A stretch of DNA of 62,425 nucleotides, the filler included, from Stramenopiles sp. TOSAG23-6 (lineage: Eukaryota), in the NCBI GenBank assembly GCA_900128565.1. It is 36 parts of 36 records of this genome, joined end to end, with 100 filler letters (N's around TTAATTAATTAA, not from the genome) between each part and the next. Parts side by side here need not be neighbours in the genome. Positions count along the whole stretch, not along the records: positions 1 to 1,650 come from LT638747.1; positions 1,751 to 3,400 come from LT638748.1; positions 3,501 to 5,149 come from LT638749.1; positions 5,250 to 6,897 come from LT638750.1; positions 6,998 to 8,645 come from LT638751.1; positions 8,746 to 10,392 come from LT638752.1; positions 10,493 to 12,139 come from LT638753.1; positions 12,240 to 13,885 come from LT638754.1; 28 more parts are not named here. One strand, 5' to 3'. How positions within the stretch are numbered: position 1 is the stretch's first letter; every line of letters starts with the position of its first letter. The notes below the pieces were generated by a model. That model did no database searches. It was not told where the DNA came from and worked only from the letters and a program-made list of their open reading frames with translations. Made by a program: the position numbers and the translations under genes. This document shows positions 1 to 62,425 of this stretch, piece by piece.

Positions 1-276
1 TTCCTTCCTTGCAATTGAATTCCAGCAATAACTACTTTAGTATTAAGATCTATTTGAAGCCATTCACCGGCTTTATTGCGATTAGCTTGCCAGCAAGAAT
101 TTGAATTAATGAGAGAATTTGGAGTTCCCTTTTTTGAGGAGTATTTTCTGAATTTTTCTGGAGGATTCAGAGTTTTTCGAACGATAAGAGGTAAATAAGT
201 TTTCCAATGACCTTCATACCCACATCCACCATTTTTTCTTGCTTTGGCCACTGAAGAATGAGCTGTTGCACCACAC
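1..276 (-). CDS. Exon: RBR RING2-like tail followed by an F5/8 type C (discoidin) domain, partial
   Basis: Reads CGATAH...GGCGYEGHW...NSLINSNSCWQANRNKAGEWLQIDLNTKVVIAGIQLQGR; the WLQIDL...IAGIQLQGR pattern is discoidin-like. Confidence 0.65.
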
Positions 277-418
277 ATGTATTGTGAAAAATATTTTTGT
301 TTTGTAAAAAAATATTAGGTACAAAATTATGTATGAAAAACAATTTGAAATTCATGAAATTTTCATAGTAAAAAAAAATTTAGGTAAAAAATTCATGATT
401 AGGGTTAGGGTTAAATAC

Positions 419-815
419 ATGACTGTCAGCTTCTTTAATGCTAACCAGTTGATGACACAAAAGACACACTAACGAAGAACAAGTAACACATTGTCCAGGT
501 AAAGGAACTGGATTTGAACGACCTCCAGCCCATTGAATCTCTGGAGGTTGAACTAGCGCAGTATTGCACCCTTTTTTTGGACATAAAAATATTTTCTTGG
601 TTTTTGATGTTCCAAAACTATTAATTTGCTGCATCATAAATCGTGATTGGAAATCAGAAGTAATAATATCACGTTGGGTAAAGAAACTAAGCGTTTGTCC
701 AGTTATTTTGCCACAAATTGGAGGTTTGCCATCTGCTGTGGCCTCTTGGCAACCTGGGCAAAATGCGGGGAATTTCCCCTGTTGCATTGTTTCATTTAAA
801 TTTTCTGCAAGACAT
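419..815 (-). CDS. Exon of an RBR/IBR-type E3 ubiquitin ligase
   Basis: FPAFCPGC...CPKKGC...QCVTCSSLVCLLCHQ Cys/His pattern (RING1-IBR); ends at a family donor at 418. Confidence 0.6.
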
Positions 816-942
816 TTTTTACAGAAAAAAAAAAGAATGTTAGGAAAGACTGAAAGACTTCTTTTACGAAACAAAAAAAACGTTCTAAAGGAAAGACTTC
901 TTTTACGAAACAAAAAAAAACGTTCTAAAGGAAAGACTTCCT

Positions 943-1594
943 TTGACACGTCGACTAGATAGTGACGAACGAGAAATATTTGAGAGTAGTTTTCTCCGAG
1001 AAAGCTTAGATGTAGATTCATGTGATCTTTTAGCATCATCTTACACTGAAATTCCATTAGAATCGAGAAAAAACAAAATCAGTGAGCAAAGTAAAAGTAA
1101 AAGTGAGAATGAAGATAGTGAAAATTTCCAATCTGTTTTTGGTGATGAATCTGAGTTTGGTCTCAGAGCTGCAGATCCTGATGATGATATGGTATTATAT
1201 AGTCCGAGTCCAACACAGTTGAATTCAAATATTTTATTCTCTCGTACCAAAAGTTCAAATGATTCAATCAAAACGACTGAAACTGTACAGCTAGTGGAGC
1301 AATCTCTTCCAAATGATCTGTCGAGAGAGAATGAATCTTTGAGACAAGAAAAAAACAAACCCGATTCAAATCTACTCTTTTCACATAATCAAAACTCACA
1401 CGAAATTGTTAAATACACCAAAGTCAATACAGTATACTATAAAGAAAAAAGTCAGTAAAAATGTAAAATACCCTAACCCTAATGTAAAATATACTCCGGA
1501 AAAGGCAAAATACTCAAAAAAAGCGTCACTTTTATTATCAGGAAAGAAAAAAACTAAACTAAAAATGCCAACTTCGTTTCGTTCCAAAAAATGA
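943..1594 (+). CDS. Low-complexity hypothetical protein, C-terminal fragment (probable frameshift near 1450)
   Basis: Overlapping ORFs 943-1458 and 1406-1594; Ser/Glu/Lys-rich. Confidence 0.35.
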
Positions 1595-1650
1595 CTGTAA
1601 ATTTTATATATGTTTTTTAATAAAATTCCCCCAAAAATATTTACAAATAA

Positions 1651-1750
1651 NNNNNNNNNNNNNNNNNNNNNNNNNNNNNNNNNNNNNNNNNNNNTTAATT
1701 AATTAANNNNNNNNNNNNNNNNNNNNNNNNNNNNNNNNNNNNNNNNNNNN
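1651..1750. other. Artificial scaffold linker N44-TTAATTAATTAA-N44 (first of 35; recurs every ~1.73-1.75 kb)
   Basis: Identical 100-nt spacer with stops in all six frames. Flanking pieces decrease steadily in length from 1650 to about 1620 bp. Confidence 0.98.
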
Positions 1751-2783
1751 ATACTTCCACTTGTTTTAGTATATATATCTTTACAGATCATTACAAATTC
1801 CTCAAAATTTAAAGATTCGCATTTATTAACTTGTTTTTGTAAACCCGCTGTTACATCTGCGTGAGTAATATTCATACTTATATGTTGCAACACTTCGTAA
1901 ATCTCAGATATGTGCAGCATATTATTCGAATCTTTTGTATGTAATGTAAATAAATCTTGCAATTCTTTTACAGTAACATAAAAATGCATTTGTTTTGCTT
2001 CATTCAAACTGCGATTGTATAAGGTAATTATTTGATGTTTTTCAAGGACTTCTCTTTCAATCATTAAAACAAGTTGGCGCAATCGTCTGACGCATATTTC
2101 TGGAACTCGAATGTTCGCTATTTTAAATATTTCTAATATTTTGTCTTTAGGTAGAACGTTAATTTTTTCACCATTTACATTTGTGTGGGAGACTCCAAAT
2201 GTTTGGCATAGTGTAACAAATGCGATTGATATTGCATTTAAATCGTTTTGAGGCACCAAATTTTCTAGATTTTTCACAAAAGCTTCATTATTCTCGGGAT
2301 CAAAGTCCCGTGTAATTATTTCGTCAGTTCCCTTTGCTGAGTAAATATTTCTCTTATTCTGTTTTTCATCCTTTTCCATTATTTTAAAAGACTTTTTTGA
2401 TCCATTGAATTCTTGACTAGATAAATTGGCCATTGCCTTTATAACACCATCTCGAGTTCCATGGAATGCGCCCTGGAATCTATTATTTGTTTCATCAAAT
2501 GTAAACTCTTCTGGAAACGCAACGTTCGGCGAAGTGTCAACAAGTTCCCACATTTTGTTGGATCTTTCTTTAATTTTTAATTCCATAAATTTCATCGNNN
2601 NNNNNNNNNNNNNNNNNNNNNNNNNNNNNNNNNNNNNNNNCGTTTGTTTACCTTATGTCGACAATTAGGTTTCACAAGTTCGTCGACCACTTTTACTATA
2701 ATTGAGTTTTGACTTGGACGAAACCACTTATTTTTATTGATATCAGGTGATTCTCTTTCAATCTTTCGCCTTTGCTTCATCAT
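1751..2783 (-). CDS. EF-hand-containing hypothetical protein, partial (N gap)
   Basis: ELQDLFTLHTKDSNNMLHISEI and CESLNFEEFVMI resemble an EF-hand pair. Confidence 0.5.
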
Positions 2784-3799
2784 GGAAGCGTTTGATATAG
2801 TACGACTACCTCATGTATTGTATCCAATAGTTGTAATGTTACTTGTAAATGTAAATGTTGATTTAAACAGCTATTTTTTTTAGCGTAAGTAGTAAACAAA
2901 AGAGAGCGTACGTTTTTATCCGTTATNNNNNNNNNNNNNNNNNNNNNNNNNNNNNNNNNNNNNNNNNNNNNNNNNNNNNNNNNNNNNNNNNNNNNNNNNN
3001 NNNNNNNNNNNNTCCGCTGTCATTCTTCGATCGGTTTCAACAGTAAAAATGATTAGGTACAAAAATCTGTACCATTTGAGAGAGTGAGTTTGTGGATGAG
3101 AATTTCTTCCTCTTGAAGTTCAGTGTTGGGTTGCACTTTCCTTCTTTGCAGTATCTCCGTGTGTGCTCCACAACTGAGTTTCTATTTCCCCATAGCAATT
3201 AAAAACCAAAAGTCAAATTTTCTTGGGGCTCTGCATGCCTCCCGGAAGCCCCCATCATCGTTCAATCCAATTTGGTGTAGTTTCTACGGATAATTTTTCT
3301 AGCGGTGCTTCTGACTCTGCTGTTATATCTGGTTTCCAACGGACTGAAATGAAGGCAACCCCCTCCGGTTTAAACGGTGTTTTAGGTTCGTCAAATGGAG
3401 NNNNNNNNNNNNNNNNNNNNNNNNNNNNNNNNNNNNNNNNNNNNTTAATTAATTAANNNNNNNNNNNNNNNNNNNNNNNNNNNNNNNNNNNNNNNNNNNN
3501 GTTGTGACCAAGACACTCCTAGGGAAAGCAACAGAATCGAAATAATATTTGTACCATAAGAAACCATCGAAACTATGTTTTGCAATAATATATTTTATTC
3601 TATAGGCAAGGTTATAGAATCAAACGCAACGGCCGCGCTGCCGAAACAAGCCTAAAATTTCGAAATTGAAAATTTAATAAAAAAAAACACTCATGAATGA
3701 AACCTTTATTTTTGACCTGAATGTAAAAATCAATGATAATCTACTGTGTATCACTGGATAAATTGGCTTTGGAAATGTAGCATCTTTTAAAATATTGAC

Positions 3800-4786
3800 T
3801 TATTGGTGTAATTGCTCCATGGAAAATTTAGAAAATGCGGCTGTCAACTGCCTGGGTCCTCGCGCAGTTACTGAAACAGTACCATTAGCTGATACTTTGC
3901 TATGCACAAGAAGAAAAAGCCGACTGCCAGCAATGAAACACGAGCAAATAGCCTCAGATGTCTTAGCTATTACCTGTATTGGGAACACGCCAAGTTTTTT
4001 CTTTGCGGTTTCCATATATACATTTGGGTCAGCACTAGATACACTTAATCTAAACTTTTGTTCTGACATCATTTTATTCTTTGAAGCCATCATCCATTTT
4101 GATCCAAAATCTTTGGTGTTCATTCTTAGCGGACGAAGCCAGTCTCTCAAACTCATGGGTACTTCAACTGAGAGTGGTGAAGATAAATTTCTATCTACTG
4201 TCACTGACAAAGACTGTCGGATTACCCCTGATGGTTGTGCTCCCTGCATTTTAATGAGCAACACCGCTGTATTACCGGCTGATATTTCACCTGCAGCAGA
4301 TGCGCCATCTGTCATTAAACATACATCATCGGATGCGAAATTTATGTTCAAGTCTTGAGGAACATTTGCTACAACTCGACATTGATGATTACTAGAAGAT
4401 CCATTGGTGATAAACAACACAGCAACTAAACCGTCTGGTCGGTATACCTTATGATAACTTACGTGGAATATTCCATCACTATTAAGCAAAACATTGCCTT
4501 CTGATTCACTAGGTACTCTTACAAAATCACCAAGTTGTTGTAAAAGAACGACAGGTACTTTGAGGTGGGCTACATCTGGGCTATTATTGGTGTCCGCGAA
4601 ATCACCTAGGCCAAACACATCAGAAGCATCATGAACAGAACTATTGCTTGGAGTATCATCGAGTGATAAACCAATTAAATCTCCACCTAGAAGATCGCCA
4701 TCATCACCCCCACCGCTGCTTTTATCCGTATTTATCTCACTATTTAATGATTTTCTAGCTTCGCGTTGCTTCTTCCGACGAGCCAT
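3800..4786 (-). CDS. AP4E1: AP-4 complex epsilon subunit, C-terminal hinge and appendage (partial)
   Basis: DLLGGDLIGLSLD linker, then WLRPLRMNTKDFGSKW...LLVHSKV...VTARG, matching the adaptin epsilon appendage platform. Confidence 0.65.
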   Translation of the reverse strand: MARRKKQREARKSLNSEINTDKSSGGGDDGDLLGGDLIGLSLDDTPSNSSVHDASDVFGLGDFADTNNSPDVAHLKVPVVLLQQLGDFVRVPSESEGNVLLNSDGIFHVSYHKVYRPDGLVAVLFITNGSSSNHQCRVVANVPQDLNINFASDDVCLMTDGASAAGEISAGNTAVLLIKMQGAQPSGVIRQSLSVTVDRNLSSPLSVEVPMSLRDWLRPLRMNTKDFGSKWMMASKNKMMSEQKFRLSVSSADPNVYMETAKKKLGVFPIQVIAKTSEAICSCFIAGSRLFLLVHSKVSANGTVSVTARGPRQLTAAFSKFSMEQLHQ

Positions 4787-5249
4787 ACGTGCAGCCTTAC
4801 GAGAACTTGTTTTATTTTTTATACTGTTGTTTCCACCAACAGATGGTTCTGATCACTTTGGCGTTTTAAACAATTTGAACGATATTGATTTGGATGGAGG
4901 TTCTAAATTACGAATATCGGCATATGATACACCATCTGTTCCGATGGCATCTACTTCATACTATGATGAAGAAGAAGAAAACAATGAATTAGACGAAGAT
5001 GATGATCATACTGACGATGAAGCTAACCAAATCTCACATTCCATTGGTCTTAATGGTAGTGGTCTTGGTGGAGGTGGTGGACCATGGGGAGCTCAAGGAT
5101 TTCGCGGAAGTATTTCATCGACAAATGTTCCCAATAGTAAATCAAATGTNNNNNNNNNNNNNNNNNNNNNNNNNNNNNNNNNNNNNNNNNNNNTTAATTA
5201 ATTAANNNNNNNNNNNNNNNNNNNNNNNNNNNNNNNNNNNNNNNNNNNN

Positions 5250-6662
5250 GAAGAGGAAAAAGGAAGAGGATCAGAAGTACCAACACCACCAGTACCAACA
5301 CCACCACCAGTACCACCACCACAAGAACCACCACAAGAAGGAAAAGAAGGAAGACGTGAAGCAGCTGAGAAAGCTGCAACAAAAATCCAAGCTTATCAAC
5401 GTGGTCGTCAAGCAAGAGCTACAGTTGCCAAAAGAAACAGCAGCGTTCCTTTCGTTTTGAATGAAAAAGCTACTGGGGAAAATATTATTCTAACTTTGGC
5501 TAATCATGGCCGTGGGGCTTTGCGTATGGTAAGCAGAGCCTTTCAAAACCGTGTGGATGACATTCAAGATCGAATTTTACAGCAGAATCGTATAAAAGCA
5601 AGAGCGATGAGACTGGAAAAGAAATTCTTTGTTGATTATCTCCCGGACGAGTGGATGCAAGAAGTTTATTTTACGCCTCGATCAGCTGCCATAGATAAAG
5701 CTGATCTGGAAGACAACCTTGCCAAAGCGATTGAGGCTTCTCATAACGATTGTCGCGAAAAAGTGAGAAAAATATTAAGTGGTTTAGATCTAAAGCAAAT
5801 ATCATTAAGTGATTACTTTATACTTGCACTAACTAATGAAGGTAAGGTTTATTCATGGTCAAGAATCGGACCATGGCAAAGATCATCCAGAGAACCAATT
5901 GGTCGATCTTCCACAGACGAAAATAAATGTATTCCAATGATTATCGAAGGATTAAGTGACGTGGTGCAAATTTCATCTGCTAGACAACACAGTATTGCGT
6001 TAACAGGGAACGGAAAAGTATTCACTTGGGGTAGAGACGAGGGGCACTACTATGGGAGTCATCAAAAAGGATATATGTTTTACTTTTTTTCAATTTCAAT
6101 TTCGAGTTTTTTTTTTGGTTCTCGTACGAAATTTTGTACCTAACAAAGTTTACAAAGAAAAATATTTGTTCACAATACATACCTTGGTCAATTTAAAACA
6201 TACCCAGCCACAGAATACCGTAGTCAATTTAGTACTCTTCAAAACAATGTTTTTCATCCAACACTTGTGAAAGGAGTAAAGGGAATGTTTATTGTTGAAG
6301 TATATGCTTGGAATTCCACAACTTTACTACGATCAATATCTGGTCAAGTATTTTATTACGGTGATTTTATTGGTCCATTTGTTCCGAATATGTCTCGCCG
6401 AGATGGTAGCAAAGGTGTTGTACCATTGCCATTTCGTGTATTCCAATTTAGGAAAGGACAAAAAGTATTGGCTAAACATGACGACGGGCAATGGTACCCG
6501 GCTACTATTTTATGGGTGGGTATCGGTTATTATGATACAGATTACGAGGTAAAATTTGATGATGAAAAGAAGATACTGGTACCAGGAAGGAGTCGAAGGA
6601 GTGTCGGACAAAATGAGGAATTCATCCGATCAATGAATTCCGAGTCCGACTCTTCCAAATAA
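5250..6662 (+). CDS. RCC1-repeat protein with an IQ-like motif and a C-terminal Tudor-like domain; intron 6073-6180
   Basis: ALTNEGKVYSW, HSIALTGNGKVFTWGR, FRKGQKVLAKHDDGQWYPATI...YEVKFDD. Splicing gives KGY/LGQ in frame. Confidence 0.75.
6073..6180 (+). other. Family intron, AT-AT termini
   Basis: GGA T|ATATGTTTT...GTACCTAAC...CACAATACAT|AC CTT GGT. Confidence 0.75.
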
Positions 6663-6997
6663 TGGTCTCAGGCTCACTGGGATGGGTATATGTGGTATGG
6701 CTTGCACAACCCGATACCGATCCTTTTTTTAGGAATATCTGACACGAAATATCGGATATGATATTACCATATTATTGAAGTAATAAACGATATAACGAAG
6801 TTTTGTTTTTCATTCCACCGTTAGCTCAGTGAGAGAGAGCATCAAATAAATTATAATGCGATTTTTCTTTTTTCGAAAAAGTGATTTTTAGTGCATGNNN
6901 NNNNNNNNNNNNNNNNNNNNNNNNNNNNNNNNNNNNNNNNNTTAATTAATTAANNNNNNNNNNNNNNNNNNNNNNNNNNNNNNNNNNNNNNNNNNNN

Positions 6998-8645
6998 AAA
7001 TGGATACAGATCACAGTGGTGTAGTTACATGTGACGAATTTATTGAATGGCATTGGGCACACAATCGGAACAGTACAACTGGATCCATTCAAAATGAGGT
7101 GACTAAAGATCTCGATAAGAATAAAAGCTGTTCATATTTCATTCCTGGTCTTTCGAAAAGATATCTTATGAGTAAGTTTTGTGGTGTATCCGTCGAAACA
7201 CAAGGGAAAATGAATGAAGTTGAATTTGGTCTTTTGGTACAAAATATTGCTCTTGATATCGATAATATTGATAATACGAGGAGTTTTGATATGATTTCGT
7301 GTCTTGGTGGAAGGTCTTCTTCTGAGTGTTTTTCAGAGATTGATCGATTATGTCGCGGGTATATACTGTACGTTTCAAAATTAAACGAATTATGTTTTTC
7401 ATACGAAAGTTTGTACCTAATCATTTTTTTACAAAATATATTTTTTTTTACAAAACATGATTGATGACTTTCTTTGGTGGTATCGTCTATATCGTCCTGA
7501 GACACCCGGAGAGATTAAATCACAAGTTAGATTTTTATTTAAGCATATTGATAAGAATAATGTAGGATATTTAACAAAGTCTGGATTTCGAGAATTATCA
7601 GAAAAACTAAATCTTGGACTCACAGATGTCATATCGAGAATAGAACATAAGTTTGATGATACATTCTCCCAAATAGATTTGTGTAAACAAAATCGGGTGT
7701 TCATTGATGATTTACTCCGATGGCATGAAAAATCGTATGAATATTTATATACAAATCGATCAACACCAACAAAGTTTTTATATTCAATATTTAATTGGCT
7801 TTTATCGATTGACCAAGAAACTTCAGAAAGTAAACCAAGTAAAAACAATGAATATTTACATGGATATCTCACAGAGAAACATGTATGGTTTCAAAATTGA
7901 ATTTCGAATTTGTTTTTTTTTGGTAAAAAAATTTCGTACCTAACAAATTTTTTTTATTATAATATTTTTCCAAAATACATCTTGGTTCACTTCTTATATA
8001 TGTAAATGAAACTGTTGAAACATGTTTTAATACAGACGGTGTTATTTTGTGTACAACAATTTCAGATGGTTTTCAACTTATTGATCGAAAACATTGTGGA
8101 AAAATTAGTTTTAGTGATTTCGTGTGGTGGCATAGATTATATCATAAAAATACATCGATTGAAATTGTATTTCAACTTTTATATTTTTTTAATATCGTAG
8201 ATGATACTAATGAACATGTCATTCATAAAGATCAACTGGAAAATTTATTTCATTTTATGAATGAAAAGTTTAAGTATTGTTTTTCTCTGGATGACTGGAA
8301 TCCCCAATGGAAAGATGAATTTATGAATTTATCTAGTATATCAGGTGTGAAATTTCGTGACATTGTTTCTTGGTTGAAACACAAAACACCAAATTTATTT
8401 TCAAATCGTAGAATGAAAATTTGGGATGAAATAAAACATCAATGTACAATGGACGACACGAATTTATATAAAATGCACGAATTACTTGAAAAATCATTGA
8501 TACAAAATATTGTACAGTGTTATGTATGTTTTATTTTTTTTTTAAACAAAAAATCAATTTTTTTTTTATAGTAAATGTTGTACCTAACAAATTTTTTTAG
8601 ATTTTTTTTTTTTGAAATATTTTTCCAAAATACATCCTCTCCAGA
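6998..8645 (+). CDS. Multi-EF-hand protein, partial; GT-AT introns at 7368-7458, 7883-7980 and 8524-8635
   Basis: DTDHSGVVTCDEF, IDKNNVGYLTKSGF and IDRKHCGKISFSDF motifs; the ORFs join in frame after intron removal. Confidence 0.75.
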
Positions 8646-8800
8646 NNNNNNNNNNNNNNNNNNNNNNNNNNNNNNNNNNNNNNNNNNNNTTAATTAATTA
8701 ANNNNNNNNNNNNNNNNNNNNNNNNNNNNNNNNNNNNNNNNNNNNAATTTTGTACCTAACGATTTTTTTTTTTTTTTTGAAATATTTTTCCAAAATACAT

Positions 8801-8893
8801 GCGGTAATGGTGATACAACAGATATTTTGTTACCTTGTGTAATTTCTTCATTGCAAGGACAAAATCGAAGAGTAACACAAATTGTTGGTGGAT
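8801..8893 (+). CDS. RCC1-repeat exon
   Basis: CGNGDTTDILLPCVISSLQGQNRRVTQIVGG, bounded by family introns. Confidence 0.6.
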
Positions 8894-9012
8894 GTATCTT
8901 TTATTTTTTTTTCAATTTTCTGTCGAATTTTTTTTTTTTTTTTTTTTTTAAACTAAAAAAAAAATTGTAACTAACAATTTTTTTTTTTTTTAAATATTTT
9001 CCAAAAATATAT

Positions 9013-10312
9013 CGAAATTATTTAGCAATCAAAGTTCTAGAAAAAATGTTTCCGTATAATTTGTTAATAACAGGAGCCATAGATTTTCAACTACCAAGAA
9101 GATTAAATGTTATTTTTTTACGATTATTTGTATCTCTTTATGTAGACCGGGTACCGCAGCATTCATGTACGTTTTATTTTTTTTTACAAAAAAATCAAAA
9201 AAAAAACATTCGTACGAAATTTTGTACCTAACAAAATATTTTCAATTTTTTTTTTGAAATATTTTTCCAAAATTCATTGCCTCTCCCATTACTTACTAAA
9301 AATGTATATCCATGTACAACAAAAAGTATAGAAAATAATACACAAAATAATACACAAAATAATACACAAAGTATAGAAAATACACAAAATATAGAAAATA
9401 ATCCACTTTTATCAAGTCATGTAAAGACTAATATCAATAATAATATCAATAATAGCAATAGTAGAGAGACAAAATTTATTGGGTTGTCTGGAGGTTTTTT
9501 ATGTACAGAAAACTCAAATAAGTTTGCTTTACTTCAATGCTTTATAGAATATTATTTACTGAATCATCAACAGGTAAAGCATATACAAAAAGATGAAGAG
9601 TCATCAAGTTCATCAAGTACAGAATTAAATACAAAAAGCAATAGTATAAAAGCAATATATCCGGAATATTCAATAAAACTACAGTCTACGAGACAGAATA
9701 AAAACTATACTCCAAATAATGTCTATAATCAAGAATATAATCAAGAATATAATCAAGAATATAATCAAGAATATAATCAAAAATATAATCAAGAATATAA
9801 TCAAAAATATAATCAAGAATATAATAAAAAAGTTGGAAAAGATATCAATAGGGAGTTGCGTCTCGCACTTTCTATACAATCAAAACAAAAATATCATTTA
9901 GAACAAAAAAAAAAAGAATATCACAATCGTCAACGGCGAGAACATAAATATACCAGGGAAATTTGCTATGCATTACACTTATTATTTACATTTGGTTTTT
10001 ATGCAAACCCTAGTCAAGTTTCACGTATTACAAATCCACTCTCCTTACTCGTTCAAGACCAAGACGATAACAGCTGTCACAGAACAACATTCCTGAAATC
10101 ATCGCAATCTAAACGCAATGGATTTGTTGTACAACCATATAATCAAGATAATAATTATAATTCATCGAAACACCAAAAAAACAAAACAAAATGGAGAAAC
10201 GAAAAAACATCGCCGCGCTCCTAGAGTTAGTGTTGGTGGATCAATGTATGAATTATTTCCTGCAAGTACATTAGAAGTTTTGGGGCCAATAGGTATAGAA
10301 GAAGGCTGTCCT
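9013..10312 (+). CDS. Inositol 1,4,5-trisphosphate receptor-like channel fragment; GT-AT intron 9167-9277
   Basis: RNYLAIKVLEKMFPYNLL...LPRRLNVIFLRLFVSLYVDRVPQ parallels the IP3R DRQYLAI...LP..LRASF..L...HVDRDPQ segment; a later LLFTFGFY motif also fits. Confidence 0.7.
9725..9826 (+). repeat. 12-bp coding tandem repeat (TATAATCAARAA, about 8 copies; YNQE/YNQK)
   Basis: Direct inspection. Confidence 0.9.
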
Positions 10313-10558
10313 GTATGTTTTCATTTCAATTTCAAATTTATTTTTTCGTACCAAATTCTGTACCTAGCGATTTTTTTGACTAAAATTTTAAANNNNNNNN
10401 NNNNNNNNNNNNNNNNNNNNNNNNNNNNNNNNNNNNTTAATTAATTAANNNNNNNNNNNNNNNNNNNNNNNNNNNNNNNNNNNNNNNNNNNNGTTAGGTA
10501 CAAAATTTCGTATGAAAAATAAATTCGATTTTTTTGTTAAAAAAAAAAAATAAAACAT

Positions 10559-12140
10559 ACATCCTCGACAGTCGGTGAAACGTTACACATTTCAAAGTTA
10601 TTACGTGCAAAGTCTAGGTTTAATGCATTCGCGATGACAACACCATTATGACTTCTGATGAGTAACAAAGGGTTAGCATTGCATGGATTATCTCTATCAT
10701 ACTTGGCTTCTACTACATTAGAATTACATGAATTATCTTTATCATACTTGGCTTCTACTAGAAGAGCAAAATTATTTTGTTTATTTTCATAATTTTGGTT
10801 TTTACTCAGACTACGCCACTTATTCAGAAAATGTTCACAACGTAAGTATGAAATATCAGTCAAACTATCATGTTCAACTTTTGTGAATTTCATGTAATCA
10901 AATACGAAAGCATTTTTTACATTGACATTTACTTCATTTCCCCACTTCCATTCACATTTTTTTCCCAATGCAAAATTATTTTTTTTTTTCGTAAATATAC
11001 ATTTCAAAACATGACCCTTGTGACATCGTATTTTTTTTTGACATTTTGTGATTTCTCGAAGACAACCAATAGTGAATGTGTGATTGCATAGTAAATGATT
11101 ATACTGTAAAACACTTTTTGGATCAAGGAAACATAAAACGTGCATACGAGAAGGAACAATAGTACCAATTTTTGTACCTAATGGAACACATGACTTTATG
11201 TTTGTTTCTTCCATGTCATTATTTTTTATACTATCTTTTTTGTTTTGCTTATTTTGATTATTCTGTAAAACATTTTTGTTTTGCTTATTTTGATTATTCT
11301 GTAAAACCTTTGAATATTTGGAGAATGACATACCATTTATCAGTGACAAACCTGCCGCTACATCATATTGTTCTTCCTGTACAGGTACAAAAACCAAACC
11401 TTTTAGTGATAAATATTGTACTGAACTGTTTGATGAATGTATCATACTATGAGATTTTAAATTTTGCAAGGGAATCCTTTTCGGAGGTAAAGGTGGTTTT
11501 TGCGAATGTTTTTGTATATTTTTAGCATTCTTTTTTAAAGTCGAAACTGTTGGAAAAGAACCAAATCCAAGCTCACCCCTCCAATGAATATTTCGACCAT
11601 ACTTCAAAGTCTCAGAATTTAATATTGTACAAGCCATTTTAGTTGAAGCCAAAGTTTCAAAAAATGGTAAAAATGTAGCAACAATTTGACTCATTGTGGG
11701 ACTAATGTATTTTAGAAAAATATTTCAAAAAAAAAAAAACTAANNNNNNNNNNNNNNNNNNNNNNNNNNNNNNNNNNNNNNNNNNAAAAAATTCGATTTT
11801 TTTGTAAAAAAAAAAAATAAAACATACATACCATGACATTCCTTATCATTACTTTTACTTTTTCTTCGAGTTTTACGAGACATGTTAGGTAACAAAATTG
11901 GTACAACTAATAATCGAGCACAAAGTATAAATGCTGCAGATTTTATTTGTATAGGAACGAAATCCTTCATTGGATCGGTACTATTTTGTGTCGCAGGATA
12001 TTCAGAGGTACATAAAATATGAAACTTCGTTTTTTTGCAACTGTCGAAAGTAACACGTAAAGCACGATATAAGGTATGTTTCATTGTTTTCGTTGTGTTA
12101 TCATTTGAATCTAAGATTCCTAAAATACTATCATCACCAN
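10559..12140 (-). CDS. Hypothetical protein fragment; family intron 11705-11827 (contains an N gap)
   Basis: ORFs 11740-12084 and 10537-11694 join as GGT AT|T AGT CCC ACA ATG. Confidence 0.55.
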
Positions 12141-12239
12141 NNNNNNNNNNNNNNNNNNNNNNNNNNNNNNNNNNNNNNNNNNNTTAATTAATTAANNNNN
12201 NNNNNNNNNNNNNNNNNNNNNNNNNNNNNNNNNNNNNNN

Positions 12240-24492: not shown

Positions 24493-25785
24493 GTGTTGAA
24501 GGACACAATTGTTCAATGTCAGCGATTAGATGAAAGTAAAAATTGGGTCCTCTCATTGGATAAAACCGCTGATGGTCATGAAAAATGGCTCCCTCTTCGG
24601 TTGGAAGGTTACGGAGATTTAATTGTTCAACTAAATGTAAAAAAGATAAATAATACAAGTTCTAAAAAAAACAAAAAAAATGGAACATCTGTTGATGATG
24701 AGACGAAGCGTTTGAAAGATGAAGCAACTGCTGCTGCTTCAATGTTACGTGTAATGACTCAAAAGCACGNNNNNNNNNNNNNNNNNNNNNNNNNATCTCC
24801 ATAAGTCAAATGTAACCATTAAGCGTTTGAAACGAGAAGCAGAACAATGTAATGAGGAAAGGGACATAATGGCCGATAGATTAGCTGAAGCCGTTTCTGA
24901 AGTAGGCAAGACGTATGAAGATTGGAAAGATAAAATGGGACTAGAAGACAAACAAAGACATGAGCAAGAAATGGAAGATCATATGAATGATTCTAAGATT
25001 CAAATTGCATCTCTTCAATCAGAACTCGAAGAACTGAAAATATCAATGAAAAGGCAGATCGAAGAAGCTAATTTGACTGCAAAATCAGCCGAGGAAAAAG
25101 CTCGAATTGCCGAAGAAAATGCGGAGATATTTCAGTGTCTGATGAAAATGTCAAGATTATTGCGGAGCGAAACTCACTCCGACAGAAATCTGAAAGTATG
25201 GCAAAAGAAGTTCATCGACAGCTTAATACAGTAAAACTACATGCAGTAGTGAAAAAGAAAGCAGCGGAGGAAAAAAAGGAACTTTTGCAACACATTGTTG
25301 ATCTTGAAGCGATGGGCGAAATGAATAAAATAGTACGAAATCATGGTCCTAGGTGTGATAAGACTGAAAGAAAAAGCAGTGTAGAAGTGAATGAAAAGAG
25401 TTATCCAAATTCCAAGAATGCGCCACATAGACTTCGTTCTAAAAGTGAAAGTATCAAAGGTTTAGATAAAATGGATTTATCCGCATTGGCCAATGAATTA
25501 GGTGCTTTATTACATGCAAAAGCTGATCTGATGGATAAACTAGAAAGACTTCAACATAAATCAGCAGCATCTCTCAGCGCAAACACTAGTAAAGGTAGCA
25601 ATATAGCAGGTGCATTAGGAATCGTAGGAGGATATTTGACTCCAGCTGGTAGAGTTGCAGTTGCTGAAGATAGAAATCGTAGTATGATGATGAGTGCGTA
25701 TAAAGATGCACTTGATCATACAAATGGCTTAGTAGAACAATATAAGGCTAGAATTGAAGTTCTTCGATCGAAAGAAGATGTGTAG
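24493..25785 (+). CDS. Coiled-coil protein, C-terminal part (gap and frameshift)
   Basis: Three successive heptad-rich ORFs. Confidence 0.5.
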
Positions 25786-25879
25786 AATATGTTCTAATTA
25801 AAAAAGGGTAGCCCCAACCCCAAATATTTTGAAAATAAAGAAAAAAAACACAAAAACAATTTTATTAAAAATAAATGAG

Positions 25880-26082
25880 TTACATATGGTCATATGCAGG
25901 TCCTCCACCGCCTTCAGGGACAGTCCAGTCAATATACTCACTTGGCATTTTTATTGAACAACATTTGCAGTGTACACAGTTCTGAGCATTGATAACAAGT
26001 TGAGGAATTCCATTTGCATCGGCTTCAGTACCATCGGTGTATTCATATACCTGCGCAGGACAGAACCGTTGTTCTGGTCCAG
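25880..26082 (-). CDS. ETFDH: Electron transfer flavoprotein-ubiquinone oxidoreductase, C-terminal 4Fe-4S domain
   Basis: [14 protein letters not shown]...[39 protein letters not shown]; not in the ORF track. Confidence 0.93.
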
Positions 26083-26913
26083 NNNNNNNNNNNNNNNNNN
26101 NNNNNNNNNNNNNNNNNNNNNNNNNNTTAATTAATTAANNNNNNNNNNNNNNNNNNNNNNNNNNNNNNNNNNNNNNNNNNNNAAATATTCGTTTTTCATT
26201 GGACTCACCAGGATTGGTACTGCATACTGAAGTGGTCGCAGAACACAACTGCCCAGGAATAACAGATGAAAGACGCGACTCACCATTCAAACCTAAAAAT
26301 CGAGTTGTTGCTAACTTTCTATTTTCTAGAATACTATTTACAAATCGACTATGAAAATCAATTGAAGGACCTAGTGAAAGTAAATATTTTGTTTTAGAAT
26401 AATTACTATTACTGTAAACAAATTGATGAATGAGACGCAAAGCAGTGAGAGAATCCTCTGGTCGAGAGCAATCACCTGCTATTTGTAAACCTTCACGCAC
26501 TACGAAGCGCAACTGATTAGTATAGCCATTGCTTTACCTTTCAACTTGGTTATGTTGAGTGTACTGTATTTTTGTGCACGTACGCATGTTAGTATAAGGT
26601 GGTACTGGACCTCTGGACCTTCGTTTTCTGTTGTGAAATTGTGAATTCAGAATTTTGACCGCAGAATCTGATGTATACGTAGCTTAGTCCTATACAAATT
26701 TCATACCTAAGCTAATAAGCCATAATTTGAAATTGAAATCAATAATTTATCAATGAAAACTTTATTGAGAAGATGAGATTTATTTTATTCATAATAAAAT
26801 GTAAAATTTCTTGATGTATAATGCGCAACACGAGAAACATTTTGTGTTAAATCTTTCATTGCACATTACCACTTTGATACAATAAAAACCTAACCCTACT
26901 CTTTCATTGCACA

Positions 26914-27822
26914 TTACAACTTTGATACATTAAAAAATTGCCCTTTTAACGCAATTCGCGAGTATAATTTTTTCTTCAAATCATTGCCACCATCACAAAT
27001 ATTATCAACTTCAACAAGATTGACATGAGGATAACTTTCCGTCGAGTTTAATACTCTAGTATATTTTTGGTTCAATTGGCTTCGCGATTCATCCAGTAAA
27101 ATAGAACTTTTATGTATTGTACCGCCTATAATAGACCTCAAATCATATTGCCAATGACTTTGTATCATTGTTAGTTTTCCTACATTTGGTATTTCATTTG
27201 CTATTTTTTTGAGGTAGTTTTGATATTGATTCATTGGAATTTGTTTTTCCTTACAATTTTCATAGCAACAATAGGTCAAGTAACTTTGAAAATCTAAATC
27301 ATTATGTAAACTATTATNNNNNNNNNNNNNNNNNNNNNNNNNNNNNNNNNNNNNNNNNNNNNNNNNNNNNNNNNNNNNNNNNNNNNNNNNNNNNNNNNNN
27401 NNNNNNNNNNNNNNNNNNNNNNNNNNNNNNNNNNNNNNNNNNNNNNNNNNNNNNNNNNNNNNNNNNNNNNNNNCAAATCCAATATTTTCACATTTAATTG
27501 ATGGGTCATAGTTGGAATCAACACAACCAAATAAGGCTAAAATAGACCCTTTTTGATTTTTAACAATTCCTTTTTCAACGGCTTCCGAGTATGAAAGACT
27601 TTTTAACTGAGATGCACATTCATCTGTGTTCATCTGGTTTATATTTAGATCATCGAACATCTTATTTGCTACATCATAGCATTCGCTTTCACTTGCTTTA
27701 GTGTCATCATTACTACAGTCATCAATGAGTAGTAGAATAAGTTCACCTTCATAAAGATTTGTCCAATCTATTACATCTTGTAGTGCACTTTTTACATTTT
27801 GCTTTATCTTGACTGAACCGTG
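26914..27822 (-). CDS. Hypothetical protein, possibly a PLC-like phosphodiesterase (partial)
   Basis: 248-aa ORF across an N gap with LTMIQSHWQ and VNLVEVDNICDGG; family assignment is tentative. Confidence 0.4.
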   Translation of the reverse strand, partial: HGSVKIKQNVKSALQDVIDWTNLYEGELILLLIDDCSNDDTKASESECYDVANKMFDDLNINQMNTDECASQLKSLSYSEAVEKGIVKNQKGSILALFGCVDSNYDPSIKCENIGFXXXXXXXXXXXXXXXXXXXXXXXXXXXXXXXXXXXXXXXXXXXXXXXXXXXXXNSLHNDLDFQSYLTYCCYENCKEKQIPMNQYQNYLKKIANEIPNVGKLTMIQSHWQYDLRSIIGGTIHKSSILLDESRSQLNQKYTRVLNSTESYPHVNLVEVDNICDGGNDLKKKLYSRIALKGQFFNVSKL

Positions 27823-28014
27823 NNNNNNNNNNNNNNNNNNNNNNNNNNNNNNNNNNNNNNNNNNNNTTAATTAATTAANNNNNNNNNNNNNNNNNNNNNN
27901 NNNNNNNNNNNNNNNNNNNNNNGAAAAATATTTCAAAAAAAAAAAAACTAAAATTTGTTAGGTACAAAATTTCGTACGAAAATAAATTCGAAATTGAAAA
28001 AACATAAAACATAC

Positions 28015-29500
28015 ATTCGCCTTGACAGTTTCATCCACATTAGCCAATCTCTGAGCTGCAGACACCAATACGCGCAGAACTTCTATTCTAGTTCCAATTG
28101 TATGTATTTTGGAAAAATATTTCAAAAAAAGAATCTAAAAAAAATTGTTAGGTACAAAATTTCGTACTAAAAAACAAATTCAAATTTTCAAAAAAATAAA
28201 ACATACATGCTCCGTTGCATAAAACTGAGCAGTTAATTCTCTAGCCATCATCTCAGGTTCTTCTACAGTAATTCCAACAAGTGCCTTACAGCGAATCAAA
28301 TCGAAATTCTCAATGTTGAATCGATTTTCAAGAGTCAAAAGAACTCTACTCAATTCAACAGCCACTTCAGGTAAATGTATTTTGGAAAAATATTTCAAAA
28401 AAAAACTACAATTTGTTAGGTACAAACTTTCGTACGAAAAAAAAATCGATTTTTTTGTTTAAAAAAAAAAAATAAAACATACATCAGCTGGAACAGGAAA
28501 TGTATTCATAAGTTCGTCAAGTGATAATAATGTTGTTTCAGTCTGATCATAATTTTTTTGTTTTTCTGGATCTTGAAGATTGGATAAACAATGCCGTAGA
28601 AATAAAATATTCGTTTTTTTTTTTTTTTTTTTTTCAGTACAATCTACATCATTATTATTCATATCATAAGCTTCAAGACTAGCATCGCTATCATCACTGT
28701 CAAACTCAATAGGAGTATTATATCTCTGTGATGCGGATGAAGAATATTCATCTGTATCTTTTGATGTACACTCATCTCCTGCTAATATAGAATTAACAGC
28801 GGACACATCAATTGTTTCATCTGATTTTTTATCATTATCAAAAGATTTGATTGAATTTGGTGATATATTTTCATCGTCACTTGTAAATATTTCATCTGGG
28901 TTCAATATTCCAATTGCTTCATCTGTATTTTCATCTGATAATGGAGAAAATGAATTGATATCCAAATCAATGTCTCGTTTTTCATTCCTTCTTATCTTTT
29001 GTTGTACAACAGATGTAGAATCTATACCAAATTTCGTACAGCCCATGATAGATGTAGTCATTATTTCTCGGAGCTGTTTCACAAGTGTAGACTCGAATAA
29101 CATTTTTTTATCACTCATTTCTGCTTCAACATCTCGAATATTCTTCAATTCGTCAAACTTGAGCAAATGATTTGGATCTAGAGCAAAAGACATGGCTTCG
29201 GCAACTTTCATACCTATCAATTGAATAGCAGGCCGAGGAGAATCCATACGATTTTGTATACCTTTTAATATTAATGGCATTGATAAAGAGTTCTGAAGAC
29301 CAACCGCACTATGAATATCAACATAGTATTGCATACATAAACTTAAAGATTTTGAAACGCACTGTTGATACCTCTCGTCACCACTATTTGTAAATTCTAA
29401 GCTACTCCATGTTTCAGCAACATGAGTCAAAGTCAAAGCAAGAGATTTTGATGAATACTTCCGTAAGAGATCTACAATATACGAAATACTTTCGACATCA
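28015..29500 (-). CDS. TELO2: Telomere length regulation protein TEL2 fragment; GT-AT introns 28375-28482 and 28102-28206
   Basis: LILKGIQNRMDSPRPAIQLIGMKVAEAMS; LEAYDM; LPEVAVELSRVLLTLENRF...RCKALVGITV. Confidence 0.85.
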
Positions 29501-29659
29501 ATGGATTTTGGAAAAATATTTCAAAAAAAAAAAACTTAAATTTGTTAGGTACAAAATTTNNNNNNNNNNNNNNNNNNNNNNNNNNNNNNNNNNNNNNNNN
29601 NNNTTAATTAATTAANNNNNNNNNNNNNNNNNNNNNNNNNNNNNNNNNNNNNNNNNNNN

Positions 29660-30560
29660 TACTCCCATAACATGAACCAGATACAATAGCAATTGGAGTA
29701 TCTTTGGAGAAACGATCTTCTAATGTACGAAAAAATAGTTCCGGGTCATATTTGCCAAATTTAATAGCAATTTTCGTTAGAACATTTGAAAGGATTCTCT
29801 CCAAGGTATCACCTGCTTGACTTTTGAACTCTTCAGCCTTTTCACAACCTCCTCCTGTACAATTAAGGGAACCACATCCTTCGGAACCATGTGCGTTAAT
29901 GTATATAATAACAGCTGCTGCAGTTTCAGGCTGATCCTTCGAATGAAATACCCAGTTTGTTATTGAATGAGTTTCAATGATAGGTTCAGATTGCGCGTTG
30001 GATTGCCTATTCTCTTTACCTAACAATGCGTTAAAAATACATGTCATCAAACTTTCTCCATTAAGAAAACCATCTTGAGGGTTATCATCATGCAGAAAAA
30101 TACCATATACTGGTCTTTTTCTTACAGCTCTACCTCTTGCAAGTGCTTGAAGGTTTATAATTTGTTCAATTTCCGCTGCTGCATGTAGTCTTGCGGCTCT
30201 ACCTCTTGCAAGTGCTTGAAGGTTTATAATGTTGTTTATTACTGCTTCTGGGTCTGCACGTGGTTGAAGATTTATTAATGGTGCCGTTCCCTTAACTTGT
30301 TTTGGTGTTGCTGCTATTTGAGGAATATCAGCAGCAGTTTGAGACACTGAATGACTTCGTTGTATTGAAAAAATATCTGGAACCGTTGTATCGCCACGAA
30401 TCCCAACAACACGTTGTGGTAAAGATTGAGTTCGTCGTAGTGCATTACCGACTGGTTCACCTTCTTTACGAGATTCAATTAATGCCGTACCACTTACCAA
30501 AAAATAACTTAGTATCATAAATATTGGTACCCAATGACATATTTTTATGCGTGTTCTCAT
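29660..30560 (-). CDS. Predicted secreted protein with two IQ-like motifs, partial
   Basis: N-terminal hydrophobic segment; IINLQALARGRAAR and IINLQALARGRAVR. Confidence 0.6.
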
Positions 30561-30949
30561 TTTTGTTTGTATGAGAATATAAATTCAATTACTTTGTAGG
30601 ATATGACGTTCTCAAATGTACCAAAATGTTATACTTTGTACAGCTGTATATTTTTTGAAGAGACTTTATTATTTTTGGATACGTGTACTGTCGTTATTTT
30701 TTAGGATACTTTTTTTGGATACGATTTTTTATAACGGACGATTCAAAGTACCGGGTATCGTACTACCCAAAGTCAAAATAAACAATACTTTAGTAGACAT
30801 GTTCAAGTTAATTCAATCTATATTATATTATCAAGAATACTCATTATACATTGGCTGTGTTGTATACAAAGAATTTTGATTTGTTGTACACAAAGAATTT
30901 TGATGAAAAAAAAAAATTCAACAAAATTTATTTTAATTTTTTTAATTTA

Positions 30950-31177
30950 TTAAATTAAAACATTTTCTATAGTCGTTGCAGTAGTCAACAAAGCATCCAT
31001 TTCTTCATTCAATTCATGAATTGTCTTTAAATCTCGATCTTTGATGTGCTGTGGGACTTTTTCTTGATACTTTGAGGAATTGAAACGTTTAGTAAACATT
31101 TCAATTTTTTTTTCTGTTTTTTTACGTCGATTTTGAATTCGTTGTAACTCACTTTCAAATCGATTTCGTGATTTTGC
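30950..31177 (-). CDS. Valyl-tRNA synthetase-like C-terminal coiled-coil exon
   Basis: ELQRIQNRRKKTEKKIEMFTKRFNSSKYQEKVPQHIKDRD; follows a family acceptor AAAACAT. Confidence 0.65.
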   Translation of the reverse strand, partial: AKSRNRFESELQRIQNRRKKTEKKIEMFTKRFNSSKYQEKVPQHIKDRDLKTIHELNEEMDALLTTATTIENVLI

Positions 31178-31399
31178 ATGTTTTTTAAAAAAATATTTCA
31201 AACATTTGATAAAAATAAAAAATAAAATTTTGTATGAATTTGAAAAAAAAAAAAAAAAAAAAATTTTCAATTTTTCAAAAAAAACTTAAATTTTTNNNNN
31301 NNNNNNNNNNNNNNNNNNNNNNNNNNNNNNNNNNNNNNNTTAATTAATTAANNNNNNNNNNNNNNNNNNNNNNNNNNNNNNNNNNNNNNNNNNNNGAGA

Positions 31400-33031
31400 A
31401 TGATGACTTTGGTTACTTTATTACTATTTGGAGTGGCAGCAAATACAACTGCGTCACAGCTAACAACACCGAGTCCACCGATCGATCGTGCGGCTTCCAA
31501 GATTCAAGCGGCTGCCGTTAACAGTAATCAGCAGCTTGGAATTGATCCTACAATAGGTGTTTCAAACTATGCCGAAAATGTTGGACAGGCTGCTACAAAG
31601 ATTCAAGCGGCTGTCCGTGATTTTATTGCTCGTAAGAGTCATCAGCAGCTTGGAATTGATCCTACAACAGGTGATTCAAACGATGACAAAAATGCTGGAC
31701 AGGCTGTTGGTGATATACAACGAGCCCTCTATTTTGCCGAACCTCAAGATCCAAATGTAGGTTCTCTTTTTGCAACAAGAAAGGCCGTCGCCACAGAAAT
31801 TAAATTTTATATACCAGATGAAGATATCCGTAGAAAAACAAAAACAGAGGCAGAAACAGAGGATATTAAACGAAAAGCTGTAGCAAAAATCACTCAATTC
31901 AAAGACATGTCTTTTGATGAATTTAATCAAAGCGATGATGCGCCAGTTTATATGGGGAGTTTGTTTAATCCTAAGAACAATGGAGAGCTTGAAATATTCA
32001 CTAATGATTTGCACAAATCGTGGGACTCGTTTCTCGGAAACAAAGTCGACCAGGCGAGACTTGGAGGCGCAGAACCAAGTTCACAAATATTAAGCGAATC
32101 TAGAGTGGAATTCAAGGATATAATGCAAAAGTATGGATTTCATGCAATGCAAAGAAGAACCAATCAAGTCATCCAGAAACCTTTTGAGTTGAATTTCGTG
32201 GTGATTAGTACTGATGATAGCAATGATTATTTAGATCCTAATAACAAGTATAAATGCCCTGGATTCAAGGTTTATGTGCCGACCGACATTCTAGTCGAAG
32301 GCTTACGATGCCAGGCTTCGAAAACATTAAGTACGTATATCAGCATAGATGGCAGCAATTTTAATGAAAATCATTGGCACAACCATAAATTTGATCGAGA
32401 TAAAAAAGGCATTGCACGTTTCGGAGAAGTGACACGAACAGACAGAAAGTTTAATGATTTTTTTGTCGGCGGAACAGCTCTTATGCATCCAGCAATTTTT
32501 TCATCAACATCAAGAGAAGATTCTGCTATTCTTAAAAATGATAGGATCATCAACCGATGGCAGGCAGAGTTTCTGAATTTGCGAGGTATGTTTGAAATGA
32601 TGCTAGACAAAGGCGCCCTCTTGGTCACTAAACCAAATACACCATTTAGTGGTCTCTTTAAAGGTGTCCACCATTTATTTCATCGTACCCAATTGATACC
32701 CATATACAAAGCAGGTAGGCATAAACCAATAAAAGAGGAAATGCCTTTTCCTTCGGTGTTGACTAACCCAAGACTAGGGCATAATGTCTTGCAGGATAGT
32801 TTAAGCAAAAACGATAGCTTGTCACGGACATACTCTGAGGGAATAGCTTTTACATTATTTGAAGCTTTACAACGTGGTGATGTAGCAAAACTTGAACCCC
32901 TTCTCCCCCTTCTCAGTGAACATATACAAGCAATTGATGGCTATACTGATAAGGACGGAAACACCCTATTGAATATTGCTTCAAAGAAAGGTGATGTTGG
33001 AGTAGTTGAACTACTTATCAAAGCAGGTGCA
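31400..33031 (+). CDS. Predicted secreted protein with IQ-like motifs and an ankyrin repeat, 3' truncated
   Basis: MMTLVTLLLFGVAA; AASKIQAA and AATKIQAAVRDFIARK; DKDGNTLLNIASKKGDVGVVELLIKAGA. Confidence 0.7.
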
Positions 33032-33131
33032 NNNNNNNNNNNNNNNNNNNNNNNNNNNNNNNNNNNNNNNNNNNNTTAATTAATTAANNNNNNNNNNNNN
33101 NNNNNNNNNNNNNNNNNNNNNNNNNNNNNNN

Positions 33132-34593
33132 AATAAAAATAAAATACAAAATGAAATGTGTAAAAAAACATTTGAACTTGACCAATTTGATCCTTTATCA
33201 TCATATGCATTCTCAAGACCATTTGAACATGTCAAATTTACACAATATTTATTTACAACGGGTACCGGGTCCACCTGGGCAATTATTAATAAAGATGAAT
33301 TAGAAAATTCTGGATGTCAGGATAAGCAAGTTGAGGTAGGGTTGGGGTTAGGGTTAGGGGAAGAGGGTGATATTACTGGACCTGATGTGTATACATATAA
33401 TATACCAAATACACGAAATATGAAAAATACACGAAATAATGAATTTCCAAAAGCAATTGATATTGAACGAAGTTATCATCGTAATATTCATGGCTATTTA
33501 TTAGGGGGATGTGAAAATGGTACAAATTTAAGTACAAATTTAAAAAAAAATTTTAAAAAAAATTCAAAAAAAAATTCAAAAAAAAATTTAAAAAAAAATT
33601 TAAAAAATGATCAATTTGTAATTTATTTAGATGAATCGATAGAAATTCGACCAGGTGTGTTTAAAAGAGGTAAAGAAATTATATACGCAGAAGGACATTC
33701 AATCATGTACGTGTTTCAATTTCGAATTTATTTATAATATATATAATTTTTTTTTTTTTTTTTTTTTTTTTTTTGGAAGGAAAAAAAATTTTTAATTTTT
33801 TCCTAAATTTTTACTTTTAATTTTTTTTTTTTTTTTTTTCATTATACATTTTACATTTTGAACCATTATTGAACATTCAAAGAAAATAAATGAAAATAAA
33901 ACTCAACAATCAAATCAAAGTCTTTACAATTGAACTCATTTGTCCTTTTTTTTAAATATTTTTTCACATTCTATGAAAGGTTTAAGTACAAAAAAGTTTC
34001 TACTTGAAGATGGATTTAATGTTTGGATTCGAAATGGAAATGCCATTGACGGTTACACAAATCCATTTCAGAAAAACCCTAACCCTAATAATAATGATGA
34101 AAATGATGAAAATAATAATGATGATAATAATGATAATGATAATGATGCTAATAATAATAATAATAATGATGATGATGATAATGATGATGATAATGATGAT
34201 GACTATTCATATGATGAAAAAATTACTGAACTGTTCGATGATAACATCGAGAATACACGAAATATACAAAATAATGATTCTACAAAGAATATTACAATGA
34301 CGATTCAAAGTAATGGTAAAAAAGTTCAATTATTTGTTCCTTCAACAAAAACAGCAGGTATTTTTTTACAATGTTCAAATCAAAAAAAAAAAATTGTAGA
34401 TTTTTTTTTTCTATTTTTTTTTCGTAGTACATTTTGTACCTAACAAAACAACATAAATTTTTTAAAAATATCACAACACATTACAAAAGATGCTGCACAA
34501 GAATTTTGTACTGGTATGAACAAACACGAAATATGTAAAATTGCCATAATAAGAGAAATCAAAAGACTTCGTGAAGAAATGGAAGAGCCCTAA
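33132..34593 (+). CDS. Hypothetical Asn/Asp-rich protein fragment with two family-type introns
   Basis: ATC AT|GTACG...CATTCTAT|G AAA GGT restores frame; the second junction (near 34357) is unresolved. Confidence 0.5.
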
Positions 34594-34867
34594 CCCTAGG
34601 TAATTCTTTGTTTGTCATGAAATCTTATAAATAATAAAAAACATCTTATTAAAATATATAATATATTTTTTTGAATNCACATATTGTAAAAGATGTAAAA
34701 CATTTTCGACGTCCATCAAAATCAAAAACATCTCAGCTGTGAGATTCCATGCCATTGTTTTGTACCTNNNNNNNNNNNNNNNNNNNNNNNNNNNNNNNNN
34801 NNNNNNNNNNNTTAATTAATTAANNNNNNNNNNNNNNNNNNNNNNNNNNNNNNNNNNNNNNNNNNNN

Positions 34868-35442
34868 TTGTTGAAGAATTAAAAGATAAAAAAGTAAAGC
34901 AAATTTCAGCTGGTTTAAAACACACTGTTGTATTACTTGAAAATGGTGATGTATATACATGGGGAAATGGAGCAGAAGGTCTACTTGGTCATGGTAATAC
35001 AGAAAATCAACTCATACCTAAATATGTTGAAGAATTAAAAGATAAAAAAGTAAAGCAGATATCAACTAGTCATAATCACACTGTTGCATTACTAAAAAAT
35101 GGTGATATATACACATGGGGAAGTGGATATTATGGTCGACTTGGTCATGGTGATACAAAAACTCAACTCTTACCTAAAGTTGTTGAAGAATTAAAAGATA
35201 AAAACGTATCAGAAATATCAATTGGTTATCGACACAGTGTTGTATTACTCGAAAATGGTACTGTATGCACTTGGGGAAGTGGAGATTATGGTATACTTGG
35301 TCATGGTGATGAAAGTCATCAAATGATACCTAAAATTGTTGAAGAATTAAAAGATGAAAAAGTAGTGAAAGTTAAAGCAACTTTCTTTCAGACTTTAATT
35401 TATGGAGATAATAATTGTGTGATTGCAAAATATGGCCATTAA
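34868..35442 (+). CDS. RCC1-repeat protein, 3' part
   Basis: Repeated HTVxLLENGDVYTWGxGxxGxLGHG motifs. Confidence 0.9.
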
Positions 35443-35745
35443 AATATATTTTATTAATGTTCTTTACTTTTTTAATTCTACAAATGTATACACAAAAAAT
35501 TGTTTCAATTAGAATTATTATAGATATGATTTCAAATGTTTTATTATATAAACAAAAATGATTTTTGATTTAAATTTTTAATATCTTTTTTATTTTTTTC
35601 CATATTACTACTATTTTCATTTTGATGGAGGATGACGTCATCGTCGTCATGTCATTTTTTGACAGCTTTTTTTTTTTTTTTTTTCGACCTTTCCCTCTCA
35701 ACCTTCGAGGCAAGGACAAATATTTCACCTAGAGTCACACCAATT

Positions 35746-36503
35746 ATGCTGATGAATTGTCACCAATACAACAAGAAACGAAAAGCGAGTTCATTATTGA
35801 ATGAGAGTGAATTATCTACCATAAAATTTGAAGATATCTATCTTGTTGCAGATACTCGGCGGTTAGTGACACCATTTTTAAGGGAGAGGGGTATTCAATC
35901 AATATGTTGCGCTTCGAAAGAAACTAATGAGGCAACAGAACTTGATCGCGCATACCAGTTGTATCATCAAATTAAACCAGTGGCAAATCTATTTGAATCG
36001 TTCGATTTTATTTCAGATAAAACATCAATTACAAAGAAAGGAAATAATGAGACAGCAAAACAGTGGTACAAACGGATTGAAGAAGAAGCAAAAGAAGTTT
36101 TCAGTGATAAAAATATTCCATGTGGAAATTGTGTATCTAACCTTGGAATAATATCTCGTGTTATTTATCTTACTTCTTCTAGTGATAATCGTTCATATTA
36201 TGCTGTGATATCTGGTTTGGTATACACATGGGGATATGGAGAAAATGGTCGACTTGGTCATGGTGATACAAAAACTCAACTCATACCTAAAATTATTGAA
36301 GAATTAAAAGATAAAAAAGTAAAGCAGATATCAACTAGTCATGATCTTACTGTTGCATTACTAGAAAATGGTGATATATACACATGGGGAAATGGAAGAG
36401 AAGGTCGACTTGGTCATGGTGATAAAGAAGATCAACTCATACCTAAAGTTGTTGAAGAATTAAAAGATAAAAAAGTAAAGCAAATTTCAGCTGGTTTAAA
36501 ACA
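35746..36503 (+). CDS. RCC1-repeat protein, 5' part
   Basis: VYTWGYGENGRLGHGD repeats; the scaffold end overlaps its own start by 55 nt. Confidence 0.85.
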
Positions 36504-36705
36504 NNNNNNNNNNNNNNNNNNNNNNNNNNNNNNNNNNNNNNNNNNNNTTAATTAATTAANNNNNNNNNNNNNNNNNNNNNNNNNNNNNNNNNNNNNNNNN
36601 NNNAATGTATGTTTTATTTTTTTTCAAATTCGAGTTTTTTTTCATACGAAATTTTGTACCTAACAAATTTTAGTTTTTTTTTTGAAATATTGTTCCAAAA
36701 TACTT

Positions 36706-36944
36706 ACGGTGGAGGTGACGAACTGTTTGATGCTGCCCAGGATTTAGCTACGACAATTGCTAGTAAGTCACCTTTGACTGTCAGAGGTGCAAAGTGTTCA
36801 TTGAATTTTTCTAGAGAGCATTCAACTCAAGATGGACTTAACCATGTTGCTATGTTAAATGCTTCTATATTACAATCAAATGATTTAGATGAAGCAATGA
36901 TTGCTGCATTGTCAAAGAGAAACCCTTTTTACCCGAAGCCATAA
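36706..36944 (+). CDS. Enoyl-CoA hydratase / dienoyl-CoA isomerase (ECH1-like), last exon
   Basis: LATTIASKSPLTVRGAKCSLNFSREHSTQDGLNHVAMLNASILQSNDL. Confidence 0.85.
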
Positions 36945-37765
36945 TTTTTAAATACATATTTTGGTTTGAAAAAATTGTTAAATATTTATATATGTAATAA
37001 AAGTGGGGTTGACTGTAATATTGATCTGAGATTAATTTTTTTTTTTTTTTAAAGTACACGGGTGCATCATTATTTAAAAAAAAATAAAAGATATAATCCA
37101 TCGTTAAACTTATTTTAAAATTTATATATATAAATACATGTAGANCACATTTTTGCATCATTCTGACAGAGTAGAATTTCTTAACAAAAAGTATTTGGAA
37201 TTTTTTTTTTTTTTTTTTCAAAAATTGATATATATATATATATGTTTTTTGTAGAATTATTTTCTAACATGTATACAGAAACATTGTCAAAACATTATTA
37301 TTGATGGTTCAGTTGTATGCTTTNTACGCTTTATTTTTTTATGTAATTGTTTTTCATAGATAATTTTGTACATAATGAGAAAAAAAAATAATATTTTCAT
37401 AGATAAATTTGTACCGAATGAGAAAAAATATTTTTTTTCATAGATAATTTCGTACCTAACAAAGAAAAAAAATCTAAGAAGATTTTGTTACAATTATAAT
37501 TGATACAGATAAAGAAGTAATCAATAAAGCAGATAAGAAGGCCCTTGTGCTTAGTTTTAGAGTCCCCATGTGAGCCATGCGAGGGAAATAGTGTAGTGTG
37601 ATACCCTATTTTATTGATCTTTTTTGTTCATTTAATTAGGGTTAGGGTCTGGAAGGCATGTAAATATATTACTCGAAGTGTCCATTTTTATTCTAAAAAA
37701 CAGAAAAGAAACAATATTATTATGAAATTGAAATGATAATAATCAAATCTCTTTGCACAAGCTAG

Positions 37766-37997
37766 GGTTTGCCATGCTATGAACATGGACTGTCGTGGTA
37801 CTGGAGGCAAACATACAGCGGCAGATAAAACTGGTAAAGTTGATATCAGTAACATTCACAGAATTGGTAAAAGTGAAGTAAAGCTTGTGCAAATCATGAT
37901 TGATGGAATTTCCAAACTCATTGAGCTTGAAAAAATTGGACAGAACAGCCTTGATGAACTCAAAAGCGCTGTCAAAGAATTCAAATCGACTCTCTAA
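37766..37997 (+). CDS. Phosphagen (ATP:guanido) kinase, last exon
   Basis: RGTGGKHTAA...DISNIHRIGKSEVKLVQIMIDGISKLIELEK; preceded by a TAG acceptor. Confidence 0.88.
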
Positions 37998-38464
37998 CAA
38001 TTTATTGTAGGAAAGCGAATCACTTTTGATGCAATCACATCAATTGAAAATACTGTATATATTGTACTATAGGTTATGTAAAAATTGATTGAAAATATGA
38101 AATAAAAAAAAGATATTTTTACAGATTTTTCTTTTTTTCTTTTTTGAATTATCAAAATTAACTGCAATTCATCATCACTCTTTAGAGAGAGATGGTAATC
38201 ATGGAGCATGTACGTTTCTATTTAAAAGAAGCAAATNNNNNNNNNNNNNNNNNNNNNNNNNNNNNNNNNNNNNNNNNNNNTTAATTAATTAANNNNNNNN
38301 NNNNNNNNNNNNNNNNNNNNNNNNNNNNNNNNNNNNATCTACGTTAAAACTTAAAAGTTAAAACACGTAGCCTAGTAGGTACAAAAAGTCAGTGTTTTTT
38401 GCATACGTACTCTCCTGTCCAACTCCAAAAAAAGTTATTGTATTCCCATGATGAATTAGATCAA

Positions 38465-39795
38465 ATGAATTTTTTTATAATAACCGCACTACTATTGTTT
38501 CTATTATTTACTTTACAAGGACGTTTTTTTCCACGTTCTGTTTCCACTACTGCTTCTTCTTTACGTCAAGATAGGCCAAACGTTAGTACAGTAGATTATC
38601 GAGTTCCTGCAAACAATGGAGTAGTTGGTGAGTTGCAAGCTTTATTATTTCGTGAAGCATGTGAACAGTATAATGCACCACTAGGCGCATTTTCAGAAGC
38701 GAAATATAAAATAGTTGCATCTTTCNNNNNNNNNNNNNNNNNNNNNNNNNNNNNAACTATAGTAATCATGTTTAATACATATTTAGACTTCTTCAGAGGC
38801 CTCGCTCTGAGCAACAAAGCAGATATTGACTGTCACAAGATCAGAAATTATATAGAGATTTTTCAACATGAGAGAGAAAAGATAATTGACAGGAAAGATA
38901 GAATTGTGCTCTTTAATGAAATAAATTTTGAAGCAAATGATTTGCCAAGAAATGTGCCAGTGGAAAAGTTAAACAATTTAAAACACTTAAGACATATAGT
39001 TTACCCTTTGATTTTTGAATTAAGTAAAGTTGTTCAATTATCAGATGAAGACGAATGTTGGAAACCTTATCGCTGTGATACGACAGCTGTCTTTTGGTAT
39101 TATATTTTTACTGGTGTTCGTCTCTATGACTCTGCAGAATGTCAGTGGTGTCTTGAAGAATATCAAGCTTCGATTGATATACCCATGGACCAAGCTTGGA
39201 ACAAAATATTGCTGTCCGCGGATCGTCAAAGGGGGCATTTCTTTCAAGAGAAATTATGTACCCAAACGAGTCTCTTCCCCAAGTAACAGATTGGCGTCTT
39301 TGGAGTGAGTTAAAACAAGAACTTCAAAGACTAGTCATTGGTAATACAATTTCGATACGTGCATGGAGTCGATTATTCACTAAAAAGAAACGCTGTATTC
39401 CTCGGTCAACATTAAGTGCTATTCACCATGCCTTTGCACCCTTTGAGGTTGGTGCGCAAACAATGCGTACAATGCGCGTTCGAATGCATTTTCAATTTGC
39501 ATTGAATAATTTGCTATTTACTATAAGCGGTTTGCAACCAAAGGTTAGAGTGGAAACTATTATAGAGAATAGTCCAGTATTATTGCAAAATCACGAATTA
39601 TCAGGTATGAATGATGTACATTTTTGCTCCGAAAAACTTGGAATACTTCAAAGAGTTGAACAAGAATACCGAATACTACGATCAAATTTGGAATTTGAAA
39701 GAGTCAATGCTCATAGCGAAGTAATACCATTAGGAATGTCACTTGTCGAAGCACTAGAAAAAGGAATGACTACAGATTACGCTAAGGATATTTAG
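38465..39795 (+). CDS. Hypothetical protein (gap and probable frameshift)
   Basis: Overlapping long ORFs 38399-39286 and 39196-39795. Confidence 0.45.
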
Positions 39796-40069
39796 TTGAT
39801 AATGTTGAATGTCTTAATACGTTGTACTTAAAATTCCTTTTGATTATTTTGAAAAATTGTTGGGTCGTAGGGTTAGGGCTAATTGTTGGGTCGTACAAAA
39901 AGGAAAAAGAAAAAGTGCTTTTGTGTTCACTTATTCTTACGTATGCTAGATCTACTGTACTATATACGTNNNNNNNNNNNNNNNNNNNNNNNNNNNNNNN
40001 NNNNNNNNNNNNNTTAATTAATTAANNNNNNNNNNNNNNNNNNNNNNNNNNNNNNNNNNNNNNNNNNNN

Positions 40070-41075
40070 GTAAGACTACAAATCATCGGGTAAGTAAATG
40101 CCACAAAAAGTACCAAAATCTTTGTTCCATTTTGTCTTGTCATGATTTTTGGAATAATAAGATGGATAATCAAAACACATAGAAGAAGAAACCATGGTGC
40201 ACAATTTAAGATAATAAATTGTTGAGGTAATGTTAGTCTAATGACACATGTAGTGTGAAAAATATTTCAAAAAAAATCATGAAAAAAAAAATCGTTAGGT
40301 ACAAAATTACGTACGAAAAAAAAAATTAGATAAAAAATTAAAAATAGTACAACAAACATGACAATGTCATAGATCCAAACTTCCCAAAAGATCCAACACT
40401 TAGATATCCGAAAAAATCAAAGAACTGGTAATACAAGTCTAATAACGTTTTTGTTACCACATATATTTTGGAAAAATATTTCAAAAAATTTTTTTTCCGT
40501 AAAAAAAAAAAAATTTTTTGGGAAAAAATTTTTTTTTTTCGTAAAAAAAAAAAAAAAAATGTAGACAATTTTTCCAAAAAAAAAAAAAAAAGTAAAACAT
40601 ATATTTGTTGTACTGATTCCAAAATTAACATCTGATAATGTTTTTGCTTGTGAATATTGAAAAACTATTTTAAAAATAACAGCGAAATTTTCATAAAAGT
40701 CTTTCAAAATCCACTTTCCATGAATTCGATTAATTGTTTTGTTTCTATCCTCCGACATTTCATTTATTATTTTCATGTATTTTGGAAAAATATTTCAAAA
40801 AATTTTTACGAAAAAAAAAATTTGTTAGGTACAAAAATTTTTTACCAAAAAAAAAAAAAAAAATAAATAAAATATACATAATTTTTCGTGCTTTCCATCT
40901 GTAAATTCCAACAATTACGGACAAGACTAACAAAACAATAATTGAAAAAATAATTAATCCTATCTTGATGTTCTCTTCTGATTCACAATCATAACACACT
41001 CCCCAATGTATATACATATCTGGAAAAAACACTTTGTTACCAAGCTTACAGAGATGACACAATGTATTGTGAAAA

Positions 41076-41115
<40 letters not shown>

Positions 41116-41701
41116 AAATTTTTGAAACAAAAATTTTTTTTTTTTCGAAAAATTTTTTATTTTTTTTTTTGTAATTCATGATGCAAACGTACATGGCCCC
41201 TCATAGTTTTCATGACACATTGTCCATACGTTTACCATATTTTTTATTTGTTTTTCATCTTCCATCAGTGTTTCTTTAACGGTAGGGTTTTTGTCTCTTT
41301 CTTCCATTACATTTTGAACATTTTGAACATTTTGTTTGTGGGTGGGTTCTTTAGGGTTAGGGTTGGGTTCTAATAATTTCCTAGATGGATTAGGGTTAGG
41401 ATTTTGTAGATTCTGTGTGAGATTACACCCCAAGCCACGATTTTCTAATGTTTGACACCTAATTAATGATAAAACTTGTATTGGTTCTGTGGGAGATGTA
41501 CTTGATATTTCTTTATCAAATTCAATATATGGTTTTCTATTTAGACTGTCATCAAGTAAAGACTTTCGTATAGATTCTAATTGCCAATGTTCGGAATCGA
41601 TTTGCATATGAATTAATTCTGTTCTTTCATTTTCACATAATGCACCCTCTGGACATCGTATACATCGAACACCCAAATTAAGGGAGTTGTATTCATCATT
41701 G
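40070..41701 (-). CDS. Cys-rich multi-pass membrane protein fragment; family introns 41062-41192, 40775-40877, 40461-40602 and 40248-40357
   Basis: CIRCPEGALC, MCHENYEGP/LCHLC, then TM helices and KIVFQYSQ; all four junctions restore frame. Confidence 0.7.
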
Positions 41702-41885
41702 NNNNNNNNNNNNNNNNNNNNNNNNNNNNNNNNNNNNNNNNNNNNTTAATTAATTAANNNNNNNNNNNNNNNNNNNNNNNNNNNNNNNNNNNNNNNNNNN
41801 NACAAAACAAATCATATATGCAAAGATGCAAAGATTGCATATATATCTAGATGTGTACTGTAAAGCATTCATAGTTACAACGTAC

Positions 41886-42910
41886 AAGTCGATCACCAGT
41901 GAGAGAATCAGCACCACATTGAAGAACTATTGCTCCAGGGGCGTATCGATCCATAATAACTTGAATGACTGGACGAAAAACTGACACAAATGTTTCATCA
42001 TCCATACCATCTTTTAACGGGAAATTGACAGAATATCCCTTACCATCAGCATAACCAAAATCTTTGACATCACCAGTCCCAGGGAAATAATCACCAAATT
42101 TATGAAAGGAGCAGGTCATGTAATTTGGAAAAANNNNNNNNNNNNNNNNNNNNNNNNNNNNNNNNNNNNNNNNNNNNTCAAGAATGGCCAATACACAATC
42201 ATTGACATAACAAAATCCTGAGGCTTCACTTTTTTTTGCGTGATGTAAACCCCCAGCCCAATTTACACAAATGTCAGATCGTTCACTATTTAGTCTTATA
42301 GCACCTCCAATAGAACCAGAAGTATAAATCTGACAAAACTCAAAGAGACCATCAAATACAGGACAATCTTCTCCAACATTAAACCGTTGCAATTGTCGTA
42401 AATACTCCCCTGCAGTGTATAAAAATAGAAAAAAGAAGATTCAAGTTAAAAACAGGAATTTCACGACAAATGGGTAATAGTATTGAAGAAGAATACTTTT
42501 TATGAAATTGATGTAATCATCCGAGTGAAAAGTTGTCATTTGACTTGGCGTCGCAAGCTGTGGGCGGAAGACTTCCATCTTTTTATATAGTCCGTAATTT
42601 ACTACTAGATTGTGAGTCATTCGTACACGATGTGGCTTCATAGGATGACCTCTGTATTTTGGAATATAAACAAAACAAGGTTTAGACTGAGTATACATAA
42701 AATCAATTCAAAATAAAATTTTGGTGGACATGATTGAGGGGAAAAAGAAAAGCTACACTCCATTTCAGTGAAGCGGTAAAAAGAATACATCTCTGAAGAA
42801 TGTTTTGCATATATAACGTACTGACCATAATGAAAGTTTCCTACATCACAATCAAAAAAGTATGACACACGGCGTTTCGATCTGTTTGTACCATAATCTA
42901 TTCCACTCAT
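41886..42910 (-). CDS. HDAC1: Class I histone deacetylase (RPD3/HDAC1-like); GT-AG introns 42652-42821 and 42410-42496
   Basis: [68 protein letters not shown]. Confidence 0.95.
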
Positions 42911-43074
42911 TGTCGCACTATATAATCCTACGTAATATGTTGTTAGTACGTGTGCGCGATATGTCTCCACACGAGGGGAGGGACAGCAACTTGGATTTTT
43001 GAGTTCTCTCATTCTCCTTTTATTCGACAACACGAAATATCATTCGATTATCATTGATTTTTTTTGAAGAGGGT

Positions 43075-43105
<31 letters not shown>

Positions 43106-43214
43106 NNNNNNNNNNNNNNNNNNNNNNNNCAATGTTCAACGTGATCAACAAAACTTTGGCATAGTACTAAATACTACGTACTATTTAATATTATTATAGA
43201 GATATTGTTTTACA

Positions 43215-43432
43215 ATGGCAACTAGAAGAGGTTCTAAAGCTCCAGACCCGACCAAAGTACCCGCTATAGTGGAGCCTACATTTCTTGGTGAAACAGTACC
43301 GTCTGTTGTTCGAAGTCTCGTTCCCATTTTGCATTCCCTGTCGGTTGAAAAATTATCTGTGACTCTTCGTGGTGCTCTCAAATATTTACGTGATGGTAAT
43401 TTGTTTTCACTAGAAGAACTAAATGCTCTAGA
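43215..43432 (+). CDS. COMM-domain protein (COMMD5-like) N-terminus
   Basis: PTFLGETVPSVVRSLVPILHSL resembles COMMD5 FLGAQLPPEV; divergent from HDAC. Confidence 0.5.
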
Positions 43433-43585
43433 NNNNNNNNNNNNNNNNNNNNNNNNNNNNNNNNNNNNNNNNNNNNTTAATTAATTAANNNNNNNNNNNN
43501 NNNNNNNNNNNNNNNNNNNNNNNNNNNNNNNNTGTACCTAACGATTTTTTTTAGATTTTTTTTGAAATATTTTTCCAAAATACAT

Positions 43586-45138
43586 GCTTCCAAAACCACT
43601 TGTGATTAGATCAACTTCAAAGTTACAGCTTCAAGCGAAGGATGAGAATTCTTTGTTTTCTGTAACAATTACTGATATTTTTAATTCTCCAGTTGAAAAA
43701 TGCCGAGTTACTTTGTATGTTTTCATCATGAATTTTTTTTTTCATACAAAATTTTGTACCTAACAAAATTTTTTTTTTTTTTTTAAATTTATATTTTTTT
43801 ACAATACTGGAGTGCATTTCGCGTGAAGGAATATTTACTCGAAGAAGTTCCCATGTCTTTGAAAGGTAATTCAAAATCTGTGTACGAATACAATTTCTTG
43901 TCTGCTAATCCAGATATTGGGTTATTCGATCTTGATATAAAAATCACACCATTAGATGAAGACAGTCCTATTATTGTGCCACGTGTCATTATGTACGTTT
44001 TCATCCTTCATTGTACATTTTAAAATGTATTTTTAAAATGTATTTTTAAAATTTTTTTTTTAAATGTATTTTTAAAATGTATTTTTAAAATGTATTTTTA
44101 AAATGTATTTTCAATTTCGATTTTGTTGTACTGTGAAAATTTTTCTTCCTCACGAGTTTTCGAATTTGGTGTAATTCTTTATGATGCATGATTACAACTT
44201 CAGTATCGGTAGAAGAAGTTACTATTTGGGTGGATCGAACCGAGACTTCAAGATATGTACGTTTTCATTATTTTTTTTGCCTTTTTTTTTTTTTCGTACG
44301 ACATTTTGTACCTAAGAACAAAAATCTTGTACTATTTTTTCACAATACATCCTTCTGGTAAAGATAAAAAGATTACAGCATTGTCTCCAAATGCAGTCGA
44401 TTCAGTGTTGAATGTAGACATAAATGAAGTTTTGCATGTCATGTTTGAACCTCTTTCTGCAACAAGTGGTGATACAATAAATCCACATCAAGCATTTCTT
44501 AAAATTCAACACAAGGCATCGAATGTTGATACAATTTTTGTGGCTGTGGCGAATGAAGTTGATGGGAAATACACTATTTCTTGCCCTATTAATGATATTG
44601 ACGCTTGGAAGTCGACTTCAGGTCTTCATTCTTTGACACTCTACATCGGAGATCCGAAATTGAATCAATTTTTCGAATGGCAATTTGCTAAAGTTAACTT
44701 GACATTACAAGAAAAAGTTGTACCAGAATTGTGTACGTTTTCAAAATTGAATTTCGAATTTATTTATTTTTTCGTAAAAACAATTTTGTGTCTAACAAAT
44801 GTCGAATGTAAAATATACTTTCACAAAATATCCTTATATACGAGATCTCTTCTTCATGTACGTTTTCATTATTCATTTCAAATTTATTTATTTTTTTTCA
44901 TACGAAATTTTCTAAGTAAGAAATTGAATTGTTTTTTTGAGTTTTTATTCGATACGTTTTTCATTATTCATTTTTTATTTATATTTGTTTTTGTATTTTT
45001 TATTCTTATAATTTTATTTTTTGTATTTATTAAAAGTTGTATCAAAATTACAAAACTAACAAATTTTATTATAGAAACATATTTTGTACAAAATATCATA
45101 CAGACACAACCCTTATCGCCCTTCCTGAAATTAGTCAT
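43586..45138 (+). CDS. RPN2: Oligosaccharyltransferase subunit ribophorin II fragment, six exons separated by family introns
   Basis: PHQAFLKIQH, SGLHSLTLYIGD, LYTRSLLH/TDTTLIALPEISH. Introns 43715-43809, 43993-44189, 44257-44350, 44733-44831, 44858-45096. Confidence 0.85.
43715..43809 (+). other. Family intron, GT-TG termini
   Basis: ACT TT|GTATG...CAATACTG|G AGT GCA is the in-register, frame-restoring junction. Confidence 0.65.
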
Positions 45139-48100
45139 GTACGTTTTATTTTTTTTTCAATTNNNNNNNNNNNNNNNNNNNNNNNNNNNNNNNNNNNNNN
45201 NNNNNNTTAATTAATTAANNNNNNNNNNNNNNNNNNNNNNNNNNNNNNNNNNNNNNNNNNNNTGTACCTAACGATTTTTTTTAGATTTTTTTTGAAATAT
45301 TTTTCCAAAATACATGCTTCCAAAACCACTTGTGATTAGATCAACTTCAAAGTTACAGCTTCAAGCGAAGGATGAGAATTCTTTGTTTTCTGTAACAATT
45401 ACTGATATTTTTAATTCTCCAGTTGAAAAATGCCGAGTTACTTTGTATGTTTTCATCATGAATTTTTTTTTTCATACAAAATTTTGTACCTAACAAAATT
45501 TTTTTTTTTTTTTTAAATTTATATTTTTTTACAATACTGGAGTGCATTTCGCGTGAAGGAATATTTACTCGAAGAAGTTCCCATGTCTTTGAAAGGTAAT
45601 TCAAAATCTGTGTACGAATACAATTTCTTGTCTGCTAATCCAGATATTGGGTTATTCGATCTTGATATAAAAATCACACCATTAGATGAAGACAGTCCTA
45701 TTATTGTGCCACGTGTCATTATGTACGTTTTCATCCTTCATTGTACATTTTAAAATGTATTTTTAAAATGTATTTTTAAAATTTTTTTTTTAAATGTATT
45801 TTTAAAATGTATTTTTAAAATGTATTTTTAAAATGTATTTTCAATTTCGATTTTGTTGTACTGTGAAAATTTTTCTTCCTCACGAGTTTTCGAATTTGGT
45901 GTAATTCTTTATGATGCATGATTACAACTTCAGTATCGGTAGAAGAAGTTACTATTTGGGTGGATCGAACCGAGACTTCAAGATATGTACGTTTTCATTA
46001 TTTTTTTTGCCTTTTTTTTTTTTTCGTACGACATTTTGTACCTAAGAACAAAAATCTTGTACTATTTTTTCACAATACATCCTTCTGGTAAAGATAAAAA
46101 GATTACAGCATTGTCTCCAAATGCAGTCGATTCAGTGTTGAATGTAGACATAAATGAAGTTTTGCATGTCATGTTTGAACCTCTTTCTGCAACAAGTGGT
46201 GATACAATAAATCCACATCAAGCATTTCTTAAAATTCAACACAAGGCATCGAATGTTGATACAATTTTTGTGGCTGTGGCGAATGAAGTTGATGGGAAAT
46301 ACACTATTTCTTGCCCTATTAATGATATTGACGCTTGGAAGTCGACTTCAGGTCTTCATTCTTTGACACTCTACATCGGAGATCCGAAATTGAATCAATT
46401 TTTCGAATGGCAATTTGCTAAAGTTAACTTGACATTACAAGAAAAAGTTGTACCAGAATTGTGTACGTTTTCAAAATTGAATTTCGAATTTATTTATTTT
46501 TTCGTAAAAACAATTTTGTGTCTAACAAATGTCGAATGTAAAATATACTTTCACAAAATATCCTTATATACGAGATCTCTTCTTCATGTACGTTTTCATT
46601 ATTCATTTCAAATTTATTTATTTTTTTTCATACGAAATTTTCTAAGTAAGAAATTGAATTGTTTTTTTGAGTTTTTATTCGATACGTTTTTCATTATTCA
46701 TTTTTTATTTATATTTGTTTTTGTATTTTTTATTCTTATAATTTTATTTTTTGTATTTATTAAAAGTTGTATCAAAATTACAAAACTAACAAATTTTATT
46801 ATAGAAACATATTTTGTACAAAATATCATACAGACACAACCCTTATCGCCCTTCCTGAAATTAGTCATGTACGTTTTATTTTTTTTTCAATTNNNNNNNN
46901 NNNNNNNNNNNNNNNNNNNNNNNNNNNNNNNNNNNNTTAATTAATTAANNNNNNNNNNNNNNNNNNNNNNNNNNNNNNNNNNNNNNNNNNNNTGTACCTA
47001 ACGATTTTTTTTAGATTTTTTTTGAAATATTTTTCCAAAATACATGCTTCCAAAACCACTTGTGATTAGATCAACTTCAAAGTTACAGCTTCAAGCGAAG
47101 GATGAGAATTCTTTGTTTTCTGTAACAATTACTGATATTTTTAATTCTCCAGTTGAAAAATGCCGAGTTACTTTGTATGTTTTCATCATGAATTTTTTTT
47201 TTCATACAAAATTTTGTACCTAACAAAATTTTTTTTTTTTTTTTAAATTTATATTTTTTTACAATACTGGAGTGCATTTCGCGTGAAGGAATATTTACTC
47301 GAAGAAGTTCCCATGTCTTTGAAAGGTAATTCAAAATCTGTGTACGAATACAATTTCTTGTCTGCTAATCCAGATATTGGGTTATTCGATCTTGATATAA
47401 AAATCACACCATTAGATGAAGACAGTCCTATTATTGTGCCACGTGTCATTATGTACGTTTTCATCCTTCATTGTACATTTTAAAATGTATTTTTAAAATG
47501 TATTTTTAAAATTTTTTTTTTAAATGTATTTTTAAAATGTATTTTTAAAATGTATTTTTAAAATGTATTTTCAATTTCGATTTTGTTGTACTGTGAAAAT
47601 TTTTCTTCCTCACGAGTTTTCGAATTTGGTGTAATTCTTTATGATGCATGATTACAACTTCAGTATCGGTAGAAGAAGTTACTATTTGGGTGGATCGAAC
47701 CGAGACTTCAAGATATGTACGTTTTCATTATTTTTTTTGCCTTTTTTTTTTTTTCGTACGACATTTTGTACCTAAGAACAAAAATCTTGTACTATTTTTT
47801 CACAATACATCCTTCTGGTAAAGATAAAAAGATTACAGCATTGTCTCCAAATGCAGTCGATTCAGTGTTGAATGTAGACATAAATGAAGTTTTGCATGTC
47901 ATGTTTGAACCTCTTTCTGCAACAAGTGGTGATACAATAAATCCACATCAAGCATTTCTTAAAATTCAACACAAGGCATCGAATGTTGATACAATTTTTG
48001 TGGCTGTGGCGAATGAAGTTGATGGGAAATACACTATTTCTTGCCCTATTAATGATATTGACGCTTGGAAGTCGACTTCAGGTCTTCATTCTTTGACACT

Positions 48101-48773
48101 CTACATCGGAGATCCGAAATTGAATCAATTTTTCGAATGGCAATTTGCTAAAGTTAACTTGACATTACAAGAAAAAGTTGTACCAGAATTGTGTACGTTT
48201 TCAAAATTGAATTTCGAATTTATTTATTTTTTCGTAAAAACAATTTTGTGTCTAACAAATGTCGAATGTAAAATATACTTTCACAAAATATCCTTATATA
48301 CGAGATCTCTTCTTCATGTACGTTTTCATTATTCATTTCAAATTTATTTATTTTTTTTCATACGAAATTTTCTAAGTAAGAAATTGAATTGTTTTTTTGA
48401 GTTTTTATTCGATACGTTTTTCATTATTCATTTTTTATTTATATTTGTTTTTGTATTTTTTATTCTTATAATTTTATTTTTTGTATTTATTAAAAGTTGT
48501 ATCAAAATTACAAAACTAACAAATTTTATTATAGAAACATATTTTGTACAAAATATCATACAGACACAACCCTTATCGCCCTTCCTGAAATTAGTCATGT
48601 ACGTTTTATTTTTTTTTCAATTNNNNNNNNNNNNNNNNNNNNNNNNNNNNNNNNNNNNNNNNNNNNTTAATTAATTAANNNNNNNNNNNNNNNNNNNNNN
48701 NNNNNNNNNNNNNNNNNNNNNNACAAAATTTCGTACGAAAAAAAATTCGAATTTGAAAAAAAATAAAACATAC

Positions 48774-48925
48774 ATGCCCACATCATTCCAAGTAATGGCA
48801 ATGCATCCGGAATGAGTCGAAATAGAGTGCGAAAAATTGACTGAAACCGATGAAACGAAAATACAACAAAGTATTTTGAAAAAATATTTTACATTTGAAA
48901 TTCGTTAGGTACAAAAAATATTTTG

Positions 48926-48956
<31 letters not shown>

Positions 48957-50261
48957 AATTTAAAAAATTCATGATGAAAAATGTACCGTCCAAATCGAGC
49001 AAGCCGTAAGACTAAAATAAACTGCAAATATCGTTGAGCAGAATCACCTTCTCCGTTTTTTTTCACATCGAGAAAAACAACAACAGCAATGAATTGCATA
49101 AAGCATACATGTATTGTAAAAAAAATTAAATTCGAAATTTGTTAGGTACAAAATTTTTATAAAAAACTAAAAAATTAAAAAAAAAAAATAAATTTGAAAT
49201 TCATAATGAAAACGTACGATGAAGTCTACAACATTTGCTCTGCTAGCAAAATATTTATGAAATCCAAGGACAGAATTCTTCAAAACCATTTCTACAATGT
49301 AAACAAGACAAAATGACAATTCAATAGCTGCAGAACTAAAATTAACATCTTGGTCTAATTCAAGAATTACAAACGTCGCATTTAGTAGAACAACCGTTAC
49401 CATGTATTTTGGAAAAATATTTCAAAATATTTTTTTCCGTAAAAAAAAAAAATTGTTAGGTACAAAATTTTTTTACCAAAAAAAAAAAAAATGTAGACAA
49501 AAAATTGAAAAAAAATAAAACATACATAATAGCTTCGAAAATCCAATGAAGGACAATAAAGCGTAGGAACCTTCTAGTACTTTGACACGGTGACCACAAA
49601 TCTGTCACAGCGGTATCAAGATCCATTAAAACACGAGATATATTATGAAAAATATTTTTTTTTTTTTTTTTTTTTACGAAAAAAAAAAAAATTGTTAGGT
49701 ACAGAATTTCCTATAAAAAAATATATAATTTGAAATTCATGATGAAAACGTACATGCACGATTCATATTTCTAATTGTTGTATATCTTTGGGTATTCGCA
49801 AATTGACTATAATCACTACTATTAGTATTTGTTACATCAGATGAATTTTTAAAATTTTTAGAATTTTCATCATATGAATTTTTAGAATTTTTAGAATTTT
49901 CATCATATGAATTTTTAAAATTTTTAGAATTTTCATCAGATGAATTTTTAGAAATTGTTTGATATGGTGGGATGTATAATCCATTTCTTCTTTCTTCATT
50001 GTATTTACGATTTCTCCTATTTTTATTTGTTTTGGTTCGATGAAAGCATTCCTCAATACAAAATACAAATTCATCAAACGATACGTAATGCTTTTGAGAC
50101 AATGACGAAACAGTATAACATTTATCATTTAATACATTTTTGCTTTCAAGATGGTTTTCATTTGTTTGTATATTTGATGAATATTTCATATTTATCATTT
50201 TGGTGTGTAAAATATCAAGAATAAATTTCTCTGGAGCTAAAATATTTGCATCTGCAGCTAC
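48774..50261 (-). CDS. Two-pore channel (TPC)-like fragment; family introns 49638-49753, 49402-49525, 49109-49217 and 48869-48986
   Basis: VYIVEMVLKNSVLGFHKYFASRANVVDFIV; FILVLRLARFGRVV; degenerate EF-hand VSFDEFV upstream. Confidence 0.8.
48869..48986 (-). other. Family intron, GT-TT termini
   Basis: GGA CG|GTACAT...AAAATACTT|T GTT GTA gives the S4 sequence RLARFGRVV. Confidence 0.75.
49109..49217 (-). other. Family intron, GT-AT termini
   Basis: GAC TTC ATC|GTACG...CAATACAT|GTA TGC gives DFIVC. Confidence 0.85.
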
Positions 50262-50319
50262 ATGTAATGTGTTTTTTTTTTCAAATTTATTTTTTTCTGT
50301 TAGGTACAAAATTTCATAC

Positions 50320-50352
<33 letters not shown>

Positions 50353-50452
50353 NNNNNNNNNNNNNNNNNNNNNNNNNNNNNNNNNNNNNNNNNNNNTTAA
50401 TTAATTAANNNNNNNNNNNNNNNNNNNNNNNNNNNNNNNNNNNNNNNNNNNN

Positions 50453-51789
50453 CGAATTGGGATCGTTTTTTAAGTGCTGCCAATAAAGTTGCGATAGTAA
50501 AATAGATGGTTCTTCTAACAAATATCTGCCTTTTTCAACAGACCAGCGTTTTGTTAGTTCTATATTTAAATTGAGATAATACTTTGCTTCTTCTACTTTA
50601 CCTGCATACACTGCAGATGCACCAAGACCTTGACGTGACATGTAGTTATCCGTCGGATACACAGCTATATTGGAACTCATCAATGAATTTTCGCTCGCCC
50701 AATCAGGATTTCTCAAATATGTTTGTGTNNNNNNNNNNNNNNNNNNNNNNNNNNNNNNNNNNNNNNNNNNNNNNNNNNNNNNNNNNNNNNNNNNNNNNNN
50801 NNNNNNNNNNNNNNNNNNNNNCAACAATTAGAATTACTGCCCCAATTGAGGGTAAAAATAAAGTACGTTCTGCAATAACAAATGCCACACTTGTAAGTAC
50901 ATGAGAAGATGGGAGATATGCTATTACCCCAATGGCAAATGCAAGCAGTCTGACATGCCGACGAGTGTATGCCTCTGAAAGAGTTTTTTTAATGGCAAAA
51001 AAAGATATAATCCAAACCGCCAGTGTTGCGAGATTTCGAATATCGTACATCTTTGTGACTAAGGGTAACGCAATATGCTCATGTGCTAACGGCATCAAGG
51101 GTGGATAGAATAACATAGCCACTGCGCGTGTTTGAACATGAGAAATAGCGACAAATTTTTCGAAAACTGTATTTAAATCACTCATTGGATTATGTAACCA
51201 GAGGNNNNNNNNNNNNNNNNNNNNNNNNNNNNNNNNNGCGAAAAATTAACAAACTGATTGCAAAAGTAGTTACACAAGAGCACCTAACTTTTGCTATCCG
51301 TATTGCCTCAATGCAATCAATGAAAAACTCTCTTATGAGTACAAGTATGCTTCGTGAGGAATTAAGGATAGATTCATTATCTGTTTGTGGTGTAGCATAA
51401 GCTAACTCAAAAGAAAGTAGAATAGCTGGTACAACAAGTGCGGTTTCTTTACTGACTACTCCAAGAATAATTAAGATAAAACAAGCAAGCACTGGCAGTA
51501 GTTGGTCAGTTGTTTTCATCGAAACAAGCACAAATTATTCAAATATCAATATTTGGGTTTCTTTTGACAACATTTGCAACACAAACATATTTGAGAAAAA
51601 TGCGGATAAAGTTTCTGCTCGAGATGTAACGTTAGAAACCACTTCAGAGTGAACAGGATGAACTGCAAACAGTATTGACGCTGCTCCAGCCCGACTCATT
51701 TCTTGCCTACCAAAAATAGCTGAAAAAAAGTATGCAGCCAGAAAAACAGTTGCAGCATGAATTAGTATATTAGTATAATGAAATTTCAT
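50453..51789 (-). CDS. TMTC-family protein O-mannosyltransferase fragment (frameshifts and gaps)
   Basis: FHYTNILIH; LFAVHPVHSEVVSNVTSRAETL; SKETA; FVIAERTLFLPSIG; TYLRNPDWASE. Confidence 0.88.
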
Positions 51790-52080
51790 TATACTAATAT
51801 ACTAATTCATGCTGCAACTGTTTTTCTGGCTGCATACTTTTTTTCAGCTATTTTTGGTAGGCAAGAAATGAGTCGGGCTGGAGCAGCGTCAATACTGTTT
51901 GCAGTTCATCCTGTTCACTCTGAAGTGGTTTCTAACGTTACATCTCGAGCAGAAACTTTATCCGCATTTTTCTCAAATATGTTTGTGTTGCAAATGTTGT
52001 CAAAAGAAACCCAAATATTGATATTTGAATAATTTGTGCTTGTTTCGATGAAAACAACTGACCAACTACTGCCAGTGCTT
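51487..52080. repeat. Perfect fold-back inversion centred near 51783
   Basis: The same 84-aa ORF appears on both strands; centre TATAATGAAATTTCATTATA. Confidence 0.9.
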
Positions 52081-52319
52081 NNNNNNNNNNNNNNNNNNNN
52101 NNNNNNNNNNNNNNNNNNNNNNNNTTAATTAATTAANNNNNNNNNNNNNNNNNNNNNNNNNNNNNNNNNNNNNNNNNNNNAAAAAGAACTACAATCTCTC
52201 TAGTCAAAATCTAACTTTTAAAATATGTTCAAAATTGAATTTCAAATTTATATTTTTTTTTTCGTACGCATTTTTGTAACTAACAATTTTTTACTATTTT
52301 TTTTTTTTTCACAATACAT

Positions 52320-53360
52320 ACGTCAAACTATTCTGGGGAATTAACATTATTGAAGGATAGTTTATGTTGTCCTATCTATAATGTAAACTCTTTTGATAAC
52401 CAACATTTATTATTAAAAGTTTGCGATAAAGAAGCCTATAAACAGGCGAATCGAATTTCAACATCAAAACAATCTCGCGCGGTGTATAATACTAATGCAT
52501 CTATTGCCTCTCCTTTTCCTAAAATTGACAGTTTTGTACGGTCATATTTAAGTAGTATTCCTGGACCAATGCCACCGTGTATCCGACAGTCTACTTTTTT
52601 ACCACCAAGTACAATTGTATATGAAATTTCACAAAATCGATATTGTGAACGTATCAGGAGAGAGCATCGATCAAATAATGTGTATTATGTAGCTAATATA
52701 CAAAAGTCTACAGTAAAAGATGATACTATTGCCGGTGATAAAAATATCGTAGGTGGTTGGTTGTACCAAAAATGTCATGATATCGAGTGTAAACAATCAA
52801 ATTTTAGATCTAATGGTGTTCCTATCCCACATAATGTTACTGTAGATATCGGTTGGAATTGGGATAACGAATGCCTTGAGAGTGGTAAAAATGAAAATGT
52901 GTCACCCAGTACAGCGAAAAGTGTACTTTTAAATAATGTTGAGAAGTCTTGTTGTGACATTTCAGATAATGTAGATGATAATTGGCTTGATGATGATGAC
53001 GATGATGTAATATTGGCTGCTGTTGAGGACGTGGAACGTTCTATATTAGATAGTAGTCTACTGACGAATGTTTCAGAAAACACAGATGATGATCAAATAG
53101 ATGATGATCAAATAGATGATGATGCAATATTAGCTGCTGTTATGGACGTGGAACGTTCAATGTTGGATAGTAGTCAACTCTTATCAGAAAACACAGATGA
53201 TGATCAAATAGATGACGATGCAATAGATGACGATGCAATATTAGCTGCTGTTGAAGATGTGGAAAGGAGTCAATTTTCAATGATTGAAAAGGAAGAGGAT
53301 GAAATAGATAAAAGCTCTTGTTTGGCCATGGATGAATTCGAGAGCTCATTTATGATTTAA
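52320..53360 (+). CDS. PRIMPOL: PrimPol C-terminal UL52-type zinc finger and acidic tail
   Basis: NRYCERIRREHRSNNVYY...YQKCHDIEC...FRS; preceded by a probable AT-AT intron 52223-52319. Confidence 0.88.
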   Translation, partial: TSNYSGELTLLKDSLCCPIYNVNSFDNQHLLLKVCDKEAYKQANRISTSKQSRAVYNTNASIASPFPKIDSFVRSYLSSIPGPMPPCIRQSTFLPPSTIVYEISQNRYCERIRREHRSNNVYYVANIQKSTVKDDTIAGDKNIVGGWLYQKCHDIECKQSNFRSNGVPIPHNVTVDIGWNWDNECLESGKNENVSPSTAKSVLLNNVEKSCCDISDNVDDNWLDDDDDDVILAAVEDVERSILDSSLLTNVSENTDDDQIDDDQIDDDAILAAVMDVERSMLDSSQLLSENTDDDQIDDDAIDDDAILAAVEDVERSQFSMIEKEEDEIDKSSCLAMDEFESSFMI

Positions 53361-53913
53361 CTATACACTGGACACAACATCATGATTGATAAAAACCTTT
53401 TTTAATAAATATACTTAATAATAATTTGTTCATATTTGCTTTGCATAATCTCCATAGTGTTTTTTTTACTGAAACATTATAATACTCCAGAATCATATCC
53501 TACAGTTGTGATTACTTCATCAAATCTTGCATCCACAACAGCAGCTGCTTTTGAAGATTTTGGCCTTTTTGAAAATATCTTCTGCCGTATTTTTATCACG
53601 AGAAAAATTACAAGCAAAAATATCACTATACCCGATGTGATCAATCCAATCATGAGATTTTTAGAAATTTTCCTTTTTGAGTTCTCTTTTTCAATTTCAT
53701 TCTTCTTGTTAAACCCTGGACCGTCATTTTGTGGATCCGTTTTATTGATACCAGCAGCAGCTTTATCAGCAGCAGCTTTATCCGCAGCAGCTTTATCCGC
53801 AGCAGCNNNNNNNNNNNNNNNNNNNNNNNNNNNNNNNNNNNNNNNNNNNNTTAATTAATTAANNNNNNNNNNNNNNNNNNNNNNNNNNNNNNNNNNNNNN
53901 NNNNNNCACTTAC

Positions 53914-53931
53914 CGAGGCTGCACTACCCAT
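53914..53931 (-). CDS. Possible first exon MGSAAS (N-myristoylation-like) with a canonical donor
   Basis: ATG GGT AGT GCA GCC TCG|GTAAGT, divergent from TSR1. Confidence 0.35.
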
Positions 53932-54273
53932 ATTCTACAGTAGTTTACTAATCCTATTCTGTTGCTAATCCTATTCTCGTCAACGACAACACCATATCAT
54001 TTTATTGATTAAAGTATAGCGTAAAAATGATATTTTTAGTCTTCGTTGGTACAATAAATAATTGATTTACACGACTTGAAACTGTCACAACTCTAAAACA
54101 CGAAACCCAAACACTGTAAAATATTTTTGTACATAATATTTGTACGTAAAGCGAATTGAAATCGAAATGTGCTGACTCCAAAGTGATTGATGTTCAGCTC
54201 TATATGTGGCTCTTTTCTAGCTAGTGTATCGTAGTGTAGTATTGGTAATTCTAACTTCGATTTACAATTAACC

Positions 54274-55481
54274 ATGGTAAATGAGACCCACCGCCATCGT
54301 TCTGGTACTCAAAAGCAGAAAAATAAGACACACAAGCGAAGTAATATTAGTAAGCGTGCTTTGAAAAGATCAGCTCCAGGTCGTATTGAAGCGCCGACTA
54401 AGCGCATTTCAATTAAAGCTGGCGAAAAAGTCAATAATGCAAAAAGAAAAAAGAACCGGGCCAAGCAGCTGAAGCAGCAAAAATTGGACCGATTACGTTC
54501 TCAGCGCCGCCTTGGTGGAGGTTCTAACGCACCAAAGGTTGTTTCTATACTACCATTAGCAGAAGGTGTCGATATTAATTCAATAGTGTCTGGTTTAACC
54601 GGAAGCACCGGGACAACTCCTAGTTGTTCTCCTCTTGGACATGCGACGGTCGAGTCTCGTAAGCTCAAGCAACGCTTTACATTTATACCGACTATGCGTA
54701 GCGTTCCGGGCGTACTAGATGCTGCTAAAGTAGCTGATGTTATTGTAGTTGTTCTCCCAGCACAGCATGGACAAGAGCACTGCATTGATGAGTTAGGTGA
54801 TGCTTGTATTTCTGCCTTGAGAGCTCAAGGTCTTCCAGCAGTGATATGTTTGACTACTGGTTTAAAGCAACTTCCACCAAAGCGCGCCCCAGAGATGCGT
54901 AAATATGCAAAGCGACTTTTTACAACTGAGTTTGGCGATTCAGTAAAAGTTCTTGATGATGGGAACTATTTCCACGTACTAAGGGCCTTAAGTGACGTTC
55001 GATTGAAGGAATTGAAATGGCGAAATTTGAGACCATATATTGTTGCTGATTCTTACAATCTATCAGAAGGTTCAAACAACGATTCATCAAATTTGGTGAA
55101 TCTTCAAGTGAAAGGTTACCTTCGAGGATCGGCATTATCACCAAACCAATTGGTTCATATCACAGACGTTGGAACATTTCCGTTACAAACTATGTATGTT
55201 TTATTTTTTTTCAATTTCGATTTTTTTTTTCGTACGAAATGTTGTACCTAACAAATTTTAGTTTTTTTTTTTTTAAATATTTTCCAAAATACATTTCTGG
55301 TACTTCTGATCCCTGTAAAACAAAAAGGTCAAAAATATTGGATGAAGAAAAACTTCTTTTGACTTCTGATCCTTCTATTGTAAATGAAGATTTCATGCGC
55401 TCCGAGGTGATGCCGACAGATGATTGTTGTGAACAAACCTGGCCAACCCAAGAGGAAATGGCGGTAGCTAGAATGGAGTAT
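54274..55481 (+). CDS. TSR1: Pre-rRNA processing protein TSR1, 5' part; GT-AT intron 55194-55294
   Basis: HRHRSGTQKQKNKTHK; LDAAKVADV; LRAQGLP; WRNLRPY; GYLRG...NQLVHITDVGTF; EQTWPTQEEM. Confidence 0.95.
55194..55294 (+). other. Consensus-like family intron, GT-AT termini
   Basis: ACT AT|GTATGTTTT...CGTACGAAATGTTGTACCTAAC...TCCAAAATACAT|T TCT GGT. Confidence 0.9.
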
Positions 55482-55686
55482 GTATGTTTTATTTTTTTTT
55501 TTTAACAAAAAAATCGAATTTATTTTTCGTACNNNNNNNNNNNNNNNNNNNNNNNNNNNNNNNNNNNNNNNNNNNNTTAATTAATTAANNNNNNNNNNNN
55601 NNNNNNNNNNNNNNNNNNNNNNNNNNNNNNNNGTACGAAATTTTGTACCTAACGATTTTTTTTTGAAATATTTTTCCAAAATACAT

Positions 55687-57169
55687 GCCTTGCGTTTGAA
55701 ACATGTTTCTCAGCCCCTACTGTCGCAGTATTTAGTACAGATCGTTGGTATTACCTTTTAATACAAGGAATTTTATTAGGTTTATTGCTTGATGTCGTTC
55801 AATTTGAATTATTTTTAATTGTCACTCAATCGATGGCTAGATTTGAAAATTGGGAAACTGCAACAGCGTATGATTTTTCATTGGCAAAAAAACAATTTTT
55901 ATTCTTATGGGTGAATATGTATGTCTGGTTTTGGGGACTTGGGTTAATATATGTACCATATGGTCCATTTATTTGTGAATACTTAATTCGAATTGGTATG
56001 GGATATTTAGTGCCTGCAAAGGGATGGATGGATAATACAATTAATGTCGATGAAGCTTTTCTTACTCCGCTTGTAGCAACGCAAAGTATAAATCTTTTAT
56101 TAGAAACTTTAGTGCCATATTATATTGGTAAAGCAATGCACAAAAGTAAACGAAAAGCAAAAAAGAAGAGGCACCAAAAGATCATAAAAGAAGGCCATAC
56201 AGAACCAAGAGAAATGACTGGGTTGGAGATTCAACTACGAGAAAAAGGTCTTGGGTCTCTTAAAAAAGGATGGAAACTTTTAAAATCTTCACGAGTACAA
56301 TTACGTGGTTATGCCAAACAAGCACCAACAGCTGGAACTAAAGTATTCAGTGCTATAGCTCATGTTTTTAAAACATCAGAGGAAGAGAAAGGTCGAAAAC
56401 GAAAAAAACTAGCGAAAACATTATTAAAACAAGTTTATTCCCAAATGCAGGAAGCTGATGGCGTTTCCTGTGATATGAAGAAGTTAGATATGCTCGATGC
56501 TTTATATTCTGATTATTATGTGCTGGATATGGTACAAAATGGGGCAGGTGGAGTCTTACGACCAATGTTGTCTATACGAGGTGACTTGGCACGAAATTTA
56601 GCAAAATATAGAACAGTAAGAGAAGGATATATCTCATTTGAAGAGTTATGGAACTGGTCACTTCAAACGAATTTGTGGAAAGAGAATATACTATCTTATA
56701 ATTCTAAAGATGGCGTTGGTGACATCAACACAAAATCGCTTATCAACACAAGTTCACATCAAAGGGAGATGATTGCTGCTGTATTAGCAAAATACTCATC
56801 CGGAATATCTTACTGTCAATCACTAGCTGCAGTTGTTGGAAGAAAATATCATGTAAAAATTGATGTACATTTGGAAACACCTGATATGAATGAGTATTGT
56901 GCAACGGATGTGACGGAGCAAAGCTTACTTGGCCAGTTTGATCCGAGAGATGATTTTTTGGATGTATTGCTTCAGCTAGGATATCAACTTCAATTTACTG
57001 TAGCATGGCCCTTTATACCACTGTGTTGTTTAGTGAATAATTACTTTGAAATTCCGTCGGATTTATTTAAACTTTTGTTTACATGTGCACGCCCTATTCC
57101 AAGACAACAAGACAGTTTAGCAGAATGGGAAACTATGCTGTGGTGGGAGCCAATACTTTCATGTCCAAT
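55687..57169 (+). CDS. Anoctamin/TMEM16 family protein, internal exon
   Basis: MARFENWETATAYDFSLAKKQFLFLWVN; DDFLDVLLQLGY...AWPFIPLCCLVNNYFEIPSDLFKLL...RPIP. Confidence 0.9.
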
Positions 57170-57419
57170 GTATGTTTTATTTTTTTTTCAAATTCTATTT
57201 TGTTTCGTACGAAATTTTGTACCTAACGTTTTTTTTTTCAAATATTTTTCCAAAATANNNNNNNNNNNNNNNNNNNNNNNNNNNNNNNNNNNNNNNNNNN
57301 NTTAATTAATTAANNNNNNNNNNNNNNNNNNNNNNNNNNNNNNNNNNNNNNNNNNNNTAGGTACAAAATTTACTATAAAAAAATAAATTCGATTTTTTTG
57401 TAAAAAAAAAAAAAAATAT

Positions 57420-58144
57420 TCTTTTTTTTTGGGGGGGGGGGGAACCTACTCCTCCAGTAAAAGGTAAATCCGTTGGTAGCCCAAGTACGATCGATCCGTC
57501 AATGTGACGTCCGTCTACATGTATTTTGTAAAAATATTTCAAAAAAATTTTCGTAAAAAAAAAATTTGTTAGGTACAAAATTTCGTACGAAAAAAATAAA
57601 TTCGATTTTTTTTTTACCGGAAAAAAAAAAAAATAAAACACACACCTAAGAAGGGAATGCCTATTGGCCCATATTCACGATCACTAAATGTACCATATCC
57701 AGGAGTATTGTAATCTTTGAAACCACCTCCATAGTCAGAGCCTTTGACATGGATTATGAAAAAATATTTCAAAAAATTTTCTATAAAAAAAAAAATTGTT
57801 AGGTACAAAATTTCGTACGAAAAAAAAAATTCGAATTTGAAAAAATATAAAACATACATACATTTGCTCCCAATTGGTAAACTCTGGTCGGAAATTTTGT
57901 GGTGAACTTTTTCTTTGGTTTGCTTTTGATGTTGAATCAACACTTTGTTCTTTTATGGCTTTTATGGCTTTTGTGGCTTTTATGGATGTAGAGACAGTTG
58001 TATCTGATTTTTTTTTCTTGATTTTGAATGCATTATTCCGAAGCGCCAAAGCATGAACACTTGACGTTTGGTGTAAGACATTGAAAGAATGAAAGTAATA
58101 TGAAATTGTAATAATATGAAATAAAAATGAACTGGTCATAGTCA
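57420..58144 (-). CDS. Predicted secreted hypothetical protein; family introns 57749-57857 and 57519-57643
   Basis: Exons join in frame: WEQMY/VKGSDYGGG...PFLG/VDGRHIDGS. Confidence 0.6.
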
Positions 58145-58538
58145 CTAAAATTATGGAATTTTGTTTTACTAAGCCCTTCTTTTACATGCAAGTTGCAAAG
58201 ACATCATAAACGATCAATATCTGATCTCGATCTTCTAGTTTTATATTTTGATCTTTGAAATTTGAATTGAAAAAAATTCACCAAAATCCCCGGTGATTTC
58301 GGAGAAAAAAAGAAAAAGTTACCCGGCACCCAAACCGAAATGGAGCGAGGTAAAAAATTATTGTTATTTTGAAGCATTTTGAGCATTTTGCTTTCTTCGA
58401 AGCGAAACCAAACAAAAAACGTGTGTCCTCGTCCTCTGTACTTCGTCGTACTACACAACATTATTATAAAGTGGACGTGTTTATATATTAACCAAAAGAG
58501 AGAGCCTCAGAGAAAGTCTTTGATTATTCTCTTGTGGC

Positions 58539-58981
58539 GATGGACATTACTGTGGACTCGGAAGTGCTGCACGTGAATACCAACGGCACGCCACCCGCTT
58601 CCTCCATTTCAAAGAAAGAGATTTCTCAAACTCCTGAGGGTCCTAGTAAAGGGGAACTTACGGATCCAAAAAGCATAGCCAGTACTGAAAACGATATCAC
58701 CGAAAATAATGTGTCAACCCTAAATACAACGAAAGACGATAGTACGATGGATACCAAATCTGAGAAAATAGATAAACCTCAATTATCAGTGGAGAACCAA
58801 AAAGAAGAACATAGGATGTCGAGTTCTTTGTCGAGTTCCGAAAGTACGTCGAGTTCCGAAAGTATTACATCAAAGGCTGCAGAAAGTAAAGGGGAAGTAG
58901 ACACTAGTGTAGAAACATCGGAGGAAAAAGTTTCACAGTCCTCACCTAAGAATCAAATAGAAAAATCGGAGGAAAAAGTTT
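58539..58981 (+). CDS. Ser/Glu/Lys-rich hypothetical protein, N-terminus
   Basis: ORF open to the scaffold end. Confidence 0.45.
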
Positions 58982-59132
58982 NNNNNNNNNNNNNNNNNNN
59001 NNNNNNNNNNNNNNNNNNNNNNNNNTTAATTAATTAANNNNNNNNNNNNNNNNNNNNNNNNNNNNNNNNNNNNNNNNNNNNTGAAAATTTTGTACCTAAC
59101 AAATTTCGAATTTAATTTTTTTTACAATACAT

Positions 59133-60618
59133 GTGATCCTGCTTTTCAAAGGTATTATACTGATGATAATGCACGTGTATGTCTTAATTTTTTTTCAAAT
59201 TGTTTTTTTTTTCGTACGAAAGTTCGTACCTAACAAATTTTAGTTTTTTTTTTTTGAAATATTTTTCCAAAATACGTTCACTTCTAGCTGGATTAGCAAC
59301 TCGGTCACTTTTGCGTAACTCGGCATGGGACTCTATCATTGTAAGTGCTGTACTAGCTAATTTGCGTATGGCTGGTCCAAGTGGCTTTGCAGATGGATCA
59401 CTAATGTTTAGTGATATTGCAAAAAGTGGTTGGGAGGCACGATCTGCAAAGGATCACAAGAATATTAAGAGTGTATATTCACCACACTACCAATCTTACA
59501 TTTGGGCTGTTTTCCTTCGAATGTATAAAATAACTGGATACAAACCTCTTTTAGAAAAGGCCAAAAATGCCATTTCAAATATGATGGACAAGTACCCTGA
59601 ATGGTGGCAAAGTACGAGCAATGGTATCACAATGCAACGGGCACGAATGATTTTGCCACTTGCATGGTTAGTCATGGTAGAAGACACACCGGAGCATCGG
59701 CAGTGGCTTGATGTAATTACTCAGGGTTTGCTTGAAAGACAAGATATAAAAACGGGTGCGATTCGTGAGGAAATAAGTGGTAAAGGTTGGGGGTCCAGTG
59801 CACGTGTACCAAACAACACAAATTACGGTACATTTGAAGCACCGCTTAACCAGTCAAATGAAGATCCAGTAAGCGATCTTTTGTATGTTTTATTTTTTTT
59901 CAAATTCGAATTTATTTATTTTTTTATAAAAATTTTGTACCTAACGAATTTTTTTTTGAAATATTTTTACAAAATACATGTACACAACAAACTTTGCTTT
60001 TCTTGGTCTTCATGAAGCAGTACATGTATGTTTTAAAAATTGATTTTTTTGGTCTAAACATTTTTTTATAGGATTTTTTTTTTACAAAGAAAAAAATGTA
60101 TATTTTTGTACCACTAATGCTGTTGGTCCAACAACTGAAATGGGAAAACGATATATGGCAGCTGAGGATCGTCTGGCAAATTTGCTAGTTCGTGCACAGG
60201 TTACCAGTGGTGCTGTTTGGTCCAATGAGGATACAGACACGACAGATTGGGAACACACTGAGCTAAATGGGGCATGTATGTTTTCATCATGAATTTATTA
60301 TTTTTTTTTCGTACGAAATTTCGTACCTAACAAAACAAATTACAAAAAAAAATATTTTTTCACAATAAATGGTTTCGTGCCTTTGATTTTGAAAAGTGGG
60401 AATATTGGGCTTCTGATAGTGATATTGGTTGGGGGGCATGTACATTTTCATAATGGATTGAAAATTAATTTATTTTTGTACCAAATTTTGTACTTCTGAA
60501 AAAAAATCGAATTTGACATATTTTTTCATAAAACATGGTCTATTGAGACAGGTTGGACACAAGCATGGATTAGCTCTGTATTTGCCATGCGTCAACTAAA
60601 TCAGAGTTTGTGGGACAT
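59133..60618 (+). CDS. Six-hairpin glycosidase-like protein; family introns 59177-59277, 59883-59979, 60026-60118, 60276-60370 and 60440-60536
   Basis: Spliced product: YTDDNARSLLA...ERQD...NYGTFEAPL...DPVSDLLYTTNFAFLGLHEA...LNGAWFRAFDFEKWEYWASDSDIGWGAWSIETGWTQAWI. Confidence 0.75.
59177..59277 (+). other. Family intron, GT-GT termini with GT repeated at both junctions
   Basis: GCA CGT|GTATGT...CAAAATACGT|TCA CTT. Confidence 0.75.
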
Positions 60619-60861
60619 GTATGTTTTATTTTTTTTTTTTTGTATGAATTTTTTTTCATACGAAATTTTGTACCTAACAAATTTTTTTAGATTTTTTTTG
60701 AAANNNNNNNNNNNNNNNNNNNNNNNNNNNNNNNNNNNNNNNNNNNNTTAATTAATTAANNNNNNNNNNNNNNNNNNNNNNNNNNNNNNNNNNNNNNNNN
60801 NNNACTTTGTAAAAATATTTCAATTTTTTTCTTGTTAGTTTATTGGGTACAAAATTTCATA

Positions 60862-60897
<36 letters not shown>

Positions 60898-60989
60898 TTT
60901 TTTAGGGACAAAATTTCATAGTAATTTTTTTTTTTTTTTTTTTTTTGTTAGTTTATTAGGTACAAAATTCTCTATTAAAAAAAACATAC

Positions 60990-62365
60990 ATATTCTTTCC
61001 GTCTACCTATAAATTTTTTCATATTATTCCATGACCAAGAATATTTTAGTGCATTTTTATAGTTTTGATGAAAATCATTATTTTTATTAAAATCACCAGT
61101 AGTAGATTGAGATACATTTGGAATTTGTGTCTTTGACGATTTCATGAGTTGTTTTTGAGCTATACTGTATTGTACAAAAATATTTTTTTTTTTTGAGATT
61201 TTTAATTTTTTTTCGTTAGGTACAAAATTTCCTACAAAACAAAAAATTAAAATTTTGAAATATATATTTTTTTTTTAAATGTTTTTTGTTAGGTACAAAA
61301 TTTACTACAAAAAAAAAATTGAAATTTTGAAAACATATATACATCGACAAGCATGAATCCACCAAAGCTTTGGTAGTTGAGATATTGATATATTTGGCCG
61401 ATGCTCCCGACACGATTCTACAACACGAAATATGCGTATTGCATTTTCAAGTGCTATGACGTCATCGTATTGTCTCTGATGAAAGTGTACATTCATATTT
61501 TCAAAATTAGCTTTAATTTGTAATTTAGGAAAATTTAAATTCATTTTATCATTTAATGCTATATGAGCTTCAACAGAGATAGGAAGTAAAATATGATGAG
61601 AAAATTTTGATTTTTTTGATTTTTTTGTTTTTTTTGTTTTTTTTGATATTTTTGATATTTTTGTTTTTTTTGTTGTTTTGGTTGGACTAGGGTTAGGGTT
61701 TGTAGATGATGTTTCTTCATAAATCATTTTCAAGAGTTTTTCGTGTCGTGTCTCTCTACAATTTTCTTTTGATATCAATTTCACCATCGTCGATTTCCAA
61801 TACAGTGAAACATCAGATAGACGTCCAAACTTGAAAACTCTCGTTTCATGTATTACAAAACATATTTGAAATATTTAAAAATTGTTAGGTACAAAATTTC
61901 GTACGAAAAAAAAAATTTAAATTAAAAAAAAAATTTTTGAAATGTTTTTTTTGAAATGTTTTTTTTGAAATGTTTTTTTTGAAATGTTTTTTTTGAAAAT
62001 GTTTTTTTTGAAATTTTTGAAAACGTATATTTTTATTCGACTCTATTGATTCATCATGAAATATAGTCTCATCATCTGCATTTACTGTTTTTATACTACA
62101 ATATTTGAGAGTTAAACCAACAGCAAAATTATTTTTATTTGAATATTCATCTTCATATCGAATAAATTTTGGGAAAATATTTCAAATTTTTTTTTTACAT
62201 TTTTGTTACAATCGATTTTTTTTTGTTTTACTATACAAATTTCGTATTTAAAAAAAAAAANTTAAAACCTTTGGTACAAAATTTCGTATTTAAAAAAATT
62301 ATACATTCCAAATTGAAATAAAGTATGANAACGTACATGTGAAGATTACAAATGTCTATTTGAAT
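60990..62365 (-). CDS. VPS13: VPS13 N-terminal (chorein) region; family introns 62162-62336, 61848-62028 and 61165-61338
   Basis: IQIDICNLHI/RYED; FAVGLTL; SLYW; QRQYDD; LWWIHA; WSWNNM...RRKEY. Confidence 0.9.
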
Positions 62366-62425
62366 ATGAGTTTTGGAAAAATATTTCAAAAAAAATCTAA
62401 AAAAAATTGTTAGGTACAAAATTTC

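What the first reader, a model, noticed from the sequence alone, without database searches (positions are those of the whole stretch)
277..62425. Genome-wide family of introns ending in AT instead of AG (GT-AT splicing system)
Seen: about 60 copies of a ~100-nt element interrupt conserved genes (TSR1 55194-55294, TEL2, VPS13, RPN2, TPC, five complete copies in 59177-60536). They are sense-oriented and AT-rich, and exact removal restores conserved motifs such as VPS13 NLHI/RYED and GA/WFRAFD. Donors are GTATGT, GTACGT or GTAAGT, with a CCTAAC about 35-50 nt before the end, but the frame-restoring acceptor is nearly always ...AATACAT or ...AT. Established: major-spliceosome introns need a terminal AG (read by U2AF35 and the step-2 active site), and GT-AT introns are normally very rare. 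Inference: this organism routinely splices AG-independent acceptors, implying a modified spliceosome or a separate excision route. I know of no description of this family but cannot search the literature.
Basis: partly seen in the sequence, partly recalled or inferred. Interest (0 to 1): 0.96.

Follow-up and report, generated by a model that had tools for sequence, protein, structure and literature searches.

The report
Repeated intron family ending in AT
An AT-rich marine protist carries a very abundant, transposon-like family of ~100-base introns that begin with a normal GT donor but must be cut out after AT instead of the near-universal AG to give the conserved proteins, which, if RNA data confirm it, means its splicing machinery reads intron ends differently from other known eukaryotes.

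Summary
The window is 36 small contigs of an AT-rich marine eukaryote. A ~91-125 nt element gives 66 non-overlapping profile hits (57 without two duplicate contigs) in 22 of 36 contigs. It is sense-oriented (48 of 51 flanks). Independently called flank reading frames require removal of exactly the GT...AT segment in 24 of 24 informative copies (27 examined). Alignment with 150 homologues shows no indels at four junctions of one gene, and a fifth intron there also ends in AT. A 68%-identical TSR1 relative is colinear across 55194-55294.

Of 34 5' ends, 32 start with GT. Of 38 3' ends, 34 end in AT and none in AG. 17 of 24 copies have no AG after the branch-like CTAAC motif. The shifted AT-AC reading fits worse: a conserved Leu would become Met.

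Independent environmental DNA carries the introns in place. No spliced RNA junction could be shown, because the gene I laid reads on was not covered, and no snRNA or splicing-factor genes were available. The best reading (about 0.55) is an introner-type family spliced as GT-AT. I found no description in print. It is a new variant of a known kind and of high interest, pending RNA evidence.

The parts
55194..55294 (+). complete copy in TSR1, GTATGT...ATACAT, 101 nt
   Evidence: A 68% identical relative is colinear across the junction (FPLQTISGTSDPC vs FKLRQISTPSDPC).
55484..55532 (+). 5' part of next TSR1 intron, cut by contig end
   Evidence: Read (GAGTAT|GTATGTTTTATTTT...). Not among the profile hits.
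59177..59277 (+). complete copy, GT...GT with GT flank, 101 nt
   Evidence: YYTDDNAR|SLLAGL, with no indel against 150 homologues.
59883..59979 (+). complete copy, TT|GTATGT...ATACAT|GTAC, 97 nt
   Evidence: The split codon TT|G gives Leu, which is L in 123 of 130 homologues. A -2 shift would give Met.
60026..60118 (+). degenerate intron GTATGT...CACTAAT, not hit by the profile
   Evidence: An acceptor at 60103 leaves 5 residues absent from 146-147 of 150 homologues. Ending at 60118 removes them. Neither AG inside it is in frame (worked by hand from the sequence printed).
60276..60370 (+). complete copy GTATGT...AATAAAT, 95 nt
   Evidence: The split codon T|GG gives Trp, which is W in 98 of 119 homologues.
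60440..60536 (+). complete copy GTACAT...AAAACAT, 97 nt
   Evidence: The split codon gives Trp, W in 94 of 111 homologues. An X3 DNA contig spans it whole (record 15).
6073..6180 (+). complete copy with A at +1 (ATATGT...ATACAT), 108 nt, in RCC1-like gene
7368..7458 (+). complete copy CT|GTACGT...AAAACAT, 91 nt, EF-hand gene
7883..7980 (+). complete copy, 98 nt
8524..8635 (+). complete copy, 112 nt (right flank too short for the frame test)
9167..9277 (+). complete copy GTACGT...AATTCAT, 111 nt
16285..16381 (-). complete copy, 97 nt
17044..17148 (-). complete copy GTAAGT...TTACAT, 105 nt
20435..20525 (-). complete copy, 91 nt
28102..28206 (-). complete copy in TELO2 gene, 105 nt
28375..28482 (-). 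complete copy in TELO2 gene, 108 nt
36607..36705 (+). complete copy ending ATACTT, 99 nt (left flank too short for the frame test)
40248..40357 (-). complete copy GTTTGT...CTACAT, 110 nt
40775..40877 (-). complete copy GTATAT...ATACAT, 103 nt
43715..43809 (+). complete copy in ribophorin II, TT|GTATGT...ATACTG, 95 nt
43993..44188 (+). family-like intron GTACGT...GATGCAT holding a 13-nt tandem repeat
   Evidence: Read. Repeat 44018-44111. The boundary is inferred from the frame only.
44257..44350 (+). complete copy in ribophorin II, 94 nt
44733..44831 (+). complete copy GT|GTACGT...AAAATAT, 99 nt (same as 48193-48291 in the duplicate contig)
49109..49217 (-). complete copy in ion-channel gene, TC|GTACGT...ATACAT, 109 nt
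49402..49525 (-). complete copy, 124 nt
49638..49753 (-). complete copy ending ATATAT, 116 nt
52223..52319 (+). copy with A at +1 (ATATGT), 97 nt, weak left flank
57519..57643 (-). complete copy GTGTGT...ATACAT, 125 nt
57749..57857 (-). complete copy ending ATCCAT, 109 nt
33706..33850 (+). family-like intron CAT|GTACGT...TTATACAT, not hit by the profile (approximate end)
   Evidence: Read.
61851..62028 (-). VPS13 intron with A at +1 (ATACGT...AATACAT), contains profile hit 61859-61924
   Evidence: Boundaries are from the frame only.
62164..62326 (-). VPS13 intron between NLH(I) and RYED (GTACGT...AAATTTAT), contains hit 62245-62316; approximate coordinates
8746..8798 (+). 3' part of a copy at a contig start. 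Truncated copies of the same kind: 17475-17523(+), 19067-19117(-), 29503-29559(-), 43533-43583(+), 55632-55684(+), 59085-59129(+), 62371-62425(-).
10324..10377 (+). 5' part of a copy at a contig end. Truncated copies of the same kind: 10492-10532(-), 27923-27999(-), 48723-48758(-), 57187-57257(+), 60649-60703(+).
15999..17341 (-). AT-rich stretch with several degenerate or nested hits (16124-16164, 16467-16535, 16582-16615, 16893-16925, 17283-17341)
314..354 (-). weaker or partial profile hit. Other such hits: 34413-34472(+), 37431-37463(+), 44890-44939(+), 48871-48918(-), 50298-50328(-), 57358-57395(-), 60950-60993(-), 61212-61254(-), 61285-61331(-).

Best explanation
A high-copy, mobile-element-like intron family (an 'introner') has spread through the protein-coding genes of an AT-rich marine protist.

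Each copy brings its own signals:
- a yeast-like donor (GTATGT or GTACGT);
- a small GUAC hairpin followed by a CTAAC branch-type motif and a T-run;
- a conserved tail ...AAATATTTTTC(C/A)AAATACAT.

To make the conserved proteins, the cell must remove exactly the stretch from the G of the donor to the T of the terminal AT. I think this happens on the pre-mRNA by a lariat-forming (U2-type) spliceosome whose second step accepts ...CAT| instead of ...YAG|.

The element looks as if it inserted at AT, within a loose CATG palindrome.

Shown: the family exists, is sense-oriented, and has GT (32/34) and AT (34/38) termini; removal of the exact length is needed; homology is colinear at residue level; the introns are present in independent environmental DNA; element-bearing RNA exists.

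Inferred: removal is at the RNA level; the spliceosome does it; AT is the recognised 3' site; the family spread by transposition.
For: Exact removal:
- 24 of 24 informative copies (27 examined) need removal of exactly GT...AT (p 3.5e-12).
- Lengths fall in all three mod-3 classes (7/12/8), so retention would break most genes.

Homology:
- With 150 homologues of the contig 59082-60703 protein there are no indels at four junctions.
- Split codons give the conserved residues: L 123/130, W 98/119, W 94/111.
- The fifth intron also ends in AT.
- The TSR1 relative is colinear across 55194-55294.

A single boundary rule:
- Copy 59883 allows shifts 0 to +3, because the upstream flank is TT and the exon resumes GTAC.
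- Copy 55194 allows shifts -2 to 0.
- Only shift 0 (GT...AT) fits both.

No AG escape: 0 of 38 ends are AG. 17 of 24 copies have no AG after the branch motif, and only 2 of 24 have an in-frame, stop-free AG.

Splice-signal-like conservation: mean column identity is only 61%, yet G1, T2, A3, G5, T6, the GTACCTAAC block and the last 10 nt are at least 90% conserved or invariant.

Sense bias: 48 of 51 flanks.

DNA: metagenome run X3, from a different study than the best DNA holders X1/X2, has contigs running exon-intron-exon at the depth of the exons (records 9, 12, 15).

Precedent that a U2 spliceosome can evolve to use non-AG ends: Fritillaria (abstract of PMC13326754).
Against: - No spliced junction was seen. 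In RNA runs X7 and X6 the exons of the laid contig have no cover. X6 record 22 runs unspliced across the acceptor of intron 60026-60118.
- Many RNA contigs carry the element with flanks: 1444 records were laid in X7 and 1180 in X6, mostly on element segments. Retention is therefore not rare, or some DNA is present in those libraries.
- In well-studied spliceosomes the last G is read at the catalytic step. No organism with uniform GT-AT major introns is on record in the searches I made.
- 3 of about 37 copies have A instead of G at +1. That is unusual for U2-type introns.
- The conserved termini could also be kept for transposition rather than for splicing.
- snRNAs and splicing factors could not be examined.
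Confidence: 0.55

Rival explanations
1. The same inserts are introns, but they are removed by a non-spliceosomal, structure-guided route. This would resemble the nonconventional introns of euglenids and diplonemids: the inverted termini pair, bring the two junctions together, and an unknown enzyme cuts and joins, possibly releasing circles.
For: - The termini are complementary: exon AU plus GUAU pairs with AUACAU. The standard-pair share is 82% of cells.
- 5 of 8 folded copies pair their ends in the minimum-energy structure.
- The two cut sites lie 2 bp apart across that helix.
- For one gene, the best named relatives are hemistasiid diplonemids (P0004 Namystynia, P0005 'Hpha'). That group has mostly noncanonical introns with paired ends (PMC12621601; abstract, introduction and one results section read).
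Against: - There is no covariation: 82.2% paired against 81.5% in shuffles, and 161 of 500 shuffles do as well.
- Folding is weak. z-scores run from +0.6 to -2.9, and only 1 of 8 is below -2.
- The borders are uniform, not variable.
- The 5' end is a perfect U1/U6-type GTATGT, and a CTAAC motif is conserved. Nonconventional introns lack both (abstracts of PMC6221363 and PMC4770533).
- The euglenid +4..+6 / -8..-6 pairing is absent (TGT against AAA, read).
- The best named relatives of TSR1 are oomycetes, not euglenozoans.
Confidence: 0.12
2. The true boundaries are shifted two bases upstream, so most copies are AT-AC introns (ATGTATGT...ATAC). That is a known class, spliced by a minor-type or AT-AC-tolerant spliceosome.
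For: - 25 of 34 copies have AT just upstream, so AT...AC gives the same mRNA. AC sits at -4,-3 in 31 of 38 copies.
- Both G and A occur at the first position of the core, as in U12-type introns.
- GT-AT and AT-AT are known rare U12-type variants in Physarum (passage of preprint 10.1101/2020.10.12.336362).
Against: - GT (32/34) and AT (34/38) are better kept than AT (25/34) and AC (31/38).
- In copy 59883 the shifted cut would put Met where 123 of 130 homologues have Leu.
- The donor lacks the U12 motif RTATCCTT (it is GTATGT or GTACGT).
- The branch motif lies 33-57 nt from the end, not close to it. The roughly 10-20 nt expected for U12-type introns is recalled, not tested.
Confidence: 0.1
3. 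The inserts are cut out of the DNA, not the RNA, as with internal eliminated sequences of ciliates. A domesticated transposase would excise each element precisely at its 2-bp repeat in a somatic genome.
For: - AT...AT flanks in 25 of 34 copies, and one GT...GT copy.
- Inverted termini.
- Palindrome-like target: C at -3 in 13 of 34 (p 0.003) and G at +1 in 19 of 38 (p 2e-5).
Against: - Environmental DNA (X3) holds the intron-bearing form at the same depth as the exons. No intron-skipping joint is among the rows shown, although 439 joints were not shown and contigs drop rare variants.
- The elements are present in poly(A) RNA libraries at levels that DNA carry-over does not explain. If the element cover in X7 were DNA, it would predict roughly 3-fold exon cover, and none is seen (my arithmetic).
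- All copies are sense-oriented and keep donor and branch motifs. DNA excision would not need either.
- The standard genetic code reads all the genes.
Confidence: 0.08
4. The inserts are not removed at all. The interrupted genes would be decaying copies, or the contigs would be assembly or amplification artefacts.
For: - The assembly is fragmentary, and three contigs are exact duplicates.
- RNA contigs with retained elements exist.
Against: - Exons on both sides stay open and in register in 24 of 24 copies.
- They are 68-73% identical to full-length relatives, with no frameshift.
- The same introns are found in an independent metagenome with 0-5 differing letters per piece, about 98-100% identity (records 9, 12, 15).
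Confidence: 0.03

Closest known systems
Introners (transposon-derived spliceosomal intron families, e.g. Micromonas, Aureococcus, Symbiodinium, Chrysochromulina)
   Same: Many similar short introns sit in unrelated genes. They are sense-spliceable and AT-richer than the exons, have short inverted termini, and have a target or duplication signature that contributes to a splice site. They are frequent in marine protists (passages of PMC9860276).
   Different: Described families use GY-AG; the species named under 'name' are partly recalled. The 2025 survey treated 3' sites other than AG/AC as unfamiliar and dropped such families unless RNA supported them (passage of PMC12130899). Here 0 of 38 ends are AG. 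Splicing has not yet been shown by RNA, and no autonomous element was seen.
Non-canonical introns of Fritillaria borealis (tunicate)
   Same: [quoted passage not shown] This shows that 3' end recognition can be re-specified (abstract of PMC13326754).
   Different: There both ends are non-canonical and diverse, and duplicated U2AF subunits are implicated. Here the 5' end and branch motif are textbook and only the last base differs from AG, uniformly. U2AF could not be checked.
Nonconventional and intermediate introns of euglenids and diplonemids
   Same: Non-AG ends, complementary termini, and suspected mobile origin. They are abundant in marine protists known from single cells (PMC12621601, PMC6221363, PMC4770533).
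   Different: Those have variable borders, no U1-type donor, and a defined +4..+6 / -8..-6 pairing. Here the borders are uniform, the donor is canonical, a CTAAC motif is present, and there is no covariation. It is unresolved whether the organism is a euglenozoan.
U12-type introns with rare GT-AT / AT-AT termini
   Same: The same terminal dinucleotides occur as minor variants, and both G and A are tolerated at +1 (preprint 10.1101/2020.10.12.336362).
   Different: The U12 donor and branch consensus and the short branch-to-end distance are not met.
Ciliate internal eliminated sequences
   Same: Short AT-rich inserts in coding sequence, bounded by a 2-bp repeat of which one copy stays. Precise removal is needed.
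   Different: Those are removed from DNA and have no splice signals; this comparison rests on recall. Here the inserts are in environmental DNA at exon depth, are transcribed, and carry donor and branch motifs.

Membership tests
Introner (transposon-derived intron family) | Many sequence-similar introns in unrelated genes | tested here: met
   57 unique profile hits in 22 of 36 contigs. 27 complete copies were aligned, with mean column identity 61%.
Introner (transposon-derived intron family) | Removal restores the coding sequence | tested here: met
   24 of 24 informative copies. No indel against 150 homologues at 4 junctions. TSR1 is colinear.
Introner (transposon-derived intron family) | Shown to be spliced from RNA | tested here: inconclusive
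   One contig was laid on 3 RNA runs. Its exons were not covered, and no intron-skipping joint is among the rows shown.
Introner (transposon-derived intron family) | Mobile-element marks (inverted termini, target duplication, autonomous relative) | tested here: inconclusive
   GTAT/ATAC termini. AT upstream in 25 of 34. C at -3 and G at +1 are enriched. Among 7 copies with a non-AT flank, only 1 repeats it at the 3' end. No transposase was seen in the ORFs scanned.
U2-type GT-AG intron | GT donor matching U1/U6 | tested here: met
   32 of 34 are GT; GTATGT 17, GTACGT 9.
U2-type GT-AG intron | Branch motif CTRAY upstream of the 3' end | tested here: met
   23 of 24 copies, 33-57 nt from the end. 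The block is nearly invariant.
U2-type GT-AG intron | AG at the 3' end | tested here: not met
   0 of 38 ends are AG; 34 are AT. Other AGs are absent or out of frame.
U12-type intron | Donor RTATCCTT | tested here: not met
   The consensus is GTATGTTTTA, with no C at +5 or +6. The U12 motif is quoted from the preprint passage.
U12-type intron | Branch site close to the 3' end | tested here: not met
   The distance is 33-57 nt. The Physarum U12 motif lies 9-12 nt upstream.
U12-type intron | Minor snRNAs present in the genome | not testable with these tools
   No genome is held. Rfam finds nothing in the window.
Euglenozoan nonconventional intron | Variable non-canonical borders and no U1-type donor | tested here: not met
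   The borders are uniformly GT...AT, with a canonical GTATGT donor.
Euglenozoan nonconventional intron | Stable end-to-end pairing kept by selection | tested here: not met
   82.2% paired against 81.5% in shuffles. Fold z-scores are mostly above -1.4.
Ciliate-type eliminated sequence | Absent from the bulk (somatic) DNA | tested here: not met
   X3 metagenome contigs carry the introns at exon depth (records 9, 12, 15). Rare intron-free DNA cannot be excluded.

The most novel reading that the evidence does not exclude
In this protist essentially every intron is a descendant of one mobile family. The major spliceosome has been re-tuned so that the second catalytic step joins exons after ...CAT instead of ...YAG. 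The result would be a genome-wide GT-AT splicing code with an otherwise yeast-like donor and branch site, created or exploited by an introner burst of thousands of copies.
Probability: 0.45. Interest if true: 0.92.

Novelty: new variant of a known kind. Interest (0 to 1): 0.8.

Why it matters
The terminal AG is among the most constant signals in eukaryotic gene expression. It is read both early (U2AF35) and in the catalytic centre. A free-living organism whose introns uniformly end in AT, while keeping a textbook donor and branch motif, would be a clean natural experiment. It would show which parts of 3' splice-site recognition can change, and which compensating changes are needed in Prp8, Slu7/Prp18, U2AF or the snRNAs.

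It would also show that a mobile intron family can spread with a non-AG end, either because the host already tolerated it or by forcing the host to adapt. That bears on how bursts of intron gain happen.

There is a practical side. Gene finders that insist on AG will mis-annotate every gene of such organisms, and introner surveys that filter unfamiliar splice sites will miss them.

Tried and rejected
RNA evidence
- On the one contig laid (59082-60703), RNA runs X7 and X6 gave no cover on the exons. The cover lay on the repeated element only. This says nothing about splicing.
- X10 record 5 (165 letters, depth 5.3) lies with 49 letters on 59833-59881, ending one base before the predicted donor, and has 14 adapter letters on its other side.
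- The X10 depth bins 60072-60126 (0.96) and 60127-60181 (3.37) equal 10 and 35 letters at depth 5.3. That would be 60117-60161, starting 2 nt before the predicted acceptor of intron 60026-60118.
- This arithmetic fits a spliced cDNA fragment. But no such joint is among the 15 rows shown (439 were not shown), so I do not count it as evidence.

Other sequence collections
- The element core was searched in viral contigs and genome contigs: 0 matches.
- P0001 in metagenome contigs: no relative found.
- A 19-mer of the core in metagenome contigs gave 3 loci (L001-L003). They share only the 19-mer and look like chance matches.

Protein searches
- The ribophorin II exon found nothing at near or longer lengths. 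The two informative ribophorin junctions (43715, 44733) therefore remain untested by homology.

Taxonomy
- The atlas search gave only 'Eukaryota'.
- Named relatives disagree: hemistasiid diplonemids for one gene and oomycetes for TSR1. I leave the lineage open.

Other checks
- Rfam on the window: 0 families.
- No whole genome is held.
- A first ORF-length scan for acceptors could not discriminate, because the element tail is open in frame. I replaced it with the codon-score test.

Literature
- The paper on single-cell genomes of marine diplonemids (doi 10.1016/j.cub.2016.09.013) is not held. I know it only through what other papers say of it.
- Supplementary tables of the introner surveys could list such a family. 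They are closed and were not seen.

Full report
**What the window is.** The 62,425 bases are 36 contigs of 1622-1650 bases in descending size. They are joined by 35 linkers of N44-TTAATTAATTAA-N44. GC is 0.23-0.38 per 2 kb. Long open frames read with the standard code. They encode ordinary eukaryotic proteins: coatomer alpha, Kelch/BTB, TELO2, AP-4 epsilon, anoctamin, TSR1, VPS13, ribophorin II, RCC1-like, EF-hand and ion-transport proteins. Three contigs (43533-45162, 45263-46892, 46993-48622) are identical letter for letter. No whole genome is held.

The stretch 53907-62425 is held by two small DNA runs of one sample (X1 and X2, 0.79-0.81 of the words). Seawater metagenomes of another study hold 0.28-0.56 (X3-X5), and seawater metatranscriptomes hold 0.09-0.18. 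The organism is therefore a marine protist.

Its lineage is open. For one protein the best named relatives are hemistasiid diplonemids at 54-56% identity. For TSR1 they are oomycetes at 35-40%. In both cases an unnamed EukProt protein is much closer, at 73% and 68%.

**The element.** Iterated nhmmer from the TSR1 copy gives 72 hits, of which 66 do not overlap. 57 remain without the two duplicate contigs. They lie in 22 of 36 contigs, and 21 of 72 contig ends lie within 40 nt of a hit, so the repeat breaks the assembly.

The consensus of 27 complete copies is GTATGTTTTATTTTTTTT...TTTTTCGTACGAAATTTTGTACCTAACAAATTTTTTT...TTTTTTGAAATATTTTT.CA.AATACAT. Mean column identity is only 61%. Three blocks are at least 90% conserved or invariant: the first seven bases, the TTTTGTACCTAAC block, and the last ten bases.

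In metagenome run X3, 7287 contigs were laid on the one contig tested. They lay almost entirely on its element segments, whereas the single-copy exons sit at depth 9-13. The tool warns that summed depth is not a copy number. It does show that the family is very numerous in that sample.

**Is exact removal needed?** I trained a codon log-odds score on 17 long open frames. For each complete copy I then called the best frame of the left flank and of the right flank separately. The two agree with removal of exactly the GT...AT stretch in 24 of 27 copies. The three misses have a 10-nt flank, a 3-nt flank or a weak flank. The chance of 24 of 24 is 3.5e-12. Lengths fall in all three classes mod 3 (7, 12 and 8), so retention would shift the frame in 20 of 27.

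The elements are in sense orientation: 48 of 51 flanks code better on the element's strand. The one hit that seemed antisense (17475-17523) precedes an open frame of a converging gene on its own strand.

**Residue-level check.** The 202-residue exon 59278-59883 (P0001) finds 329 relatives in the 1.84-billion-protein library. The best is 73% identical and 787 residues long. tblastn of the best hits shows successive exons abutting in the relatives' coordinates: 707|708 and 730|731 in P0002.

I then aligned the translation spliced under the GT...AT rule with 150 homologues:
- Junction 59177-59277: ...DDNAR|SLL..., with no sequence showing an insertion.
- Junction 59883-59979: the split codon TT|G gives Leu, where 123 of 130 homologues have Leu.
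- Junction 60276-70: T|GG gives Trp, W in 98 of 119.
- Junction 60440-536: T|GG gives Trp, W in 94 of 111.

The fifth intron (from 60026) is not hit by the profile. With an acceptor at 60103, five residues are left that 146-147 of 150 homologues lack. Ending it at 60118 (...CACTAAT) removes them. The two AGs inside it are out of frame.

For TSR1, the 68%-identical relative reads ...GTFKLRQISTPSDPC... against ...GTFPLQT(I)SGTSDPC... from the two exons. There is no gap, and the split codon AT|T gives the shared Ile.

For VPS13, successive exons hit VPS13_N profile positions 163-202 and 206-341. The large exon also matches a solved VPS13A chain.

**Which dinucleotides?** Of 34 distinct 5' ends, 32 begin with GT and 2 with AT. 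Of 38 distinct 3' ends, 34 end in AT, 2 in TT, 1 in TG and 1 in GT. None ends in AG.

25 of 34 copies have AT just upstream, so a cut two bases to the left (AT...AC) gives the same mRNA. It fits worse for two reasons. AT and AC are less well kept (25/34 and 31/38). And in copy 59883, whose upstream flank is TT, it would replace the conserved Leu by Met.

That copy allows shifts of 0 to +3. The TSR1 copy allows -2 to 0. A single rule must therefore be shift 0, which is GT...AT.

Nearby AG acceptors do not save the proteins. 17 of 24 copies have no AG between the branch motif and the end. Only 2 of 24 (28102-28206 and the TSR1 copy) have an in-frame, stop-free one. Using that AG in TSR1 would add 11 residues that the close relative lacks.

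**Mobile-element marks.** The core begins GTAT and ends ATAC, which are inverted repeats. The flanking exon is AT in 25 of 34 copies (expected 0.10, p 2e-18). C is enriched at -3 (13/34, p 0.003), and G at the first exon base after the intron (19/38, p 2e-5). That gives a loose CATG palindrome around a duplicated or preferred AT.

One copy has GT on both sides (59177). Of seven copies with a non-AT flank, it is the only one that repeats its flank at the 3' end. A true 2-bp duplication is therefore not settled. No transposase was seen among the frames scanned.

**Structure.** The ends can pair in 5 of 8 minimum-energy folds, but the folds are weak, with z-scores from +0.6 to -2.9. Across 27 copies the four terminal pairs are standard in 82.2% of cells against 81.5% in shuffles, with no support from covariation. 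The complementarity is therefore a property of the consensus, not demonstrably selected. A 4-6 bp GUAC hairpin sits just before CTAAC.

**DNA or RNA?** In metagenome X3, from a different study than the best DNA holders X1/X2, contigs run through exon-intron borders at exon depth:
- Record 9: 59248-59909.
- Record 12: 60060-60309.
- Record 15: 60337-60584. It covers intron 60440-60536 whole, with no difference.

No joint that skips an intron is among the rows shown.

In the RNA runs the element segments carry high summed depth (1444 and 1180 contigs laid in X7 and X6), and loose ends continue into varied flanks. Element-bearing, unspliced RNA therefore exists. This gene's exons are not covered in X7 or X6. 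One X6 contig (record 22, depth 2.2) crosses the acceptor of the fifth intron unspliced.

If the element cover in X7 were DNA carry-over, the X3 ratio would predict roughly threefold cover of the exons. None is seen. This is my arithmetic, not a tool verdict.

The one call allowed therefore neither shows nor refutes splicing. An arithmetic hint of a spliced fragment in X10 is set out under Tried and rejected.

**Comparison with what is known.** The family works like an introner: a multiplied, sense-spliceable, AT-rich short intron with inverted ends (passages of PMC9860276). Described introners use GY-AG. The latest survey discarded families with unfamiliar splice sites unless RNA supported them (passage of PMC12130899).

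Genomes dominated by non-canonical introns are known in three groups:
- Fritillaria, where duplicated U2AF subunits are implicated (abstract of PMC13326754).
- Hemistasiid diplonemids (PMC12621601).
- Euglenids (abstracts of PMC4770533 and PMC6221363).

In those groups the ends are diverse and the donor is not canonical. GT-AT occurs as a rare U12-type variant in Physarum. The U12 donor, branch motif and spacing are not met here.

Searches for 'GT-AT' with 'introner' and for 'introner' with 'marine stramenopiles' returned nothing. 'GT-AT' with introns, spliceosome and transposable returned 4 papers, none describing such a family. Supplements were closed, and the paper on single-cell genomes of marine diplonemids is not held. 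A prior description cannot be excluded.

**Verdict.** I put 0.55 on spliceosomal GT-AT splicing of an introner family. The rivals are a nonconventional RNA route (0.12), an AT-AC reading (0.10), DNA excision (0.08) and no removal (0.03). The remainder is left for mixtures or something not considered.

Noticed in passing
43533-45162, 45263-46892, 46993-48622: Three contigs are identical over all 1630 bases, so the assembly holds exact duplicate contigs. Copies in them must not be counted three times.
   Followed up: yes
6073-6180, 52223-52319, about 61851-62028 (minus strand): Three copies have A instead of G as the first base (ATATGT or ATACGT) and still end in AT. For 6073-6180 the frame test still requires exact removal. 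AT-AT introns would be unusual for a U2-type system.
   Followed up: partly
44018-44111: A 13-nt unit (TTTTAAAATGTAT) is repeated 7.2 times inside a family-like intron of the ribophorin II gene.
   Followed up: partly
15999-17341 and other places (16023-16059, 41079-41108, 50321-50352, 60865-60896 ...): There are ten homopolymer runs of 28-37 A or T. Several lie inside or beside degenerate element copies, and contig 15731-17374 holds seven nested or degenerate hits.
   Followed up: no
399-410, 1471-1482, 33348-33359, 34077-34088, 37636-37647, 41351-41362: Six 12-nt TTAGGG/CCCTAA dimers. At least 34077 lies in coding-like context, where AAC CCT AAC CCT would read Asn-Pro-Asn-Pro (my reading of the DNA). 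The one at 399-410 lies near the 5' end of an intron. They are probably not telomeric.
   Followed up: partly
52284-53357: An open frame with a Herpes_UL52-type primase zinc-finger domain (E 1e-9). It may be a PrimPol-like protein.
   Followed up: no
61212-61254 (minus strand): One tandem or nested copy ends ...ACAATACAG where the family has ...ATACAT. By the reading frame that AG is not usable. The in-frame choices end in AAT, CA or TA.
   Followed up: partly
14 of 36 contigs (e.g. 13986-15630, 22702-24342, 31396-33031): These contigs have no element hit, and some carry uninterrupted frames of 421-545 residues. I saw no clear GT-AG intron anywhere in the window, but I did not search for them systematically.
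   Followed up: partly

What the first reader, a model, noticed from the sequence alone, without database searches (positions are those of the whole stretch)
48869..49217. Channel junctions fix the splice register: the acceptor is positional (AATAC+NN), not AT-AC
Most copies have AT at both junctions, so GT-AT and AT-AC readings are ambiguous. Two junctions here resolve it. At 49109-49217 the GT...AT reading gives S3 DFIVC, while the 2-nt-shifted reading gives DFNVC. At 48869-48986 the GT...TT reading gives S4 RLARFGRVV with Arg every third residue, while the shifted reading loses that Arg. Other in-register ends are TG (43715-43809), GT (59177-59277), TT (36607-36705, upstream frame not checkable) and AG (61165-61338). 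Inference: the 3' site is set about 2 nt after AATAC, or by distance or structure, with only a preference for AT.
Basis: partly seen in the sequence, partly recalled or inferred. Interest (0 to 1): 0.88.

Follow-up and report, generated by a model that had tools for sequence, protein, structure and literature searches.

The report
Repeated introns that end in AT
A family of near-identical introns of about 100 bases in an unidentified AT-rich marine protist seems to be cut from a normal GT start to an unusual AT end, but the two junctions that would settle this were seen only unspliced in RNA.

Summary
The sequence observation holds. On the minus strand of contig 48723-50352, an Ion_trans channel fragment has introns at 49217-49109 (GT..AT, 5' flank TC) and 48986-48869 (GT..TT, 5' flank CG). 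The GT register gives DFIVC and RLARFGRVV; the 2-nt-left register gives DFNVC and FGFVV.

Three constraints together do:
- RNA contigs remove exactly 49638-49753 from the neighbouring intron, which excludes +1.
- Solved Nav, Cav and TPC channels have I/L/V after DF, which excludes -2.
- Only registers 0 and +1 keep the S4 Arg.

An HDAC intron (42821-42652), placed by homology, is GT..AG with AATAC directly before AG, the same register.

No spliced RNA was found for the two key introns; only unspliced contigs cover their borders. The positional-acceptor rule also has counter-cases: two copies begin with ATATGT, one is out of frame by one base, and two have a degenerate pentamer.

The introns are a 31-copy introner-like family in a non-tunicate marine eukaryote. 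Verdict: the register is probably right, the positional rule is only partly supported, and this is a new variant of known non-canonical introners.

The parts
49109..49217 (-). Intron 3 of the channel gene, 109 nt, GT..AT in register 0; 5' flank TC, so registers differ in product
   Evidence: Only an unspliced RNA contig covers its 5' border (X1 record 7, 49204-49296).
48869..48986 (-). Intron 4 of the channel gene, 118 nt, GT..TT in register 0; 5' flank CG
   Evidence: Only an unspliced RNA contig covers its 3' border (X2 record 13, 48781-48910). That contig reports no difference at the TT.
49218..49401 (-). Exon C (end of S1 to S3, ends ...VVDFI)
   Evidence: Pfam Ion_trans E 2.7e-06, profile positions 10-74; PDB alignments to NavPaS, Cav1.1 and TPC1.
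48987..49108 (-). Exon D (end of S3 to S4, ...LRLARFG + CG)
   Evidence: No cover in the four RNA runs: depth 0 in bins 48943-49052, 0.06 (X1) and 0.82 (X2) in 49053-49107.
48774..48868 (-). Exon E (rest of S4 and the S4-S5 linker)
49402..49525 (-). Intron 2, 124 nt, AT|GT..AT|; spliced in RNA
   Evidence: Joint 49400->49525 skipping 124 nt, free by 3 positions, one contig each in X2 and X5.
49638..49753 (-). Intron 1, 116 nt, AT|GT..AT|; spliced in RNA; excludes register +1
   Evidence: X3 record 23 has adjacent pieces 49561-49637 and 49754-49869.
48723..48773 (-). 5' part of intron 5 (AT|GTATGT...), cut by the contig end
42652..42821 (-). HDAC gene intron, 170 nt, GT..AG with AATAC directly before AG; interior unlike the family
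43715..43809 (+). Family intron in the ribophorin II gene, TT|GT..TG|; registers give L or W. The contig is present three times.
59177..59277 (+). Family intron with GT on both sides (GT|GT..GT|): ambiguous register, looks like a 2-bp direct duplication
59883..59979 (+). Family intron TT|GT..AT|; registers give L or M
57519..57643 (-). Family intron GT|GTGTGT..AT|; registers give G or D
36607..36705 (+). Family intron AT|GT..TT|; the upstream exon is lost in N
61165..61338 (-). Family intron with an internal duplication, ends AATAC+AG; the in-frame start is ATATGT (A at the first base)
   Evidence: VPS13_N in the upstream exon.
6073..6180 (+). Family intron in an RCC1-repeat gene that starts ATATGT (A at the first base) and ends AATAC+AT, frame open across it
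7368..7458 (+). Family intron CT|GT..AT| (pentamer AAAAC); registers give L or M

Best explanation
The two introns belong to a multi-copy, transposon-like intron family (an 'introner') in an AT-rich marine eukaryote. Family members run 91-125 nt and carry three strong signals: a yeast-like donor GTATGT or GTACGT, a branch-like box TACCTAAC 33-57 nt before the end, and a T-rich tail ending ..CCAAAATAC + 2 nt.

The most likely mechanism is ordinary U2-type splicing. The donor is cut exactly at GT, and the acceptor lies two bases after the AATAC-like pentamer. Those two bases are AT in about four of five copies and AG in a few, so most family members are GT-AT introns rather than AT-AC introns.

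The AT on the exon side of the donor is best read as one copy of a 2-bp target duplication. Removing the element plus one AT restores the gene.

Shown: the family exists; exactly 116 and 124 nt are removed from two family introns in RNA; the sequences at the two key junctions are as described. Inferred: the register at the two key junctions, from conserved channel residues; U2-type chemistry; the transposon origin.

Whether the rare TT, TG and GT ends are used efficiently is open.
For: 1. Family: 31 exact copies of GTACCTAACAA against 0.03 expected, on 17 of the window's 36 contigs (15 distinct sequences).
2. Donor: all 27 matrix-placed 5' ends begin GT and share GTAYGTTTT.
3. RNA: X3 record 23 joins 49637 directly to 49754. 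This allows registers 0, -1 and -2 and excludes +1, because g at 49637 differs from c at 49753. X2 and X5 each have one contig skipping 124 nt at intron 2.
4. S3: all 10 printed PDB domain alignments that reach the last residue of exon C have I, L or V after DF, never N.
5. S4: only registers 0 and +1 keep Arg in R-x-x-R-x-x-R. In the alignment to P0002, the better of only two library relatives, that Arg pairs with Lys in an R/K-every-third helix. The scores are 145 for registers 0/0, 141 for -1/-1 and 137 for -2/-2.
6. HDAC intron 42821-42652: exon 1 aligns to residues 4-26 and exon 2 from residue 27 of HDAC1 chain 5icn_B. Register 0 is GT..AG, gives YGQGHP, and has AATAC just before AG. Register -2 would be CA..AC.
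7. The X2 contig spanning 48781-48910 reports no difference at the TT end, so the TT is not an assembly miscall.
8. Earlier YAT triplets are skipped in 19 of 20 introns, including both RNA-confirmed ones.
Against: - No spliced RNA was seen for either key intron. X1 record 7 runs 14 nt into intron 3, and X2 record 13 runs at least 42 nt into intron 4. Exon D had almost no cover.
- The S4 argument rests on one residue and two distant relatives. With P0003 the junction falls in a gap.
- The register chain assumes one register for all copies.
- Two copies in open frames begin ATATGT, that is, A at the first intron base (6073-6180 and 61338-61165). This is bad for a GT donor but would fit an AT..AC reading.
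- The pentamer ends in AC as often (20 of 25) as the terminus is AT (20 of 25), so conservation at the 3' side does not choose between the readings.
- From established knowledge (recalled): the first and last intron bases interact, and G..G and A..C are the pairs known to work. That favours AT-AC over GT-AT a priori.
- 16659-16463 is one base out of frame under the rule.
Confidence: 0.65

Rival explanations
1. NN..AC register: the introns are cut two bases to the left, so the common copies are AT-AC introns removed by a major or minor spliceosome. The variable dinucleotide is then at the donor.
For: AT-AC termini are a known working pair in both spliceosomes (established knowledge, recalled). 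For AT/AT copies the mRNA is the same in either register, and the RNA joints allow it. The pentamer ends AC in 20 of 25 copies. The two ATATGT copies would still be AT..AC.
Against: It gives DFN where 10 of 10 channel alignments have I, L or V. It gives FGF in place of the third S4 Arg. It turns the HDAC GT..AG intron into CA..AC. It leaves the invariant GTAYGT at positions +3 to +8 unexplained. The donor is not ATATCC, and the branch box lies 33-57 nt from the end, not about 10-20 nt, so the introns are not U12-like. At the two key introns the termini would be TC..AC and CG..AC, not AT..AC.
Confidence: 0.12
2. GT-AT is the rule, but there is no positional tolerance. Copies whose end has drifted to TT, TG or GT are spliced poorly, not at all, or at another site, and this channel allele may be impaired.
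For: The only RNA contig over the TT acceptor is unspliced (X2 record 13), although X2 has spliced contigs for intron 2 of the same gene. Non-AT, non-AG ends are rare: 4 of 25. Where the pentamer is degenerate (44733, 44858), an AT lies 2 nt from the matrix-predicted end and also gives open frames.
Against: The AT-ended intron 3 was also seen only unspliced (X1 record 7, depth 2), so retention at this depth is not specific to TT. The frame stays open and the S4 motif intact only if the TT site is used. The same holds for the TG-ended ribophorin intron.
Confidence: 0.18
3. The segments are removed from DNA, like the internal eliminated sequences of ciliates, rather than spliced from RNA.
For: They have short dinucleotide-bounded repeats with one copy retained. 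Both the 'spliced' and the 'unspliced' forms occur in RNA libraries, which can contain DNA.
Against: The donor, the branch box and the T-rich tract are spliceosomal signals. The genes read through in the standard genetic code. No DNA run was laid, so this was not tested directly.
Confidence: 0.02
4. The odd ends (TT, TG, GT) are assembly or base-calling errors in a fragmented draft.
For: The assembly consists of about 1.6-kb contigs with many homopolymer runs, and one contig is present three times.
Against: An independent RNA-library contig (X2 record 13, 130 nt laid, 1 other letter) spans the TT, and no difference is listed there. The GT/GT copy has matching flanks.
Confidence: 0.03

Closest known systems
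Introner elements: MITE-like DNA transposons that create spliceosomal introns. Micromonas and Aureococcus from Huff, Zilberman and Roy 2016, seen only as cited in PMC11282704. Surveys by Gozashti et al. 2022 (search listing only) and 2025 (PMC12130899, passages).
   Same: Many near-identical short introns sit in unrelated genes. The termini form a short inverted repeat (ATGTAT/ATACAT). A short flank repeat looks like a target duplication. The element supplies the donor and the branch, and removing the element plus one repeat copy restores the gene.
   Different: Described introners use GT..AG or other standard sites. The 2025 survey screened families with unfamiliar sites by hand (passage read in PMC12130899). 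Here the common acceptor would be AT. No transposase partner, empty site or presence/absence polymorphism was examined.
Non-canonical introns of the larvacean tunicates Fritillaria borealis and F. pellucida. Soo et al. 2026, PMC13326754, introduction and first Results section read. Henriet et al. 2019 not held; seen only as summarised in PMC11282704.
   Same: 3' AT is a frequent acceptor there: 34% of introns in F. borealis and 44% in F. pellucida. A YAY triplet precedes the donor and forms the last three intron bases. A transposon origin is proposed, and the major spliceosome does the work. Here YAT precedes the donor in 14 of 27 copies, and YAT ends the intron in 19 of 25.
   Different: The main Fritillaria classes start with AG (AG/AC, AG/AT); here the donor is a strong GTATGT with a strong branch box. 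The organism here is not a tunicate: none of the named COPA relatives among the 49 hits is an animal. The supplementary figures giving that paper's border rules could not be seen.
AT-AC introns, U12-type and the rare U2-type (established knowledge, recalled)
   Same: AT and AC stand at the two junctions of most copies, and the gene is a voltage-gated channel, a class known for AT-AC introns in animals.
   Different: The donor is not ATATCC. The branch box is 33-57 nt from the end. Homology at three junctions favours the GT register.
Structure-defined non-conventional introns: euglenids, Amoebophrya introners and hemistasiid diplonemids (PMC11282704, PMC7789003, PMC12621601; passages and one section read).
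   Same: They have variable terminal dinucleotides, direct repeats across the borders and pairing between intron ends. Euglenid introns are excised as circles; here some RNA contigs join the family's 3' end to its 5' end.
   Different: Those introns lack a conserved donor and branch box. Here the end pairing is only 6 bp, forms in 11 of 19 folds, and is absent in the two key introns.

Membership tests
U12-type (minor spliceosome) AT-AC intron | Donor /ATATCCTT or /GTATCCTT (definition recalled) | tested here: not met
   All 27 matrix-placed 5' ends read GTAYGTTTT-like, preceded by AT in 19.
U12-type (minor spliceosome) AT-AC intron | Branch box TCCTTAAC about 10-20 nt from the acceptor (definition recalled) | tested here: not met
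   TACCTAAC lies 35-57 nt from the 3' end in 19 introns. For 49217-49109 my count gives 33 nt, because the script picked a false site there.
U12-type (minor spliceosome) AT-AC intron | U11, U12, U4atac and U6atac snRNA genes in the genome | not testable with these tools
   No genome is held. Rfam finds nothing in the window.
Introner / MITE-derived intron | Many near-identical copies in unrelated genes | tested here: met
   31 copies of the 11-mer against 0.03 expected. The host genes include a channel, ribophorin II, RCC1-repeat, Tsr1, anoctamin, VPS13 and TELO2 genes.
Introner / MITE-derived intron | Terminal inverted repeats | tested here: inconclusive
   ATGTAT/ATACAT (6 bp, or 4 bp without the AT) pairs in 11 of 19 folds. 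GTACGT copies show no compensating change in the pentamer.
Introner / MITE-derived intron | Target-site duplication | tested here: inconclusive
   The flanks are mostly AT/AT, but AT is its own reverse complement. One copy has GT/GT (59177-59277). Eight complete copies have unlike flanks (my pairing of the ends).
Introner / MITE-derived intron | Empty sites, insertion polymorphism or an autonomous partner | not tested
   The organism is absent from the metagenome collection: one search found none and one search found two chance hits.
Fritillaria-type non-canonical intron | YAY before the donor and as the last three intron bases | tested here: met
   YAT precedes the donor in 14 of 27 copies. 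CAT or TAT ends the intron in 19 of 25.
Fritillaria-type non-canonical intron | Major classes AG/AC and AG/AT; larvacean host | tested here: not met
   The donor is GT. The best named COPA relatives are Chrysoparadoxa, plants, Prymnesium and Aphanomyces, with no animal among them.
Voltage-gated-like cation channel (Pfam Ion_trans) | Profile match above the curated cut-off | tested here: met
   Exon C scores 27.2 bits against a cut-off of 25. Exons B, D and E alone give no match.
Voltage-gated-like cation channel (Pfam Ion_trans) | S4 with a basic residue at every third position | tested here: met
   R-L-A-R-F-G-R appears only in registers 0 and +1. This is the argument itself, not an independent test.

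The most novel reading that the evidence does not exclude
An uncultured AT-rich marine protist has a major spliceosome that routinely ends introns on AT. It picks that AT by its place after a conserved ..AAAATAC context, about 35-57 nt past a TACCTAAC branch box, and not by the dinucleotide itself. It therefore also accepts AG, TT, TG or GT at that place, and skips earlier YAT and AG. A single introner family would have spread this acceptor through the genome, and its excised copies may persist as head-to-tail (circular) RNAs.
Probability: 0.3. Interest if true: 0.78.

Novelty: new variant of a known kind. Interest (0 to 1): 0.6.

Why it matters
Nearly all spliceosomal introns end in AG. The few lineages that break this rule on a large scale, such as Fritillaria, Amoebophrya, euglenids and hemistasiids, are the main natural tests of how the spliceosome finds intron ends.

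A protist that keeps a textbook donor and branch box but uses AT as the acceptor in a whole introner family would be a cleaner case. Only the acceptor has changed, so acceptor choice could be tested directly: is it made by dinucleotide, by context or by distance? Why can the usual pairing of the first and last intron bases be relaxed?

There is a practical side too. Gene finders that insist on GT-AG would mis-annotate most genes of this organism.

Tried and rejected
I then laid the single contig 48723-50352.
- Exon D had no useful RNA cover in X1, X2, X3 or X5.
- The search for homologous proteins found nothing for exon C against longer proteins. It also found nothing for the 127-aa ribophorin exon against proteins of 69-223 aa. 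No transcript-derived protein of this organism was found in either length range.
- The search of protein representatives with exon C found only two relatives.
- Exon D alone hit no channel in the PDB. Exons B, D and E alone hit no Pfam family.
- The search for related loci in metagenome contigs with exon C matched 596 pattern stretches, none a relative.
- The DNA search in metagenome contigs with a 19-base family motif gave two chance hits, L001 and L002. Both fall in ordinary sequence, not in family introns.
- Rfam found nothing in the window.
- The Atlas search with the COPA fragment named the family but gave no useful taxon.
- Paper searches for GT-AT intron phrases found one unrelated paper. 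Searches on introners in marine single-cell genomes found nothing on such introns (passages of PMC5778133).
- I considered and rejected a larvacean tunicate origin and a diplonemid origin, whose splice sites are GC-rich (PMC12621601).
- End-to-end RNA pairing as the ruler for the acceptor fails: it is absent in the two key introns.
- 'First YAT' or 'first AG' after the branch as the acceptor rule fails: these sites are skipped in 19 and 7 of 20 introns.
- Homology cannot choose at the weakly conserved junctions: L/W at 43715, L/M at 59883 and 7368, G/D at 57643, V/L at 34358.
I redid the table from coordinates and short degenerate motifs.
Full report
WHAT THE WINDOW IS

The 62,425 bases are not one locus. 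They are 36 contigs of 1,650 to 1,622 bases, sorted by length. The contigs are joined by 35 spacers of 44 N, TTAATTAATTAA and 44 N.

Genes therefore never continue across a spacer. Contigs 43533-45162, 45263-46892 and 46993-48622 are letter-for-letter identical. GC content is 23-38%.

The finding lies on contig 48723-50352, which has no N.

THE GENE AND THE TWO JUNCTIONS

The minus strand of this contig carries five exons:
- Exon A: 50261-49754
- Exon B: 49637-49526
- Exon C: 49401-49218
- Exon D: 49108-48987
- Exon E: 48868-48774

The introns between them are 49753-49638 (116 nt), 49525-49402 (124 nt), 49217-49109 (109 nt) and 48986-48869 (118 nt). A fifth intron begins at 48773.

Exon C matches Pfam Ion_trans at E 2.7e-06, 27.2 bits against a cut-off of 25, over profile positions 10-74. 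It also matches the solved NavPaS, Cav1.1 and TPC1 channels. The other exons are too short or too divergent to match alone.

Register 0 (GT..AT and GT..TT) gives DFIVC and RLARFGRVV. Register -2 gives DFNVC and FGFVV.

Two points were missed:
- Register +1 gives the same protein as register 0 at both junctions.
- Register -1 gives DFIVC but FGLVV.

Protein alone therefore narrows the choice to registers 0 and +1.

THE INTRON FAMILY

The introns belong to a family. Members share three parts:
- a donor, GTATGT or GTACGT followed by TTTT;
- a box, TTTTGTACCTAACAA;
- a T-rich tail ending ..CCAAAATAC plus two bases.

The 11-mer GTACCTAACAA occurs 31 times against 0.03 expected, and 0 of 100 shuffles come near. 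The copies lie on 17 of the 36 contigs, or 15 distinct sequences. Host genes include a channel, ribophorin II, RCC1-repeat proteins, Tsr1, anoctamin, VPS13 and TELO2.

I placed the ends with weight matrices that ignore the disputed dinucleotides, counting the triplicated contig once:
- The dinucleotide before GT is AT in 19 of 27 copies. I dropped three rows: one false hit at the start of exon D and two low scores. I added 48986, which fell under the threshold.
- The terminal dinucleotide is AT in 20 of 25 copies, with TT 2, TG 1, GT 1 and AG 1. I dropped six low-scoring rows and one opposite-strand hit.
- The pentamer before the terminal dinucleotide ends in AC in 20 of 25 copies. Conservation at the 3' side therefore does not choose between the AT and AC readings.
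- At the 5' side, GT is invariant in the 27 placed ends, against 19 of 27 for the AT before it.

RNA EVIDENCE

Five seawater metatranscriptome runs from two studies hold 9-21% of the sampled words of 48723-58722. All four runs laid are contig sets.

Intron 1 is spliced. X3 record 23 has 49561-49637 and 49754-49869 adjacent. From the flanking letters, the removed 116 nt can be 49638-49753, or the same span shifted one or two bases (registers 0, -1, -2). Register +1 is excluded, because 49637 is g and 49753 is c.

Intron 2 is spliced in X2 and X5. The joint 49400->49525 skips 124 nt and is free by 3 positions, so it does not settle the register.

For the two key introns I found only unspliced contigs:
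- X1 record 7 (depth 2) runs from exon C 14 nt into intron 3.
- X2 record 13 (depth 2.74) runs from exon E at least 42 nt into intron 4.

Exon D has almost no cover.

The X2 contig does span the TT end, and no difference is listed there. This speaks against a base-calling error at that site.

Contigs matching the conserved family ends sum to depths of thousands, so intron sequence is abundant in these RNA libraries.

FIXING THE REGISTER WITHOUT cDNA

Three constraints apply:
- RNA at intron 1 allows registers 0, -1 and -2.
- At the S3 junction, all 10 printed PDB domain alignments that reach the last residue of exon C show I, L or V after DF. This excludes register -2.
- At the S4 junction, only registers 0 and +1 keep the third Arg of R-x-x-R-x-x-R.

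Only two relatives exist in the 1.84-billion-protein library. With P0002 that Arg pairs with Lys in an R/K-every-third helix, and the alignment scores are 145 (registers 0/0), 141 (-1/-1) and 137 (-2/-2). With P0003 the junction falls in a gap.

If the family uses one register, only register 0 survives.

A fourth line is independent of the family. In the HDAC gene on contig 41802-43432, exon 1 aligns to residues 4-26 of HDAC1 chain 5icn_B, and exon 2 aligns from residue 27. Intron 42821-42652 is GT..AG in register 0 and gives YGQGHP. AATAC stands directly before AG, within ..TTCCAAAATACAG. Register -2 would make it CA..AC.

The place where the family has AT is thus the place where a conventional intron has AG.

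A further argument comes from the logic of the signals and is inference. An invariant GTAYGT is what U1 and U6 pair with when the cut is at its G. Once the donor is fixed at GT, the measured lengths of 116 and 124 nt put the acceptor after the AT.

WHAT DOES NOT FIT

The latter is therefore AT..AG, not GT..AG. The GT four bases upstream does not link the upstream frame to that acceptor.
- 16659-16463, in a second channel-like gene, is one base out of frame under the rule.
- In the ribophorin gene, the introns starting at 44733 and 44858 have degenerate pentamers. The matrix-predicted ends are CC and CA, and an AT lies 2 nt away (upstream at 44733, downstream at 44858). More than one combination keeps frames open.
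- 59177-59277 has GT on both sides. It is as ambiguous as the AT/AT copies and looks like a 2-bp direct duplication.
- By recalled textbook knowledge, the first and last intron bases interact, and G..G and A..C are the working pairs. GT-AT is therefore a priori less likely than AT-AC.

IS THE ACCEPTOR POSITIONAL?

Partly supported at best.

For:
- Earlier YAT triplets between the branch box and the end go unused in 19 of 20 introns. This includes both RNA-confirmed introns, at 29 and 39 nt in intron 2 and at 43, 50 and 55 nt in intron 1.
- An AG 10-18 nt after the branch goes unused in 7 of 20 introns, judged by frame and not confirmed by RNA.
- AT alone therefore cannot define the site.

Against:
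- The counter-cases listed above.
- No spliced RNA exists for any non-AT end.

A structural ruler is not supported. The 6-bp ATGTAT/ATACAT pairing forms in 11 of 19 folds, but not in the two key introns. GTACGT copies show no compensating change in the pentamer.

WHAT ORGANISM

The organism is unknown, but it is a marine planktonic eukaryote that reads the standard genetic code. The best named relatives of its COPA C-terminal half are:
- Chrysoparadoxa (37% identity)
- land plants
- green algae
- Prymnesium
- Aphanomyces

None of the named hits among the 49 is an animal. A plant-type leucine-rich repeat gene at 19218-19575 also shares its contig with an apparent family-intron stretch, seen only as the translated box motif. 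It is therefore not a Fritillaria, which was my first lead from the literature.

COMPARISON WITH WHAT IS KNOWN

Mechanistically the family looks like introners, that is, MITE-like elements that bring a donor and a branch and are removed together with one copy of a short duplication. This rests on PMC11282704, and on PMC12130899, of which I read passages.

Its junction signature, YAT before the donor and CAT as the last three bases, resembles the YAY rule of the Fritillaria introns. There, 3' AT is the commonest acceptor (34-44% of introns) and duplicated U2AF subunits are proposed to read it (PMC13326754, introduction and first Results section read).

It differs from Fritillaria in two ways: it keeps a perfect GT donor, and its host is unrelated.

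It fails two tested defining features of U12-type introns, the donor motif and the branch distance.

It is unlike the structure-defined introns of euglenids, Amoebophrya and hemistasiids, which lack conserved donor and branch signals (PMC7789003 and PMC12621601, passages and one section read).

Full-text searches for GT-AT intron phrases found only one unrelated paper. Two further searches found no description of such a family. The library is incomplete and supplements were closed, so this is weak evidence that nothing is in print.

VERDICT

- The register GT...(AATAC)NN is the best reading, at about 0.65.
- The positional, AT-optional claim is open, at about 0.3.

I rate this a new variant of a known kind: non-canonical, transposon-derived introns. 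It is worth a direct cDNA test.

Noticed in passing
window 1-62425: The window is a chain of 36 unrelated contigs of about 1.63 kb, sorted by length and joined by N44-TTAATTAATTAA-N44 spacers. Any reading that runs across a spacer is an artefact.
   Followed up: yes
43533-45162, 45263-46892, 46993-48622: Three contigs carrying the ribophorin II gene are identical letter for letter. They are probably assembly duplicates, so their introns must be counted once.
   Followed up: yes
48723-48776 and 49401-49427 (table 5): RNA contigs in X1 and X2 join the family's 3' end directly to its 5' end...AATAC-AT-GTATGT..., for example the joint 48775/49404. No such tandem arrangement occurs in the window DNA. 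They could be circular excised introns or tandem copies elsewhere. The aligned sides are only 19-29 nt.
   Followed up: partly
48723-48777, 49383-49437, 49108-49162: The conserved intron ends draw summed contig depths of hundreds to thousands in RNA libraries. Family intron sequence is therefore very abundant there, as unspliced RNA, stable excised introns or DNA carry-over.
   Followed up: no
16463-16659 (minus): This family intron has two branch boxes and sits inside the pore region (..FAMMTLTT|) of a second channel-like gene. No single register joins the flanking frames; they are one base out. It could be an exon indel, a pseudogene or other borders.
   Followed up: partly
42409-42497 (minus): The second HDAC intron looks like an ordinary short GT..AG intron (GTATTC...CACTGCAG) with no family features. 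If so, conventional introns coexist with the family. It was read by eye, and the borders are approximate.
   Followed up: partly
8524-8635, 28102-28206, 28375-28482, 36607-36705, 55194-55294, 57749-57857, 59177-59277: These copies carry an AG only 10-18 nt after the branch A. By reading frame it is not used as the acceptor.
   Followed up: partly
43991-44190 (plus): A longer intron in the ribophorin gene holds tandem copies of an AAAATGTATTTTT-like unit and ends ..GATGCAT, not AATAC+AT.
   Followed up: no
19218-19575 (minus): A plant-type leucine-rich repeat gene (LSGTIP.. units) lies on a contig that also appears to carry a family intron, seen only as the translated box motif. This was a clue that the organism is a protist, not an animal.
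   Followed up: partly

What the first reader, a model, noticed from the sequence alone, without database searches (positions are those of the whole stretch)
55192..55294. Transposon hallmarks: terminal inverted repeats and a 2-nt target duplication that supplies the acceptor
Seen: the ends ATGTAT(G)TTTT and AAAATACAT are near-perfect reverse complements. The core GTAT...ATAC is flanked by the same dinucleotide, AT/AT in most copies and GT/GT at 59175-59277. Established: Introners in Micromonas and Aureococcus are non-autonomous DNA transposons that co-opt the target-site duplication as a splice site. Inference: a MITE targeting AT sites becomes a frame-neutral intron because one duplicated copy is spliced out as the 3' dinucleotide. 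Alternatives are a TG...CA element inserted at A^T without duplication, or an AT|GT...AT| proto-splice site analogous to AG|GT...AG|. No transposase is visible in this window.
Basis: partly seen in the sequence, partly recalled or inferred. Interest (0 to 1): 0.82.

Follow-up and report, generated by a model that had tools for sequence, protein, structure and literature searches.

The report
Repeated introns ending in AT
This stretch is one copy of a much-repeated, nearly identical intron in an uncultured marine protist that is cut out at GT...AT instead of the usual GT...AG, and the "transposon footprints" at its ends are real as sequence but too invariant to prove how it spreads.

Summary
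Window = 36 short eukaryotic contigs joined by linkers. 55194-55294 is a 101-nt intron in a Tsr1-like gene, and one of 36 curated complete copies (34 window, 2 in L030) of a stereotyped family: GTAYGT donor, CGTACGAAA..GTACCTAAC box, T-run..AAAATAC block plus two bases.

Reading frames require removal of core+2 nt. 24 of 27 informative introns pass. The other 3 are settled by a stop-free 333-aa spliced ORF and by a polyA-RNA contig lacking exactly 97+93 nt. That contig and a channel S4 motif show the 5' flank is kept and the 3' dinucleotide removed, so the intron is GT..AT, not AT..AC.

24/36 copies are AT/AT and one is GT/GT, but 11/36 are discordant. Non-AT exact matches number 1 against 0.27 expected (p=0.24). 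The universal inverted repeat is only GTA/TAC. No transposase was found.

A 2-nt target duplication is therefore possible (~0.3) but unproven. The terminal base is only T or G (34/34), which suggests a selected acceptor. Verdict: an introner-like family with a non-AG acceptor, a new variant of a known kind.

The parts
55192..55193 (+). exon-side AT (last two bases of the upstream Tsr1-like exon)
   Evidence: the Pfam AARP2CN/Tsr1 match of the upstream ORF ends at this junction
55194..55294 (+). the intron of the finding, 101 nt, GT..AT, phase 2
   Evidence: frames L319/R69 join only with this end (where the margin fell below my 'informative' cut-off); family member
55194..55199 (+). donor GTATGT
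   Evidence: G+1 32/34, T+2 34/34
55228..55239 (+). palindromic box TTTCGTACGAAA; its GUACGA can pair with the UUGUAC that overlaps the branch box
55245..55252 (+). branch-site-like box TACCTAAC (invariant in the 14 aligned copies)
55275..55292 (+). conserved 3' block AAATATTTTCCAAAATAC
55293..55294 (+). terminal AT of the intron (the acceptor dinucleotide)
55482..55532 (+). 5' part of a second copy, cut by the contig end (flank AT)
59177..59277 (+). the GT/GT copy, phase 0
59883..59979 (+). copy with flanks TT/AT; its removal is seen in RNA
   Evidence: record 28
60026..60118 (+). copy AT/AT without the standard branch box; its removal is seen in RNA
   Evidence: record 28
60276..60370 (+). 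copy AT/AT (..CACAATAA AT)
60440..60536 (+). copy AT/AT (donor GTACAT)
6073..6180 (+). copy with donor ATATGT, AT/AT
7368..7458 (+). copy CT/AT
7883..7980 (+). copy AT/AT
8524..8635 (+). copy AT/AT (right frame not testable because the contig ends)
8894..9010 (+). copy AT/AT; end set with the help of the frame
9167..9277 (+). copy AT/AT (..AAAATTC AT)
33707..33974 (+). long copy AT/AT; end chosen from the frame-compatible list
36607..36705 (+). copy AT/TT (left frame not testable because the contig starts here)
43715..43809 (+). copy TT/TG (contig present 3 times, counted once)
44257..44350 (+). copy AT/AT
61165..61338 (-). composite copy with two branch boxes, donor ATATGT, AT/AG
57749..57857 (-). 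copy AT/AT
57519..57643 (-). copy GT/AT (donor GTGTGT)
49638..49753 (-). copy AT/AT (..ATAATAT AT)
49402..49525 (-). copy AT/AT
49109..49217 (-). copy TC/AT in an ion-channel gene
48869..48986 (-). copy CG/TT in the same channel gene; S4 keeps its Arg only if CG is kept
40775..40877 (-). copy AT/AT
40248..40357 (-). copy AT/AT (donor GTTTGT)
41062..41192 (-). copy AT/AT
42652..42821 (-). copy CA/AG (family 3' block followed by AG)
28375..28482 (-). copy AT/AT
28102..28206 (-). copy AT/AT
20435..20525 (-). copy AT/AT
17044..17148 (-). copy AT/AT (donor GTAAGT)
16461..16659 (-). composite copy AG/AT; end set with the help of the frame
16285..16381 (-). copy AT/AT
15948..16193 (-). long copy AT/AT; end chosen from the frame-compatible list

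Best explanation
The stretch is one copy of a high-copy, stereotyped spliceosomal-type intron family (an introner-like element) in an AT-rich, uncultured marine protist.

Each copy carries its own splicing signals:
- a yeast-like donor GTAYGT;
- a CGTACGAAA..GTACCTAAC branch box;
- a T-run;
- a conserved ..(C/A)AAATAC block followed by two bases, usually AT.

The RNA is cut at |GTAYGT ... (C)AT|, so these are GU-AU introns. The exon-side dinucleotide stays in the mRNA and the 3' dinucleotide leaves with the intron.

What is shown: the repeat family, the frame-neutral excision of core+2, which dinucleotide is removed, and the non-AG acceptor.

What is inferred: excision is by a U2-type spliceosome whose acceptor recognition tolerates or prefers A-U, with the last base a keto base (U much more often than G). 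The copies spread by insertion into (Y)AT|G sites.

My split on the origin of the terminal AT:
- about 0.45: it belongs to the element's acceptor signal, and the exon-side AT is a target or proto-splice preference, by DNA insertion or reverse splicing;
- the rest goes to other schemes.
For: Repeat family.
- The box GTACCTAAC.. occurs 41 times against 0.49 expected.
- 14 copies align over their whole length, with subfamily-specific spacers and indels. These are the AAATTCGA type, the AAACAAAAAAATCGA type and the GGTAAAAAAA type.
- The best pairwise identity is 0.75-0.85 for 12 copies.
- 28 of 72 contig ends lie within 110 nt of a family motif, against 0.18 for internal controls.
- Intron segments reach summed depths of 1e4-1e5 in a seawater DNA run, where the exons have 9-13. 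The tool warns that this is not a copy number.

Excision.
- 24 of 27 informative introns join long ORFs only with the core+2 end. Four of those ends were set using the frame, so 20 of 23 are independent tests.
- All six exons of contig 59082-60703 give one 333-aa ORF without a stop.
- A polyA-RNA contig (X8 record 28, no mismatches) joins 59833-59881 to 60117-60161 with 45 letters between them. The genomic gap is 235 nt, and 235-45 = 190 = 97+93.
- A DNA contig of run X3 (record 3) runs unspliced from the exon across the donor of intron 59883, and another (record 6) from inside intron 60026 across its acceptor into the next exon.

Which dinucleotide is removed.
- The T at 59881 is kept in the RNA contig.
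- The channel gene keeps R-x-x-R-x-x-R in S4 and DFIV in S3 only if the 5' flanks CG and TC are kept.

Acceptor under selection.
- The last base is T in 30 and G in 4 of 34, never A or C.
- Positions -9 to -1 are 79-94% conserved across all copies.

Intron phases are 8/8/8. The host genes are ordinary and unrelated: Tsr1, COPA, anoctamin, TELO2, Kelch-BTB, RCC1, ribophorin II and an ion channel.
Against: - Only one RNA contig, from a metatranscriptome at depth 5.3, shows splicing. It spans two introns, so it gives their sum plus one retained base.
- One family-like intron (minus strand, donor at 418) needs 140 or 143 nt removed, not 142.
- Two copies have the donor ATATGT.
- Two ends (8894, 16659) do not lie at motif-C+2 but 2 nt away, though both still end in AT.
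- The closest copies are only about 85% identical, so the family is not very young. No empty site or presence/absence allele was seen.
- Mobility is inferred from family structure only.
- There is a modest excess of flank agreement (p=0.015 and 0.01), which a pure 'element carries AT' model explains only through age heterogeneity among copies.
Confidence: 0.8

Rival explanations
1. A non-autonomous inverted-repeat DNA transposon (core GTAT..ATAC) inserts at AT, rarely at other dinucleotides. It duplicates the 2-nt target, and the spliceosome removes the core plus the 3' copy.
For: - The core+2 excision rule holds whatever the 3' dinucleotide is: AT, TT, GT, TG or AG.
- There is a perfect GT/GT in one of the least diverged copies.
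- Non-AT flanks co-occur: 5 copies observed, against about 2 expected by my arithmetic from the counts.
- Exact matches are 23 against 19.3 expected (p=0.015), and -2 against the penultimate base gives p=0.01.
- With 15-25% divergence between copies, one or two flank changes per copy are expected.
- There is a precedent: Fritillaria borealis has AG-AC and AG-AT introns preceded by exonic TAC, and Micromonas has a 3-nt duplication (PMC11282704, passages).
Against: - Only 1 of the 12 copies that are not AT/AT matches exactly. Non-AT exact matches give p=0.24.
- For the 7 non-AT acceptors I count 6 of 14 positional matches against about 5.4 expected (my arithmetic).
- The last base is only T or G, and the acceptor dinucleotide is as conserved as the neighbouring block. 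A neutral duplicate should also decay to A or C.
- The inverted repeat is 3-4 nt family-wide and does not covary.
- No transposase, no long copy, and no intergenic or antisense copy is in the window.
Confidence: 0.3
2. There is no mobility. The lineage has changed its splice consensus from AG to AU at both the exon end and the intron end, and the introns look alike only because long signal blocks are under selection.
For: - The exon junction consensus (C/T)AT|G and the intron end CAT|G mirror the canonical MAG|G and YAG|G with G changed to T.
- AG acceptors still occur in 3 of 34 copies.
Against: - Similarity extends through spacers, with shared subfamily indels.
- Contig breaks are enriched at copies, and the intron segments have very high summed depth.
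- Phases are uniform at 8/8/8.
- There are 7 introns in a single 1.6-kb contig.
Confidence: 0.08
3. A TG..CA element (TGTATG..ATACA) is inserted between A and T without any duplication.
For: It gives the same mRNA for every AT/AT copy. The RNA contig cannot separate a cut after 59881 from a cut after 59882.
Against: - It makes GTATGT start at intron position +2, which no known spliceosome uses (general knowledge).
- The GT/GT, TT/TG and CG/TT copies would need changed element termini.
Confidence: 0.07
4. This is a non-spliceosomal, euglenid-type nonconventional intron, excised through a stable pairing of its two ends.
For: The ends AUGUAU and AUACAU pair in the minimum-energy fold of the 2 AT/AT subfamily-1 copies folded; the GT/GT copy pairs only the inner 4 bp GUAU/AUAC.
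Against: - Folding energies are no better than shuffles, with z from +0.96 to -1.56 for 6 copies. The other subfamily shows no end pairing.
- The donor is near-perfect, and a UACUAAC-like box and a T-run are present.
Confidence: 0.03
5. This is an ordinary GT-AG intron that uses the TTTTAG lying 9 nt after the branch box, with the rest being coding sequence.
For: In the finding's own copy the 33 nt after that AG happen to be in frame and open (read by eye).
Against: - In the GT/GT copy the same choice gives a stop or the wrong frame (by eye).
- Many copies have no AG there.
- The whole-contig ORF and the RNA contig need the AT end.
Confidence: 0.01

Closest known systems
Introners of Micromonas pusilla and Aureococcus anophagefferens (Huff et al. 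2016 recalled; summarised in PMC11282704 and PMC9860276, passages read)
   Same: Many near-identical short introns sit in unrelated genes. Their excision is frame-neutral. They carry part or all of their own splice signals. They have short terminal repeats and a short direct repeat at the junctions.
   Different: Those use GT/GC-AG boundaries. Their duplications are 3 nt or longer with locus-specific sequence, and their terminal repeats are clear. Here the acceptor is AT, the direct repeat is an almost invariant dinucleotide, and the inverted repeat is 3-6 nt.
Non-canonical introns of the tunicate Fritillaria borealis (Henriet et al. 2019, as described in PMC11282704, passages; abstracts of PMC13326754 and 10.1101/2025.08.15.670264 seen in the listing)
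   Same: The acceptors are non-AG (AC or AT) and are thought to come from a duplicated exonic trinucleotide of a small transposon. They are removed by an adapted U2-type spliceosome.
   Different: There the donor is also non-canonical (AG-AC, AG-AT) and the termini are diverse. Here the donor is a near-perfect GTAYGT, a strong branch box is present, and one boundary type dominates.
Introner elements among the non-canonical introns of Amoebophrya (PMC7789003, passages)
   Same: It is a marine protist. The introns are repeated, have non-canonical ends, inverted repeats at the two ends and short direct repeats across the junctions, and no transposase is linked to them.
   Different: Amoebophrya has 8-20-nt inverted repeats, 3-5-nt variable direct repeats and no dominant boundary dinucleotides. 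Here there is no significant hairpin and the boundaries are uniform.
Introner-like elements of ascomycete fungi (as summarised in PMC9860276, passages)
   Same: The intron family carries donor, branch and acceptor signals of its own, without clear duplications or terminal repeats. Reverse splicing has been proposed as the way it spreads.
   Different: The fungal elements have GT-AG boundaries.
Nonconventional introns of euglenids and hemistasiid or marine diplonemids (PMC12621601 sections 3 and 5 read; PMC6221363 passages)
   Same: They have non-GT-AG boundaries and short direct repeats at the junctions, and a transposon origin has been suspected.
   Different: Those lack a U1-type donor and a branch box, and they depend on strong end pairing. 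One protein of this window finds stramenopile and plant relatives among its named hits and no euglenozoan.

Membership tests
Introner / introner-like element | many copies of one sequence family that sit as introns in unrelated genes | tested here: met
   36 curated copies in genes of unrelated function; whole-length alignment with subfamilies
Introner / introner-like element | precise, frame-neutral removal from mRNA | tested here: met
   frame test 24 of 27; stop-free 333-aa spliced ORF; one RNA contig lacking 97+93 nt
Introner / introner-like element | recent gain: presence/absence between strains, or lineage-specific positions | not testable with these tools
   no genome, no relatives' gene structures; the only read-laying run showed no intron-less DNA contig in the rows shown
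MITE / terminal-inverted-repeat DNA transposon | terminal inverted repeats of about 10 nt or more shared by the family | tested here: not met
   only GTA/TAC is family-wide; 6-10 nt (with flank and bulge) in one subfamily only; GTAC donors (11 of 34) have no compensating base at -6
MITE / terminal-inverted-repeat DNA transposon | target-site duplication of fixed length whose sequence is locus-specific | tested here: inconclusive
   24/36 AT/AT, 1 GT/GT, 11 discordant; p=0.015 for all exact matches, p=0.24 for non-AT exact matches
MITE / terminal-inverted-repeat DNA transposon | autonomous partner with the same ends that encodes a transposase | tested here: not met
   no transposase, integrase or reverse-transcriptase domain in 53 ORFs of 130 aa or more; this covers only 62 kb of the genome
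U2-type (major) spliceosomal intron | GT donor with extended consensus, branch site and pyrimidine tract | tested here: met
   G+1 32/34, T+2 34/34, GTAYGT; TACCTAAC invariant in 14 aligned copies; T-run
U2-type (major) spliceosomal intron | AG acceptor | tested here: not met
   AG in 3 of 34, AT in 27 of 34
U12-type (AT-AC) intron | donor /RTATCCTT, a branch box 10-20 nt from the acceptor, A..C termini (features recalled) | tested here: not met
   donor GTATGT; the box lies about 35-50 nt from the 3' end; the RNA contig keeps the 5' flank, so the intron does not start two bases upstream
Euglenid-type nonconventional intron | stable secondary structure joining the ends; no U1-type donor | tested here: not met
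   z-scores +0.96 to -1.56 for 6 copies; canonical donor

The most novel reading that the evidence does not exclude
GU-AU is the major intron class of this protist. Its spliceosome has shifted the recognition of both the exon end and the intron end from AG to AU. One possible route is a changed 5' arm of U1 snRNA, which in fission yeast was reported to pair with both (recalled, not checked), and/or changes in U2AF or second-step factors. This shift let an element with a perfect donor and branch box colonise thousands of (Y)AT|G sites. The acceptor's last base is read as a keto base (U or G) opposite G+1.
Probability: 0.25. Interest if true: 0.85.

Novelty: new variant of a known kind. Interest (0 to 1): 0.68.

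Why it matters
Introner families are the best current explanation for bursts of intron gain. How a new insert obtains a usable acceptor is the key step in that process. Here a family keeps a textbook donor and branch box but is cut at a non-AG acceptor (CAU|), apparently as the rule and not the exception.

If that holds genome-wide, two things follow:
- The organism is a natural system for asking how a U2-type spliceosome picks its 3' site without AG.
- Surveys that accept only AG or AC acceptors (method text of PMC12130899, passages) and gene callers will miss both such families and the genes they interrupt in uncultured plankton.

The case also shows the limit of the "flanking repeat = target duplication" argument when the repeat is invariant.

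Tried and rejected
- **Own genome.** None is held.
- **Collection scans for more copies.** Metagenome contigs gave 36 loci, of which only L030 is a true relative. Genome contigs gave 8 chance hits in bacteria. Viral contigs gave 0 hits twice. The flank statistics therefore rest on 34-36 copies.
- **Rfam.** No match on the whole window, so no snRNA gene is available to inspect.
- **Read laying.** Only contig 59082-60703 could be laid.
- **Joints.** The rows listed connect different intron copies. I read them as repeat-induced and used none of them.
- **Automatic (donor, acceptor) enumeration.** The ORF-continuity approach was too permissive in T/A-rich introns. I replaced it with motif-anchored ends plus a frame test.
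- **Introns left out of the counts because their 3' end is ambiguous:** 34358 (may be AG|GT..AG), 43993, 37816, the 846 region and 418.
- **Unpaired ends, not frame-tested and not counted.** 12 further 3' ends without a resolved 5' end all read AT at motif+2. 9 further 5' ends read AT (8) or CT (1).
- **Lineage.** The protein atlas was uninformative. COPA homologues with names are a stramenopile, oomycetes, plants, green algae and a haptophyte, so the lineage is not established. I first considered a diplonemid origin because of the literature on their non-canonical introns and dropped it.
- **Papers.** Gawryluk et al. 2016 is not held. Supplements were not consulted.
- **Earlier scan notes.** Nothing relevant.
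- **Literature on GT-AT.** The listings of two searches showed no paper that describes GT-AT as a dominant intron type. The introner searches listed none for a comparable organism. This is weak evidence that it is not in print.
Full report
**What the window is.** The 62,425 bases are 36 contigs of about 1.6 kb, sorted by length. They are joined by runs of N around the linker TTAATTAATTAA (35 linkers). G+C is 23-38%. No whole genome is held.
- The DNA is found at high word share in coded single-organism runs and in seawater metagenomes. It is found at lower share in seawater metatranscriptomes.
- The ORFs encode ordinary eukaryotic proteins: Kelch-BTB, anoctamin, coatomer alpha, TELO2, Tsr1, a primase-type domain, AP-4 epsilon, RCC1 repeats, ribophorin II, VPS13 and an ion channel.
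- The named homologues of the coatomer fragment are a stramenopile, oomycetes, plants, green algae and a haptophyte, at 32-38% identity.
- I therefore treat the source as an uncultured marine protist of unsettled lineage.

**The observation.**
The ends ATGTAT(G)TTTT and AAAATACAT are reverse complements apart from one bulged G.
- The stretch interrupts a Tsr1-like ORF. The Pfam AARP2CN match stops at the junction.
- The upstream frame (319 open codons) and the downstream frame (69 codons) join only if 101 nt are removed, that is the core GTAT..ATAC plus two bases.
- The copy at 59175-59277 is flanked GT/GT and obeys the same rule.

**It is a repeat family.**
- The box GTACCTAACAAATTT (up to 2 mismatches) occurs 41 times against 0.49 expected.
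- nhmmer with the single copy finds 45 local matches.
- I curated 36 complete copies: 34 in the window, counting the triplicated contig once, and 2 in L030. L030 is the only true relative found in the public collections.
- Fourteen copies align over their whole length. The blocks are ATGTATGTTTTATTTTTTTT, a spacer, TTTCGTACGAAATTTTGTACCTAAC, a T-run and GAAATATTTTTCCAAAATACAT.
- The spacers define subfamilies with shared indels: the AAATTCGA type, the AAACAAAAAAATCGA type and the GGTAAAAAAA type. This points to copying from common ancestors rather than convergence on splice signals.
- A second group has GTACGTTTTCATCATGAATTT.. and ..TTTTTCACAATACAT.
- The best pairwise identities are 0.75-0.85 for 12 copies and lower for the rest. 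The family is therefore not very young.
- Contig ends lie within 110 nt of a family motif in 28 of 72 cases, against 0.18 for internal controls.
- In a seawater DNA run the intron segments have summed depths of 1e4-1e5, against 9-13 for the exons. This is suggestive of very many copies, but the tool warns it is not a copy number.

**The introns are removed, and the 3' end is not AG.**
- Frame test. For each intron I asked which of three 3' ends (curated, -1, -2) joins the longest open frames. Of 27 informative introns, 24 pick the curated end.
- Four of those ends (8894, 16659, 33707, 16193) had been set with the help of the frame. The independent count is therefore 20 of 23, where chance is one in three.
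- The three misses (59883, 60026, 60276) lie in contig 59082-60703. Its exons of 46-69 nt defeat the run-length criterion. Splicing all five complete introns of that contig at the curated ends gives one 333-aa ORF without a stop.
- RNA. In a polyA metatranscriptome, one contig (X8 record 28, 165 nt, no mismatches) covers 59833-59881 and 60117-60161 with 45 letters between. The genomic gap is 235 nt, and 235-45 = 190 = 97+93, the two curated introns.
- A DNA contig of run X3 (record 3) runs unspliced from the exon across the donor of intron 59883, and another (record 6) from inside intron 60026 across its acceptor into the next exon.
- The internal TTTTAG of subfamily 1 is not the acceptor. It fails the frame in the GT/GT copy and is absent from many copies.

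**Which dinucleotide leaves.**
- For AT/AT copies the three registers (AT..AC, TG..CA, GT..AT) give the same mRNA. Discordant copies decide the question.
- Intron 59883 has TT on the exon side and AT at its end. The RNA contig matches through 59881, so it keeps T where an AT..AC-type cut would put A.
- In the ion-channel gene, the exon before the tested junctions matches Pfam Ion_trans positions 6-81. Keeping the exon-side CG and TC gives the S4 pattern R-x-x-R-x-x-R and a hydrophobic DFIV in S3. Keeping the 3' dinucleotides instead gives F and N at those places. The S4 rule is established knowledge that I recalled.
- So the introns run from GTAYGT to the second base after ..ATAC: they are GT..AT. 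In single copies they are GT..TT, GT..GT, GT..TG and GT..AG.

**The signals (34 copies).**
- Donor: G+1 in 32 copies (A in 2), T+2 in 34, A+3 in 31, Y+4 in 33, G+5 in 29, T+6 in 33, followed by T's.
- Acceptor block, positions -9 to -1: A, A/C, A, A, T, A, C, A, T, at 79-94% conservation (the A/C position is split 18/13).
- The last base is T in 30 and G in 4, never A or C. The penultimate base is A in 30.
- Exon side: -3 is C or T in 24, -2 is A in 26, -1 is T in 29. The first base of the downstream exon is G in 14 (41%, against 16% G in the window).
- The junctions therefore read (Y)AT|GTAYGT ... CAT|G. This is the canonical MAG|GT..YAG|G with T in place of the G before each cut.
- Phases are 8/8/8.
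- Folding of six copies shows no structure better than shuffles, with z from +0.96 to -1.56. The end pairing AUGUAU/AUACAU appears only in subfamily 1.
- A small hairpin, GUACGA/UUGUAC, overlaps the branch box.

**Are the 'transposon hallmarks' more than chance?**
- Inverted repeat. Only GTA/TAC is shared by all copies. 11 of 34 donors read GTAC, and no copy has the compensating G at -6. Subfamily 2 has no extension. I do not accept this as a transposase-type terminal repeat, although a 4-6-nt complementarity at the consensus level is unlikely to be pure chance.
- Direct repeat, counts. 24 of 36 copies are AT/AT, 1 is GT/GT and 11 are discordant.
- Direct repeat, permutation of the 3' dinucleotides among 34 copies. 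All exact matches: 23 against 19.3 expected, p=0.015. Non-AT exact matches: 1 against 0.27, p=0.24. Position -2 against the penultimate base: p=0.01. Position -1 against the last base: p=0.25.
- The excess comes from non-AT flanks co-occurring in the same copies. There are 5 of them, against about 2 expected (my arithmetic from the counts). Four of the five are diverged copies, so age heterogeneity is an alternative cause.
- Over the 7 copies with non-AT acceptors I count 6 of 14 positional matches, against about 5.4 expected from the flank frequencies (my arithmetic).
- As the introner survey itself states, an across-intron invariant flank cannot separate a duplication from an insertion-site preference (PMC9860276, passages).
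- With 15-25% divergence between copies, decay of a true duplication in a quarter of the copies is also expected.
- My conclusion is that the data neither establish nor exclude a 2-nt duplication. The restriction of the last base to T or G, and the block-like conservation of -2/-1, favour a selected acceptor signal.

**Mechanism, with odds.**
- Shown: a repeated intron family, cut at GU..AU, with the exon-side dinucleotide retained.
- Inferred, about 0.8: a U2-type spliceosome does this, using the donor and the TACCTAAC box and an acceptor read as A plus a keto base in the context of the ..AAAUAC block. The copies spread by insertion into (Y)AT|G sites.
- Origin of the terminal AT: part of the element, about 0.45; a 2-nt target duplication, about 0.3; other schemes take the rest.
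- No transposase, integrase or reverse transcriptase lies in the 53 ORFs of 130 aa or more that I scanned. No antisense or clearly intergenic copy was seen. The one contig with copies on both strands carries two convergent ORFs.

**Comparison with what is known.**
- The family works like an introner. It meets the features I could test: many copies, unrelated genes, precise removal.
- It fails the AG-acceptor feature of ordinary U2-type introns. It also fails the terminal-repeat and transposase features of a MITE within this window.
- The nearest precedents for non-AG acceptors tied to small mobile elements are Fritillaria borealis (AG-AC and AG-AT, exonic TAC; PMC11282704) and Amoebophrya (PMC7789003).
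- Euglenid and hemistasiid nonconventional introns differ in lacking a donor and branch box and in needing strong end pairing (PMC12621601 sections 3 and 5; PMC6221363).
- The listings of two searches showed no paper reporting GT-AT as a dominant class.
- The large introner survey states that it accepted AG and AC acceptors and discarded unfamiliar ones without transcript support (PMC12130899). A family like this one in an unannotated assembly would therefore be missed.
- I could not read Gawryluk et al. 2016 or any supplements.

**Open points.**
- One family-like intron (minus strand, donor at 418, with a CCCTAA insert) needs 140 or 143 nt removed, not 142.
- Two copies carry ATATGT donors.
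- Intron 34358 may be AG|GT..AG.
- The RNA support is a single contig.

Noticed in passing
window 43533-45162, 45263-46892, 46993-48622: The same 1630-nt contig (a ribophorin II-like gene with three family introns) is present three times, letter for letter.
   Followed up: yes
window 6073-6078 (+) and 61333-61338 (-): Two family copies have ATATGT instead of GTATGT as donor, yet their frames still require the usual excision. Either A at +1 is tolerated or these are errors or dead copies.
   Followed up: partly
window about 277-418 (-): A family-like intron with an AACCCTAACCCTAA insert right after the donor. The flanking ORFs require removal of 140 or 143 nt, not the 142 nt that the rule predicts.
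   Followed up: partly
window 37620-37640 (-), 39860-39890 (+); L030 2270-2330: Telomere-like CCCTAA/TTAGGG repeats, some as inverted pairs, lie inside introns or between genes. They may be a second small repeat family.
   Followed up: no
window 61165-61338 (-), 16461-16659 (-), 37330-37500 (+), 60880-60989 (-): Composite introns with two or three tandem copies of the CGTAC..GTACCTAAC box. These are either internal duplications or copies inserted next to each other.
   Followed up: no
window 55228-55239 and the same block in most copies: TTTCGTACGAAA is a perfect 12-nt palindrome. Its GUACGA half pairs with the UUGUAC that overlaps the branch box (a 6-bp hairpin in 5 of the 6 folds).
   Followed up: partly
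window 34358-34489 (+): This intron has the family branch box, but its frame-compatible ends include ..TACAAAAG| and not ..ACACAT|. It is possibly a canonical AG|GT..AG member.
   Followed up: partly
window 59192-59301, 59852-60016, 60292-60346, 60622-60703: Intron-family segments have very high summed depth in polyA and total RNA metatranscriptome contigs as well (up to 3.5e4), while the neighbouring exons have almost none. The cause could be unspliced RNA, excised introns or DNA carry-over; it was not resolved.
   Followed up: no
window 9232-10221 (+), 10540-11724 (-), 52284-53357 (+): Coding regions carry long low-complexity repeats (NQEY, QNNQNK and DDQIDDD runs).
   Followed up: no
L003-L033 (most JAABU* loci): The chance hits of the metagenome scan include a repeated about 150-nt AT-rich element (..TACGAAACCTAGTACCTAACGAAAACGG..) present on about 20 long contigs of one assembly series. 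It is unrelated to the intron family.
   Followed up: no

Follow-up and report, generated by a model that had tools for sequence, protein, structure and literature searches.

The window analysed here, a stretch of 62,425 nucleotides in which short contigs are strung together via N linkers, contains a gene for an uncharacterised protein between positions 59133 and 60618. Its homologs are approximately 700-800 aa long and are found in protists and in many Bacteroidota; the longest exon has no Pfam match. An upstream exon at 60119-60275, identified by homology and by RNA pieces covering 60117-60258, and a downstream exon at 60371-60439, identified by RNA joints and homology, are separated by a 95-nt intron at 60276-60370 that begins with GT and ends with AT. 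The donor reads CAT/GTATGTTT (60273-60283), and the 3' end (60361-60370) follows the consensus TTTTYC(A/C)AATAY-NN. Sibling introns are found in the same gene: a GT-AT intron at 60440-60536, which keeps TTTTGTAC and has no CTAAC; one of the form TT/GT..AT/ at 59883-59979; one with GT-GT ends (GT/GT..GT/) at 59177-59277, for which no RNA joint was seen and the removal of which restores an R invariant in 120/120 homologs; and a degenerate copy at 60026-60118, lacking the usual internal block, the removal of which restores the frame. At 60117, one X2 contig has a loose end of 11 letters that gives a weak match to the upstream exon.

Among the RNA matches listed (32 pieces, there being a further 1747; most other joints link repeat copies and were left out), the intron at 60276-60370 is removed in at least one contig and that at 60440-60536 in at least two, from two studies and at low depth. 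In contig X4 record 29, of depth 2.4, 60273 is followed directly by 60369 and 60436 by 60534; the latter joint recurs in X2 record 13 (depth 2). The 60273/60369 joint fits a cut 2 nt to the right equally well; because the flanks of these introns repeat, the RNA joints agree with the GT-AT cut and with a shifted cut alike.

Protein homology is more informative as to the register. Removing 60276-60370 restores the residues G-A-W-F, the joint column being W in 92, F in 14, Y in 10 and a gap in four of 120 homologs. At 59883-59979 the GT-AT cut produces an L, present in 119/120 homologs, whereas a 2-nt shift to the left produces an M, present in 0/120. Similarly, at L019:3380-3475 (GG/GC..AT/) the GT-type cut gives G-Q, found in 4/4 homologs aligning there (one more stops short of the site, and the intron is left in place in the public model P0241), and the 2-nt shift again gives M. 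Of two further sites, one in Pex16 falls in a variable column whose six commonest residues include neither N nor Y, and at the other, in a MOSC gene, the alignments end before the joint. A codon-phase comparison gave no signal on the register, exon position -2 differing from intron position -2 in 10/71, 14/57 and 9/53 cases. Judged by its homologs, the GT-AT register is fixed at two introns.

A repeated intron family

The perfect 16-nt palindrome GTACGAAATTTCGTAC remarked on in the initial annotation does occupy 60311-60326, with CTAAC directly 3' of it at 60327-60331. The second, self-complementary block, AAATATTT, likewise lies where it was described, upstream of the 3' end at 60350-60357, but the copy at 60276-60370 ends as CACAATAAAT and not as CCAAAATAC. 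The 21-nt motif, allowing three mismatches or fewer, occurs 41 times in the window where chance would give 0.02; the 41 include reverse-strand self-matches (e.g. 57202 and 60306) and copies from a contig present three times. That contig accounts for 43533-48622 (motif matches at 43744, 45474 and 47204); C13 and C14 also duplicate one another, and the window at approximately 51700-51870, L009-L011 (G000:C2) and L020/L021 (C27) have long perfect inverted repeats and mirror-image contigs, which are likely to be amplification chimeras. In the 21.1-Mb G000 assembly the motif has 3014 exact matches (1563 + 1451), and in a control none. Two G000 proteins, Prp8 and a transporter, show near or full identity to P0006 and P0241, whose source labels are MAST-3; hence the organism is a MAST-3-like stramenopile.

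All well-formed copies examined lie within A/T-rich inserts of about 90-130 nt that start with GTAYGTTTT and finish with TTTTYC(A/C)AATAY plus two bases. A catalogue of introns defined by both ends, and not by the block, was drawn from 724 kb of window and G000 DNA and comprises 268 unique copies, a set still biased toward the family as the initial training of the end profiles used copies anchored on the block. In an earlier set, a single clear open frame crossed the joint in 181/204 introns. The last dinucleotide is AT in 209 of the 268, TT in 23, GT in 15, AG in 12, AC in five, AA in three and TG in one; the profile, which resembles the family, demanded a GT or GC donor, hence other intron classes are undercounted in these donor and acceptor statistics. 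The AG by which U2-type introns are recognised is therefore present in 12 cases, against 209 for AT. In-frame AG alternatives exist for some introns, ten of them upstream of the end and 38/256 within 12 nt downstream.

As in introners, similar introns occupy many unrelated gene positions, and a 2-nt target duplication is apparent: 34 of the 59 non-AT ends equal the end of the exon, where about five would be expected from the marginals. When the exon and intron ends differ, the intron side is mostly AT (26 GT/AT and 11 TT/AT), an excess that suggests selection for AT. Although GTA..TAC with flanking AT is self-complementary, such that a terminal inverted repeat of at least 6 nt might be drawn, position +4 does not covary. 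Nor is the 5'-3' end pairing that had been envisaged supported beyond about 5 bp, since a C at +4 faces an A in 100 copies and a G in four.

Two subfamilies are discernible, one combining +10 A with GTATG donors (114/142) and the other +10 C with GTACG donors (62/83). Several family introns contain telomere-like CCCTAA units (window ~380-420, minus strand; L020 ~2050-2700, minus strand), and those at 60820-61010, 37330-37460 and 61190-61330 have tandemly duplicated internal blocks with two or three copies of the branch box. At L022:3-3346 (minus strand), removing family introns places a cellular RNA-dependent RNA polymerase domain in frame after RecQ-like helicase domains. Alongside the family there are rare canonical GTAAG..AG introns, at L014:8182-8284 and L044 ~4290-4400 (minus strand); the former, with a TACTAAC and the frame kept, is the one clear case from a strict scan.

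The palindrome and the branch box

The block had been held to be conserved while the spacers vary. Its repetition is evident; however, a perfect palindrome is not the norm, being found in 13/268 introns, with a T variant in 70/268 and all six pairs possible in 112/268, and neither is conservation uniform. Across the 268 copies, C/G positions are kept at 51-57% in spacer markers, slightly better, at 60-71%, in the 5' arm of the palindrome (60311-60316), and at 88-95% in GTACCTAAC (60323-60331), which spans GTAC, at the 3' end of the palindrome, and CTAAC. In the most diverged third of the 237 copies scored, mismatch is 0.363 for CGTACG in the 5' arm, compared with 0.104 for GTAC and 0.124 for CTAAC; in young copies the arm's mismatch is 0.13, against 0.36 in that third. 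The suggestion that the block outlasts the spacers is consequently true of GTACCTAAC, which is kept like a splice signal, and not of the 5' arm, which decays at near the spacer rate. An account of the arm through CpG decay was rejected: losses of C and G fit it in part, but the observed/expected ratio of CpG is 0.92 in the DNA examined. The AAATATTT block lies within the final 30 nt of 190/268 introns.

It is unlikely that the palindrome functions as an RNA hairpin, presenting the branch adenosine or helping to replace recognition of AG. The 6-bp stem with a 4-nt loop that can form at 60311-60326 has a predicted energy of -6.5 kcal/mol (z -2.6 for the 31-nt piece), and 138/268 copies reach -3 kcal/mol or better; yet the fold of the whole intron is not significant (z -1.5), 86/268 copies lie above -1 kcal/mol, including 48 of the 210 with an intact GTACCTAAC, and the -21/-6 pair is broken on its 5' side in 100/268. 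A random sample of 70 of the 226 copies that have CTAAC exactly, comprising 46 distinct rows, gave a covariation score of 0.127, the same as in shuffled alignments (254/500 as high), and a slide of -2 scored higher. Changes on both sides of a pair number ten, all of them within degenerate, poorly aligned introns. A small residual coupling can nevertheless be detected: variation at -17/-10 is often compatible with pairing (GT 140, AT 41, GC 38), permuting the arms costs about 0.2 kcal/mol relative to the real combinations (-2.38 to -2.41 vs -2.58 kcal/mol; 0-1/500 permutations, also within age bins), and a C at -10 goes together with an undamaged TACG arm (p 0.03). Both the coupling excess and this association could arise from shared descent, and weak selection for pairing is possible. 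Given that covariation is absent, that the arm decays almost like the spacers and that GTACCTAAC is kept, the most plausible reading is of an extended branch box, to which the 3' half of the palindrome belongs, together with an inherited arm; a role for the palindrome itself as a signal is not supported.

The arm might instead reflect events at the DNA level, the block being a copying site for a transposase or another factor that decays after insertion, such that only its overlap with the branch box persists. The 5' arm is indeed best kept in young copies and holds a second DNA palindrome, TTCGTACGAA, and the family has 2-nt flank duplications, but coupling inside TTCGTACGAA tracks subfamily and indel variants and not compensation; we regard this as improbable for the block as a whole, whilst it is compatible with an extended branch box as an origin for the 5' arm. 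The 3' end of a Helitron consists of a hairpin followed by CTRR, at which the element terminates without a target duplication. This identity was rejected here, as the element runs 30-50 nt past CTAAC and has 2-nt duplications.

With regard to the extended branch box, CTAAC is found in 224 of the 268 introns and is followed by a purine (A in 62%, G in 35%); in the intron at 60276-60370 the predicted branch adenosine is 60330. The box is complementary to U2, by a helix that is weak in the energy model, and allowing U2 to pair through a bulged C gives no modelled gain (-1.2 vs -1.1). It does not appear to be strictly required, since the introns at 60440-60536 and 60026-60118, which are spliced or probably spliced, are without CTAAC.

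U1 and the choice of intron ends

The genes for U5, U2, U1 and U4 lie head to tail within 640 nt at G000:C1146:9-645 (L031), with a duplicate on C6122; the gaps of 2-23 nt suggest one co-transcribed precursor. A U6 gene is found on C3740. As the contigs of U1 and U6 carry family introns, both genes can be assigned to this organism. The U1 gene (G000:C1146:349-508, duplicated on C6122), the only one found, matches RF00003 over positions 1-166 with an E value of 8e-12 and 54.1 bits, a score below the gathering cut-off of 69.5, and the sequences of loops I and II differ from the consensus; four stem-loops are nevertheless recovered by cmscan, together with an Sm site (AAUUUUUUG) and a position between U2 and U4. 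Its 5' end is AAACGUACAUG, where the Rfam consensus is AUACUUACCUG. The substitutions, at U1 positions 9, 5 and 2, lie opposite -1, +4 and +7 of the donor, which in the 268 introns are T in 244, T in 155 or C in 108, and T in 261, respectively.

Aligned in the standard register with the GT or GC that the catalogue required, the variant U1 would form a mean of 9.12 Watson-Crick and 1.03 wobble pairs of 11 with the 268 donors (-9.4 kcal/mol), compared with 6.87 and 0.47 for the canonical end (-2.0 kcal/mol); it is better for 261 donors, equal for one and worse for six. The commonest donor base at all 11 positions complements or wobbles with it, and at six shifted registers Watson-Crick pairing is at most 3.71 (181 introns), against 9.12 in register. 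For the donor at 60273-60283, the variant would form ten Watson-Crick pairs and one wobble (-11.0 kcal/mol) and the canonical end eight pairs (-1.9 kcal/mol). The variant would pair Watson-Crick with the GTACG (+10 C) subfamily and by wobble with the GTATG (+10 A) subfamily. The canonical intron at L014:8182-8284 shows the reverse preference (-2.4 kcal/mol with the variant, -11.4 with the canonical end), on account of which the incomplete assembly may lack an additional U1 of standard type. Exact 11-mers of a canonical U1 end number seven, against ten in a control, and none has an RNA family match; in metagenomes the variant 5' pattern occurs at 40 loci, none of which resembles the snRNA cluster beyond the seed, so these provide no independent copy of the gene.

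The initial annotation had proposed a variant snRNA complementary to the block. A variant does exist, but it is U1, and it matches the donor and not the palindrome or the branch site. The expected partner of the branch site is unaltered: two identical copies of U2, canonical in the branch-pairing region, were the only ones at E ≤ 1 among the 47/1185 candidates scored. Loop 1 of U5 and the ACAGAGA box of U6 are also canonical, and no match to U12 was obtained at E ≤ 10 (42/1595 candidates scored, in an incomplete assembly). It is accordingly very improbable that the introns are minor-spliceosome-like AT-AC introns cut 2 nt to the left, with TACCTAAC as a U12-type branch site: such a shift gives AT..AC in 119/268 and fits the RNA joints at AT/AT introns as well as the GT-AT cut does, but it leaves the remaining ends heterogeneous (GT..AC 29, TT..AC 24, AT..AT 36), is disfavoured by both informative homology tests, lacks a detectable U12 and disregards the standard register of U1, in which C8 pairs with G+1. 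By complementarity, the variant U1 suggests instead that the splicing machine and the invading introns have adapted to each other.

The 3' end lies 30-50 nt beyond the branch box, with a bimodal distribution near 33-34 and 42-43 nt. Since an AG is skipped downstream of the box in 44/228 copies, and an earlier YAT is passed in 214/228, the end does not seem to be found by scanning; the conserved terminal block is its likely marker. Among the proteins that might be concerned, Slu7, Prp8 and one U2AF65-like gene were found. In the last (L100:667-2628, G000:C433), both RRMs resemble RRM1, and an F in the motif that follows the RS region replaces the conserved W that binds U2AF35, which is a lead for changed recognition of AG. 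A second candidate for U2AF65, L099, was rejected. U2AF35 is not among 16 CCCH matches (23 candidates), nor is it the RRM match on C1280, in this incomplete assembly; the SF1-HH profile is silent in the genome, and in the control too. Prp8 (L038:2586-8591, G000:C84) has 2001 codons without an intron, a C-terminal frame break coinciding with N bases. It differs at 42 of 1166 near-invariant columns, compared with 3-30 in reference proteins and 51 in P0001; the differences cluster at 749-750, 879-886 and 1370-1373, whilst the segment around 1638 is unchanged.

A model of the introns and its relation to known systems

Taken together, the data probably describe an introner family spliced by the U2-type machinery, having a functional GTACCTAAC, a decaying arm, a donor-matched U1 and an AT 3' end set by the terminal block. 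The palindrome would be an internal part of one mass-amplified, probably transposon-derived family of introns around 100 nt long, removed by the major spliceosome. The donor AT/GTAYGTTT would be read by the U1 changed at three positions, through up to 11 pairs. Within GTACCTAAC, CTAAC and the next purine would pair with the unchanged U2, and the upstream GTAC would be a selected extension, read either by a protein or, across a single bulged C, by U2; as the bulge adds no modelled stability, something other than U2 seems the better candidate. The 5' arm and its hairpin would be inheritances of the founding element, now in decay. The 3' end would be fixed by the terminal block TTTTYC(A/C)AATAY-NN, 30-50 nt past the branch box and without scanning for AG, the last two bases coming from the 2-nt target duplication and being mostly AT. 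The initial interpretation of the blocks as extended splicing signals holds insofar as they lie in the signal region of a non-AG intron and GTACCTAAC is conserved as a unit, but is not supported as regards a selected hairpin, pairing of the intron ends beyond about 5 bp or pairing of the block to a variant U2/U12-like snRNA.

A broader proposal, to which we would give about an even chance, is that introner invasion remodelled the major spliceosome of this MAST-3 lineage: U1 would have been rewritten at three positions so as to pair fully with the donor and the AT target, AG-dependent selection of the 3' end would have given way to the extended GTACCTAAC and the terminal block, perhaps accompanied by a lost or altered U2AF35 function, and GT-AT would now be the working intron rule of the cell. 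By itself the palindrome is of minor importance; beside it stand GT-AT splicing, supported by RNA and by homology, and a U1 gene whose three substitutions suit the donor of the family, and the surrounding system bears on two open questions. The first is whether snRNAs coevolve with intron signals, the U1 change here matching a single repeated family, including the base on the exon side where it inserts. The second is how a U2-type spliceosome chooses a 3' end without AG when U2, loop 1 of U5, the U6 box and Prp8 around 1638 are seemingly unchanged. Since near-identical introns number in the thousands and the sequence of U1 is known, the system is open to minigene tests. As gene models of the lineage read through family introns, as P0241 does, gene counts and functional repertoires will have been underestimated.

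A literature search outside most subscription journals and the supplement of PMC9860276 found no account of GT-AT introns or of a changed U1 in this lineage, and the word 'splice' is absent from the portions of the MAST genome literature consulted. In the sections consulted of a preprint on the coevolved U1 of Mastigamoeba and Entamoeba (bioRxiv 10.1101/2022.06.08.495308), coevolution is named only for Entamoeba, Mastigamoeba and, with reservations, Physarum, and Micromonas, a known introner host, has a standard U1. According to the same sections, the U1 of Mastigamoeba balamuthi has a changed core, ACGUAC, that pairs with a +4 C donor, and that of Entamoeba, ACAAAC, gains one extra pairing base. 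The core found here is the same as in Mastigamoeba, and, because the host is a stramenopile, the change would be convergent. Unlike what those sections describe for either amoeba, two further changes reach the exon -1 U and the intron +7 U, making all 11 positions pairable, and the donors concerned are those of a single repeated family whose 3' ends are not AG.

From the parts of the reports drawn upon (PMC13326754, PMC11282704), most introns of Fritillaria borealis escape GT-AG, carry repeats of transposon origin and are removed by a U2-type spliceosome, all of which are likenesses to the present family; however, they are mostly AG-AC and AG-AT, with unchanged U1 5' ends and a duplicated U2AF, whereas the present family has a GT donor, and in its host the sequence of U1 is itself changed and one U2AF65-like gene was found. 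The introners described in the main text of PMC9860276, including those of Chrysochromulina, similarly place many similar introns in unrelated genes and take the 3' end from a flank duplication; in that account the co-opted end is AG, whilst here it is AT, TT, GT, AC or AA (256/268) and the duplication is 2 nt long. As in the yeast-type TACTAAC, the CTAAC core can pair with a canonical U2, but it has an extra C (TACCTAAC) with a conserved G before it, and no AG marks the 3' end, 30-50 nt further downstream. The family works, then, like introners spliced by the major spliceosome, and departs from U2-type introns in lacking their AG.

Follow-up and report, generated by a model that had tools for sequence, protein, structure and literature searches.

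The first and last guanosines of introns removed by the major spliceosome are treated as invariant, because they pair with each other during exon ligation. A stretch of DNA from Stramenopiles sp. TOSAG23-6 raises the question of whether the first of them can be dispensed with, as the original prediction had it: five introns were read as beginning with A (ATATGT or ATACGT donors), and both terminal guanosines were proposed to be relaxed. The stretch analysed (the window; 62,425 nt) joins 36 contigs, each of about 1.65 kb, through N spacers, and comes from the assembly (G000) of a marine eukaryote, 21.1 Mb in 6236 contigs. In a Prp8 tree of 47 sequences picked from 120 matches, the genome falls within the stramenopiles, outside the ochrophyte and oomycete clades and beside environmental sequences.

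The genome carries a high-copy family of introns of about 100 nt (1792 matches to one strict pattern genome-wide, duplicates counted in). Its consensus is (C/T)AT^GTAYGTTTT...TTTTGTACCTAAC...AATACAT^, or in shorter form AT^GTAYGTTT...GTACCTAAC...AATACAT^, where ^ marks the splice site. The branch motif, GTACCTAAC, lies 34–48 nt from the 3′ end (5th–95th percentile; search window 23–63 nt). In the local intron set these distances form two clusters, at around 35 and 45 nt and thus some 10 nt apart, and 62 of the 163 introns of that set contain, downstream of the branch motif and ahead of the AT acceptor, an AG that splicing would have to skip. A short inverted repeat (GTAT/ATAC) marks the two intron ends, accompanied by a 2-nt duplication, and ends other than AT are often a copy of the exon end (TT/TT in 6 cases, GT/GT in 6, AC/AC in 3, AA/AA in 3 and AG/AG in 2). 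Identical duplicate and palindromic contigs (window positions 43533–48622; C148, C1159 and C1695–C1706) inflate counts and reveal artefacts of assembly.

Five candidate introns that begin with A

All five hexamers are present, at 6073 and 52223 on the plus strand and at 40602, 61338 and 62028 on the minus strand. The proposals that each restores the reading frame and that none is a U12 donor were both borne out: splicing leaves an open frame at all five sites, retention of the intron leads to a stop within 11–57 codons, and the donors read ATAYGTTT, with no ATATCC among them. Judged by their sequence, the introns at 62028 and 6073 are solidly predicted as AT–AT introns, and those at 40602 and 52223 more weakly so.

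The 181-nt AT..AT intron at 61848..62028 (minus strand; donor AAT^ATACGTTT, acceptor TAATACAT^, branch motif at 61884–61892) interrupts a VPS13-like gene and joins ...ESNKN to ETRVFKF... in frame. Its junction can be placed as AT..AC, TA..CA or AT..AT and nowhere as GT or GC, and its donor forms 9 Watson–Crick pairs with the U1 of this genome, as against 3+2 at the nearest GT. The upstream exon (62029..62163, minus strand, taken from its IRYED motif) has the motif and spacing of VPS13 relatives. The following exon (61339..61847, minus strand) has 11 relatives and matches the VPS13A chain at E 6e-4 and Pfam VPS13_N at E 2.9e-12, a match under the curated cut-off. A search of metagenome contigs for independent copies of the VPS13 exon returned five exact 20-letter matches, all by chance, the likeness ending at 20 letters.

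The next intron of this gene (61165..61338, minus strand; branch motifs at 61288–61296 and 61215–61223) had been read as AT–AG. Its donor TAT^ATATGTTT at 61338 competes with a GT donor at 61342, and its acceptor is either the AG at 61165 (174 nt), which is in register for the 61338 donor, or the AT at 61162 (177 nt). Against an HMM of 11 VPS13 relatives, the AT..AG model to 61165 scores 102.5 bits and a GT..AT model from 61342 to 61169 scores 95.3 bits; the 177-nt AT..AT model, whose mRNA is identical to that of GT..CA from 61342, scores 105.7 bits. All three models are in frame. With 8+2 U1 pairs at 61338 against 7+1 at 61342, the A+1 donor is probable, but the AT–AG pairing is not established. 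The exon beyond (60990..61164, minus strand, …SWSWNNMKKF…) precedes an ordinary GT donor at 60989. Internal duplication has lengthened both of these introns: 61165–61338 contains a second branch motif and 61848–62028 a 14-nt tandem repeat.

The intron at 6073..6180 (plus strand, 108 nt, AT..AT, branch motif at 6136–6144) lies in an RCC1-repeat gene with RCC1 domains identified by Pfam, joins HQKG^YLGQ in frame and has no placement as GT or GC. At 40461..40602 (minus strand, 142 nt, AT..AT) the frame is likewise restored and a GT/GC placement is absent; the GTACCTAAC motif is missing or mis-assembled, and the surrounding sequence is homopolymer-rich. The probable 97-nt AT..AT intron at 52223..52319 (plus strand, donor AAA^ATATGTTC) belongs to a primase-zinc-finger (PrimPol-like) gene, its downstream exon matching Pfam PF03121. 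Its frame is open, but the contig extends only 42 nt upstream and the donor is weak, with 7 of 11 U1 pairs.

Purines at the first intron position

Varied at +1 alone, the strict pattern was found genome-wide with G 1721 times, A 70, C 1 and T 0, duplicate contigs included; backwards-pattern controls gave 0. Where the exon ends in a base other than T, the counts were 51 for A and 429 for G, and at least 2 of these 51 hold a downstream GT donor. At G+5, a pyrimidine replaces G in 94 matches (hand count; C 27, T 67, some T possibly being deletions). Such changes thus happen in the motif but are nearly excluded at +1, where there is one in 1792. Mutation bias accounts for part of the 70:1 skew towards A: a control G in the branch motif had changed to A in 20 matches and to T in 2, and a second control G to A in 4, C in 4 and T in 1. 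Even with the A share set to 90%, however, one pyrimidine among 71 non-G bases at +1 has a probability of 0.005. G+1 is purine-restricted, not dispensable. The original prediction was right that A+1 donors are used but went too far in calling G+1 dispensable, since G stays at about 96% and pyrimidines are nearly absent.

At the second position, T+2 is replaced in 73 matches by hand count (C 34, A 31, G 8); GA and GG donors are about as common as GC, so T+2 appears to be relaxed to any base.

Among 35 curated A+1 introns, 31 have no GT- or GC-equivalent placement and four have a GT-equivalent one. A+1 occurs in both +4 subtypes (20 T, 15 C) and is commoner after exon C (6 of 38 unique copies versus 70 of 1791, p 0.004), which together suggest recurrent mutation at +1, possibly by CpG-like decay. 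Two other associations were rejected: coupling of A+1 to T-3, as in a compensated inverted repeat (6/35 versus 14/126, p 0.39), and A+1 as a third duplicated base, the following exon beginning with A in just 12 of 35.

At the acceptor, G has been replaced by T in 119 of 126 curated G+1 introns and in 28 of the 35 A+1 introns. The proposed genome-wide tally of A+1 donors against acceptor type (n=74) gave T 60, C 9, A 4 and G 1; among G+1 introns the last base is A or T in 1453, C in 26 and G in 43. The GY..AG termini by which U2-type introns are recognised are thus not those of the A+1 introns, 60 of 74 of which run AT..AT and one of which ends in AG. That both terminal guanosines are relaxed holds for the donor, where A is a tolerated minority; the acceptor G is replaced by T, not relaxed. 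A C acceptor is more frequent in A+1 introns (9/74 versus 26/1522, p 1.6e-5), but the exon ends in AC for seven of these nine, so the A..C excess is confounded. After exon C, A+1 makes up 6/23 of the introns whose acceptor is C and 6/38 of those whose acceptor is T (unique copies, p 0.34); stratified by exon end, the coupling of A+1 to C-1 is not significant and is not claimed here. In most of the 43 GT..AG members the preceding exon ends in AT, hence their AG is not copied from the exon end; a mild preference for the G–G pair may persist.

RNA junctions and a recoded U1

Five seawater RNA runs from two studies contain 8–19% of the words of window positions 52426–62425. Junctions were scored in four runs on contig C1114 (L103), outside the window, in a V-ATPase d gene with two A+1 introns. 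High RNA depth over intron repeats, which reflects multi-mapping, was left out of the evidence, and uncovered stretches were not taken as absence. Three junctions of this gene show exact removal from mRNA. At a depth of 6.2, RNA contig X3 record 16 aligns with 575–676 of L103, and its loose end of 18 letters agrees at 17 positions with the upstream exon, starting at 776. The 99 nt that it removes can be placed as AT..TC, TA..CA, AT..AT or TA..TA and nowhere as GT or GC; a 139-nt GT..AT intron that has no AG placement is also spliced out in this contig. The second A+1 intron (94 nt) is removed exactly in two contigs (X2 and X3, two samples of one study), at a junction that also allows a GT..AT placement at slide +4. 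An A+1 donor is therefore used at one unambiguous junction, seen in one run at low depth and outside the window.

The genes for U5, U2, U1 and U4 lie head to tail within 650 bp (L009:9-645, contig C1146; duplicated on C6122), and that for U6 lies on C3740. U2, U4, U5 and U6 all score above Rfam cut-offs, and the U2 branch segment, U5 loop 1 and the U6 ACAGAGA box equal the Rfam consensus. The U1 match (54 bits, E 7.5e-12) is under its cut-off of 69.5. Recoding of its 5′ end affects positions 2, 5 and 9 (AAACGUACAUG versus the Rfam consensus AUACUUACCUG). Predicted pairing of this U1 with CAU^GUACGUUU is 11 of 11, including exon −1, where A9 of U1 replaces C9. Because the recoded U1 pairs in full with the consensus, an A+1 donor would lose the C8 pair alone and keep about 9; C8, the partner of G+1, is retained, which fits G staying the majority base. 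On these predicted pairings the recoded U1 explains the donor consensus; the incomplete assembly may lack a second U1 of canonical sequence.

If A+1 copies were damaged introns, they would be rescued by a nearby GT (at +5 or −4) or left unspliced. Every ATAYGT does contain a GT at +5, a GT lies at −4 of 61338, the four GT-equivalent placements noted above are of this kind, and in other RNA contigs another intron of the V-ATPase d gene, its first, is unspliced (X1 record 3). A GT fallback would, however, save C+1 and T+1 copies equally, and these number 1 and 0; U1 forms 5–7 pairs at the +5 GT against 7–10 at the A+1 site; and the 99-nt RNA junction has no GT placement. We regard damage with rescue as unlikely.

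The pairing counts also bear on the register of the cut. As AT stands on both sides of the junction, a cut two bases upstream would yield the same mRNA, as in the 102 of 126 G+1 introns where exon end and intron end are identical. All family introns would then be AT–AC, and the variable G/A would be +3. The donor consensus GTRAGT has a purine at +3, so that purine-only variation would be normal there, and the tested RNA junctions, with AT on both sides, are compatible with either register. Against the upstream cut, U1 forms on average 10.3 pairs with 126 G+1 donors and 9.1 with 35 A+1 donors in the chosen register, compared with 6.0 and 5.6 at −2. Where exon and intron ends differ, the changed copy is upstream in 27 cases and downstream in 4, the pattern predicted for splicing at the downstream AT. 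With the upstream cut, the 99-nt and 139-nt introns supported by RNA would read AT..TC and AT..AT rather than AT..AC. A stop-codon test (76 informative of 182 introns) gave one case each way; that for G+1 (L133) has a clean consensus, whereas that for AT–AC has a degenerate donor. Overall, the upstream register seems improbable to us. A 194-nt intron outside the family, in the V-ATPase d gene (L103:1510-1703, minus strand), also runs GT..AT, ends in ATACAT and cannot slide, which suggests that AT acceptors also occur outside the repeat family. Several RNA-library contigs run unspliced through this intron.

Sequencing or assembly error is a very improbable source of the A+1 bases: the assembly is fragmented, with duplicate contigs and homopolymer breaks, and 40602 lies in poor sequence, but errors would not be A-only (70:1:0), and both A bases recur in a near-duplicate contig, which may not be independent. 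Still less credible is U12-type splicing. AT–AT, AT–AG and GT–AT termini are described among U12 introns in the available text of two reports (PMC1557818; 10.1101/2020.10.12.336362), but the ATATCC/RTATCCT donor is absent, the donor is complementary to U1, the branch lies 34–48 nt from the 3′ end, and searches of the incomplete assembly gave no match to U12 or U6atac genes, which does not prove their absence. Just as implausible is non-spliceosomal removal by a mechanism specific to the element and directed at its terminal repeats, which the GTAT/ATAC inverted repeat and 2-nt duplication, like those of transposon-derived introns, might suggest but which the matching U1, the U2-type branch motif and the non-sliding 194-nt intron oppose.

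A model and its relation to other splicing systems

We consider it probable that the A+1 introns are ordinary members of the dominant GT–AT family that have undergone a G-to-A mutation at +1, and that they are spliced by the major (U2-type) spliceosome. In such a scheme the U6 ACAGAGA box would define the cut through pairs with positions +4 to +6, U1 and U6 together setting its position. The 3′ site would be chosen by a long fixed motif 34–48 nt past the branch A, with A-2 and C-3 kept and U at −1. Lacking its usual G-1 partner in step 2, G+1 could change to A cheaply, a purine still being needed. The G+1/G-1 pair (10.1101/212811, available text) would be replaced while the A-2 and C-3 contacts persist, and isosteric terminal pairs (Supplementary Table S2 of PMC13326754) may be relevant to whether G–U and A–U would fit. 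A+1 would arise recurrently by transition, not as a separate mobile subfamily.

More tentatively, and at somewhat less than even likelihood, the whole major spliceosome may have been rewired to a default of AU^RU...AU instead of AG^GU...AG, with U1 recoded at its exon −1 partner, the step-2 G+1/G-1 pair turned into a purine/U contact, Prp8 changed near the docking site, and old introns switched along with the mobile family. Prp8 (L052:5086-9999, contig C84, minus strand; intronless over 1637 residues) keeps the alpha-finger glutamine motif but is changed at 38 columns with conservation of 95% or more among 120 matches. Its changes at near-invariant columns fall at residues 521-522, 1006, 1421, 1550, 1556 and 1621-1623, the last of which adjoin N-rich sequence and may be an assembly artefact. 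Two conservative changes lie in a segment that we take to be the RNase H beta-hairpin. These changes may offer a lead; in the yeast P complex, according to the available text, the hairpin clamps the terminal pair and its mutations suppress 3′ site defects (10.1101/212811). A U2AF65-like ORF of 654 residues (L159:664-2628, contig C433) seems to carry its first RRM twice. No U2AF35 appeared among 15 zinc-finger matches, and a short motif pattern gave 0 matches in the incomplete assembly.

Comparisons with other systems draw on the available portions of the cited reports. In Fritillaria borealis (PMC13326754), U2-type non-canonical introns also use A+1 donors (AG/AC 18%, AG/AT 16%), AT is the commonest 3′ end, a YAY triplet stands before the donor and at the acceptor, and a transposon origin is proposed. 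There, however, termini are very diverse, U2AF is duplicated, and the text describes no dedicated U1, both versions having identical 5′ ends with weak complementarity to non-canonical donors; TOSAG23-6 has one tight consensus with T+2 kept, G at 96% and A at 4% of first positions, and a recoded U1. Entamoeba and Mastigamoeba likewise have a U1 5′ end altered to fit an atypical donor, that of Mastigamoeba sharing the ACGUAC core, but the described changes affect intron +3, +4 and beyond (10.1101/2022.06.08.495308), whereas in TOSAG23-6 the change extends to the partner of exon −1 (C9 to A), and introns have AT acceptors.

U2-type AT–AC (type II) introns and yeast G1A suppression indicate that a U2 spliceosome can use A+1 (PMC1557818; 10.1101/212811). 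As described, A+1 in those introns needs C-1, and they make up 0.008% of human U2 introns (PMC1557818); in TOSAG23-6, A+1 reaches about 4% and 60 of 74 such introns end in T. The Physarum U12 introns share the AT–AT, AT–AG and GT–AT pairs but are reported as minor-spliceosome introns with RTATCC donors and a branch 9–12 nt from the end, at 0.8% of introns (10.1101/2020.10.12.336362). Introners (PMC11282704) resemble the family in being high-copy, near-identical introns with a terminal inverted repeat and a short target duplication, the latter putative in TOSAG23-6, where it would supply AT, not AG. A literature search in which subscription journals were thinly covered returned no title on GT–AT or AT–AT introns, or on a recoded U1, in a stramenopile. 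What is added here is the purine rule at +1, an RNA junction without GT placement and the recoded U1.

In this genome, which standard gene callers mis-splice, most introns lack the last G and about 4% lack both guanosines, a share some 500 times that of U2-type A+1 introns in human. A U1 recoded to a new junction, together with a purine-only +1, makes this a natural setting in which to ask whether catalysis or proofreading requires the terminal pair, and how spliceosome and invading introns evolve together. If the rewired AU^RU...AU code is true, it would test in nature which contacts of the terminal bases splicing needs. A U1 rewritten to match unusual junctions points to a naturally altered splicing code.
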